Translations under genes and position numbers: made by a program
NCBI GenBank assembly: GCA_032718475.1
Contig: JAUCBJ010007155.1
Coordinates: forward strand, 1-64,000
Source: Nemertoderma westbladi
Taxonomy: Eukaryota > Animalia > Xenacoelomorpha
Direction of reading: 5' to 3'
DNA: 64,000 nucleotides
Notes under the pieces: generated by a model
What the model was told of the DNA's origin: nothing
The model's database searches: none
The model's input: the letters and a program-made list of their open reading frames with translations, nothing else
In this document: piece after piece, positions 1 through 64,000 of the stretch
How positions within the stretch are numbered: the first letter of the stretch is position 1
Layout of the letters: each line of letters opens with the position of its first letter

Positions 1-3000
1 AACAACCACGCTATCTCATAACCTACCTCAGATTAAACAACCACGCTATCTCATAACCTACCTCACATTAAACAACCACGCTATCTCATAACCTACCTCA
101 CATTAAACAACCACGCTATCTCATAACCTACCTCAGATTAAACAACCAAACCACGCCTATCTCATAACCTACCTCTTTAACAACCACGCTATCTCATAAC
201 CTACCTCAGATTAAACAACCACGCTATCTCATAACCTACCTCAGATTAAACAACCACGCTATCCCATAACCTACCTCAGATTAAACAACCACGCTATCTC
301 ATAACCTACCTCAGATTAAACAACCACGCTATCCCATAACCTACCTCAGATTAAACAACCACGCTATCTCATAACCTACCTCAGATTAAACAACCACGCT
401 ATCCCATAACCTACCTCAGATTAAACAACCACGCTATCTCATAACCTACCTCAGATTAAACAACCACGCTATCCCATAACCTACCTCAGATTAAACAACC
501 ACGCTAACCCATAACCTACCTCAGATTAAACAACCACGCTATCTCATAACCTACCTCAGATTAAACAACCAAACCACGCTATCTCATAACCTACCTCTTT
601 AACAACCACGCTATCTCATAACCTACCTCAGATTAAACAACCACGCTATCTCATAACCTACCTCAGATTAAACAACCACGCTATCCCATAACCTACCTCA
701 GATTAAACAACCACGCTATCTCATAACCTACCTCAGATTAAACAACCACGCTATCTCATAACCTACCTCAGATTAAACAACCACGCTATCTCATAACCTA
801 CCTCAGATTAAACAACCAAACCACGCTATCTCATAACCTACCTCTTTAACAACCACGCTATCTCATAACCTACCTCAGATTAAACAACCACGCTATCTCA
901 TAACCTACCTCAGATTAAACAACCACGCTATCTCATAACCTACCTCAGATTAAACAACCAAACCACGCTATCTCATAACCTACCTCTTTAACAACCACGC
1001 TATCTCATAACCTACCTCAGATTAAACAACCACGCTATCTCATAACCTACCTCAGATTAAACAACCACGCTATCCCATAACCTACCTCAGATTAAACAAC
1101 CACGCTATCTCATAACCTACCTCAGATTAAACAACCACGCTATCTCATAACCTACCTCAGATTAAACAACCACGCTATCTCATAACCTACCTCAGATTAA
1201 ACAACCAAACCACGCTATCTCATAACCTACCTCTTTAACAACCACGCTATCTCATAACCTACCTCAGATTAAACAACCAAACCACGCTATCTCATAACCT
1301 ACCTCAGATTAAACAACCACGCTATCTCATAACCTACCTCAGATTAAACAACCACGCTATCTCATAACCTACCTCAGATTAAACAACCAAACCACGCTAT
1401 CTCATAACCTACCTCTTTAACAACCACGCTATCTCATAACCTACCTCAGATTAAACAACCACGCTATCTCATAACCTACCTCAGATTAAACAACCAAACC
1501 ACGCTATCTCATAACCTACCTCTTTAACAACCACGCTATCTCATAACCTACCTCAGATTAAACAACCACGCTATCTCATAACCTACCTCAGATTAAACAA
1601 CCACGCTATCCCATAACCTACCTCAGATTAAACAACCACGCTATCTCATAACCTACCTCAGATTAAACAACCACGCTATCTCATAACCTACCTCAGATTA
1701 AACAACCACGCTATCCCATAACCTACCTCAGATTAAACAACCACGCTATCCCATAACCTACCTCAGATTAAACAACCACGCTATCTCATAACCTACCTCA
1801 GATTAAACAACCACGCTATCTCATAACCTACCTCAGATTAAACAACCACGCTATCTCATAACCTACCTCAGATTAAACAACCACGCTATCTCATAACCTA
1901 CCTCAGATTAAACAACCACGCTATCTCATAACCTACCTCAGATTAAACAACCACGCTATCTCATAACCTACCTCAGATTAAACAACCACGCTATCTCATA
2001 ACCTACCTCAGATTAAACAACCACGCTATCTCATAACCTACCTCAGATTAAACAACCACGCTATCTCATAACCTACCTCAGATTAAACAACCACGCTATC
2101 TCATAACCTACCTCAGATTAAACAACCACGCTATCCCATAACCTACCTCAGATTAAACAACCACGCTATCCCATAACCTACCTCAGATTAAACAACCACG
2201 CTATCTCATAACCTACCTCAGATTAAACAACCACGCTATCCCATAACCTACCTCAGATTAAACAACCACGCTATCTCATAACCTACCTCTTTAACAACCA
2301 CGCTATCTCATAACCTACCTCAGATTAAACAACCACGCTATCTCATAACCTACCTCAGATTAAACAACCACGCTATCTCATAACCTACCTCAGATTAAAC
2401 AACCACGCTATCTCATAACCTACCTCAGATTAAACAACCACGCTATCTCATAACCTACCTCAGATTAAACAACCACGCTATCTCATAACCTACCTCAGAT
2501 TAAACAACCACGCTATCCCATAACCTACCTCAGATTAAACAACCACGCTATCCCATAACCTACCTCAGATTAAACAACCACGCTATCTCATAACCTACCT
2601 CAGATTAAACAACCACGCTATCCCATAACCTACCTCAGATTAAACAACCACGCTATCTCATAACCTACCTCTTAAACAACCACGCTATCTCATAACCTAC
2701 CTCAGATTAAACAACCACGCTATCTCATAACCTACCTCAGATTAAACAACCACGCTATCTCATAACCTACCTCAGATTAAACAACCACGCTATCCCATAA
2801 CCTACCTCAGATTAAACAACCACGCTATCTCATAACCTACCTCAGATTAAATAACCACGCTAACCCATAACCTACCTCAGATTAAACAACCACGCTATCT
2901 CATAACCTACCTCAGATTAAACAACCACGCTATCCCATAACCTACCTCAGATTAAACAACCACGCTATCTCATAACCTACCTCTTAAACAACCACGCTAT

Positions 3001-4065
3001 CTCATAACCTACCTCAGATTAAACAACCACGCTATCTCATAACCTACCTCAGATTAAACAACCACGCTATCTCATAACCTACCTCAGATTAAACAACCAC
3101 GCTATCTCATAACCTACCTCAGATTAAACAACCACGCTATCTCATAACCTACCTCAGATTAAACAACCACGCTATCTCATAACCTACCTCAGATTAAACA
3201 ACCACGCTATCTCATAACCTACCTCAGATTAAACAACCAAACCACGCTATCTCATAACCTACCTCTTTAACAACCACGCTATCCCATAACCTACCTCTTT
3301 AACAACCACGCTATCTCATAACCTACCTCAGATTAAACAACCACGCTATCTCATAACCTACCTCAGATTAAACAACCACGCTATCTCATAACCTACCTCA
3401 GATTAAACAACCACGCTATCTCATAACCTACCTCAGATTAAACAACCACGCTATCTCATAACCTACCTCCGATTAAACAACCACGCTATCTCATAACCTA
3501 CCTCAGATTAAACAACCACGCTATCTCATAACCTACCTCAGATTAAACAACCACGCTATCTCATAACCTACCTCACATTAAACAACCACGCTATCTCATA
3601 ACCTACCTCAGATTAAACAACCACGCTATCTCATAACCTACCTCACATTAAACAACCACGCTATCTCATAACCTACCTCAGATTAAACAACCACGCTATC
3701 CCATAACCTACCTCAGATTAAACAACCACGCTAACCCATAACCTACCACAGATTAAACAACCACGCTATCTCATAACCTACCTCAGATTAAACAACCACG
3801 CTATCCCATAACCTACCTCAGATTAAACAACCACGCTAACCCATAACCTACCTCAGATTAAACAACCACGCTATCTCATAACCTACCTCAGATTAAACAA
3901 CCACGCTATCTCATAACCTACCTCTTAAACAACCACGCTATCTCATAACCTACCTTTAAACAACCACGCTATCTCATAACCTACCTCAGATTAAACAACC
4001 ACGCTATCTCATAACCTACCTCAGATTAAACAACCACGCTATCTCATAACCTACCTCAGATTAAA
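1..4065. repeat. 35-bp tandem array (about 116 copies) derived from the XPNPEP1 exon 2 / intron 2 donor junction, distal block; runs off the left edge
   Basis: Unit AACAACCACGCTATCTCATAACCTACCTCAGATTA. On the minus strand it reads ATGAGATAGCGTGGTTGTTTAATCTGAG|GTAGGTT, identical to the exon end and donor at 7029-6995. Minor variants: CCCATA for CTCATA, CTCTTTAAC deletion, CCAAACC insertion. Confidence 0.97.
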
Positions 4066-6708
4066 TGTGAGTGATTAAATTCATCTATAAATTCCAGGGT
4101 TATGATCGCAACATTTGATGGGAATCCCAAGACAACAGTTATATGTTGCTACAGTCCAACCAATGCATCAGAGCCAGAAGCAGTCAAGTTTTATGAAGAA
4201 CTGACTGGACTTATTAAGGACATCCCGAAACACAATGTTAAAGTCATTGCTGATGACCTGAATGCGCAAATGGGCCCAGAAGACATCAAGGGTTACACCT
4301 ATAACACCAGTTCTAACAGAAATGGGTACTTACTTTTAGACCTAATGGAAGAATGTGAATTGATACCAACAAACAACACATTCGAAAAGAGTAAGGGGAA
4401 GCTATGGACCTTTCAATACCCTAATGGAACCAAAGCACAACTGGATTACATCCTTATAAACAAAAAGTGGAGAAATAGCATGATCAACTGCGAGGCATAC
4501 AGCTCGTTCAACCTAATTGGTTCGGACCACAGAATTGTGACTGCAGAGATCAGACTCAGTTTGAGAGCCAGCAAACCCAGGACAAGCAAGCAAATCAACT
4601 ATGACTGGGAGAAACTCAGAACTGACAATGCTGTAAAGGATGCTTATACAGTAGAAGTTCAAAACCGCTTTGAAGCACTTCAGTCAATGGATGAAGACCA
4701 ATCCACCGATTCAATATACCAGAATATAATAACAGCCCACAAGGAATCAGCTAAGAGGCATATCCCCCAGAAACCTAAACGAAAACAGTATGTGCCATGG
4801 CAAAACTCTGAGGTTACTTGTAAGAGAGAAGATCTTAAGATAGCCTACAAAGTTAAAACCGAACAACCAACAACCGAAAACATTAACAAGGTTGAGAAAG
4901 CTAAGGACGATCTTAAATTGGCCTACAACATCAGCCAGGAAAAGTACATACAGGATAAAACTGAAGCAATTACAACTGCTCACATACAGCAACAATCAAG
5001 ACTTACCTGGCAAACTGTAAATGAGGTATCTGGTCGGAAAAGTTGTGCAAAGGGGCGCCTCAAAGCCGATAGTCCTGAAGAACGTGTTGGGAAGTGGAAA
5101 AATCACTTCAGCAACTTGCTTGGGCAGCCACCAAACATCGAGGTCAGCCCTACAAGGAAAATATATGACAAGACACTACCTATAGAAACAGGGGACTTCA
5201 CACCTGCCGAACTCCAAAGAAGCATTAAAAGCATGTCCAATAATAAAGCGAGTGGATTAGATGAAATCCCAGCGGAGGTATGGAAAACCGGAGTGCTAAA
5301 TCGACCATTATTGAATGTTTGCAACCGGATGTTAAAAGGGGAAAAGCCACCACCAATTTGGACTAAAGGTCAACTAAAGCCTCTCCCCAAGAAAGGAGAC
5401 CTCGGCATACCAACAAACTATCGTGGGATCTGTCTGCTTGTGGTAGCTGCCAAAATATACAATAAAATGATTCTATATAGGATTAGGCCTCACATAGAGA
5501 AACTACTGCGTAAGAGCCAAAACGGATTTCGACCAAGTAGATCAACAATAGCTCAGATACTTGCACTACGGAGACTGATTGAAGGAATTAAGTCAAAGAA
5601 TCTCCCCGCAGTCATGACTTTTGTGGACTTCAAGAAGGCATTCGACTCCATCCATAGAGGTAAAATGCTTGAAATCCTAAGAGCTTATGGAATACCAGAA
5701 GTAATTGTTGCTGGCATTGGATTGTTATATTGTGACACAGAAGCGCAGGTACTCTCACCAGATGGTGAAACTGAGTTTTTCTCAATCCTGGCTGGCGTAC
5801 TGCAAGGTGACACATTAGCACCATTACTATTTGTAATTGTGCTGGATTACGCAATGAGGACGGCCATGCCACAAAGGGTGAAGATCTGGGATTCACACTT
5901 CAAGAACGCAGAAGTAGTAGATATCCGGCAACTACAGTCACAGACACCGACTTTGCGGATGACATCGCCCTGCTCTCTAATACGCTAGCAGATGCACAGC
6001 TTCTACTAAATAAAGTGGAGAGGGCTGCTAAGGAGGTTGGATTGCATATAAATGCTACCAAGACCGAATTCATGACCTTTAATGTTGATGGAAACTTGAC
6101 AACCATTGATAATAATCAACTAAGGAAGGTCGATGACTTCCAGTACCTTGGATCATGGATAGAGAGTAGCAAAAAGGACATAGAAGTTAGGAAAGCAAAG
6201 GCTTGGGTAGCTCTATCAAAAATGGATACCATCTGGAAATCAGATCTCTCCAGGCACCTGAAGACTAAGTTCTTTCGAGCCACAGTGGAAACTGGAAAGT
6301 GTATTTTTATACGGGGGTGAGACCTGGACACTGACTAAATCACTTGAACAACGAATTGATGGTTGCTACACAAGACTACTAAGGGCAGCCCTAAACATCA
6401 GCTGGAGACAACACATGACAAACGCCGAGCTTTATGGTACAATACCACCTGTATCAACCACCCTCCGTGAACGCAGATTAAGATTCAGTGGGCACTGCTG
6501 GCGAAGTAAAGACGAGGTCATACCAGATCTACTTCTCTGGCAACCAACTCATGGAAAGCGTAGTCGTGGACGACCTGCCATAACATATATAGATCAACTT
6601 GAAAGGGATACTGAACTTGGGAGAAACGAAATTGCGACAACTATGAAGAATCGGGAAGCCTGGAAGGATCTCATTTCCACTGTCCGAGTTCGCTCGACCT
6701 AGTAGTAG
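4066..6708 (+). mobile_element. 5'-truncated RTE-clade non-LTR retrotransposon (APE endonuclease + reverse transcriptase) with two frameshifts
   Basis: ORF 4102-5988 has APE motifs (CYSPT, LDYIL, SDHR) and RT motifs (QNGFR, DFKKAFDS, GVLQGDTLAPLLF). FADD lies in another frame after a frameshift near 5870, followed by FQYLGS. After a second frameshift near 6297 come LYGGETW and RRLRFSGHCWR. The stop runs directly into a (TAG)3 tail, as is typical of RTE elements. Confidence 0.93.
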
Positions 6709-7029
6709 TATCTCATAACCTACCTCAGATTAAACAACCACGCTATCTCATAACCTACCTCAGATTAAACAACCACGCTATCTCATAACCTACCTCAGAT
6801 TAAACAACCACGCTATCTCATAACCTACCTCCGATTAAACAACCACGCTATCTCATAACCTACCTCAGATTAAATAACCACGCTATCTCATAACCTACCT
6901 CAGATTAAACAACCACGCTCTCATAACCTACCTCAGATTAAACAACCACGCTATCTCATAACCTACCTCAGATTAAACAACCACGCTATCTCATAACCTA
7001 CCTCAGATTAAACAACCACGCTATCTCAT
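6709..7029. repeat. 35-bp tandem array, exon-proximal block (about 9 copies); the rightmost unit is the genuine exon end plus donor
   Basis: Same unit as 1-4065; merges seamlessly into the coding exon at 7002-7029 (codons for DEIAWLFNLR). Confidence 0.96.
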
Positions 7030-7393
7030 CCAAAGCCGTTATAAGAACGGCGCCGACTTTTTTACTCTCCATTTTGCTCCGCAACTCAGCGACTTTGGCG
7101 CGCCACGACCTGCCGGCGAACTCGATTCCGAGAACGGATACGGGTTGGTCCGGGGGGTCGGGTTTCCCCTCCCACACCGAATCTACTAGATTCGCCCACA
7201 CCGGCACCAGATGCAGACCCCCGGCGGAGAGCTCCTTGCTGAGTTTCTTCCACTCGGAGTGGGAGACCAGATGGGGGTCTGCCCCTACCGAGTCGCCCAA
7301 TCGCAACTCCGATATCAGCCATTCAGCCTCGCTCGGGGTCGACTCCTGACGTTGTTTCATCAGCACCCAATTATCGTCCAACTCGCTTTCCGC
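7002..7393 (-). CDS. XPNPEP1: Xaa-Pro aminopeptidase 1 (aminopeptidase P), coding exon 2
   Basis: Acceptor ttttttctgtggcag|GCG at 7393. Translates AESELDDNWVLMKQ...VGADPHL...NLVDSVW...ITALDEIAWLFNLR, matching the aminopeptidase P N-terminal domains. Donor AG|gtaggt at 7002/7001 (392 nt, phase 2). Later exons are outside the window. Confidence 0.92.
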
Positions 7394-8291
7394 CTGCCAC
7401 AGAAAAAAATTCCAACTCAACGTCACGTCAACTACTTAATCAGTAAAATGAGATTTCATAAAATAAAAATACTAATTTTTAATTTATGATAAATAATTGT
7501 ACATATAACCCCCCCCCCCCCCCCCCCCCCCCCATAGAGCACCAGGTGGGCGCTGAAAAGAGGAGAGACACAGTTATAGCAACTAGTTCCTTCCTTTACC
7601 CACAGTCTTATTTCTACTAAATTTAGTTGTTATATATTCTGTCCGAAATCTGATAAGCCAGTTGATAATTGGATATTGAGGCATATCCCATAAGACTCAT
7701 CCTGTTAACTCGCCGCTTACACAGCCAGAGCATATAGGGGAACAGTATTATAATTTCATATAAATTGGAATTTAATTGGATAATATTTTAAGGTTAATTA
7801 AGTCAGGGAATGCCTCTCCCTCCACCACCATTCACGAATGTGATCTTCCCATATATAGGGAGGGACTTACGACGCAATCAAAATTGATATCTCTCCAGGG
7901 CAAAATCGACGCAAATAAGAGCTTATTACTCACAAAATTAAAACTGTTACCTGGTCTAGTGACTTTAGTTTATTGTTTTGGTTATAATAAAGTTCCGATG
8001 TAACCTGCTCCTTTCTCTTAATTGATAATTTAACATCGAGATTAGATATTAATTCGAGATTAGATATTAATTCGAGATTAGATATTAATATCGAGGTGGG
8101 ATTTGCGTCAAGTCTGCTGTCTCAATCATCTGCATCCCCAGTACCCGGTGGGCCTATACAAAATAAACCTTTTCGATTTTGTATTTATTTATTTATAGTT
8201 CTGTTTAGTAATTAGTATCCATTGGTTTATACTTTACCTAATACCGGTACCTAATACAGTTATAGCGTGTCTGTATATAGCCTTACCCTAC

Positions 8292-8531
8292 CTGCAACCA
8301 ATAGCGTCCGTCGGTCCACAGAGCAGCGCTACTATTGGTAACCACGGCGACACCAGCGGAGCCAGTAAATCCCGTTATAAATTGTCTTCGTTTGTCGCAG
8401 TGCCGAATGTATTCGCTCTGGTGGGAATCTCCCGATGGTACGATGTAAGCCGATAATATTTCCTTAGAGTGAGTTTTCCCGACCATAACCTTACGCAATG
8501 CATTAAGCCGTGCGGCCATAATTGGTAACAT
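8292..8531 (-). CDS. XPNPEP1: Xaa-Pro aminopeptidase 1, coding exon 1
   Basis: [15 protein letters not shown]...[18 protein letters not shown]...[12 protein letters not shown] is the aminopeptidase P N-terminal signature. Donor CAG|gtaggg at 8292/8291, phase 0, in frame with exon 2. Start is ATG 8531 or 8519. Confidence 0.92.
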
Positions 8532-9419
8532 AGTTTGGTATTAATAACCTGATACCGGCTCCTGGGTATGCAGGTACAGAGGTAAGGGCTGTAATCTGGT
8601 AATGGCTGTATGGTGTTTGATAATTCAGCAGTACTCCGTATATAGGCCTAGCTCTAACAGTTTACCAACACTACTACTCGCACTCTTCACTCAACAGTAC
8701 AATTAAATTGATTTGCGATACTGTGGGTTTGGTTGGAGGAGGAGCAGAGCAGAGATGTAGAAGACTTTGACGAGTATGCCGAGGCTATGCGTAGCACCCG
8801 CGTAGCCACCGCGTAGGTGGTGAATAATATAATCCTATTTGGCCTGTGTACCGTACACCGTACGTAATGTGGCAAATTTCCTTAATTTTGTAAATGGGAA
8901 TATAAAAAAAATTAATGAAATATAATTCAATGCCGCGGACCGTGGACCCCTCTCTCACAATAAACAACGAGGGACTCTACGAGGTGGTCCATGGTCCCTA
9001 GTCCCCAGATATACATGATAGACAGTCATAGGCTGCGTCTTTGTTGGGACGGTAAGTTTAATCCTTTCTCCCTGATTTAAACATGTGTTAATCGGATTCA
9101 AAATACATTTCAACATAAAGAAATGCAGCATCTCCGTTTCTGGTATATTTCGGGTATAAATTTCACTAAATATAAAAACCCGTGGAGAACTCGTTAAGCG
9201 CACCGTAAATATGTATAAATATATATATATACTTATAAGCATGCAAAAAATATTAGAAATGTATTTTTTACCTACGATTAAAAGTAAAGTAATATCAATT
9301 TAACTATACAGTATAATGTTTTGATTGCCTAGTGATACTTATATGAAGAAAAATACAAAGGTAATTTATTGCAAACGCAAATACGGAATAAGTTTAATAA
9401 GTGAGTAGGATTGAGTTGT

Positions 9420-10060
9420 ACTTATTCCGGTATATCCTGGGCTACATGGTTTGTCTGGAGTGCCGCCCAAAAATGTGTCTAAATGAGCTTTGAAGGTATC
9501 GGAGGAACACTTGTGCTTGGTGAAGCACCCTTCTTGCTGAAGATTTGGAGGTGTTCAAACTTGTGACTGCATATTATTCAAATTTGCCCAGTTGTATACT
9601 GTATATGATTCAGATCAGCCTGGAGGTTCGAATAGTTTCCGAATGTGAAAGGTGCTGTGTGACTCTAGTGTCTTCAGCGAAAGAAGATACATGGTTAGTT
9701 GTGTTTACATTGGTATCTCCGATCATGATAATAAAGAGAAGAGGTACAAGGACTGTTCCCTGAGGAGCCCCGCTAATTATTCGGGACCAATCTGATACTG
9801 AAACGTTAACCGATACTTGTTGGATCCTGTTAGAGAGAAATTCTGCAATCTAGCAACCCAGGTAACCTCCTACAGTATACCAGGACTGCGAACTTTGTTG
9901 AGCAAGATACCATGGGCCACTTTATCGAAGGCCTTGGCAAATTCAAGGTAGATAATATCTGCCCCGTCATTTGTTTCTAAAAGGTCTCATATGTGGCTAT
10001 AATGTTCAAGTAGCTGAGAGACATAGGATCTGCCCCTTGGAATACCGTGCTGGAATATAT
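9420..10060 (-). mobile_element. Decayed CR1/L2/Jockey-group LINE reverse transcriptase fragment
   Basis: Minus-strand reading gives DIIYLEFAKAFDKV, SGAPQGTVLVPLLFIIMI and FAEDT (degenerate FADD), interrupted by stops and frameshifts. Confidence 0.7.
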
Positions 10061-10142
10061 TAAGTATGTGATCTGCCCCTTGGAATACCGTGCTGGAATA
10101 TATTAAGTATGTTAAGGATATGGAGGAAGGTTTTCATTATCA

Positions 10143-10976
10143 GAGGGGGAGTAGCACCCCCAAATTGAACCTCACATTTTTGTGTCTCTCAACCCTAAAA
10201 TTGGGAGAAAATTAATTTTTGTGTTACTAAACATCGTCTGGACTGTGTAAGAATAACCAAACCATATATTTTTAAAATTGACCCCAAAATGGCTCCGTAA
10301 TGGCCAAAAGTGCCTTTTTGCAATTTTGCAATTTTGAAATTTGTCGAAATTTGAAATATACGTTAAAGTTCAGATGAACCCTGCATACAATTATTTTGAA
10401 CAAATTTTGCCTCAAATGCTCTGGAGCCTTTTTAGAACAAAAAGGCCACAAAAAATGGCCTTTTTGATATATAAAGCCTCCAGGGCAATTCCAACCAAAT
10501 TTGTTCAGAAGAAGTATGGAGAAAGGTATTCTTAATAAGTTTACCAAATTTTAACTCATTTCAGTTAAAATTGGCGGTGAAAAAGCCTTTTTCATGAAAA
10601 AACGTCATTCTGAGATACAGTATGGGTGTTTAAAGTTTAAGGAACAATTCAAACCTTCCTGCTAATTTAGGTTACAATTTTTCTATGTTCAACAATAACA
10701 ACAACGTTTTAGCAATTTTATTCTTATCTGTACCGTTAGAGCCTTTATTATGAAAACGGCCCCGTACAATTTTAAAATATAGTGCTGTTCGAAAGGCTTG
10801 TCAAAAATCTGACTAGCTCTTACGTTTTGACGCAGTAATAACTAGAGTTCGAGAAAAGATATGAGAAAACTGCTTGCAAATTTGAAATCTCTATTAAATT
10901 CGCCACATGATTGCATAATTTTTCTTGTCAATTTCAAAAATAGGGGGGTGGGGGTGCTACCCCCCCCCCCCCCCCT
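10143..10976. mobile_element. Possible non-autonomous DNA element (MITE-like)
   Basis: GGGGGAGTAGCACCCCC near 10145 and the inverted GGGGGTGCTACCCCCCC near 10950 bracket an AT-rich non-coding interior; no TSD resolved. Confidence 0.35.
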
Positions 10977-11569
10977 TAATTTATTTTTGGTTGAAATATA
11001 ATCCATTAGTTTTTTTTCTGTTTGAAATATATTTCATTAATTTTTTTTCTCACTGGTTTATATTCCTGCAAATAAAACAAGGATAGTAATATACCAGCCA
11101 ATGAAACAACTTTTTTGGTACTGTGTATTACTGCTGCTATATACATAGGAGATTGTTCCCCTACTCGAGGATATATAGGCCTAGCAGGAGATTATGCCAC
11201 CAGTCAGAATATCCTAGGAAATTATGCCCCTCTTAGGAGATTATGGCCCCACGAGACTATGTCAGGTTGTACTGTTTAAAGGCCAATCAGTAAACAATAA
11301 AACTATAATTCTAACCAAAACATAAACGAGAAAATGAATATTCTACACACAGATAGACTTATATAGTTCCCCTGTCTGCCGCTAGGGGGCGAACTGACAG
11401 AAACGTAAAAGTAGCCGTAAATATAGAACCAACTATCAGATTCATCTGAAATTTGGTAGTAGTAACCTACGAGCATTGCTTAATTAGAAATTCTACACAA
11501 AGGCAGTTTTTTACAGTTCCTCTGTCTGCCGCTAGGGGGCGAATAGAGCTCCACCGACCCTATTCTGGA

Positions 11570-11890
11570 GCAGCGGTGTCGACTCAAGATGCTGCACTAG
11601 CGTACTGTCAGTGAGGAACGGAGGATGGCCTTTACCCCCCCTGGTCGGCACCACCGACGGTGCCTGGTGCGCTGAGGCCCAGATCCTTATCCACCATCTT
11701 GCTGAGAACCTCGTGGCGAGGCGAGATGGCATGCGAGAGAGGGGCCTGGCGTGCGTGTTGGGGGGTATTCGCCGGAGGTTGCAATTCGCACTCCTCCGGT
11801 CCAGCTCCCTCTGCCTCCGTGGCGGTAGACGATCCCGGCGAGGATTGGGTTTTGGGGATGGTGCTGGGATCCGAGGAGTTGGACTATAGC
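11570..11890 (+). mobile_element. 3' fragment of a CRE-like (restriction-like endonuclease) non-LTR retrotransposon
   Basis: GC-rich island translating PLVGTTDGAW..EAQILIHHLAE...IRRRLQFALLRSSSLCLRGGR...GLGFGDGA. This resembles the recalled C-terminus of CRE-clade ORFs (PLVxSxDG...RLSFAILR...CLRGSR). Confidence 0.55.
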
Positions 11891-13400
11891 GGCACGATAT
11901 TAAAACTTATAGGCCCTCTTCTGTACCCATCAATAAATTCTGAATTTATTTGATGTTGTGCTATAATTTGAGATATCGCTTATAATGCTTATCTAATTAT
12001 TTTTCAGGTTAATTTTCAGTGTAGACTTAACATATACCCAATATGGATTTGAATTGATGACAAATTAAATGGATGATTCAGTACCTCCCAACTGCACTAC
12101 ATAGTAAACTGGGTGATACGTAAAAGCTACAAGGGTTGCTCGCTCATGCATTATTTGCTGTTACTTTAATACACCGTTAGGGGGCATCTCCATATAACTA
12201 ATGCCTTAAAATGATGTTGATGCAATGGTTAGGTTGACAGGGTACAAAATGATAGTTTCACTTTGGTTTGATCCTGACCAATTAATTTGGATATAACCAA
12301 AAATACTAAGCCACAACTAGCAAAATGTGTGAACGAACCGCCCTCCGGTACCTGCAAAAAATGAATCTCGCCGACCTGAGAATCTCACCTGCGACGTACT
12401 GATCCTGGCCACAATGACTTATCCACGGGTTATTAATATTAAGACTGCATATTTAATAGTCCAATGTCGAAGGCAACCCCTATGCTGCACGGATGATCTA
12501 ACCGCTTACAGCGTTAGTTAATGAGAACTAAGTTCTCTCCAATCCAAAGAGCCAAATCAATTTTAATTTAATTTCATTTCGTTCAAATCCAATCAAGCCG
12601 AATGTATATTTAAGTAAAATATCAAGTAAAATAATTAAAATGGCCAACACATTACATAGACGATAGCATAATAAAAGTTACATGTCCAAGGTTCTATAAT
12701 TTATATGTATAATCTGTAGTTTTACCTATTTCAGTCCTGTTTAAGTGTTAAATGTGGAAAAAATACTCTAGAATGCGCTTGTGTTTTGCTATAAATCCAC
12801 CGGAACCAATTGAGTAGCGTTTTAATATAAAGTCTGCATTTATCACGTCTGTCGTTGTTGGTTCACCATGATTTAGGATTGATTTGATAGTTTCTTTGTG
12901 ATACTGGTGTAAGTAAATACATGGAATATAAGGATGGTAGGGGGAAGAGCATGAAGCTCTATAGTATGTACTACTACCGAGACCAATATATTTTATTCCC
13001 TTATGGAGGTTCTGTGTCATACATTGTTGTCAGCATTAGCTTTGATGTTGTCAGTCATACATTGTTCTGTGTCAGCATTTGGAGTTTATCGTGATCCAAT
13101 AATAGATCCGAACCTACTGGACGTGCAGTTAGTAACTATTCTACAAATTACTCAATCTTTCAATCACGTTTGAATAGATCCCTGCCGAGGGACGTAATAA
13201 AATATTAACGGGTATAAATCACATATTGTTATTCACTAAAATTAATTGGACCTGGATTTTGTCTATTTATTGATACATTAATTAATGTTCATGATGAATC
13301 ATACAGTTAATTATAATTATGCAATTGGTAACAAGCTAGCACAGTCATTGTTCCATATTGTTCCCTGCACTAATCCCCCCCCCCCCCCCCCCCCACTCAA

Positions 13401-15677
13401 CTACCCCAGGGTCTGACCATTTGAGGATCGCGACGTATTTTTCACAACGGATTTCAAATAGGATGCGAAACTAATGGAATCTGCGCCCTTCATATCGAAT
13501 CTGGAGAGTTTGACTCGCGGCAGATGAGTAACGACTGAGGCAGCGGAAACGGATTCGGTCGCTAGAACGCAGTAGACCGACTCTAATACCGGATCCTTAA
13601 CGACGACGTACCCAGCGCCATCAGCGGCGGCGAGCAACACCCTGCGGGCGGTCCCGCTACCGATAGCGTCGACGGCGACCGCGAGGTTCGATAACCGGAT
13701 ACCGTAGGCCCGGCTCGGGTCCACACTCACGTAGCGCCTACTAGCGGGGTAGTAGACCCCCACCAGCGGTGGGGGGCGCACCGCCGGTGATCCATCGGGG
13801 ACCACCGCCACTGGGTCGCAGTTGAACGGAGGGAAGTCGACCCGAGGTAGCGAAACGATCGGTGATAGCGCGGAAGTGATACCGGTGGGAAGGCCAACAC
13901 CGCGGTGGATCTGTACGCTCCTAGGTTTACCGCTAGGTGGCGTGAGATTCACTGTTACCACCCCCAGGGAGGGCTGTCTGTTCTTGGTTTCTATTGGCTG
14001 AGTGGTTGCCGGTCTAATCTGGACGAGCAGGTTCGGTTTCTCCTGATCTATCAAAGGGAGGGGCAATTTGGAAATCGGAGACTGTTCTATTTTGCCGAAT
14101 TGGACGGGCACCGCTAACTTGGTCAAAGCACTGGCAATCGCTGCTGATCTTTGACTGTTGTTGATACGTTGCCTTGCAACCGCTGCTGATCCTTGACTGT
14201 TGTTGATACTTTGCCTAGCAACCGCTGCTGATCCTTGACTGTTGTTGATACGTTGCCTAGCAACCGCTGCTGATCCTTGACTGTTGTTCATACGTTGCCT
14301 AGCAACCGCTGCTGATCCTTGACTGTTGTTGATACGTTGCCTAGCAACCGCTGCTGATGCTTGACTGTTGTTGATACGTTGCCTAGCAACCGCTGCTGAT
14401 CCTTGACTGTTGTTGATACTTTGCCTAGCAACCGCTGCTGATCCTTGACTGTTGTTGATACGTTGCCTAGCAACCGCTGCTGAACCTTGGCTGTTGTTGA
14501 TACGTTGCTTAGCAACCGCTTCTGATCCTTGACTGTTGTTGATACGTTGCCTAGCAACCGCTGCTGATCCTTGACTGTTGTTGATACTTTGCCTAGCAAC
14601 CGCTGCTGATCCTTGACTGTTGTTGATACGTTGCCTAGCAATCGCTTCTGATCCTCGACTATTGTTGATACGTTGCCTAGCAACCGCTGCTGATCCTTGA
14701 CTGTTGTTGATACTTTGCCTAGCAACCGCTGCTGATCCTTGACTGTTGTTGATACGTTGCCTAGCAATCGCTTCTGATCCTCGACTATTGTTGATACGTT
14801 GCCTAGCAACAGCAGATAATCCTTGTCTGTTGTTGATGCGTTGTTTAGCAACCTTGTCTGTCCCATCGTGTATATTTGTCGGTTGCTTAGTAATCTCGGG
14901 TGGAGTCTCCGATAGTAGTTGTTTGAAACGGAGGTATCGGGAGGAGCCGCGACGGATGGACAACTCCCCGATAGTCTGGCCCCGTCTGTCAGACACCCAG
15001 TAGAAGCGTCTGCAGCGTCGCTCAATGAATTGTGTATCACCTAGAGTCTGTAGCACAAGGGTGGATTCTAAAGGGATTCTAGCAGGTAATTGGATGACGG
15101 TTGGGGATTGTAAAGGAACTCTAGCAGCTGATTGGCTGACAGCAGGGGTTTGTACATGTGTATTCCTAGAAACAGTAGCCAATGGAAAGTTAACGGATGA
15201 TTGGAGGGATAAGGCACCCTTTCGTTTATATAAATGTTCATTGACAAAAGTTGGTTTTGGTAGCAATGGTAGCATATTGCAGGTTCGATTCACTGTAGGT
15301 GGGTAGTACGGGAGACCGATAATAGGGGAGATAACATTAGGGGCACTTCGTGGGGCATAAGGACTTAGAATCTGTGGACGGCTAAATGTAACATTCGTAG
15401 ATGACGGCGGTATATTTATGGGTGCGAATCTAATGCCGTTCGACTGCATGAACGCCAAGGTTAAAGTACTTGTAGGAGGGAATCTACTACCAGGTAATTG
15501 GCTAGAAGCTAAAGTATTGGTAGTGTGGAGGTTGCCATTGGCTAGGGTGTGCTGGTGCAACCCAATACAGCTAAGGATATCTTTAGTACGAACCAAACGG
15601 GTTGGTGAACATTTCCCGAACGATGGTATATTGATATACTCAGGAGCTTTACCCCCAATTGGGACTTGGAATGACAC
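13401..15677 (-). CDS. THAP-domain protein, coding exon 5 (terminal; low-complexity, with a 14-aa tandem repeat)
   Basis: Acceptor ttttatttgttccag|GTG at 15677, in frame (phase 0) with exon 4; open for 758 codons to TAG at 13401-13403. Confidence 0.8.
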   Translation of the reverse strand: MSFQVPIGGKAPEYINIPSFGKCSPTRLVRTKDILSCIGLHQHTLANGNLHTTNTLASSQLPGSRFPPTSTLTLAFMQSNGIRFAPINIPPSSTNVTFSRPQILSPYAPRSAPNVISPIIGLPYYPPTVNRTCNMLPLLPKPTFVNEHLYKRKGALSLQSSVNFPLATVSRNTHVQTPAVSQSAARVPLQSPTVIQLPARIPLESTLVLQTLGDTQFIERRCRRFYWVSDRRGQTIGELSIRRGSSRYLRFKQLLSETPPEITKQPTNIHDGTDKVAKQRINNRQGLSAVARQRINNSRGSEAIARQRINNSQGSAAVARQSINNSQGSAAVARQRINNSRGSEAIARQRINNSQGSAAVARQSINNSQGSAAVARQRINNSQGSEAVAKQRINNSQGSAAVARQRINNSQGSAAVARQSINNSQGSAAVARQRINNSQASAAVARQRINNSQGSAAVARQRMNNSQGSAAVARQRINNSQGSAAVARQSINNSQGSAAVARQRINNSQRSAAIASALTKLAVPVQFGKIEQSPISKLPLPLIDQEKPNLLVQIRPATTQPIETKNRQPSLGVVTVNLTPPSGKPRSVQIHRGVGLPTGITSALSPIVSLPRVDFPPFNCDPVAVVPDGSPAVRPPPLVGVYYPASRRYVSVDPSRAYGIRLSNLAVAVDAIGSGTARRVLLAAADGAGYVVVKDPVLESVYCVLATESVSAASVVTHLPRVKLSRFDMKGADSISFASYLKSVVKNTSRSSNGQTLG
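14140..14855 (-). repeat. 42-bp coding minisatellite (about 16-17 copies) encoding AVARQRINNSQGSA
   Basis: Plus-strand unit GTTGATACGTTGCCTAGCAACCGCTGCTGATCCTTGACTGTT; reading frame preserved throughout, with diverged copies at both edges. Confidence 0.93.
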
Positions 15678-15789
15678 CTGGAACAAATAAAAGAGTCCAT
15701 CTCAGGATATTCGATCCAAAGTTTGGTATAATAATGAATACAGAAGCTATTCCTTAAAGCTGCTATACGTAGTACAGCTAAGCGCGGCA

Positions 15790-18700
15790 AATGTTATAAC
15801 TTAAACAGCTAAGCAAGTAAACTGTTACAACTTACTCAGCTAAGTAAGTAAACTGTTACAACTTACTTAGCTAAGTAAGTCAACTGTTACAACTTACACA
15901 GGAAAGCAAGTAAACTGTTACAACTTACTTAGCTAAGCAAGTAAACTGTTACAACTTACTTAGCTAAGTAAGTCAACTGTTACAACTTACTCAGCTAAGT
16001 AAGTAAACTGTTACAACTTACTCAGCTAAGCAAGTAAACTGTTACAACTTACTTAGCTAAGTAAGTCAACTGTTACAACTTACACAGGAAAGCAAGTAAA
16101 CTGTTACAACTTACTCAGCTAAGTAAGTAAACTGTTACAACTTACTCAGCTAAGCAAGTAAACTGTTACAACTTACTTAGCTAAGTAAGTCAACTGTTAC
16201 AACTTACACAGGAAAGCAAGTAAACTGTTACAACTTACTCAGCTAAGTAAGTAAACTGTTACAACTTACTCAGCTAAGCAAGTAAACTGTTACAACTTAC
16301 TTAGCTAAGTAAGTCAACTGTTACAACTTACTCAGCTAAGCAAGTAAACTGTTACAACTTACTTAGCTAAGTAAGTCAACTGTTACAACTTACACAGGAA
16401 AGCAAGTAAACTGTTACAACTTACTTAGCTAAGCAAGTAAACTGTTACAACTTACTTAGCTAAGTAAGTCAACTGTTACAACTTACTCAGCTAAGTAAGT
16501 AAACTGTTACAACTTACTCAGCTAAGCAAGTAAACTGTTACAACTTACTTAGCTAAGTAAGTCAACTGTTACAACTTACACAGGAAAGCAAGTAAACTGT
16601 TACAACTTACTCAGCTAAGTAAGTAAACTGTTACAACTTACTCAGCTAAGCAAGTAAACTGTTACAACTTACTTAGCTAAGTAAGTCAACTGTTACAACT
16701 TACACAGGAAAGCAAGTAAACTGTTACAACTTACTCAGCTAAGTAAGTAAACTGTTACAACTTACTTAGCTAAGTAAGTCAACTGTTACAACTTACACAG
16801 GAAAGCAAGTAAACTGTTACAACTTACACAGGAAAGCAAGTCAACTGTTACAACTTACTTAGCTAAGTAAGTCAACTGTTACAACTTACACAGGAAAGCA
16901 AGTAAACTGTTACAACTTACACAGGAAAGCAAGTCAACTGTTACAACTTACTTAGCTAAGTAAGTCAACTGTTACAACTTACACAGGAAAGCAAGTAAAC
17001 TGTTACAACTTACACAGGAAAGCAAGTAAACTGTTACAACTTACTTAGCTAAGCAAGTAAACTGTTACAACTTACACAGGAAAGCAAGTAAACTGTTACA
17101 ACTTACACAGGAAAGCAAGTAAACTGTTACAACTTACACAGGAAAGCAAGTAAACTGTTACAACTTACACAGGAAAGCAAGTAAACTGTTACAACTTACA
17201 CAGGAAAGCAAGTAAACTGTTACAACTTACACAGGAAAGCAAGTAAACTGTTACAACTTACACAGGAAAGCAAGTAAACTGTTACAACTTACACAGGAAA
17301 GCAAGTAAACTGTTACAACTTACACAGGAAAGCAAGTAAACTGTTACAACTTACACAGGAAAGCAAGTAAACTGTTACAACTTACACAGGAAAGCAAGTA
17401 AACTGTTACAACTTACACAGGAAAGCAAGTAAACTGTTACAACTTACACAGGAAAGCAAGTAAACTGTTACAACTTACACAGGAAAGCAAGTAAACTGTT
17501 ACAACTTACACAGGAAAGCAAGTAAACTGTTACAACTTACACAGGAAAGCAAGTAAACTGTTACAACTTACACAGGAAAGCACGCAAACTGTTACAACTT
17601 ACACAGGAAAGCAAGTAAACTGTTACAACTTACACAGGAAAGCAAGTAAACTGTTACAACTTACACAGGAAAGCAAGTAAACTGTTACAACTTACACAGG
17701 AAAGCAAGTAAACTGTTACAACTTACACAGGAAAGCACGCAAACTGTTACAACTTACACAGGAAAGCACGCAAACTGTTACAACTTACACAGGAAAGCAA
17801 GTAAACTGTTACAACTTACACAGGAAAGCAAGTAAACTGTTACAACTTACACAGGAAAGCAAGTAAACTGTTACAACTTACACAGGAAAGCAAGTAAACT
17901 GTTACAACTTACACAGGAAAGCACGCAAACTGTTACAACTTACACAGGAAAGCAAGTAAACTGTTACAACTTACACAGGAAAGCAAGTAAACTGTTACAA
18001 CTTACACAGGAAAGCAAGTAAACTGTTACAACTTACACAGGAAAGCAAGTAAACTGTTACAACTTACTCAGCTAAGCAAGTAAACTGTTACAACTTACTC
18101 AGCTAAGCAAGTAAACTGTTACAACTTACTCAGCTAAGCAAGTAAACTGTTACAACTTACACAGCTAAGCAAGTAAACTGTTACAACTTACTCAGCTAAG
18201 CAAGTCAACTGTTACAACTTACTCAGCTAAGCAAGTAAACTGTTACAACTTACTCAGCTAAGCAAGTAAACTGTTACAACTTACACAGGAAAGCAAGTAA
18301 ACTGTTACAACTTACACAGGAAAGCAAGTAAACTGTTACAACTTACACAGGAAAGCAAGTAAACTGTTACAACTTACACAGGAAAGCAAGTAAACTGTTA
18401 CAACTTACACAGGAAAGCAAGTAAACTGTTACAACTTACACAGGAAAGCAAGTAAACTGTTACAACTTACACAGGAAAGCAAGTAAACTGTTACAACTTA
18501 CACAGGAAAGCAAGTAAACTGTTACAACTTACACAGGAAAGCAAGTAAACTGTTACAACTTACTTAGCTAAGCAAGTCAACTGTTACAACTTACACAGGA
18601 AAGCAAGTAAACTGTTACAACTTACACAGGAAAGCACGCAAACTGTTACAACTTACACAGGAAAGCAAGTAAACTGTTACAACTTACACAGGAAAGCACG

Positions 18701-21700
18701 CAAACTGTTACAACTTACACAGGAAAGCAAGTAAACTGTTACAACTTACACAGGAAAGCAAGTAAACTGTTACAACTTACACAGGAAAGCAAGTAAACTG
18801 TTACAACTTACACAGGAAAGCAAGTAAACTGTTACAACTTACTCAGCTAAGCAAGTAAACTGTTACAACTTACTCAGCTAAGCAAGTAAACTGTTACAAC
18901 TTACTCAGCTAAGCAAGTAAACTGTTACAACTTACACAGCTAAGCAAGTAAACTGTTACAACTTACTCAGCTAAGCAAGTCAACTGTTACAACTTACTCA
19001 GCTAAGCAAGTAAACTGTTACAACTTACTCAGCTAAGCAAGTAAACTGTTACAACTTACACAGGAAAGCAAGTAAACTGTTACAACTTACACAGGAAAGC
19101 AAGTAAACTGTTACAACTTACACAGGAAAGCAAGTAAACTGTTACAACTTACACAGGAAAGCAAGTAAACTGTTACAACTTACTTAGCTAAGTAAGTCAA
19201 CTGTTACAACTTATACAGCTAAGCAAGTCAACTGTTACAACTTACACAGGAAAGCAAGTAAACTGTTACAACTTACTTAGCTAAGTAAGTCAACTGTAAC
19301 AACTTACACAGGAAAGCAAGTAAACTGTTACAACTTACTTAGCTAAGTAAGTAAACTGTTACAACTTACACAGGAAAGCAAGTAAACTGTTACAACTTAC
19401 TTAGCTAAGTAAGTCAACTGTTACAACTTACTCAGCTAAGCAAGTCAACTGTTACAACTTACTCAGCTAAGCAAGTCAACTGTTACAACTTACTCAGCTA
19501 AGCAAGTAAACTGTTACAACTTACTCAGCTAAGCAAGTCAACTGTTACAACTTACTCAGCTAAGCAAGTAAACTGTTACAACTTACACAGGAAAGCAAGT
19601 AAACTGTTACAACTTACACAGGAAAGCAAGTAAACTGTTACAACTTACACAGGAAAGCAAGTAAACTGTTACAACTTACACAGGAAAGCAAGTAAACTGT
19701 TACAACTTACTTAGCTAAGTAAGTCAACTGTTACAACTTACTCAGCTAAGCAAGTCAACTGTTACAACTTACTCAGCTAAGCAAGTCAACTGTTACAACT
19801 TACTCAGCTAAGCAAGTAAACTGTTACAACTTACTCAGCTAAGCAAGTCAACTGTTACAACTTACTCAGCTAAGCAAGTAAACTGTTACAACTTACACAG
19901 GAAAGCAAGTAAACTGTTACAACTTACACAGGAAAGCAAGTAAACTGTTACAACTTACACAGGAAAGCAAGTAAACTGTTACAACTTACACAGGAAAGCA
20001 AGTAAACTGTTACAACTTACACAGGAAAGCAAGTAAACTGTTACAACTTACTTAGCTAAGTAAGTCAACTGTTACAACTTATACAGCTAAGCAAGTCAAC
20101 TGTTACAACTTACACAGGAAAGCAAGTAAACTGTTACAACTTACTTAGCTAAGTAAGTCAACTGTAACAACTTACACAGGAAAGCAAGTAAACTGTTACA
20201 ACTTACTTAGCTAAGTAAGTAAACTGTTACAACTTACACAGGAAAGCAAGTAAACTGTTACAACTTACTTAGCTAAGTAAGTCAACTGTTACAACTTACA
20301 CAGGAAAGCAAGTAAACTGTTACAACTTACTTAGCTAAGTAAGTCAACTGTTACAACTTACTCAGCTAAGCAAGTCAACTGTTACAACTTACTTAGCTAA
20401 GTAAGTCAACTGTAACAACTTACACAGGAAAGCAAGTAAACTGTTACAACTTACTTAGGTAAGTAAGTCAACTGTAACAACTTACACAGGAAAGCAAGTA
20501 AACTGTTACAACTTACACAGGAAAGCAAGTAAACTGTTACAACTTACACAGGAAAGCAAGTAAACTGTTACAACTTACACAGGAAAGCAAGTAAACTGTT
20601 ACAACTTACACAGGAAAGCAAGTAAACTGTTACAACTTACACAGGAAAGCAAGTAAACTGTTACAACTTACTTAGCTAAGTAAGTCAACTGTTACAACTT
20701 ATACAGCTAAGCAAGTCAACTGTTACAACTTACACAGGAAAGCAAGTAAACTGTTACAACTTACTTAGCTAAGTAAGTCAACTGTAACAACTTACACAGG
20801 AAAGCAAGTAAACTGTTACAACTTACTTAGCTAAGTAAGTAAACTGTTACAACTTACACAGGAAAGCAAGTAAACTGTTACAACTTACTTAGCTAAGTAA
20901 GTCAACTGTTACAACTTACACAGGAAAGCAAGTAAACTGTTACAACTTACTTAGCTAAGTAAGTCAACTGTTACAACTTACTCAGCTAAGCAAGTCAACT
21001 GTTACAACTTACTTAGCTAAGTAAGTCAACTGTAACAACTTACACAGGAAAGCAAGTAAACTGTTACAACTTACTTAGCTAAGTAAGTCAACTGTAACAA
21101 CTTACACAGGAAAGCAAGTAAACTGTTACAACTTACTTAGCTAAGTAAGTAAACTGTTACAACTTACACAGGAAAGCAAGTAAACTGTTACAACTTACTT
21201 AGCTAAGTAAGTCAACTGTTACAACTTACTCAGCTAAGCAAGTCAAATGTTACAACTTACACAGGAAAGCAAGTAAACTGTTACAACTTACTTAGCTAAG
21301 TAAGTCAACTGTTACAACTTACACAGGAAAGCAAGTAAACTGTTACAACTTACTTAGCTAAGTAAGTCAACTGTTACAACTTACACAGGAAAGCAAGTAA
21401 ACTGTTACAACTTACTTAGCTAAGTAAGTCAACTGTTACAACTTACTCAGCTAAGCAAGTCAACTGTTACAACTTACTTAGCTAAGCAAGTCAACTGTTA
21501 CAACTTACACAGCTAAGCAAGTAAACTGTTACAGCTTACTTAGCTAAGCAAGTCAACTGTTACAACTTACTCAGCTAAGCAAGTAAACTGTTACAACTTA
21601 CACAGCTAAGCAAGTAAACTGTTACAACTTACTCAGCTAAGCAAGTAAACTGTTACAACTTACTTAGCTAAGCAAGTCAACTGTTACAACTTACACAGCT

Positions 21701-24700
21701 AAGCAAGTCAACTGTTACAACTTACTCAGCTAAGCAAGTAAACTGTTACAACTTACTTAGCTAAGTAAGTCAACTGTTACAACTTACTCAGCTAAGCAAG
21801 TCAACTGTTACAACTTACTTAGCTAAGCAAGTAAACTGTTACAACTTACACAGCTAAGCAAGTAAACTGTTACAACTTACTCAGCTAAGCAAGTAAACTG
21901 TTACAACTTACTTAGCTAAGCAAGTCAACTGTTACAACTTACACAGCTAAGCAAGTCAACTGTTACAACTTACTCAGCTAAGCAAGTAAACTGTTACAAC
22001 TTACACAGCTAAGCAAGTAAACTGTTACAACTTACTCAGCTAAGCAAGTAAACTGTTACAACTTACACAGCTAAGCAAGTAAACTGTTACAGCTTACTTA
22101 GCTAAGCAAGTCAACTGTTACAACTTACACAGCTAAGCAAGTAAACTGTTACAACTTACTTAGCTAAGCAAGTCAACTGTTACAACTTACACAGCTAAGC
22201 AAGTAAACTGTTACAGCTTACTTAGCTAAGCAAGTAAACTGTTACAACTTACTCAGCTAAGCAAGTCAACTATTACAACTTACTCAGCTAAGCAAGTCAA
22301 CTGTTACAACTTACTCAGCTAAGCAAGTAAACTGTTACAACTTACACAGCTAAGCAAGTAAACTGTTACAACTTACTCAGCTAAGCAAGTAAACTGTTAC
22401 AACTTACTTAGCTAAGCAAGTCAACTGTTACAACTTACACAGCTAAGCAAGTAAACTGTTACAACTTACTCAGCTAAGCAAGTAAACTGTTACAACTTAC
22501 ACAGCTAAGCAAGTAAACTGTTACAACTTACTCAGCTAAGCAAGTAAACTGTTACAACTTACTTAGCTAAGTAAGTCAACTGTTACAACTTACTCAGCTA
22601 AGCAAGTCAACTGTTACAACTTACTTAGCTAAGCAAGTCAACTGTTACAACTTACACAGCTAAGCAAGTAAACTGTTACAGCTTACTTAGCTAAGCAAGT
22701 AAACTGTTACAACTTACACAGCTAAGCAAGTCAACTATTACAACTTACTCAGCTAAGCAAGTCAACTGTTACAACTTACTCAGCTAAGCAAGTCAAATGT
22801 TACAACTTACTCAGCTAAGCAAGTCAACTATTACAACTTACTCAGCTAAGCAAGTCAAATGTTACAACTTACTCAGCTAAGCAAGTCAACTATTACAACT
22901 TACTCAGCTAAGCAAGTCAAATGTTACAACTTACTCAGCTAAGCAAGTAAACTGTTACAACTTACTCAGCTAAGCAAGTCAACTGTTACAACTTACACAG
23001 CTAAGCAAGTAAAATGTTACAACTTACTCAGCTAAGCAAGTCAACTGTTACAACTTACACAGCTAAGCAAGTAAACTGTTACAACTTTCTCAGCTAAGCA
23101 AGTCAACTATTACAACTTACTCAGCTAAGCAAGTCAACTGTTACAACTTACTCAGCTAAGAAAGTAAACTGTTACAACTTACTCAGCTAAGCAAGTCAAC
23201 TGTTACAACTTACTCAGCTAAGCAAGTCAACTGTTACAACTTACTCAGCTAAGCAAGTCAACTGTTACAACTTACTCAGCTAAGCAAGTAAACTGTTACA
23301 ACTTACTCAGCTAAGCAAGTCAACAGAACTTACAACTTACTCAGCTAAGCAAGTCAACTGTTACAACTTACTCAGCTAAGCAAGTCAACTGTTACAACTT
23401 ACTCAGCTAAGCAAGTAAACTGTTACAACTTACTCAGCTAAGCAAGTCAACAGAACTTACAACTTACTCAGCTAAGCAAGTAAACTGTTACAACTTACTC
23501 AGCTAAGCAAGTCAACAGAACTTACAACTTACTCAGCTAAGCAAGTAAACTGTTACAACTTACTCAGCTAAGCAAGTCAACTGTTACAACTTACTCAGCT
23601 AAGCAAGTCAACTGTTACAACTTACTCAGCTAAGCAAGTAAACTGTTACAACTTACTCAGCTAAGCAAGTCAACAGAACTTACAACTTACTCAGCTAAGC
23701 AAGTAAACTGTTACAACTTACTCAGCTAAGCAAGTCAACTGTTACAACTTACTCAGCTAAGCAAGTCAACTGTTACAACTTACTCAGCTAAGCAAGTAAA
23801 CTGTTACAACTTACTCAGCTAAGCAAATCAACAGAACTTACAACTTACTCAGCTAAGCAAGTCAACTGTTACAACTTACTCAGCTAAGCAAGTCAACTGT
23901 TACAACTTACTCAGCTAAGCAAGTAAACTGTTACAACTTACTCAGCTAAGCAAGTCAACAGAACTTACAACTTACTCAGCTAAGCAAGTCAACTGTTACA
24001 ACTTACTCAGCTAAGCAAGTCAACTGTTACAACTTACTCAGCTAAGCAAGTCAACTGTTACAACTTACTCAGCTAAGCAAGTCAACAGAACTTACAACTT
24101 ACTCAGCTAAGCAAGTAAACTGTTACAACTTACTCAGCTAAGCAAGTCAACAGAACTTACAACTTACTCAGCTAAGCAAGTAAACTGTTACAACTTACTC
24201 AGCTAAGCAAGTCAACAGAACTTACAACTTACTCAGCTAAGCAAGTCAACTATTACAAATTACTCAGCTAAGCAAGTCAACTGTTACAACTTACTCAGCT
24301 AAGCAAGTCAATTGTTACAACTTACTCAGCTAAGCAAGTAAACTGTTACAACTTACTCAGCTAAGCAAGTCAACAGAACTTACAACTTACTCAGCTAAGC
24401 AAGTCAACTGTTACAAATTACTCAGCGAAGCAAGTCAACTGTTACAACTTACTCAGCTAAGCAAGTCAACTGTTACAACTTACTTAGCTAAGCAAGTAAA
24501 CTGTTACAACTTACTCAGCTAAGCAAGTAAACTGTTACAACTTACTCAGCTAAGCAAGTAAACTGTTACAACTTACTCAGCTAAGCAAGTCAACAGAACT
24601 TACAACTTACTCAGCTAAGCAAGTCAACTGTTACAAATTACTCAGCGAAGCAAGTCAACTGTTACAACTTACTCAGCTAAGCAAGTCAACTGTTACAACT

Positions 24701-27700
24701 TACTTAGCTAAGCAAGTAAACTGTTACAACTTACTCAGCTAAGCAAGTCAACTGTTACAACTTACACAGCTAAGCAAGTAAACTGTTACAACTTACTCAA
24801 ATAAGCAAGTCAACTGTTACAACTTACTCAGCTAAGCAAGTAAACTGTTACAACTTACTCAGCTAAGCAAGTCAACTGTTACAACTTACTTAGCTATGCA
24901 AGTCAACTGTGACAACTTACTCAGCTAAGCAAGTCAACTGTTACAACTTACTTAGCTAAGCAAGTCAACTGTTACAACTTACTCAGCTAAGCAAGTCAAC
25001 TGTTACAACTTACTCAGCTAAGCAAGTCAACTGTTACAACTTACTTAGCTAAGCAAGTAAACTGTTACAACTTACTTAGCTATGCAAGTCAACTGTGACA
25101 ACTTACTCAGCTAAGCAAGTCAAATGTTACAACTTACTCAGCTAAGCAAGTCAACTGTTACAACTTACTCAGCTAAGCAAGTAAACTGTTACAACTTACT
25201 CAGCTAAGCAAGTCAACTGTTACAACTTACTTAGCTAAGCAAGTAAACTGTTACAACTTACTCAGCTAAGCAAGTAAACTGTTACAACTTACTCAGCTAA
25301 GCAAGTCAACTGTTACAACTTACTTAGCTAAGCAAGTAAACTGTTACAACTTACACAGCTAAGCAAGTCAACTGTTACAACTTACTCAGCTAAGCAAGTA
25401 AACTGTTACAACTTACTCAGCTAAGCAAGTCTACTGTTACAACTTACTTAGCTATGCAAGTCAACTGTGACAACTTAATCAGCTAAGCAAGTCAAATGTT
25501 ACAACTTACTCAGCTAAGCAAGTCAACTGTTACAACTTACTCAGCTAAGCAAGTAAACTGTTACAACTTACTCAGCTAAGCAAGTCAACTGTTACAACTT
25601 ACTTAGCTAAGCAAGTAAACTGTTACAACTTACTCAGCTAAGCAAGTCAACTGTTACAACTTACTTAGCTATGCAAGTCAACTGTGACAACTTACTCAGC
25701 TAAGCAAGTAAACTGTTACAACTTACTCAGCTAAGCAAGTCAAATGTTACAACTTACTCAAATAAGCAAGTCAACTGTTACAACTTACTTAGCTAAGCAA
25801 GTCAACTGTTACAACTTACTCAGCTAAGCAAGTAAACTGTTACAGCTTACTTAGCTAAGCAAGTAAACTGTTACAACTTACTCAGCTAAGCAAGTCAAAT
25901 GTTACAACTTACTCAGCTAAGCAAGTCAACTGTTACAACTTACTCAGCTAAGCAAGTCAACTGTTACAACTTACTCAGCTAAGCAAGTCAACTGTTACAA
26001 CTTACTCAGCTAAGCAAGTCAACAGAACTTACAACTTACTCAGCTAAGCAAGTAAACTGTTACAACTTACTCAGCTAAGCAAGTCAACAGAACTTACAAC
26101 TTACTCAGCTAAGCAAGTAAACTGTTACAACTTACTCAGCTAAGCAAGTCAACAGAACTTACAACTTACTCAGCTAAGCAAGTCAACTATTACAAATTAC
26201 TCAGCTAAGCAAGTCAACTGTTACAACTTACTCAGCTAAGCAAGTCAATTGTTACAACTTACTCAGCTAAGCAAGTAAACTGTTACAACTTACTCAGCTA
26301 AGCAAGTCAACAGAACTTACAACTTACTCAGCTAAGCAAGTCAACTGTTACAAATTACTCAGCGAAGCAAGTCAACTGTTACAACTTACTCAGCTAAGCA
26401 AGTCAACTGTTACAACTTACTTAGCTAAGCAAGTAAACTGTTACAACTTACTCAGCTAAGCAAGTAAACTGTTACAACTTACTCAGCTAAGCAAGTAAAC
26501 TGTTACAACTTACTCAGCTAAGCAAGTCAACAGAACTTACAACTTACTCAGCTAAGCAAGTCAACTGTTACAAATTACTCAGCGAAGCAAGTCAACTGTT
26601 ACAACTTACTCAGCTAAGCAAGTCAACTGTTACAACTTACTTAGCTAAGCAAGTAAACTGTTACAACTTACTCAGCTAAGCAAGTCAACTGTTACAACTT
26701 ACACAGCTAAGCAAGTAAACTGTTACAACTTACTCAAATAAGCAAGTCAACTGTTACAACTTACTCAGCTAAGCAAGTAAACTGTTACAACTTACTCAGC
26801 TAAGCAAGTCAACTGTTACAACTTACTTAGCTATGCAAGTCAACTGTGACAACTTACTCAGCTAAGCAAGTCAACTGTTACAACTTACTTAGCTAAGCAA
26901 GTCAACTGTTACAACTTACTCAGCTAAGCAAGTCAACTGTTACAACTTACTCAGCTAAGCAAGTCAACTGTTACAACTTACTTAGCTAAGCAAGTAAACT
27001 GTTACAACTTACTTAGCTATGCAAGTCAACTGTGACAACTTACTCAGCTAAGCAAGTCAAATGTTACAACTTACTCAGCTAAGCAAGTCAACTGTTACAA
27101 CTTACTCAGCTAAGCAAGTAAACTGTTACAACTTACTCAGCTAAGCAAGTCAACTGTTACAACTTACTTAGCTAAGCAAGTAAACTGTTACAACTTACTC
27201 AGCTAAGCAAGTAAACTGTTACAACTTACTCAGCTAAGCAAGTCAACTGTTACAACTTACTTAGCTAAGCAAGTAAACTGTTACAACTTACACAGCTAAG
27301 CAAGTCAACTGTTACAACTTACTCAGCTAAGCAAGTAAACTGTTACAACTTACTCAGCTAAGCAAGTCTACTGTTACAACTTACTTAGCTATGCAAGTCA
27401 ACTGTGACAACTTAATCAGCTAAGCAAGTCAAATGTTACAACTTACTCAGCTAAGCAAGTCAACTGTTACAACTTACTCAGCTAAGCAAGTAAACTGTTA
27501 CAACTTACTCAGCTAAGCAAGTCAACTGTTACAACTTACTTAGCTAAGCAAGTAAACTGTTACAACTTACTCAGCTAAGCAAGTCAACTGTTACAACTTA
27601 CTTAGCTATGCAAGTCAACTGTGACAACTTACTCAGCTAAGCAAGTCAAATGTTACAACTTACTTAGCTAAGCAAGTAAACTGTTACAACTTACACAGCT

Positions 27701-28850
27701 AAGCAAGTAAACTGTTACAACTTACTCAGCTAAGCAAGTCAAATGTTACAACTTACTCAAATAAGCAAGTCAACTGTTACAACTTACTTAGCTAAGCAAG
27801 TCAACTGTTACAACTTACTCAGCTAAGCAAGTAAACTGTTACAGCTTACTTAGCTAAGCAAGTAAACTGTTACAACTTACTCAGCTAAGCAAGTCAAATG
27901 TTACAACTTACTCAGCTAAGCAAGTCAACTGTTACAACTTACTCAGCTAAGCAAGTAAACTGTTACAACTTACTCAGCTAAGCAAGTCAACTGTTACAAC
28001 TTACTCAGCTAAGCAAGTAAACTGTTACAACTTACACAGCTATGCAAGTCAACTGTTACAACTTACTTAGCTATGCAAGTCAACTGTGACAACTTACTCA
28101 GCTAAGCAAGTCAACTGTTACAACTTACTCAGCTAAGCAAGTAAACTGTTACAACTTACTCAGCTAAGCAAGTCAACTGTTACAACTTACTCAGCTAAGC
28201 AAGTCAACTGTTACAACTTACTCAGCTAAGCAAGTAAACTGTTACAACTTACTCAGCTAAGCAAGTAAACTGTTACAACTTACTCAGCTAAGCAAGTCAA
28301 ACTGTTACAACTTACTCAGCTAAGCAAGTCAACTGTTACAACTTACTTAGCTAAGCAAGTCAACTGTTACAACTTACTCAGCTAAGCAAGTCAACTGTTA
28401 CAACTTACTCAGCTAAGCAAGTCAACTGTTACAACTTACTCAGCTAAGCAAGTAAACTGTTACAACTTACTCAGCTAAGCAAGTCAACTGTTACAACTTA
28501 CTCAGCTAAGCAAGTCAACTGTTACAACTTACTCAGCTAAGCAAGTCAAACTGTTACAACTTACTCAGCTAAGCAAGTCAACTGTTACAACTTACTCAGC
28601 TAAGCAAGTCAACTGTTACAACTTACTCAGCTAAGCAAGTAAACTGTTACAGCTTACTCAGCTAAGCAAGTCAACTGTTACAACTTACTCAGCTAAGCAA
28701 GTAAACTGTTACAACTTACTCAGCTAAGCAAGTCAACTGTTACAACTTACTCAGCTAAGCAAGTCAACTGTTACAACTTACTCAGCTAAGCAAGTCAAGC
28801 TGTTAAGCTTGTGTCAACTGTTACAACTTACTCTATCAGCTAAGCTAATA
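15790..28850. repeat. 31-bp satellite (about 420 copies) filling intron 4 of the THAP gene
   Basis: Unit ACTGTTACAACTTACTCAGCTAAGCAAGTAA, with variants (ACACAGGAAAGC, ACTTAGCTAAGT, CAACAGAAC) arranged in domains. Confidence 0.98.
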
Positions 28851-28907
28851 CCGATAATGATAACTACATAATATATTACCAGAGAGATTTAATGTTGTTT
28901 TACTTAC

Positions 28908-29107
28908 TCTTTTTTCCACAATAAACGAACACCCATTGGTTGCAGTTAACATAGTTCCTCTAGGTACAGTGTATTTTTGCATTAAATTTGGATATGTATT
29001 GTTTGTAACTTTGGGAATATCAGGCGAGGGTTTGCTGTGTTTATTATCATTTCTAACATCTGTAGCATTTGCGGATGTGTTACATTTATTTGTAACATTT
29101 GTAGCAC
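28908..29107 (-). CDS. THAP-domain protein, coding exon 4
   Basis: tttttcag|GTGCTACA... to ...GAAAAAAGA|gtaagt; 200 nt, open frame (G)ATNVTNKCNTS...GCSFIVEKR; phase 1 in and phase 0 out, matching both neighbours. Confidence 0.78.
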
Positions 29108-29205
29108 CTGAAAAATTATTATTATGCTGTAATGATAATGATTTAATCTGTATCCTGATACGCGATTTACAGCTCCAAACAACATAGTGTACAGATAACC
29201 AACAC

Positions 29206-30470
29206 TAGGGATGCGACAGAGCTAAACTTTCATCCGGAGCCTCCTCCGGGTTACAATACGAGCTCCGGCCGGAGCCAGAGGTTTGGTGACTGATAATCCA
29301 GTGTATTATTATAGTAGACATAGACAGATATGTGTTCAAGAGACAGGGGGAATTTGATTCAAATTCTTACTCGGCGAATTAATATCCCGCCTCAATGTTA
29401 AATTATCAATTAAGGGAAATGAGTAGTTTACAGTCGCATGCTATTCTAATCAAAACAATAAACTATATTCAATATAACAGGTTACAGTTTTATTTTTGGG
29501 AGTAATCAGCAGTTATTTGCGTCGGTCGTCTACTGGAGAGGAATGCATTTTGATTGCGTCCATAGACTCCCTTATCTGGTGCTCAATGGGCTAAAATATT
29601 CTGTAATGTTTTAGACTTTTCAGTTCACACTCATTACGCAAACTGTTATATTTATTTCGTACGACTAGACTAGACTATCAGTAACTACGGTTTGTTGTCA
29701 ACTTATCATCGACACTATTTTTATGGGACAGATTTTTATGGGATTTGTGTAATTAATTTCGAGGAGTTGGTGCAGATTTCAGTATATTGTCATTGATAAA
29801 CGATAAAACATGTACCACCTACCTTAAGTACGTTACGTAGGCTGGCATAAACCGGATATCTAAAATAAGATTAGTAATTTGGATATATCACAACTGCTTA
29901 GAGGGTCCTCGGGCTCTATATACATTATTGAATCAGGAACTGAAATACAATCTCCGCACACAAATATTGTATAACTATTAAAATTATTACATAAATTTAG
30001 TAAACATATAGTTAATATAAAATAGTTCTAGAATTATAAGTATTTAAACTGATTATTTTATACAAATGAACAGTACCATCGTGTTGGCGATGGGGGGGGG
30101 GGGGGGGGGGGGGGGGGGGTGGGGTCAGTGGAATGGGTGTTCTAGACTGAGGAACGAAACGATAGTAGGTGTAATTGAGATTTTTTAATTAGGGAAGAAT
30201 TTTAATTGAATTAACTGAATCATTTCAATGTTTTTGTTCAAACATTTAAAAAATTTCACAAAGGGGGTGGGGGGTTATCAGGAAACTTAAAAAACAAGCT
30301 GTAAATTACTATGATAATTACATTATTCACATATCAGAAAAACTAATTATTTTCATTCGAATTTAAACAACATAAGCTCCGGATTGGCTCCGAGTTAATT
30401 TGCCCGGAGCCGGAACCAGAGCCGGAGACAGAAAATAGGCCCGGAGCTCCGGAGCTCTGTCGCATCCCTA
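29206..30470. mobile_element. Non-autonomous hAT-like DNA transposon
   Basis: 18-bp TIR TAGGGATGCGACAGAGCT ... AGCTCTGTCGCATCCCTA; 8-bp TSD ACCAACAC/ATCAACAC (one mismatch); CCGGAG subterminal repeats at both ends. Confidence 0.88.
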
Positions 30471-30484
30471 ATCAACACCACATA

Positions 30485-30668
30485 CATAGACCATGGGTCG
30501 AGCCACAAAGAAGGTGATGTCAAATCTCTGGATTTATTATTCTTGTTTTCTGTTTTGGGTGAATCAGTGGTTTCATATTATAATAACCTTCAGTGGGAAC
30601 TGCAGGTGGGATCGAACTGGTGACCTCCGGGTTGGAAGTCCGACGCTCTAAACAGTCAGCTAGCGGCT
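30485..30668 (-). mobile_element. tRNA-derived SINE or tRNA pseudogene
   Basis: Minus strand GCCGCTAGCTGACTGTTTAGAGCGTCGGACTTCCAACCCGGAGGTCACCAGTTCGATCCC has a degenerate A box, an anticodon-arm-like segment and a B box (GTTCGATCC). The acceptor stem does not pair. The downstream boundary is uncertain. Confidence 0.6.
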
Positions 30669-30814
30669 GAGGTAAAAGATAGACCTGGAAATACTACCTG
30701 ATACCTTGTATGTCCGCAATTTATGTCCTAATAGCCTCCCATCTGTCAATACCATCATATGCTGCCAGACACTATATAACATTGGAGGTGGAGGTATCTT
30801 AATGGTTCCCCCAA

Positions 30815-30945
30815 ACTTGACAATTGAACAAAGCCGCCTCCGCTTTGCAGGACATTGTTTTCGCCGTGAGGACCAGTCCGATTAAGACTTTGTGCCTTGG
30901 CGGCCTCAAGGAGTGAAGAAGCATGGTGGACAGTCCATGACTCCC
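30815..30945 (+). mobile_element. Decayed RTE LINE 3' fragment
   Basis: Translates SRLRFAGHCFRREDQ...VPWRP, matching the RRLRFSGHCWR...LLWQP C-terminus of the RTE at 4066-6708. Confidence 0.6.
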
Positions 30946-31202
30946 TTAACTCCTTAAATGATACTGGCCATAATGATGGGGATTATCTCGTCTAACATGG
31001 TTAGAGCTTAATGCTGCTGCAATGTAGCATGTCGATTATAGATAAGACACAACATCACTTAGAATCACGACCAAAGTTTTCACACATGACAAATAATATG
31101 CATCCAAGACCCCATAGCGTTTAAGTTAGACATAATAATATACCTCAATCTTATTGTACATCTATTATCCTACATAAAGCAAATAGCATCGGGCAGTTAT
31201 AC

Positions 31203-31428
31203 CTTCGGAAGACGTCTGTGTTTCATTTATGCCGACATTATAACGGCACCCAAGAGGTTCCTTCTTTATTAACCCATTATTGGGGAGTTGGGAAGTAGAA
31301 ACCCCACAGGATACTACTGGAACTGGACTATCAGCCATCGACGTCGGTTGACTAACAAATAGTTTGGGTTTTACATCACTAATAATAACAGTAGATAGAG
31401 AGTTCATTGTACTGCTAGTGCTATCAAC
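31203..31428 (-). CDS. THAP-domain protein, coding exon 3
   Basis: tgtttag|GTTGATAGC... to ...TCCGAAG|gtataa; 226 nt, VDSTSSTMNSL...IKKEPL...QTSSE; phase 0 in, phase 1 out. Confidence 0.75.
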
Positions 31429-31653
31429 CTAAACAATAATAGAGATATTACCATAAATAGTATTGCAGTACCGGTAAAAGTTCACAATAAAAATAAGATA
31501 CCTTCCTTACTATTATCTTACTTACTGCTTACTATTAGAATGAAAATAAAGCCGTCCCCAAAAACGGAACAAAATTACCAAGTCTCCGGTAAACCAATTC
31601 ATATTTTTGACTATTAATTGACTCAAATAAAATAATGATAACTTTCTATCTAC

Positions 31654-31851
31654 CTCGGGATCCACATCGGTTAGCCTTTTCCGTTTGGTCACCGGCACAA
31701 TCGCATCTGAACTCGGGCGTTTCAGTGGTCGATTTAATTGACAGTCGAATTTGGTTGGCACAGAATTCTTCTTCAACCTCAGCCTCCTCACGGCATGCGG
31801 AGTGTCACGCATCAACATAACTCTGTTATAATCTTCAAGAACATCTTGCAG
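31654..31851 (-). CDS. THAP-domain protein, coding exon 2 (AVPTIF-like box and basic NLS-like segment)
   Basis: tttttag|CTGCAAG... to ...CCCGAG|gtagat; 198 nt; RLRLKKNSVPTKF corresponds to the THAP C-terminal AVPTIF box, followed by TKRKR. Confidence 0.85.
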
Positions 31852-32506
31852 CTAAAAAGAGGCGTCGAATTGTTAATATTTTAATATTTAAAAAGTGTGC
31901 CTTTTACCAGGTGCGGGTCGATTCGCCCCTCGACCCTATTCGTCCCAAGTCGATTCGCCCCACATTTTAGGGGCATATGGACCTGGGGCGAATCGACTTG
32001 GACAGTTGACCGATTCGCCCCACCTTCCAAGTCCATTCGCCCCAGATGATATTATTGAATGTTTTACCAATAGGCTATTCTTTTTAGGTAGAATATTAGA
32101 AAGTGCAGAAGTACCAGATGATGACCAGAGGTTCACCATCACCATATCAATTTGTTTGACATGTAATTCATTATGTATGCTTCTAGGTCCCGTTCGAACC
32201 CTTGTCGAGCCACAAGAGTTGCCACTGTTGCATGTGAGTCACGTGATTCAATATATTGAACCTTAAAAGGAAAGTAGACATAAACAACATTTGGATTTGC
32301 TTGAATTTGTTCTGGTTGTTTGAGTTGCTTGCTTGGAATTTGTTTTACATTATAAGATCTTGAGAAAATATTACGCGTAATCGAGGTTCAAAAGTGTTTG
32401 TAACAAATATTTATACTGTAAGTTATTGCAATAGATTGAAGATCTAAAATATATTACGGGTAGGCCTAATCGAGGGTAAATGTTTGTAACAGGATTTCTA
32501 GCCTAC

Positions 32507-32842
32507 CTCAAAATGGTCCTCGCAACAGTTCCAGTTCCTATTCAAACGCATTGAATATGAATATGTACCGGTACCAGTACCAATGAAATATCGACGTGCG
32601 AGTTTAAACCACGTCTTCCTCAACTCAGTATCGGTAGGTACTTTAAGAAATAGTTTATTCGGTGTGCGGATAGTAGAGTTATTGCATCGAGGAACAAAGC
32701 ACCATTTGTATGATCTGGGCGTGGGCACTGGTACGGTACTGGTGAGGATGGTAGAGTTCCCAGAAGAGTTGGTTCCACGATCACATTCTTCGCCCGCGCT
32801 AACGATCTGACCGTTCTGCCCATTCCAGCTCTTCCATGCCAT
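32507..32842 (-). CDS. THAP-domain protein, coding exon 1 (C2CH zinc finger)
   Basis: CFVPRC...FLKVP...RKTW...CCEDHF has the THAP C-x4-C...P...W...C-x2-H-F signature; donor GAG|gtaggc, phase 0. Confidence 0.88.
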
Positions 32843-33300
32843 TCCAATCTGCCAATCTACCGGTAGGCGGTAGGCTCATGCGTGACTTGCAGTTGCTAAC
32901 AATAAGCAGATAAGCAATAAATAAGGTTGACGGTTCGGGCTAATGGCTGAATGGGGAACGGGTATGCTATGCTAGTACCGGTATGTCGTTGCCGTACTGC
33001 CGTATGCTGGTATGCGGCAAGCCGGCAACAACAGAACAAATATGTCAGAAGTACCCAGTCAGCCAGTTAGTACAGTAACGGTACAGTCCATCGGTCATTA
33101 TTGATAGAGGTGATGAACCGAGCAGCGAGCAGAGCACCTACATTCGACATTTTACAGATTTAGGTCTACTGTCACTGTCACCATTGTCAGATTGTAGAGT
33201 TCTAGAACAAAATATAAATATTATACACTACCGGGCTTCCGGGTATCAGACTATTAAACAACATAAATAAAATATAAAATATAATGTTCTAGAACACTGC

Positions 33301-33332
33301 CATGGCCTACTATATATATATAGTAGGCCATG
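33301..33332. other. Perfect 32-bp palindrome flanked by a 7-bp direct repeat (candidate transposon excision footprint)
   Basis: ACACTGC-CATGGCCTACTATATATATATAGTAGGCCATG-ACACTGC (direct repeats at 33294-33300 and 33333-33339). Confidence 0.7.
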
Positions 33333-34794
33333 ACACTGCACTGCACATAGCTAGTTATTTTTCAAATTTAAAATAGCTCGCAGTTAGGCCTAATTAAAAA
33401 TACATTATTTAAAAAAATTTTTATTAATAATGTTTGAGTTTGGCAGTTTGATATGGTAATACAGTAAGTAGCAAAGCACAAAGCGTAGTGATAGAAATAG
33501 TGTTTAAAAAAAGTCAAATAATACTCAAATAAGCCTAATAACTAAAAACTAAAAAAAAACAGAAAACTTAAAAACAAAAAAAAACATAAAAACTCCTAAA
33601 AACTCTAATCAATATTTATTTAAAACTAAATATATGAATATATATATATATGAAATTAAATAAAAATATTTTTTAATTTACTATCTATTTAAAATTAAAA
33701 AACCAGCTATGTTCTAGAACATTATAAAATATTTTTTATTTTATTTATTATAAGGCTGTGTGGCCTTGCCTGCTATTTTATACACGGCGCAGTTTGTTGA
33801 TGGATCGTTGAGCAAAAAGGCAATGGTCAAGTTAGATGCCACATACAGAAGGGCACTTAGACGGTTGCTCTACCAGGGTAACTACGTATATCCAACGAGA
33901 TAATTTATAACTTATTATGTTGTCTCCCACTGTCAACAGTAGCATTCGCTCGAAATATCATCGGCACCCTGCTGCGCCTACCGAAGTGCACTAACGTTCT
34001 GCTACAGTTCCATTTGGTTATTTCTGCATCTGCGCAGGAACAAACTAAATCCGTAGGACTGTTGGCCTCATATAAGAAATGCAGATTGGAGTACCCCGTC
34101 CCGCATATATCATCTTTACTGCGATATGACTATTGCAAAAAGACCCTGGTTAGCCAACTCGATAATGACCGGTTGTCCATTTCACACGAACAGGCCAAGA
34201 GTTTCATTTTAAGCTGTTTCGCACTTCCAGTGAACTTTAGGAAGAAATTTTATTATATTCAGAGTTTTTTTAACGTCTCATAAAGTGAAAGTCATAAACA
34301 TATTTTGCTGGTTTTTATTTCTAAGATGTTTTACTTCAGGTTTTTACTGTTGATAAATGATTATTAAATTACCGGCTTGACCAGTTTCATCCCCCTTGGG
34401 GAAGTTATTATTAAATTATGTTCTTGAATAGTACCTACTGTATATACACCATGACCCGTAATATAGTGTCATTTTCTGATGACACGGACCCCCCCCCCCC
34501 CAAATGTTTCTACAAATCTTTATCATATTGCTTGAAATTTGAAACACAACTAGTTCAACTCACCGTGATTGTTACCATAAAGCCGGAATTTTCGATTTCG
34601 CCTTCAAATTTTATTTATAAGCGTTTTAAAAGAGTGTCTTTTGCGAAATCGCACCCTCTGTATCATTGCCATTCTTCACTTTAGTCGTAATTTTTTCACA
34701 TCAATAGAAAGCTTGCGTTGAAAGGATTCCAAATATGTAGCAATATCTGAATATATCAATATTTCTCTCTATCTCTTTCTATATTGCAATATCT

Positions 34795-35245
34795 CTCTCT
34801 CTCCTTTCCCTTCCCTCAATTAGTTCAGTGATCGTTTATTGTTTTGGTTAGAAAATCCCGTCTCTGTAACCTGCTCCTTTCCCTGATTTGGTAAAGTTAC
34901 TGTTTATTGTTTTGGTTAGAAAAACCCGCCTATGTAACCTCTGCCCCTTTATCTCAATTGGTAATGTTATCGTTTATTGTTTTGGTTAGAAAATCCCGTC
35001 TCTGTAACCTGCTCCTTTCCCTGATTTGGTAAAGTGACTGCTTATTGTTTTGGTTAGAAAATCCCGCCTCTGTAACCCGCTCCTTTCCCTCAATTAGTTT
35101 AAAGATCGTTTATTGTTTTGGTTAGAAAGGCCCGGCTCTGTAACCTGCTACTTTCCTTCATTTGGTAAAGTGACTGTTTATTGTTTTGGTTAGAAAATCC
35201 GGCCTTAACCTGCTCCTTTCCATCAATTGGTAATTGTTTTTGGCT
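34795..35245. repeat. About 68-bp tandem repeat (6-7 diverged copies) between the divergent THAP and Rab33 genes
   Basis: TTATTGTTTTGGTTAGAAAATCCCG..TGTAACCTGCTCCTTTCC recurs at 68-70 bp spacing; a single related copy lies at about 7965-8025. Confidence 0.85.
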
Positions 35246-35910
35246 ATAAAATGAGTGTTTTGCTACGTCATGTGGTAATCGATTATCGACAACAACCGCA
35301 CAAACTATTAAATTTAGAGTCTTTTACCACAGGCCACAGGCGCATATGGAAATCTATCTCATAGTCTATAAATCATGGAATCATGGAATGTTTTGGCACA
35401 GGCATAGCACATAGTGAAACCAACTGTCCGACAGACCAGAAATCAACAAAAAAAATTGAATGTTTTGGCATAGGGATGTTGAAATCAACTGTCTGACAGT
35501 CCAGAAATCAGCAGTCTGACAGTTTGAAGAAATACATACATAAAAAGTCATTAAAAGGACAACAAGAGTCATTAAAGGGACAACAAATGGGGTATACAAC
35601 AAAAGTCATTATGCACAATTCGTAAAAAAAGGAGGACAAAATAGTCAAATAAAAGGAAATAAAAAATCACTGCCTATGTTAATTCAGTAATTCAGTTAGT
35701 ACAGTAACTGTAGTATTGTACTACGGTAGTACTGCTGTACTGCTGTACTAGTCTCTGAGTTTGTCTCTTGTCTGGATGTGTTGTTACTTCTCTATCTGTC
35801 TATGCCGTGTCGGTACCGGTATCCCTACACCCTACACCCTACCTCTAACAGTCTAAGAAGAGACCAAACACCGTGCTGTTAACAGTCAAGTGATTTCTCA
35901 TTTCTTAAAA

Positions 35911-36116
35911 ATGGAGGATTTGATTCCAGGCGACAATTCCATCGAACATTCCACGGGATCTGGCCTACCATCCGGAGTCTCCACCCCGAAACAACCCAGG
36001 ATATTTAAGATTATTGTTATAGGAGATAGCAATGTCGGCAAGACATGTCTAACCTATCGATTTTGTGGTGGAAAGTTTCCAGATAAAACTGAAGCGACAA
36101 TAGGCGTCGATTTTAG
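35911..36116 (+). CDS. RAB33: Rab33 small GTPase, coding exon 1
   Basis: [39 protein letters not shown] is the Rab33-specific G1/switch I sequence; donor AG|gtaagt at 36116/36117, phase 2. Confidence 0.95.
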
Positions 36117-37751
36117 GTAAGTCTTTAATAAGTTATACCAGTCCGGCTTCCGGTGTCGTGTCCGGCACCCTTAGGCGGTAACCGCCTGTGTTCTGTGTAG
36201 TGTACAGCTGCTCGTCGATCAGTCAGTCAGTCCATGTCGTCAGTAAATGGCTTAATGCATGCATCCAGCCCAGCATCTGAGCATACAGCGATCAGCGATA
36301 CATGCATACGGACAGGTCTCGCTCCTGCTACCTCTGTAACACAGTACACTACCAGTGCAGCAGTACCGGTGCGGTGACCGGTAGTAATAGTCACCGAACC
36401 GGTACCGTACTAAATCTGTGAATTATGCCTACATTATTCAGTTACCGGGTGCCGGGCCGGTAGCCTATTGAATTGATTACCTACTGGATTATGTAAAGCA
36501 GCAAAGCAAAGCAATGTCGCTGCCGAATCATGGCTCTCGAATAACTACCGGTACTCCGTTATCGGCGTTATCCAAAAATATTTTGGAAAAAATTGTAAAA
36601 TGTTTGCTGTCCGTCCGTATCCAAACCCCAACTGATTTGTGCCTTTTAGAAGCCGGTATACTGGTATAGGCTGATAGGCCTATATCTATACCCTGATACC
36701 AATTACCTTACCGGATCTCGCACTCTAGGAAAATATGTGTATTGAAAATGTTTAGAAATCCAGATTATGAAATTCCATGGTGTTTGATATGTGCAGAATC
36801 CCCAACATTTTTTCCATTTCCTCAAAAAATCAATTGACTGATTGAGTCCGATGACTCAGAACCCCGGCGGGGAGCTGTTTGTTCTAGAATCCTTGCTAAA
36901 CCAGACACTGCGACTAAGTTCATCACGTACAGGACGATTCTAAATCCAGATCTTCGTAGCCTCGATATATAGGCCTACCAGAACCGGTACCACAATAGAG
37001 CTGAATACAGGAATATGTTTCAGACCACCACAGAGCAAGTTTTACTTGACTACGGTTAATCTCACACAAACTTCGTGTAGAAACAGGTAGATGGAGCCGC
37101 GTGCCCCGCCACTGGAGAGTTTGTCAATGTGATGACTTGACGATTCAGGATGAAACGCACGTTATACTAAACTGTCCCATTACCTGCGACTTAAATATAT
37201 GCAACTCGACTTTCATAGCCTCAGTATCAGTAAGTTCTTTAAGCCCAATAAGAGTAATATCTACATGGGTAAGTACTTAACGGGGGTCCTGGATGTGTAT
37301 TCAATATAATTATTTTTCATTTTCTTTATTTTTGGTAGCTTGTTATTATGATATGTATGCAAATACCCTTAAATATAAACCATGTGCTAAACCATGTGCC
37401 ATTTGCATACACTTGTATTGTGTACATAAAGGCAAACAACGGGGGGGGGGGGGGGAATTTGAAAAGAAAAGGTATTTGCATAGCAAGGAATAATAAAACG
37501 CCTCTGCTAGAGCCTTTCTGTATATTAGAGTGGATGGGTATCCTTCTTGCCCTTATCATTGTGATTTTTATCCAGCTCGGTAGAGGCGGTTGTACTAAAT
37601 GTTATAGGCTATAATACGAAACGGATTTATTTGATTTGATTTACGTTCTTAACTTATCTGTTAACCATGAGTCGCCCAGTTTACGGAATTAGTTATAGAT
37701 GTAGGTAGAATTGATGGAAATATAACATTCTCGAATTTATGTTATTTTCAG

Positions 37752-37853
37752 AGAAAAACAAGTTGACATTGGTGGAGAGAAACTGCGACTACAGTTGTGG
37801 GACACAGCTGGCCAGGAACGTTTCCGACGATCTATGGTGCCGCATTACTACAG
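37752..37853 (+). CDS. RAB33: Rab33 small GTPase, coding exon 2
   Basis: ttattttcag|A GAA AAA...; (R)[33 protein letters not shown](R) contains G3 and the Rab33-type SMVxHYYR; donor AG|gttggt, phase 2. The next exon should begin NVHAVVFVYD; a complete copy was not found in the window. Confidence 0.93.
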
Positions 37854-37877
37854 GTTGGTCGGAGCAGATTATATTAA

Positions 37878-37920
<43 letters not shown>

Positions 37921-38832
37921 ACCCCTCCTTGGGTAAAATTTTCACATTTTAGTTTTCTATTTCATCCTGATGCAGATTTAATGGGGAGTTCAAATCATGA
38001 AACAGTTTGGCGAGATCTTTCTTTAGTTCTCGAGTTATCGCTGTCTTTCCGTCTACCAGTTTGTCCGTCAAAATTTAGAAGACAGACAGACAGACAAACT
38101 GACAGACAGATATATTAGATGCCACCAAACGTTAAAACTGACATCAGAAATGAAATCGCCGACCCCGAAAACCCCCATATTGGTAATTTTAGTGAGTTTC
38201 GTTAGAGGTATGAAGCCATAGTAGTCAATGTCAAACATTACTGACCGATTAACAGACTACAGACAGTCAGGTTTGAGCGGGAAAGTTCAAATTTTAAAGC
38301 CAATTATCTCGGAATTACATTTCACGATATTTCAATTTTTCAAAATACTACTCCTCCACCGTTTTTCACCCAAATTCGATAATTTATGGCTCGTTTCTGA
38401 AGATCATGAAAAATTATCCAGCACTTTTTTGAAAATTGTTTTGTTTAATTAATTTAACTAATTTTAATTAATTAATTTACTTAAAAATTAACAATTTAAA
38501 AAATCGGCTGGATAATTTTTGTAGATTCGATGGTGCTGAGTTCAAAAAAGTTGGTTTCAAAAAATTTCGATAAATATTAAGGGACTACCGTTAGTAGTGT
38601 TGTAAGTGAAATATTTAATTCCGCCACTCGCCGCTAGAGGGACACAAAAAAAATTAAAATTTCAATTTTTGTTCCTCTTTGGCCTCCCCCACCCCACGTT
38701 GGCTGAACACAACATAACAATGATATTGACCTACTACACGAAGTTTGAGCTGTTTAACCCCCCCCCCCCCCCCCCCCCCTTAATTATAAACACAGACCCC
38801 ACAGGAAACCCTCTAGACCCATGTTTGGTAGT

Positions 38833-39065
38833 TTATGGCCATTATTGTAACCCCCATTATGGCCATTATTGCAACCCCATTATGGCCATTATTGCAACCC
38901 CATTATGGCCATTATTGCAACCCCATTATGGCCATTATTGCAACCCCATTATGGCCATTATTGCAACCCCATTATGGCCATTATTGCAACCCCATTATGG
39001 CCATTATTGCAACCCCATTATGGCCATTATTGCAAACCCCATTATGGCCATTATTACAACCCCAT
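38833..39065. repeat. 23-bp minisatellite (about 10 copies)
   Basis: Unit ATTATGGCCATTATTGCAACCCC. Confidence 0.92.
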
Positions 39066-40476
39066 ACTTTAATATCTGACAATTAATTTGCTCTGCATTT
39101 TTAATTGTTCGTCGAAATGAAAGAGACTTGATATTTGGAATCAGCGTGTTTACGAAATTTTACCACAAAAACACGCAATATTTTTTTTTTACTCATATCG
39201 CATATTTGACACGTTGGTTCCCCTCACCCTTTACTGTGTATAGAGTAATAACTAACTACATCATTGTTCGTAAGTTATCACTTTATAACGTTACAGCACA
39301 ATAACAATAAGATTGTTGCAAAGGTTTAAAGGGGTAAATTATAAACAATGGGTAATCCAATTTTATTTATTTGTATATAACTTATTTCGCACTACCACAT
39401 AGCCAGAGCGTCATATTTATTTATATCGCAGTGCACATTAGTTCCCAGTATGTCCATACGCCATACATTTATTATGTACTGTATGTCCACATTGTCCGGT
39501 ATGTCACCGCGACATTATAATAACAACATCACGTTATTCGAATATACACCAATGACTTCTAGATCGTACTCATTTATTCTATGTGAATAAATAAATAAAT
39601 ATGTATGTATGTATGTATGTATAGTATATTATTATGTTGTGTATGTACGTATTCTTTGTAACCCGTATTTCCCCCAAAATAGTAACTTTTTTCCTCGGCT
39701 TTGAAAAAATATGCTTTTACTGTTCCTCGAAAATCTGGATTAAAGAGTGGACAAAAATATGTTACATTATTTTTGTATAAGGAATATTTATATTTCGAGG
39801 ATAATTTAGCTACATATTTGGTAGCTGTAAGCTGCTTATCCTAATGTTAGTAATAATAGTTTTATTTTTGGGAGTTATAAAAAAGTAAAAAAAATCGACT
39901 TCCGTAGGGACAATGTAAAATGTAGAATCCGGATCCGCGTTTTACTCTGACCCCCTTTTATGCCCTGGCTGCATCCCAAAAATCCATAATCCGGCACTGG
40001 TAGGGCATTCGCGCAACACGAGGCACTTTCACTCCAACTGCACGAAGCGTAATTGATTGTTTGGTTGAATTGGTACCCCCCCCCCCCCCCCCCCCCCCCC
40101 GCTAAGGCTCGCCTTACTTCATCGCCCTCCCCACAATGGAACAATAACTATTATTGGAACAGGAGTACTGCACATGGATCAGTGTACTCAGAAAAAATAA
40201 GTTTTTTCTCGTTCGCCCTCTGGCGGCTCTCTTATATTCTTCATTTTGCAAAGAAATTATTAATTTTTTTTAATTTTATTTATACATTTTTTGAGTAATT
40301 GCGTATGTTATCAAATTAATTAATTAAAATCAATAGAAATTTAAGAATAACATTTAGTCCCTGGTCACACAAGAGCTTTCAAATTTCAAATGTCAACATT
40401 CAACTTTCTATTAAGTATAGAACACATTGTACCGTTCACGCGATAAACACTGAGCTAACTTTCAAAATGCAATAGT

Positions 40477-41346
40477 TATGGGGCGCCGTTTGGGCCAAAA
40501 ATAAAAAAAACATATTATATTAAAAAGTTATAATGGTATGTTTTTTTATCTTGCCGTTTGGGCCAAAAGTTGTAATGGTATGTTTTTTTATCTTGCCGTT
40601 TGGGCCAAAAATAGCTGAGAGGGAAATTTGAATTATCACTTTCTATATACTGTATTTATAGCAATTGCAATTATCATCATACCTGTGAGCCTGTCTGCCT
40701 ATACATGATTGTGGATTGTATTTACACACGGCAGCACGGTACCGTATCGCTGTAGGAGTGGACTTTAGGCTTACCTCCCGCTGTATGGGCCTTGGCCTAC
40801 CGGTACTCATATACTGTCACTGGGTAATGCTGTAATGTAGCGTTAGGCTGTTAGGTACAAATGACATTCTGACATTAATGCCTCAGTATTGCAGTATTGT
40901 GGACCACAAGATGTAGGCCTATCACAAGCACAAGGTGTAATGCTACAGGGCCTAAAGTATACTGATTTGTACCTAACAGCCTAACGCATTACAGCATTAC
41001 CCAGTGACAGTATATGAGTACTGGTAGGCCAAGGCCCATACAGCCATACAGCGGGAGGTAAGCCTAAAGTCCACTCCTACAGCGATACGGTACACCGTGT
41101 GTAAATACAATCCACAATCATGTATAGGCAGACAGGCTCACAGGTATGATGATAATTGCAATTGCTAAATACAGTATATAGAAAGTGATAATTCAAATTT
41201 CCCTCTCAGCTATTTTTGGCCCAAACGGCAAGATAAAAAAACATACCATTACAACTTTTGGCCCAAACGGCAAGATAAAAAACATACCATTATAACTTTT
41301 TAATATAATATGTTTTTTTTATTTTTGGCCCAAACGGCGCCCCATA
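40477..41346. mobile_element. Foldback non-autonomous DNA transposon with about 385-bp inverted arms (IS3EU-like termini)
   Basis: Left arm 40477-40862 and right arm 40965-41346 are near-perfect reverse complements; termini TATGGGGCGCC...GGCGCCCCATA; 6-bp TSD AATAGT at 40471-40476 and 41347-41352. Confidence 0.9.
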
Positions 41347-41384
41347 AATAGTCCACAATAGTCGTCTTACTTGAAAGTTGAAAG

Positions 41385-42656
41385 CTGTCATCTCTAGCAT
41401 TGACAACCATGAATGGCAACCATGAAAGCTGGCATCTCTAGACTCTAGCATTGGCAACCATGAAAGCTGGCATCTCTAGCATTGACAACCATGAAAGCTG
41501 GCATCTCTAACATTGACAACCATGAAAGCTGGCATCTCTAGCATTGACAACCATGAAAGCTGGCAGCTCTAACATTGGCAACCATGAAAGCTGGCATCTC
41601 TAGACTCTAGCATTGACAACCATGAAAGCTGGCATCTCTAACATTGAAAACCATGAAAGCTGGCAGCTCTAACATTGGCATCCATGAAAGCTGGCATCTC
41701 TAGACTCTAGCATTGGCAACCATGAAAGCTGGCATCTCTAGCATTGGCAACCATGAAAGCTGGCATCTCTAGCATTGACAACCATGTAAGCTGGCATCTC
41801 TAGCATGGACAACCATGAAAGCTGGCAGCTCTAACATTGGCAACCATGAAAGCTGGCATATCTAGACTCTAGCATTGGCAACCATGAAAGCTGGCATCTC
41901 TAGCATTGACTTGACAACCATGAAAAATGTCATCTCTAGCATTGACAACCATGAAAGCTGGCATGTCTAGACTCTAGCATTGACAACCATGAAAGCTGGT
42001 ATCTCTAGCATTGACAACAATGAAACTGGTATCTCAGGCATTGACAACCATGAAAGCTGGCATCTCTAGCATTGGCAACAATGAACGCTAGCAGCTCTAG
42101 CATTGACAACCATGAAAGCTGGCATCTCTAGACTGTAGCATTGGCAACCATGAAAGCTGGCATCTCTAGCATTGACAACAATGAAACTGGTATCTCTGTC
42201 ATTGACAACCATGAAACCGCTATCTCGGGCATTGACAACCATGAAAGCTGGCATCTCTAGACTCTAGCATTGGCAACCATGAAAGCTGGCATCTCTAGAC
42301 TTTAGCATTGACAACCATGAAAGCTGGCATCTCTAGACTCTAGCATTGGCAACCATGAAAGCTGGCATCTCTAGACTCTAGCATTGACAACCATGAAAGC
42401 TGGCATCTCTAACATTGGCAGCCATGAAAGCTGGCATCTCTAGCATTGACAACAATGAAACTGGTATCTCTGGCATTGACAACCATGAAACTGCTATCTC
42501 TGGCATTGATTACCATGAAAGCTGGCATCTCTAGACTCTAGCATTGGCAACCATGAAAGCTGGCATCTCTAGACTCTAGCATTGGCAACCATGAAAGCTG
42601 GCATCTCTAGACTCTAGCACTGACAGCCATGAAAGCTGGCATCTCTAGCATTGACA
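41385..42656. repeat. 31/38-bp minisatellite (roughly 38 copies)
   Basis: Unit TGACAACCATGAAAGCTGGCATCTCTAGCAT with a +7 (ACTCTAG) variant; a solitary related copy lies near 43701-43731. Confidence 0.93.
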
Positions 42657-42934
42657 TTTTACTTAACGCCGTCATTGGATACGTGGAAATTTGCCTGAAC
42701 GCCAGATAGACCTACTGCATTACCTACCGGTAGGCGGGGTATAGCTATTAATAACCAGTAGGGCCTAGCTATATTATTATATTAGACGCCACCATAAATA
42801 TAATCGAACTTATTTATAACATAATTTATGTCATTTTTACATTTATTTATACAGCAACTAATATAATTTGTGCAGTTTCTATCACTTATAATATAATAAT
42901 TTCGTAATGTTAAAATTTTGGAATAAAACTACAT

Positions 42935-43070
42935 ACATACTTGTTGCAAAGTACTTTACAGTGTTCTGATCCTCGTGGCTTTATTTTCACTCACTCACTA
43001 ACGTTCGTTCGTGTACCAAAGCCACTCGGATCATCACACTGTAAAGTGCTACTTTACACACAAGTATGTA
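42935..43070. repeat. Imperfect inverted repeat / small hairpin element
   Basis: ACATACTTG...TACTTTACAGTG..TGATCC..GTGGCTT is mirrored by AAGCCAC..GGATCA..CACTGTAAAGT...CAAGTATGT. Confidence 0.6.
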
Positions 43071-44235
43071 AATAGTTATTACGACTGCATTCTTTATCTT
43101 AGCTGAATACCAACAACCAATTATTCATTATTTTAATTACTTACTCCACATATTTAATATTGATTTTTAATTTACCGGTACTCTTATTTAATTTAATTTA
43201 TTATTATCTGACTACATGTTTTATCATGGCCGAATATTATTTCTAGTGATGGAGTATTTTTTCGTATGTAATGTATTTTATTAGCCAGGATTGTCCGCTA
43301 AACAGTAGGTGTCTTGTTTGACTTAACAAGTCACACAACAAACCCACGCCTTGTGATTATCACCTTAATCAAATGGGACCCTTATTGAAACGCGGTTCAC
43401 CGCATTAAGGCTATCCCTCAATTTAACGTCTGGATTCCCAATTGGTGCAACACTAGCTATTTTTATTTAGGTAACTCCACGTTTCTGTTAGCAAATTTTA
43501 TTTTACTACTTGCTTGCAATTAATTAATTATACTCTTAGTTTTACTTGTGGTTGTTGATCAACAGATATGTTATTTTAATGTTACCTTAATATTTACACT
43601 ATCTGTGGTACCATGTGTTATCGTTCAAAGAAATCATCAGCTATTTCATTTTAACCTAGTTTCAATTTAATGCAACTGCATTTTAATCATATATTTATTC
43701 AACAACCATGGAGGCTGGCATCTCTAGCATGCAGAACTAATAACTAACCATTAAATCAGAATTAACAACTATTTACCTACTGAATATTCCGCGACCCTTT
43801 TTATGACTTTCAAATAAAAAATAGACACAATTATTGTAAATTATTATATTATTTTTATTCCTATTTTAGAGCCAATTATTTTTTTGTAAAGTTTAATGTT
43901 TATGTTTAACCCGGGACGTAGTTATTTGATAGTATCGTAGCTAGACACACACATAGGCAATCGGCTTGGTACACACACATTGAATTACCCCATGTCACCA
44001 TCAAGAAGGTGCGACTTTACTTATTCTTTGAATTGAAATATTATATTGATTCGACACTTGTTATATTGTGGTGCAGTTGCTTAATAAGGGAACGGACCCT
44101 GCTGGTACAGTGGTGCTTACTAAACTTTCCTGGCCAATCGGATCGCGGCGGGGCGTCATGCCACGCAGTGTAACTGCATGGGGTTGGGTTGGATCTAGTT
44201 AGACTTCTTGATATGTCGCCAGGGTGTGTAACCAT

Positions 44236-45248
44236 GGTAACGCGTCATTAGGTCCTTTGGTCGTTAGGTCCCGCGTCATTAGGTCCTGTGAGTGGTCGTT
44301 AGGTCCTGCGGCATTAGGTCCTGCGGCGTTAAGTCCTGCGTCATTAGGTCCTGCGACATTAGGTCTTCTATAATAGCGTCATTAGGTCCTTTGGTCGTTA
44401 GGTCCTGCGTCATTAGGTCCTCTGCGGCTTTGGCGATTGGGGGGTTTCCAGATTTTTCAGTTTTTTTAATTTTTCATTTCACATTTCATTTTGTCATTTT
44501 TCATAGTTCAGTAGTTATAAAGTTAACGTTATGAGAAATATTTTCGACTAAAACAGGTCGAGCGCAACGAGGCTTGTAATGTTCTATGGTGACGACAGTG
44601 TCATCTTCAGTTCATCGTCAGTCTACGTTATGAAATATATTTTCGGATAAAACAGGACGAGCGCAACGAGGCTTGTAATGTTCTATGGTGACGAGTACTG
44701 CGTCCCTAAACCATTCTCCTAAACCAATTGACTAGCACAGTTCCCATGAGCACTGCTCATACGACCTACAGTTTAGGCCTACCAGCCTACTGCAGTACAG
44801 CCCACCCACAGTCCAGATAGGTAGGCCTAGACTGTAGGATCTACCACCCCAGCACACTGCCTCGCAACGGCAGTAGGCCAACCTACCGTTTATACCGACC
44901 TACCCTTTCTACTCACTACTACCGGTACCGCGTACCGGTACCTACGATATTGCCATATACAGATATACCTTGTATACCAGTATACAGTGGCCTACCGGAT
45001 GCCGGACACCAGTACCTGTCCTGCTGTCAGGGTCAGCCTGTTCACTGTACAGTAGTGGAATACAGGACCTAACGACGCAGGCAGGCAGGACCTAACGACG
45101 CTCCACAGGACCTAACGTCGCACGATATGACACAACAGGACCTAATGACGCAGGACCTAATGTCGCAGGACCTAATGCCTCAGGACCTAACGACGCAGGA
45201 CCTAACGACGCAGGACCTAACGACCAAAGGACCCAACGACGCGGAACC
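44236..45248. mobile_element. Non-autonomous DNA transposon with GG..CC termini, 8-bp TSD and 15-bp subterminal repeats (Merlin- or Mutator-like)
   Basis: TSD GTAACCAT at 44228-44235 and 45249-45256; ends GGTAACGCGTC / GACGCGGAACC; tandem CGTCATTAGGTCCTG units on the left and inverted CAGGACCTAATGACG units on the right. Confidence 0.85.
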
Positions 45249-45659
45249 GTAACCATCATGGTGCATCATCAGTCAGTCTCCGTACCGGTGGTATAGCACC
45301 CTGTCTGACAGCGCTGTCTGTATGTCTAACGGAAGTAGGCCTAGCTCTATCACTAAACTACGCTACATTAATCCTGTACTCAATTAATGATTAAAGTAAA
45401 TACTGAAATAATTAAAGGACGCCTTGGCTATGGCTGTCCTCTACGGCTGGCTGTATGGTACAGATTAATCTGTTAATACAGTAGGTACCTGAACTTAGAA
45501 TAATTATACAACAGGAACAGCTAACTGCTAACTTTTCAACGTTATTTATAACTGGCAGCTTCAGTTGTTCTATTTTATTTTATCGTATATCTGCCCATCA
45601 TACAGTCATATCTGTCATACAACTGCTCAGTACCTCCACGGTAACTACGCTATGAAAGC

Positions 45660-48104
45660 ATGACGTCATACAACTTTGATATCCAATGGTCTCCCCTACC
45701 CCGTGCTAATCGTATCGCCACTTTAGCGGATGGCGGACTGAGACTGTACGAAGTCAGCAGCGGAGTCCACCCAGCAAGCAACCCACCCGGGTTCCTCGCA
45801 GAGTACAAACCCCCTCTCAACCCCTGGTGTTTTGCGTGGAACCCCCACATTAACGATATCCTCGCTTTGGGTTTCACCAACGGTCAGATCGTTTTGACGT
45901 GGTTCCCATACGAACTGGGTGCGAACAGTCAGGGACTCCGAGGTCGCGAGTGCGTGCGGAAAGCCAACCAACCGCAACGATGCACCGCCCTCGCATTCAA
46001 CCCCAATCAAGCCAACCTGCTGGCTTCCGGGTACGATAAATACAAGAGTACTAGTAATAACTGCGTGTTGGTATGGGACGTGTCGCGTTGCGATCTCCCC
46101 ATCAGCAGCCATCGACGACATCCCGAGGACGCCGCGCAATCCACCGTCTCGCCACCGCTAAGGGAGGCCGTTCAAGGCGAGTCGTGTCGGTCCCTCGTTT
46201 GGTTGCCGGACTCCCCGTCCGTTCTGGTCGCCGGTATCGGTGACCGCTGTCTGCGGACGCTGGACACGAGGTCACCCACGGTCACCACGCCCCCGGACAT
46301 CACCACCAAGTGCCTCTACCAGCTGTGTGTGGACCCATCCCGGACCAATAAACTGGCCTCGTGTAGCAGCTCTCACATTCAGGTGTGGGACCGCCGGTAC
46401 TTCGACAAACCGTGCGCCTCTATCGGGCCGCTGTCTCGCCCCATCGTCAAGCTGCAGTGGGCCGGGAATAGGGCCGGCCTACTGGCCTGTCTCACTCGGG
46501 ATACCAGTAGTCTGCAGCTGTACGACATCATGCCGGAATGCGACAGTGAGGACGCCCTCGGTGAGACCCCGTATATCTCGCGGTCTCTGGGAGGGGGGGC
46601 CGACAATAAGGATATCGTGTCTTTTGCGTGGAGTCCGCGTCGCCAGCGGATCGCGTTACTCAACCGGGACGGGAAGGATCTCACGGTCGGAGACGTGGTC
46701 GTCAACGAGCGGTTGATAGTGTCGGTTACCCCGGAACCGGGAGGGAGACTGGTGTGGGCGGCGGGGGCCGACCTGGTGGAGCCGGGGCTGGCTCCACAGG
46801 GAGAGGAACCGATAGTGGCTGACATCGGGACGGTCATCCGAGAGCGCGCCAAGGACGGCTACGGTTGCCAGGCCAACCACAAGGACACCGCGGACCTTGT
46901 GAAGGCCGACCCAGAGTTACAACGACTCTGGATGTGGCTCCATCACGCAAACCAGATCGGCAATCAATCAGCTTCCTTAAAGTATTCCTATAGGAAAGGA
47001 ATACAGCTGTTACTAGGCGACGCTGAGGAGTCAATAGTAACGGAGACTCCCCAAGGCAGGAAGATGTACCATAGTCCTTGTCGGACTTTCTGTCTGTCCC
47101 TAACTGGTTGGGGGTCGGCCGTTACTCAAGTCGTCGACGACCCGCAATACGAACGAATCGCAGCCATTTCCGTATTCAACGGCGACGTAGAAAAAGCGAT
47201 TCGCGTTCTAGAATCCGGATCCGCTACCCAGGACAACCCCACCGTCTTCCAGACAGTAGCCATAGCCCTTAGCGGCTACACCCAGCAGGCGGACTCCATG
47301 TGGTCCCGTGTTACAGGGAAACTCCTCCACAAACTCGTCCATCCTTACATCCGCGCTCTCTTCGAGTTCCTCACCTCCGTCGATATATCCGCGATCATCT
47401 CGCACTCCGGACTCGGGATCTCCGATAGAACGGCCCTCGCCCTCGTCTACCTGGACGACAAAGAGTTGGTTGAGTTCGTAGACGGGTTGGTGAAACAGAC
47501 GACGACTCAAGGTCTCCTAGACGGAGTCCTCCTCACCGGCCTCTCCAACCAACTGGTCAGTCTGCTGCAAGCCTACCTGGATCGCACCGCTGATATACAG
47601 ACCGTCGCTATTCTATCGACTCATATCGATATCGCCATCGATTTACCAACTAATTGGATTTCAGATTACACTGATTTATTGGATAGATGGTGTCTATACG
47701 ATCTTCGTATTCAATTCGATATAAATAGGAAGAACCGTAACCAAGTGAGTTTAATCAACGCAATCTGTCCGTTCTGCGCGGCTTCCTTCAAGAATGACTC
47801 ATCCGTAGCAACTCATGGCAACGGGGGAATGACGCCCCCCGGAGTCAGCCAATCACCGAGCTCCATTTGTTCGACCTGCGCCAAGTCGCTACCCCGTTGT
47901 TCCATCTGTCTCGTCACTATGGGTAGACGGTCTCCTAGCAACACGGCGGACCTGACCGCCGATTGGTTTACGTGGTGCCCGACGTGCCACCACGGGGGCC
48001 ACGCCAACCACTTGGGGCAGTGGTTTAAACGCACTCTGGAATGCCCAGTCATTGGTTGTGACTGTCAGTGTATGTCGTTAGATGACATTCCTCTGTGCGA
48101 CTAG
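45660..48104 (+). CDS. MIOS: GATOR2 complex subunit MIOS (missing oocyte / Sea4), 814 aa, intronless
   Basis: N-terminal DIQWSP and WD40-type repeats, central helical region (ERIAAISVFNGD, HPYIRALF, LQAYLDRTADIQT) and C-terminal zinc-binding region CAKSLPRCSICLVTMG...WFTWCPTCHHGGHANHLGQWF...ECPVIGCDCQC, characteristic of MIOS. Single uninterrupted GC-rich ORF. Confidence 0.93.
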   Translation: MTSYNFDIQWSPLPRANRIATLADGGLRLYEVSSGVHPASNPPGFLAEYKPPLNPWCFAWNPHINDILALGFTNGQIVLTWFPYELGANSQGLRGRECVRKANQPQRCTALAFNPNQANLLASGYDKYKSTSNNCVLVWDVSRCDLPISSHRRHPEDAAQSTVSPPLREAVQGESCRSLVWLPDSPSVLVAGIGDRCLRTLDTRSPTVTTPPDITTKCLYQLCVDPSRTNKLASCSSSHIQVWDRRYFDKPCASIGPLSRPIVKLQWAGNRAGLLACLTRDTSSLQLYDIMPECDSEDALGETPYISRSLGGGADNKDIVSFAWSPRRQRIALLNRDGKDLTVGDVVVNERLIVSVTPEPGGRLVWAAGADLVEPGLAPQGEEPIVADIGTVIRERAKDGYGCQANHKDTADLVKADPELQRLWMWLHHANQIGNQSASLKYSYRKGIQLLLGDAEESIVTETPQGRKMYHSPCRTFCLSLTGWGSAVTQVVDDPQYERIAAISVFNGDVEKAIRVLESGSATQDNPTVFQTVAIALSGYTQQADSMWSRVTGKLLHKLVHPYIRALFEFLTSVDISAIISHSGLGISDRTALALVYLDDKELVEFVDGLVKQTTTQGLLDGVLLTGLSNQLVSLLQAYLDRTADIQTVAILSTHIDIAIDLPTNWISDYTDLLDRWCLYDLRIQFDINRKNRNQVSLINAICPFCAASFKNDSSVATHGNGGMTPPGVSQSPSSICSTCAKSLPRCSICLVTMGRRSPSNTADLTADWFTWCPTCHHGGHANHLGQWFKRTLECPVIGCDCQCMSLDDIPLCD

Positions 48105-48550
48105 GCCATACATATTGATTCAGTGATCTATTGTGCTAATTTACAAACAAATCCATTAATTTCATTAGCGTAGAAATTAAATTTAAAATAGTATAAAATT
48201 TAATATAAACCAATGCCTTTTAACTTGAAATTATTGTTTTTTTTATTCTGATTTTAAGAGTTCTGCGATTCTGGTTTTTTAATTCACGGCTCCCAAGCTC
48301 ACTGTTTTGAATTGGGATTTGGCTATTTATTTAATCACTATTTCAATATTATGATGACCATTACTTCAGTTAATTTTTATTAAAGCATATCTTATATGCA
48401 TATCTTAACATATCATATCTTATAGCATATCTTAAGCATATATTAAAACATAGCATAGCAATTTATTTCCAATGGATGGTTTTTATTAAAGTGCTGAACT
48501 TGCCGCATATGGCACATAATATGAAGCAATTTACTTTCTAACAAAGTTTA

Positions 48551-49281
48551 AAATGGAATTCATGAGCGCTAACTCGTGTAGTTAAATGGAATCCATGAGC
48601 GCTAACTCGTGTAGTTAAATGGAATCCATGAGCGCTAACTCGTGTAGTTAAATGGAATCCATGAGCGCTAACTCGTGTAGTTAAATGGAATCCATGAGCG
48701 CTAACTCGTGTAGTTAAATGGAATCCATGAGCGCTAACTCGTGAAGTTAAATGGAATCCATGAGCGCTAACTCGTGTAGTTAAATGGAATCCATGAGCGC
48801 TAACTCGTGTAATTAAATGGAATCCATGAGCGCTAACTCGTGTAGTTAAATGGAATCCATGAGCGCTAACTCGTGTAGTTAAATGGAATCCATGAGCGCT
48901 AACTCGTGTAGTTAAATGGAATCCATGAGCGCTAACTCGTGTAGTTAAATGGAATCCATGAGCGCTAACTCGTGTAGTTAAATGGAATCCATGAGCGCTA
49001 ACTCGTGTAGTTAAATGGAATCCATGAGCGCTAACTCGTGTAGTTAAATGGAATCCATGAGCGCTAACTCGTGTAGTTAAATGGAATCCATGAGCGCTAA
49101 CTCGTGTAGTTAAATGGAATCCATGAGCGCTAACTCGTGTAGTTAAATGGAATCCATGAACGCTAACTCGTGTAGTTAAATGGAATCCATGAGCGCTAAC
49201 TCGTGTAGTTAAATGGAATCCATGAGCGCTAACTCGTGTAGTTCAATTGAATCCATGAGCGCTAACTCGTGTAGTTAAATG
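48551..49281. repeat. 33-bp minisatellite (about 22 near-identical copies)
   Basis: Unit AAATGGAATCCATGAGCGCTAACTCGTGTAGTT; no unique spacers. Confidence 0.96.
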
Positions 49282-49789
49282 CCTAGCTTTGCTTTGGAGC
49301 ATTGCAGGTGATTACAACGCTCAGGGTCTATATGTGCTAGCTTGTCCTTAACTAAATATATATATAGTTCTTATATGCTTCCGTTTGTTTTACACGCGTA
49401 GATCTAACGAGGTCTTCGGTTAGTAAGCTAGTAAAACTTTCCTATTGAGCGTATTTCAGGGCAAACCTAAAACTTTTTTCATAAAATCAAAGGAAACTTA
49501 ACCACCTAGTGTTTCAATATTGCGCACGTTTAGATCTTCACAATATTCTTCAATTCCATAACAACAATTATTATATTGAAATATCGCAGGCCACCCTCTA
49601 GTGACATAAGATGTAAACCTGTTAGCTAGCAGCTGCTGACACAGCTTTTAACCTCTTCCGTTTCAAATGTTTAGCAAAAGTTCACTATGTCTCTACGTCT
49701 CTACAGTAAAACCCAAATATTCGTAATCGTTGCATATCCGCACTTTCCGGCTATCATAGACGAATTCATCTTGGATGCCCAAACCAAAC

Positions 49790-49960
49790 CTACCAACCGA
49801 AGTTTATTATCTTTGGTTTTTTTTCAAATTCACATAATAGGTCATTGTCTTTGCAATAGTTCTTTAGCGCATCTAAACAATTTTGAACATCTCGTAACCT
49901 ATTTTTACAAACAAAAACTAAATCGTCTGCATACAAAAGAATTACAGCGGTTTCTACCGA
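49790..49960 (-). mobile_element. Decayed LINE reverse transcriptase fragment
   Basis: ILLYADDLVFV...VQNCLDALKNYC...L: the YADD motif and following helix of non-LTR RTs. Confidence 0.6.
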
Positions 49961-50944
49961 CTGCCAGTAGGGCCGTCGGTAGATTAGCGATTTAAGCAAT
50001 AAATAATAGGGTTGTAGGACAGTTTGGGTCAAACACATTTGGGGCAAATATTAATCAGCGACTGCTGATTGGTTGTTGACTGGCAACGAGCATATAAGTT
50101 ATGGAATGCATGGAATTGCCGGGAATGTCACGATTGGGTACGGGTACCTACAAATTCAATACAACATACAGTAGTGGGCTGTGCAGTGGCGGCCTAAACC
50201 TTAATTAAAACTGTCATGTTACCCTAACACTAAGTCATAACTCATAATCTAAGAAATTTAACGGAATTTCGTACATTATGACTTCTAACCCTAACCAAAA
50301 TAATAAACAAATATACCCATAATATACAATCCTCCATAGCCTCAATAAATTTGGCCCATGTGGTTGGCCCAACTGCCCGATCACGATTGGGTTAAATTTG
50401 GCCCAAATGTGGTTGGCCCAACTGTCCGATCACGAATAATAGAGGACTCAATGAGTCTGCTTGTAACAAACCAATTGTTTGTAGTTCTTATCCAGTTACA
50501 TAGCATGTGACTAAGTTAAATGGGAGGATGGAGCGCAGTTACCTTAAGAATTTTCCACGAACACCATGAAAATTTGCTAGCTTCAACAAAAGGTTTTTGC
50601 GAGGAACGCTTTGGTGAAGTCAACAAAAATCGCCGAAATGCATCTACTGTTGATTTTATAAGATTTGGAAAGGATTTTATTCAACATTCAACAAATCGTT
50701 TAGTGAAAAATATTGTAAATGAATGTAAAGTTTTATGTGCATAGAAACCAGGGATAGCGTAACGAAACGAAACGAAGCGAAACGAAGCATATTTGGCAAT
50801 AATGAAACAAAAAAATGTTAATCGAAACGAAATTTAAATACATGCAAATACTGAAACTAAACGAAATAATAAGTGTTTCGTTTTTTTTTAATTTTTTGTT
50901 TCCTTTCTTTAAATAAAGGGGGGTGGGTTATATTTAAAACATCA

Positions 50945-53900
50945 TCCCTGCTGTTGTATTTGTATCCATTGTCCCTGCTGTTGTATTTGTTTCCATTGTC
51001 CCTGCTGTTGTATTTGTATCCGTTGTGGGGCGAGCGACGAAAGTAAGCGAGCTTAGCATACAGGTACCACTAACTCAATCGGTGTGTCTGTTGTTCTGTT
51101 GATCTGTTGTGTCAAATTTTAGACGTTAATAACTCAGCCAAAGGTTAAATTTTCTTAATTATTTATTTAAATTTCTTAAGTACCGATTTTGGGATAGAAT
51201 TGCTCAATTTTAATCTGTATCTAATAACTGAGCCTCGTCCTGCGCGATTGCCCCACGAACGTGTCCATGCTGTTGTGTTTGTATCCATTGTCCATGCTGT
51301 TGTATTTGTATCCATTGCCCATGATGTTGTGTTTGTATCCATTGTCCATGCTGTTGTGTTTGTATCCATTGTCCAAGTCCATGCTGTTGTATTTGTATCC
51401 ATTGTCCATGCTGTTGTATTTGTGTCCATGTCCTGTCCAGTCCATGCTGTTGTATTTGTATCGATTGTCCATGCTGTTGTATTTGTATCCATTGTCCATG
51501 CCCATGTTGTTGTATTTGTGTCCAATATCCATGCTCTTGTGTTTGTATCCATTGTCCATGCTGTTGTATTTGTATCCATTGTCCATGTCCATGCTGTTGT
51601 ATTTGTATATATTGTCCATGCTGTTGTATTTGTATCCATTGTCCATGCTGTTGTATTTGTATCCATTGTCCATGCTGTTGTATTTTTATCCATTGTCCAT
51701 GCTGTTGTGTTTGTATCCATTGCCCATGGAATTGTATTTATATCCATTGCCCATGCTGTTGTATTTGTATCCATTGTCCATGCAATTGTATTTGTATCCA
51801 TTGTCCCTGCTGTAGTATTTGTATCCGTTATTACAGGAACGTCGGCTGTTGTATTTTTATCCATTGTCCATGCAATTGTATTTGTATCCATTGTCCCTGC
51901 TGTAGTATTTGTATCCGTTATTACAGGAACGTCGGCTGTTGTATTTGTATCCATTGTCCATGTCGATACTGTTGTATTTGTATCCATTGTCCATGCAATT
52001 GTATTTGTATCCCTTATTACATGAACGTTCATGCTGTTGCATTTTTATCCATTGTCCATGCTGTTGTATTTGTATCCATTGTCCCTGCTGTTGTATTTGT
52101 ATCCGTCATTGCAGGAACGTCGGCTTTTGTATTTGTATACATTGTCCATGCTGTTGTATTTGTATCCGTTGTCCTGTCCATGCTGTTGTATTTGTATCCA
52201 TTGTCCATGCAATTGTATTTGTATCCATTGTCCATGTCCATGCTGTTGTATTTGTATCCATTGTCCCTGCTATTGTAATTGTATCCCTTATTACAGCGTC
52301 CATGCGGTTGTATTTGTATCCATTGTCTATGCAATTGTATTTGTATCCATTGTCCCTGCTATTGTATTGGTATCCCTTATTACATGAACGTTCATGCTGT
52401 TGCATTTTTATCCATTGTCCATGCTGTTGTATTTGTATCCATTGTCCCTGCTGTTGTATTTGTATCCGTCATTGCAGGAACGTCGGCTTTTGTATTTGTA
52501 TACATTGTCCATGTCGATACTGTTGTATTTGTATCCATTGTCCATGCAATTGTATTTGTATCCATTGTCCCTGCTATTGTATTGGTATCCCTTATTACAT
52601 GAACGTTCATGCTGTTGCATTTTTATCCATTGTCCATGCTGTTGTATTTGTATCCATTGTCCCTGCTGTTGTATTTGTATCCCTTATTACATGAACGTCG
52701 GCTGTTGTATTTGTATCCATTGTCCATGTCGATACTGTTGTATTTGTATCCATTGTCCATGCAATTGTATTTGTATCCATTGTCCCTGCTATTGTATTGG
52801 TATCCCTTATTACATGAACGTTCATGCTGTTGCATTTTTATCCATTGTCCATGCTGTTGTATTTGTATCCATTGTCCCTGCTGTTGTATTTGTATCCGTC
52901 ATTGCAGGAACGTCGGCTTTTGTATTTGTATACATTGTCCATGCTGTTGTATTTGTATCCATTGTCCTGTCCATGCTGTTGTATTTGTATCCATTGTCCA
53001 TGCAATTGTATTTGTATCCATTGTCCATGTCCATGCTGTTGTATTTGTATCCATTGTCCCTGCTATTGTAATTGTATCCCTTATTACAGCGTCCATGCGG
53101 TTGTATTTGTATCCATTGTCTATGCAATTGTATTTGTATCCATTGTCCCTGCTGTTGTATTAGTATCCGTTATTACAGGAACGTCGGCTGTTGTATTTTT
53201 ATCCATTGTCCATGCTATGCTGTTGTATTTGTATCCATTGTCTATGCTGTTGTATTTGTATCCATTGTCTATGGTGTTGTATTTGTATCCATTGTCCATG
53301 CTGTTAATTTGTATCCATTGTCCAGTCCATGTCCAGTCCATGCTGTTGTATTTGTATCCCTTATTACAGGAACGTCCATGCTGTTGTATTTGTATCCATT
53401 GTCCATGTCGATACTGTTGTATTTTTATCCATTGTCTATGCAATTGTATTTGTATCCATTGTCCCTGCTGTTGTATTTGTATCCCTTATTACAGGAACGT
53501 CCATGATGTTGTATTTGTATCCATTGTCTATGCAATTGTATTTGTATCCATTGTCCCTGCTGTTGTATTTGTATCCGTTATTACAGGAACGTCCATGCTG
53601 TTGTATTTGTATCCATTGTCTATGCAATTGTATTTGTATCCATTGACCTGTTCATGCTGTTGTATTTGTATCCATTGACCTGTTCATGCTGTTGTATTTG
53701 TATTCATTGACCTGTCCATGCTGTTGTATTTGTATCCATTGTCCATGCTGTTGTATTTGTATCCATTGACCTGTTCATGCTGTTGTATTTGTATTCATTG
53801 ACCTGTCCATGCTGTTGTATTTGTATCCATTGTCCATGATGTTGTATCTGTATCCATTGTCCATGCTGTTGTATTTGTATCCGTTATTACAGGAACGTCC

Positions 53901-56900
53901 ATGCTGTTGTATTTGTATCCATTGTCCATGTCCAGTCCATGCTGTTGTATTTGTATCCATTGTCCATGCTGTTGTATTTGTATCCATTGACCTGTTCATG
54001 CTGTTGTATTTGTATTCATTGACCTGTCCATGCTGTTGTATTTGTATCCATTGTCCATGCTGTTGTATTTGTATCCATTGACCTGTTCATGCTGTTGTAT
54101 TTGTATTCATTGACCTGTCCATGCTGTTGTATTTGTATCCATTGTCCATGATGTTGTATCTGTATCCATTGTCCCTGCTGTTGTATTAGTATCCGTTATT
54201 ACAGGAACGTCGGCTGTTGTATTTTTATCCATTGTCCATGCTATGCTGTTGTATTTGTATCCATTGTCTATGCTGTTGTATTTGTATCCATTGTCTATGG
54301 TGTTGTATTTGTATCCATTGTCCATGCTGTTAATTTGTATCCATTGTCCAGTCCATGTCCAGTCCATGCTGTTGTATTTGTATCCCTTATTACAGGAACG
54401 TCCATGCTGTTGTATTTGTATCCATTGTCCATGTCGATACTGTTGTATTTTTATCCATTGTCTATGCAATTGTATTTGTATCCATTGTCCCTGCTGTTGT
54501 ATTTGTATCCCTTATTACAGGAACGTCCATGATGTTGTATTTGTATCCATTGTCTATGCAATTGTATTTGTATCCATTGTCCCTGCTGTTGTATTTGTAT
54601 CCGTTATTACAGGAACGTCCATGCTGTTGTATTTGTATCCATTGTCTATGCAATTGTATTTGTATCCATTGACCTGTTCATGCTGTTGTATTTGTATCCA
54701 TTGACCTGTTCATGCTGTTGTATTTGTATTCATTGACCTGTCCATGCTGTTGTATTTGTATCCATTGTCCATGATGTTGTATCTGTATCCATTGTCCATG
54801 CTGTTGTATTTGTATCCGTTATTACAGGAACGTCCATGCTGTTGTATTTGTATCCATTGTCCATGCTGTTGTATTTGTATCCATTGTCCATGTCCAGTCC
54901 ATGCTGTTGTATTTGTATCCGTGATTACAGGAACGTCCATGCTGTTGTATTTGTATCCATTGTCCATGTCCAGTCCATGCTGTTGTATTTGTATCCGTTA
55001 TTACAGGAACGTCCATGCTGTTGTATTTGTATCCATTGTCCATGCTGTTGTATTTGTATCCGTTATTACAGGAACGTCAATGCTGTTGTATTTGTATCCG
55101 TTATTACAGGAACGTCCATGCTGTTGTATTTGTATCCATTGTCCATGCTGTTGTATTTGTATCCGTTATTACAGGAACGTCAATGCTGTTGTATTTGTAT
55201 CCGTGATTACAGGAACCTCCATGCTGTTGTATTTGTATCCATTGTCCATGCTGTTGTATTTGTATCCATTGTCCATGTCCAGTCCATGCTGTTGTATTTG
55301 TATCCGTTATTACAGGAACGTCAATGCTGTTGTATTTGTATCCATTGTCCATGCTGTTGTATCTGTATCCATTGTCCATGCTGTTGTATTTGTATCCGTT
55401 ATTACAGGAACGTCCATGCTGTTGTATTTGTATCCATTGTCCATGTCCAGTCCATGCTGTTGTATTTGTATCCGTTATTACAGGAACGTCAATGCTGTTG
55501 TATTTGTATCCATTGTCCATGCTGTTGTATTTGTATCCATTGTCCATGCTGTTGTATTTGTATCCGTTATTACAGGAACGTCAATGCTGTTGTATTTGTA
55601 TCCATTGTCCATGCTGTTGTATTTGTATCCGTTATTACAGGAACGTCAATGCTGTTGTATTTGTATCCATTGTCCATGCTGTTGTATTTGTATCCGTTAT
55701 TACAGGAACGTCAATGCTGTTGTATTTGTATCCATTGTCCATGCTGTTGTATTTGTATCCGTTATTACAGGAACGTCAATGCTGTTGTATTTGTATCCAT
55801 TGTCCATGCTGTTGTATTTGTATCCGTTATTACAGGAACGTCAATGCTGTTGTATTTGTATCCATTGTCCATGCTGTTGTATTTGTATCCGTTATTGCAG
55901 GAACGTCCATGCTGTTGTATTTGTATCCATTGTCCATGCTGTTGTATTTGTATCCGTGATTACAGGAACCTCCATGCTGTTGTATTTGTATCCATTGTCC
56001 ATGTCCAGTCCATGCTGTTGTATTTGTATCCGTTATTGCAGGAACGTCCATGCTGTTGTATTTGTATCCATTGTCCATGATGTTGTATCTGTATCCATTG
56101 TCCATGATGTTGTATTTGTATCCGTTATTACAGGAACGTCCATGCTGTTGTATTTGTATCCGTTATTACAGGAACGTCCATGCTGTTGTATTTGTATCCA
56201 TTGTCCATGATGTTGTATTTGTATCCGTTATTACAGGAACGTCAATGCTGTTGTATTTGTATCCATTGTCCATGCTGTTGTATTTGTATCCGTTATTACA
56301 GGAACGTCAATGCTGTTGTATTTGTATCCATCATCCATGCTGTTGTATTTGTATCCATTGTCCATGCTGTTGTATTTGTATCCATTGTCCATGCTGTTGT
56401 ATTTGTATCCGTTATTACAGGAACGTCAATGCTGTTGTATTTGTATCCATCATCCATGCTGTTGTATTTGTATCCATTGTCCATGCTGTTGTATTTGTAT
56501 CCATTGTCCATGCTGTTGTATTTGTATCCATTGTCCATGTCCAGTCCATGCTGTTGTATTTGTATCCGTTATTGCAGGAACGTCCATGCTGTTGTATTTG
56601 TATCCATTGTCCATGATGTTGTATCTGTATCCATTGTCCATGATGTTGTATTTGTATCCGTTATTACAGGAACGTCCATGCTGTTGTATTTGTATCCGTT
56701 ATTACAGGAACGTCCATGCTGTTGTATTTGTATCCATTGTCCATGATGTTGTATTTGTATCCGTTATTACAGGAACGTCAATGCTGTTGTATTTGTATCC
56801 ATTGTCCATGCTGTTGTATTTGTATCCGTTATTACAGGAACGTCAATGCTGTTGTATTTGTATCCATCATCCATGCTGTTGTATTTGTATCCATTGTCCA

Positions 56901-59900
56901 TGCTGTTGTATTTGTATCCATTGTCCATGCTGTTGTATTTGTATCCGTTATTACAGGAACGTCCATGCTGTTGTATTTGTATCCATTGTCCATGCTGTTG
57001 TATTTGTATCCATTGTCCATGCTGTTGTATTTGTATCCGTTATTACAGGAACGTCAATGCTGTTGTATTTGTATCCGTTATTACAGGAACCTCCATGCTG
57101 TTGTATTTGTATCCATTGTCCATGCTGTTGTATTTGTATCCATTGTCCATGCTGTTGTATTTGTATCCGTTATTACAGGAACGTCCATGCTGTTGTATTT
57201 GTATCCATTGTCCATGCTGTTGTATTTGTATCCATTGTCCATGCTGTTGTATTTGTATCCGTTATTACAGGAACGTCAATGCTGTTGTATTTGTATCCGT
57301 TATTACAGGAACCTCCATGCTGTTGTATTTGTATCCATTGTCCATGCTGTTGTATTTGTATCCATTGTCCATGCTGTTGTATTTGTATCCGTTATTACAG
57401 GAACGTCAATGCTGTTGTATTTGTATCCATCATCCATGCTGTTGTATTTGTATCCATTGTCCATGCTGTTGTATTTGTATCCATTGTCCATGCCGTTGTA
57501 TTTGTATCCGTTATTACAGGAACGTCCATGCTGTTGTATTTGTATCCATTGTCCATGCTGTTGTATTTGTATCCATTGTCCATGCTGTTGTATTTGTATC
57601 CGTTATTACAGGAACGTCAATGCTGTTGTATTTGTATCCGTTATTACAGGAACCTCCATGCTGTTGTATTTGTATCCATTGTCCATGCTGTTGTATTTGT
57701 ATCCGTTATTACAGGAACGTCCATGCTGTTGTATTTGTATCCATTGTCCATGTCCAGTCCATGCTGTTGTATTTGTATCCATTGTCCATGCTGTTGTATT
57801 TGTATCCATTGTCCATGCTGTTGTATTTGTATCCGTTATTACAGGAACGTCCATGCTGTTGTATTTGTATCCATTGTCCATGATGTTGTATTTGTATCCA
57901 TTGTCCATGATGTTGTATTTGTATCCATTGTCCATGCTGTTGTATTTGTATCCGTTATTACAGGAACGTCCATGCTGTTGTATTTGTATCCATTGTCCAT
58001 GCTGTTGTATTTGTATCCGTTATTGCAGGAACGTCCATGCTGTTGTATTTGTATCCATTGTCCATGCTGTTGTATTTGTATCCGTTATTGCAGGAACGTC
58101 CATGCTGTTGTATTTGTATCCATTGTCCATGCTGTTGTATTTGTATCCGTGATTACAGGAACCTCCATGCTGTTGTATTTGTATCCATTGTCCATGTCCA
58201 GTCCATGCTGTTGTATTTGTATCCGTTATTGCAGGAACGTCCATGCTGTTGTATTTGTATCCATTGTCCATGCTGTTGTATTTGTATCCGTTATTACAGG
58301 AACGTCAATGCTGTTGTATTTGTATCCATCATCCATGCTGTTGTATTTGTATCCATTGTCCATGCTGTTGTATTTGTATCCATTGTCCATGCTGTTGTAT
58401 TTGTATCCGTTATTACAGGAACGTCCATGCTGTTGTATTTGTATCCATTGTCCATGCTGTTGTATTTGTATCCATTGTCCATGCTGTTGTATTTGTATCC
58501 GTTATTACAGGAACGTCAATGCTGTTGTATTTGTATCCGTTATTACAGGAACCTCCATGCTGTTGTATTTGTATCCATTGTCCATGCTGTTGTATTTGTA
58601 TCCGTTATTACAGGAACGTCCATGCTGTTGTATTTGTATCCATTGTCCATGTCCAGTCCATGCTGTTGTATTTGTATCCATTGTCCATGCTGTTGTATTT
58701 GTATCCATTGTCCATGCTGTTGTATTTGTATCCGTTATTACAGGAACGTCCATGCTGTTGTATTTGTATCCATTGTCCATGATGTTGTATTTGTATCCAT
58801 TGTCCATGATGTTGTATTTGTATCCATTGTCCATGCTGTTGTATTTGTATCCGTTATTACAGGAACGTCCATGCTGTTGTATTTGTATCCATTGTCCATG
58901 TCCAGTCCATGCTGTTGTATTTGTATCCATTGTCCATGCTGTTGTATTTGTATCCATTGTCCATGCTGTTGTATTTGTATCCGTTATTACAGGAACGTCC
59001 ATGCTGTTGTATTTGTATCCATTGTCCATGCTGTTGTATTTGTATCCATTGTCCATGCTGTTGTATTTGTATCCGTTATTACAGGAACGTCCATGCTGTT
59101 GTATTTGTATCCATTGTCCATGATGTTGTATTTGTATCCATTGTCCATGATGTTGTATTTGTATCCATTGTCCATGCTGTTGTATTTGTATCCGTTATTA
59201 CAGGAACGTCCATGCTGTTGTATTTGTATCCATTGTCCATGCTGTTGTATTTGTATCCGTTATTGCAGGAACGTCCATGCTGTTGTATTTGTATCCATTG
59301 TCCATGCTGTTGTATTTGTATCCGTTATTGCAGGAACGTCCATGCTGTTGTATTTGTATCCATTGTCCATGCTGTTGTATTTGTATCCGTGATTACAGGA
59401 ACCTCCATGCTGTTGTATTTGTATCCATTGTCCATGTCCAGTCCATGCTGTTGTATTTGTATCCGTTATTGCAGGAACGTCCATGCTGTTGTATTTGTAT
59501 CCATTGTCCATGCTGTTGTATTTGTATCCGTTATTACAGGAACGTCAATGCTGTTGTATTTGTATCCATCATCCATGCTGTTGTATTTGTATCCATTGTC
59601 CATGCTGTTGTATTTGTATCCATTGTCCATGCTGTTGTATTTGTATCCGTTATTACAGGAACGTCCATGCTGTTGTATTTGTATCCATTGTCCATGCTGT
59701 TGTATTTGTATCCATTGTCCATGCTGTTGTATTTGTATCCGTTATTACAGGAACGTCAATGCTGTTGTATTTGTATCCGTTATTACAGGAACCTCCATGC
59801 TGTTGTATTTGTATCCATTGTCCATGCTGTTGTATTTGTATCCGTTATTACAGGAACGTCCATGCTGTTGTATTTGTATCCATTGTCCATGTCCAGTCCA

Positions 59901-62900
59901 TGCTGTTGTATTTGTATCCATTGTCCATGCTGTTGTATTTGTATCCATTGTCCATGCTGTTGTATTTGTATCCGTTATTACAGGAACGTCCATGCTGTTG
60001 TATTTGTATCCATTGTCCATGATGTTGTATTTGTATCCATTGTCCATGATGTTGTATTTGTATCCATTGTCCATGCTGTTGTATTTGTATCCGTTATTAC
60101 AGGAACGTCCATGCTGTTGTATTTGTATCCATTGTCCATGTCCAGTCCATGCTGTTGTATTTGTATCCATTGTCCATGCTGTTGTATTTGTATCCATTGT
60201 CCATGCTGTTGTATTTGTATCCGTTATTACAGGAACGTCCATGCTGTTGTATTTGTATCCATTGTCCATGCTGTTGTATTTGTATCCATTGTCCATGCTG
60301 TTGTATTTGTATCCATTGTCCATGCTGTTGTATTTGTATCCGTTATTACAGGAACGTCCATGCTGTTGTATTTGTATCCATTGTCCATGCTGTTGTATTT
60401 GTATCCATTGTCCATGCTGTTGTATTTGTATCCATTGTCCATGCTGTTGTATTTGTATCCATTGTCCATGCTGTTGTATTTGTATCCGTTATTACAGGAA
60501 CGTCCATGCTGTTGTATTTGTATCCATTGTCCATGCTGTTGTATTTGTATCCATTGTCCATGCTGTTGTATTTGTATCCATTGTCCATGCTGTTGTATTT
60601 GTATCCGTTATTACAGGAACGTCCATGCTGTTGTATTTGTATCCATTGTCCATGCTGTTGTATTTGTATCCATTGTCCATGCTGTTGTATTTGTATCCAT
60701 TGTCCATGTCCAGTCCATGCTGTTGTATTTGTATCCATTGTCCATGCTGTTGTATTTGTATCCATTGTCCATGCTGTTGTATTTGTATCCGTTATTACAG
60801 GAACGTCCATGCTGTTGTATTTGTATCCATTGTCCATGCTGTTGTATTTGTATCCATTGTCCATGCTGTTGTATTTGTATCCATTGTCCATGCTGTTGTA
60901 TTTGTATCCGTTATTACAGGAACGTCCATGCTGTTGTATTTGTATCCATTGTCCATGCTGTTGTATTTGTATCCATTGTCCATGCTGTTGTATTTGTATC
61001 CATTGTCCATGCTGTTGTATTTGTATCCATTGTCCATGCTGTTGTATTTGTATCCATTGTCCATGCTGTTGTATTTGTATCCGTGATTACAGGAACCTCC
61101 ATGCTGTTGTATTTGTATCCATTGTCCATGATGTTGTATTTGTATCCATTGTCCATGATGTTGTATTTGTATCCATTGTCCATGCTGTTGTATTTGTATC
61201 CGTTATTACAGGAACGTCAATGCTGTTGTATTTGTATCCATTGTCCATGCTGTTGTATTTGTATCCGTTATTACAGGAACGTCAATGCTGTTGTATTTGT
61301 ATCCATTGTCCATGCTGTTGTATTTGTATCCGTTATTACAGGAACGTCAATGCTGTTGTATTTGTATCCATTGTCCATGCTGTTGTATTTGTATCCGTTA
61401 TTACAGGAACGTCAATGCTGTTGTATTTGTATCCATTGTCCATGATGTTGTATTTGTATCCATTGTCCATGCTGTTGTATTTGTATCCGTTATTACAGGA
61501 ACGTCAATGCTGTTGTATTTGTATCCATTGTCCATGATGTTGTATTTGTATCCATTGTCCATGTCCAGTCCATGCTGTTGTATTTGTATCCGTTATTACA
61601 GGAACGTCAATTCTGTTGTATTTGTATCCATTGTCCATGCTGTTGTATTTGTATCCATTGTCCATGTCCAGTCCATGCTGTTGTATTTGTATCCGTTATT
61701 ACAGGAACGTCAATTCTGTTGTATTTGTATCCGTGATTACAGGAACCTCCATGCTGTTGTATTTGTATCCATTGTCCATGCTGTTGTATTTGTATCCATT
61801 GTCCATGTCCAGTCCATGCTGTTGTATTTGTATCCGTTATTACAGGAACGTCCATGCTGTTGTATCTGTATCCATTGTCCATGCTGTTGTATTTGTATCC
61901 GTTATTACAGGAACGTCCATGCTGTTGTATTTGTATCCATTGTCCATGTCCAGTCCATGCTGTTGTATTTGTATCCGTTATTACAGGAACGTCAATGCTG
62001 TTGTATTTGTATCCATTGTCCATGATGTTGTATTTGTATCCATTGTCCATGCTGTTGTATTTGTATCCGTTATTACAGGAACGTCCGATGCTGTTGTATT
62101 TGTATCCATTGTCCATGCTGTTGTATTTGTATCCATTGTCCATGCTGTTGTATTTGTATCCGTTATTACAGGAACGTCCATGCTGTTGTATTTGTATCCA
62201 TTGTCCATGTCCAGTCCATGCTGTTGTATTTGTATCCGTTATTACAGGAACGTCAATGCTGTTGTATTTGTATCCATCATCCATGCTGTTGTATTTGTAT
62301 CCATTGTCCATGCTGTTGTATCTGTATCCATTGTCCATGCTGTTGTATTTGTATCCGTTATTACAGGAACGTCCATGCTGTTGTATCTGTATCCATTGTC
62401 CATGCTGTTGTATTTGTATCCGTTATTACAGGAACGTCCATGCTGTTGTATTTGTATCCATTGTCCATGTCCAGTCCATGCTGTTGTATTTGTATCCGTT
62501 ATTACAGGAACGTCCATGCTGTTGTATTTGTATCCATTGTCCATGTCCAGTCCATGCTGTTGTATTTGTATCCGTTATTACAGGAACGTCAATGCTGTTG
62601 TATTTGTATCCATTGTCCATGCTGTTGTATTTGTATCCATTGACCTGTTCATGCTGTTGTATTTGTATTCATTGACCTGTCCATGATGTTGTATTTGTAT
62701 CCATTGTCCATGCTGTTGTATTTGTATCCGTTATTACAGGAACGTCCATGCTGTTGTATCTGTATCCATTGTCCATGCTGTTGTATTTGTATCCGTTATT
62801 ACAGGAACGTCAATGCTGTTGTATTTGTATCCATTGTCCATGATGTTGTATTTGTATCCGTTATTACAGGAACGTCAATGCTGTTGTATTTGTATCCGTT

Positions 62901-64000
62901 ATTACAGGAACGTCAATGCTGTTGTATTTGTATCCATTGTCCATGATGTTGTATTTGTATCCATTGTCCATGCTGTTGTATTTGTATCCGTTATTACAGG
63001 AACGTCCATGCTGTTGTATCTGTATCCATTGTCCATGCTGTTGTATTTGTATCCGTTATTACAGGAACGTCAATGCTGTTGTATTTGTATCCATTGTCCA
63101 TGATGTTGTATTTGTATCCATTGTCCATGCTGTTGTATTTGTATCCGTTATTACAGGAACGTCCGATGCTGTTGTATTTGTATCCATTGTCCATGCTGTT
63201 GTATTTGTATCCATTGTCCATGCTGTTGTATTTGTATCCGTTATTACAGGAACGTCCATGCTGTTGTATTTGTATCCATTGTCCATGTCCAGTCCATGCT
63301 GTTGTATTTGTATCCGTTATTACAGGAACGTCAATGCTGTTGTATTTGTATCCATCATCCATGCTGTTGTATTTGTATCCATTGTCCATGCTGTTGTATC
63401 TGTATCCATTGTCCATGCTGTTGTATTTGTATCCGTTATTACAGGAACGTCCATGCTGTTGTATCTGTATCCATTGTCCATGCTGTTGTATTTGTATCCG
63501 TTATTACAGGAACGTCCATGCTGTTGTATTTGTATCCATTGTCCATGTCCAGTCCATGCTGTTGTATTTGTATCCGTTATTACAGGAACGTCCATGCTGT
63601 TGTATTTGTATCCATTGTCCATGTCCAGTCCATGCTGTTGTATTTGTATCCGTTATTACAGGAACGTCAATGCTGTTGTATTTGTATCCATTGTCCATGC
63701 TGTTGTATTTGTATCCATTGACCTGTTCATGCTGTTGTATTTGTATTCATTGACCTGTCCATGATGTTGTATTTGTATCCATTGTCCATGCTGTTGTATT
63801 TGTATCCGTTATTACAGGAACGTCCATGCTGTTGTATCTGTATCCATTGTCCATGCTGTTGTATTTGTATCCGTTATTACAGGAACGTCAATGCTGTTGT
63901 ATTTGTATCCATTGTCCATGATGTTGTATTTGTATCCGTTATTACAGGAACGTCAATGCTGTTGTATTTGTATCCGTTATTACAGGAACGTCAATGCTGT
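50945..64000 (+). repeat. Composite 27/38-bp satellite (over 12.7 kb, runs off the right edge) made of a 3' splice site plus the start of Rab33 exon 3
   Basis: Units: CCATTGTCCATGCTGTTGTATTTGTAT (27 bp), CCGTTATTACAG|GAACGTCCATGCTGTTGTATTTGTAT (38 bp) and CCATTGTCCATGTCCAGTCCATGCTGTTGTATTTGTAT (38 bp). The sequence after AG encodes (R)NVHAVVFV in the phase required by Rab33 exon 2. Confidence 0.95.
51021..51261. mobile_element. Short element with inverted ends interrupting the start of the Rab33 acceptor array
   Basis: CGTTGTGGGGC at the left end and GCCCCACGAACG at the right end; satellite units on both sides. Confidence 0.5.

What the first reader, a model, noticed from the sequence alone, without database searches (positions are those of the whole stretch)
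1..64000. Splice-junction-seeded satellites: each spliced gene here has a giant intron built from amplified splice-site motifs
Seen: three unrelated arrays (35 bp, 31 bp, 27/38 bp) inflate one intron in each of the three spliced genes. Two are copies of the host gene's own junction, one a donor (XPNPEP1) and one an acceptor (Rab33). The third repeats GTAAGT on the sense strand. Established: ordinary satellites have no systematic relation to splice sites. Inference: two independent junction-derived arrays within 64 kb suggest a genome-wide process that nucleates tandem amplification at exon boundaries, for example transcription- or splicing-coupled damage with slippage or rolling-circle repair. 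An alternative is selective tolerance or use of such arrays for stepwise splicing, splicing-factor binding or transcript timing. I know of no named system with this architecture, but cannot search the literature.
Basis: partly seen in the sequence, partly recalled or inferred. Interest (0 to 1): 0.88.

Follow-up and report, generated by a model that had tools for sequence, protein, structure and literature searches.

The report
Satellite-sized splice-junction "mirage" repeats
Two genes of an invertebrate animal carry hundreds of head-to-tail copies of their own exon edge and splice signal inside an intron, yet the main RNA uses only the true signal, so these are unusually large examples of a known and likely tolerated repeat type ("mirages").

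Summary
Two of the three giant arrays are real copies of their gene's own exon-intron junction. XPNPEP1: 35-bp unit = last 28 nt of exon 2 + first 7 nt of intron, at least 124 monomers, 123 with the donor. Rab33: 38-bp unit = last 14 nt of intron + first 24 nt of exon 3, plus a 27-bp form lacking the acceptor; at least 402 monomers, 122 with an acceptor. Both are high-copy in public DNA of two studies. An RNA-like run joins the first donor and the last acceptor. The third array (THAP gene) carries GTAAGT but is not a junction copy.

The class is named and published: amphioxus 'mirages' and human F7/CBS-type minisatellites, at 2-25 copies. What differs is size (4.4 and 12.8 kb or more), kilobase internal duplications, transposon insertions and acceptor loss far from the exon. 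None of 22 smaller tandem loci touches a junction, which favours tolerance plus growth over nucleation at junctions. A genome-wide process could not be tested: no genome is held.

The parts
8292..8519 (-). XPNPEP1 (Xaa-Pro aminopeptidase 1) coding exon 1
   Evidence: Creatinase_N hit; spliced to exon 2 in run X4, 898 nt skipped, CT..AC ends
7002..7393 (-). XPNPEP1 exon 2; its last 28 nt (7029-7002) are the exon part of the first 35-bp monomer; functional donor at 7002/7001
   Evidence: Creatinase_N_2 hit; best named hits are Xaa-Pro aminopeptidase 1, 54% at best; X4 contig leaves at 7001 into the next exon
6709..7029 (-). Donor-junction array, exon-proximal part (9 monomers of 35 bp)
   Evidence: 65-nt full-period contig at depth 376.6 in X3
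4066..6708 (+). LINE-type retrotransposon (endonuclease + RT, 5' truncated, two frameshifts, TAG-repeat tail) inserted in the donor array, antisense to XPNPEP1
   Evidence: RVT_1 and Exo_endo_phos_2 hits; junctions printed
1..4065 (-). Donor-junction array, distal part (about 115 monomers; runs off the window)
13401..32842 (-). THAP-domain gene, modelled exons 32842-32507, 31851-31654, 31428-31203, 29107-28908, 15677-13401
   Evidence: THAP hit; single open frame of 1078 codons with GT-AG introns; no RNA check
15792..28805 (-). 31-bp satellite (417 monomers tiled) filling 13.0 of the 13.2 kb of THAP intron 4; carries GTAAGT on the sense strand but is not a junction copy
35911..36116 (+). Rab33 coding exon 1
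   Evidence: Ras hit; top five PDB matches are Rab-33B
37752..37853 (+). Rab33 exon 2
   Evidence: Ras hit; its end is the 5' loose end of the X4 contig that runs into exon 3
45657..48104 (+). Intronless MIOS gene nested on the same strand in Rab33 intron 2
   Evidence: MIOS_WD40 and MIOS_a-sol hits; one ORF
50945..64000 (+). Acceptor-junction array: 38-bp monomers (14 nt intron + 24 nt of Rab33 exon 3) mixed with 27-bp monomers lacking the acceptor; runs off the window towards the true exon 3
51027..51261 (.). 235-bp insertion with inverted ends (MITE-like) near the distal edge of the acceptor array
   Evidence: sequence printed

Best explanation
The XPNPEP1 and Rab33 arrays are tandem copies of each gene's own exon-intron junction, and they most likely began as ordinary short duplications that happened to straddle a splice site and were tolerated because the extra copies are spliced out with the intron. 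Shown: unit origin; presence in independent DNA; the dominant mRNA carries one copy of the exon part (first donor, last acceptor). Inferred: the outermost copy wins because only it borders a complete exon (exon definition; 5'-to-3' donor scanning as shown for human F7), and rare use of a decoy is hidden because it gives a premature stop (at once for XPNPEP1; after 62-92 codons for three Rab33 decoys tested). Inferred: growth to satellite size came by unequal exchange or block duplication, as for any satellite, which also built the non-junction 31-bp array. Inferred: the 27-bp monomer arose by deleting the acceptor, and acceptor-free monomers are commonest far from the exon, either through age or through selection against upstream decoys.
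For: Unit anatomy. X4 contigs of 826 nt (depth 1758.6) and 1195 nt (depth 716.2) run from unique exon through one copy of the exon part into the next exon; the exon parts (28 and 24 nt) are shorter than the 31-letter words, so the path is resolved. Read-through stops. Exact internal duplications of 1318 nt at lag 1240, 970 at lag 1078, 613 at lag 1026 (Rab33) and 1745 at lag 1937 (THAP). The window is rich in other tandem duplications: 22 loci, 0 at a junction, two in coding sequence with 42-bp (in-frame) units. Acceptor-bearing monomers 17 of 122 in 51265-55000 against 105 of 280 beyond; match to the exon 18.1-18.4 of 20 distally and 19.0-19.9 proximally. Same behaviour published for mirages and F7.
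Against: Tolerance alone does not explain why 2 of the 3 giant arrays but 0 of 22 small ones are junction-derived (Fisher P about 0.01, worked by hand, post hoc, one chosen window), nor why the third giant array happens to carry GTAAGT (1-2% of 31-mers do). The acceptor gradient counts amplified, non-independent copies. RNA evidence is one run of assembled contigs, which drop rare forms. The ancestral intron sizes are unknown.
Confidence: 0.6

Rival explanations
1. Biased birth: duplications are nucleated preferentially at splice junctions (transcription- or splicing-coupled breaks, R-loops).
For: Two neighbours in 64 kb; P(2 or more of 3) = 0.0003-0.0004 on present-day non-array DNA, 0.004-0.006 for 10 arrays. 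The donor array is G-rich on the sense strand (G 35%, C 5%). Amphioxus has many such loci and their origin is called unclear.
Against: 0 of 22 smaller tandem loci overlap a junction, nearest 197 nt. With 200-nt ancestral introns P is 0.09-0.11; the THAP intron minus its array is about 215 nt. The Rab33 array has no G/C skew. The window was picked for this pattern out of a very large scan.
Confidence: 0.18
2. Biased growth or function: arrays rich in splice signals can grow large because their nascent RNA binds U1 or other splicing factors, which keeps transcription going, forms a splicing-factor depot, or allows stepwise removal.
For: All three arrays over 4 kb carry a splice motif on the sense strand (123 donors; 415 GTAAGT; 122 acceptors), while the four medium arrays have 0-1 GTRAG. 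A donor-rich chicken repeat recruits spliceosomal snRNPs and lacks polyadenylation signals (bioRxiv 10.64898/2026.03.19.712899, passages). No AATAAA or ATTAAA on the sense strand of any giant array.
Against: Donor positions are not better conserved than the rest of the unit: 35-mer, 1 of 7 intron positions varies against 10 of 28 exon positions, with 18 exon positions also invariant; 31-mer, 4 of the 6 GTAAGT positions vary. The Rab33 array has lost its signal in 280 of 402 monomers. Lack of a polyadenylation hexamer is expected for most units this short.
Confidence: 0.16
3. The Rab33 seed is a copy of the spliced exon 2-exon 3 junction (RNA- or cDNA-templated), the end of exon 2 serving as the new acceptor.
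For: The intron part of the 38-mer matches the end of exon 2 at 11 of 12 letters with one 2-nt gap; score 17 against 6-13 for the six other introns; shuffle P 0.025.
Against: One post hoc comparison among seven introns; both sequences must end in YAG; the XPNPEP1 unit has a true intron part unlike the next exon; the genomic acceptor differs from the mRNA junction.
Confidence: 0.05
4. Assembly or amplification artefact.
For: The exact lengths rest on one assembly; short-read contigs cannot span the arrays.
Against: Both units are high-depth tandem contigs in DNA runs of two studies, at most one of which is the source; arrays hold a LINE, a MITE-like insertion, many variants and kilobase duplications.
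Confidence: 0.01

Closest known systems
'Mirage' minisatellites of amphioxus (Adh3, troponin C, globins BflGb6 and BflGb9, PGBD5). Seen: PMC3087553 section 16 and passages; PMC3902484 passages. The original Adh3 paper (PMC117041) is not held.
   Same: Tandem copies of the gene's own exon-intron boundary, on donor or acceptor side; some copies lack the splice signal; normal mRNA is still made; edges more diverged than the centre; several loci in one genome.
   Different: Here at least 124 and at least 402 monomers (4.4 and 12.8 kb) against 2-7 units in the passages read; kilobase internal duplications, transposon insertions, a dominant acceptor-less derivative. The animal is not close to any named hit (XPNPEP1 54% at best, MIOS 31%).
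Human boundary-spanning minisatellites: F7 intron 7 (37 bp x 5-9), 6-16 (25 pseudo-sites), CBS (15-20), LMNB2, PDGF. Seen: PMC1557585 abstract and passages.
   Same: Donor reiterated into the intron; the most upstream donor is used, by 5'-to-3' scanning in F7.
   Different: Five to 25 times fewer copies; donor side only in that paper; in 6-16 and CBS the nearest decoys are also used, which contigs could not show here.
Satellite-filled gigantic introns of Drosophila Y genes. Seen: PMC11207136 abstract; PMC6508621 search listing.
   Same: Introns swollen by tandem repeats that must be transcribed.
   Different: Megabase scale; no junction origin is mentioned in what I saw.
Chicken LL2R repeat. 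Seen: bioRxiv 10.64898/2026.03.19.712899, passages.
   Same: Transcribed tandem array with excess donor sites and few polyadenylation signals; model for the 31-bp and 35-bp arrays binding splicing factors.
   Different: LL2R is its own transcription unit, not an intron of a protein gene; binding is shown there and untested here.

Membership tests
Mirage (exon-intron boundary minisatellite), 35-bp and 27/38-bp arrays | Unit is a copy of the host gene's own exon-intron boundary | tested here: met
   35-mer = 28 exon + 7 intron nt; 38-mer = 14 intron + 24 exon nt
Mirage (exon-intron boundary minisatellite), 35-bp and 27/38-bp arrays | Head-to-tail array contiguous with the functional junction, which is the terminal copy | tested here: met
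   XPNPEP1 seen in the window; Rab33: the exon-3 contig has only array-type predecessors in three DNA runs (1 of 160, 1 of 14, 2 of 19 contigs partly off, none a long unique stretch before the acceptor)
Mirage (exon-intron boundary minisatellite), 35-bp and 27/38-bp arrays | Many but not all copies keep the splice signal | tested here: met
   123 of 124 donors; 122 of 402 acceptors
Mirage (exon-intron boundary minisatellite), 35-bp and 27/38-bp arrays | Normal mRNA is still produced | tested here: met
   Dominant contigs of run X4 use the first donor and the last acceptor; one run, contigs only
Mirage (exon-intron boundary minisatellite), 35-bp and 27/38-bp arrays | Length or sequence polymorphism between individuals | tested here: inconclusive
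   A 3-nt deletion variant is in X1 and X5 (sample S1) but not listed in X3; relative depths of the two arrays differ between X1 and X3 in opposite directions; contig depth is no copy number
Mirage (exon-intron boundary minisatellite), 35-bp and 27/38-bp arrays | Somatic instability (reported for Adh3) | not testable with these tools
   Needs single-molecule data from one animal
Mirage, 31-bp array | Unit is a copy of the host gene's own boundary and adjoins it | tested here: not met
   P 0.13 and 0.61 against shuffles; array begins inside the intron
Recursive (stepwise) splicing | Intronic acceptor that regenerates a donor (AG|GT) and is used in nascent RNA | tested here: inconclusive
   The Rab33 acceptor copies are followed by GA, not GT, so the usual form is absent there; the 35-mer has AG|GT but preceded by exon sequence; no nascent RNA available

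The most novel reading that the evidence does not exclude
In this lineage giant introns are built genome-wide by satellites whose growth depends on carrying splice signals: junction-seeded or donor-bearing arrays recruit the spliceosome on nascent RNA, which lets them expand to tens of kilobases, and the cell picks one true site among hundreds of identical ones.
Probability: 0.15. Interest if true: 0.72.

Novelty: new variant of a known kind. Interest (0 to 1): 0.38.

Why it matters
The kind is known, but the size makes a sharp natural experiment. In Rab33 the functional acceptor is preceded by repeat sequence, so at least 44 upstream copies share an identical 30-nt site and the branch point must lie in the repeat; whatever picks the last copy has to act from downstream of exon position 24 or by destroying mis-spliced RNA. 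It also shows an exon edge turning into a structured satellite that then loses its splice site, and ties the coding sequence of two conserved genes to concerted evolution of a satellite (38 monomers carry a variant that would change an exon codon).

Tried and rejected
No whole genome is held, so the genome-wide test was impossible. Place look-ups in earlier findings were blank, as was one word search. No holder was on record as RNA; X4 was recognised as RNA-like only from its spliced joint and lack of intron cover. X4 shows no cover on further donor copies, but a part without cover is no evidence. The far exit of the XPNPEP1 array was not among the loose ends shown (170 rows cut). Junction origin was tested for 14 repeat units against 14 modelled junctions: only the 35-mer exceeded shuffles; the 27- and 38-mers could not score there because exon 3 is outside the window (two Rab33 junction windows were one base off in that script, corrected). 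Selective conservation of donor motifs was tested and not found. An old diverged junction origin of the 31-mer was tested and rejected. Polyadenylation-signal absence is uninformative. Protein searches did not place the animal below 'invertebrate, no close named relative'. PMC117041 and PMC1783408 are not held. PMC10078293 and PMC2812944 (passages) give context only. No supplements were read; those of PMC3087553 and PMC3902484 hold the mirage alignments and could bear on the size comparison.
Full report
Setting. The window is from an animal; no whole genome is held. Tandem Repeats Finder gives three giant arrays, 1-4065 with 6709-7029 (35 bp), 15792-28805 (31 bp) and 51262-64000 with 50945-51026 (27/38 bp), and many smaller ones. 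I modelled three spliced genes: XPNPEP1 on the minus strand, a THAP-domain gene on the minus strand with one open frame of 1078 codons over five exons, and Rab33 on the plus strand. An intronless MIOS gene lies inside Rab33 intron 2. Best protein identities were 54% (XPNPEP1 exon 2) and 31% (MIOS), so the animal has no close named relative in those searches.

Donor array. The 35-bp unit is the last 28 nt of XPNPEP1 exon 2 plus the first 7 nt of the intron. There are 124 monomers in the window, 123 donor 9-mers, and 69 monomers identical to the exon copy. A LINE lies within the array. Laying four runs on 6960-8620: run X4, listed as 'DNA?', skips intron 1 exactly (898 nt) and has no intron cover, so it behaves as RNA. 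Its 826-nt contig (depth 1758.6) stops at 7001 and continues in sequence that, translated by hand, reads G-S-D-V-Q-C-N-P-V-F, the expected next exon (expectation recalled from the human protein). Since 28 nt is shorter than the 31-letter words, this contig shows that the dominant mRNA uses the first donor. DNA run X3 holds a 65-nt contig covering one full period at depth 376.6 against 4.58-6.22 for neighbouring single-copy contigs; X1, of another study, shows summed depth 6504.8 against 17.3-25. Using a later donor gives a stop two codons on.

Acceptor array. The real Rab33 exon 3 is outside the window. Laying four runs on 63485-63550 gave the same loose end behind 63533 in 4 of 4 runs, reading on by hand as Y-D-V-T-K-K-S-S-Y. 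The X4 contig (1195 nt, depth 716.2) has exon 2 in front of it and one copy of the 24 exon letters, so the mRNA ends up at the last acceptor. In DNA the exon-3 contig (X2: 421 nt, depth 7.65) starts with the unit's acceptor, and no long unique stretch precedes the acceptor in any of three DNA runs; 1 of 160, 1 of 14 and 2 of 19 contigs lay partly off. So the array adjoins exon 3, the unit is 14 intron + 24 exon nt, and the family seems confined to this locus. Of 402 monomers tiled in 51265-64000, 122 have YAG|GAAC; 44 carry the exact 30-nt site. The 27-mer is the 38-mer without the acceptor. Acceptors are in 17 of 122 monomers before 55000 and 105 of 280 after; these copies are not independent. 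X4 also has a 57-nt contig of the 27-mer at depth 27.8 (pre-mRNA or DNA traces). Three decoys tested give stops after 62, 92 and 81 codons.

Third array. The 31-mer fills 13,014 of 13,230 nt of THAP intron 4 and has 415 GTAAGT on the sense strand, 46 on the other. It begins inside the intron and aligns to the gene's donor no better than shuffles (P 0.13; 0.61 with the octamer fixed). GTAAGT occurs in 2.0% of shuffled units and 1.1% of real intronic 31-mers, and is not better conserved than the rest of the unit. It is an ordinary satellite with a suggestive motif.

Chance. With 15 junctions and 33.5 kb of non-array DNA, a 35-bp seed spans a junction with p 0.010-0.012, so 2 of 3 has P 0.0003-0.0004, and 2 of 10 has 0.004-0.006; in 200-nt introns P is 0.09-0.11. 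Of 23 tandem loci listed outside the giant blocks, one is the proximal part of the donor array; 0 of the other 22 overlap one of 14 junctions. Several of these are parts of transposons or weak 12-bp repeats. The contrast (Fisher about 0.01 by hand, post hoc) points to size, not birth, as what goes with junction origin, on very small numbers and in a window chosen for the pattern.

Mechanism. Most likely a short duplication across a splice site, tolerated because the outermost copy is the only one that borders a whole exon and because decoy use yields premature stops, then expanded like any satellite. Block growth is shown by exact internal duplications of 1318, 970 and 613 nt in the Rab33 array and 1745 nt in the THAP array; the shared behaviour of the non-junction array shows that giant growth needs no junction seed. 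Age and reality are shown by the LINE and a MITE-like insertion. Exon definition, scanning and decay of mis-spliced RNA are inferred, not measured. Rivals are biased birth at junctions (0.18), splice-signal-dependent growth or function (0.16), a spliced-RNA origin of the Rab33 seed (0.05; 11 of 12 letters match the end of exon 2 with one gap, P 0.025) and artefact (0.01).

Known systems. PMC3087553 (section 16 and passages) describes tandem duplications of donor and acceptor boundaries in amphioxus, named 'mirages', with 3-6 units in BflGb6, normal splicing, loss of signals in some copies and an unclear origin; PMC3902484 (passages) adds PGBD5 and troponin C with 2-7 units. PMC1557585 (abstract and passages) lists human F7, 6-16, CBS, LMNB2 and PDGF, with up to 25 pseudo-sites, and shows first-donor scanning. 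The two junction arrays meet every defining feature that I could test. Eight literature searches listed no paper on such arrays at hundreds of copies; the library lacks most subscription papers, and the original Adh3 paper was not held. Earlier unchecked notes of this scan list the same class in at least 14 genomes, the largest shown being 53 x 87 bp; they are leads only and were seen after I had found the mirage paper.

Verdict. Real, two of three; a known and common class; here at satellite scale with an acceptor-less derivative. New variant of a known kind, interest 0.38.

Noticed in passing
window 45657-48104 (+): Intronless, strongly diverged MIOS gene nested on the same strand inside Rab33 intron 2, so both transcription units overlap in parallel.
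   Followed up: partly
window 14134-14853 (-): 42-bp array of 17 copies inside the last exon of the THAP gene model, giving a 14-residue repeat; open in two frames (766 and 250 codons).
   Followed up: partly
window 41417-42656, 48551-49281, 38833-39065: Three more arrays (31/38, 33 and 23 bp) in Rab33 intron 2 that match no modelled junction; the 31-mer has a lone copy at 43704 and the 33-mer starts about 450 nt after the MIOS stop.
   Followed up: partly
window 40468-41355: Long foldback: arms of about 370 nt, 93-100% complementary, around a spacer of about 150 nt; probably a foldback transposon.
   Followed up: no
window 44236-45248: Element with inverted clusters of a 15-bp repeat at both ends, typical of a DNA transposon derivative.
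   Followed up: no
window 7860-8130 and 34814-35233: A dispersed repeat in XPNPEP1 intron 1 has very high summed depth in DNA runs (up to 170,225 in X1) and resembles the 68-bp tandem unit at 34.8-35.2 kb.
   Followed up: no
window 63496-63509 versus 37840-37853: The intron part of the Rab33 unit resembles the end of exon 2 (11 of 12 letters, one gap; P 0.025).
   Followed up: partly
window 51149-52044: The 27-mer is nine codons without a stop, so the array has long open frames on both strands (291 and 293 codons).
   Followed up: no
window 11500-11960: GC-rich stretch with open frames of 112-124 codons on both strands, not assigned to a gene or element.
   Followed up: no
window 7509, 10961, 13374, 30092, 37879, 38758, 40076: Frequent pure C or G runs of 15-41 nt, often at the edges of repeats.
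   Followed up: no
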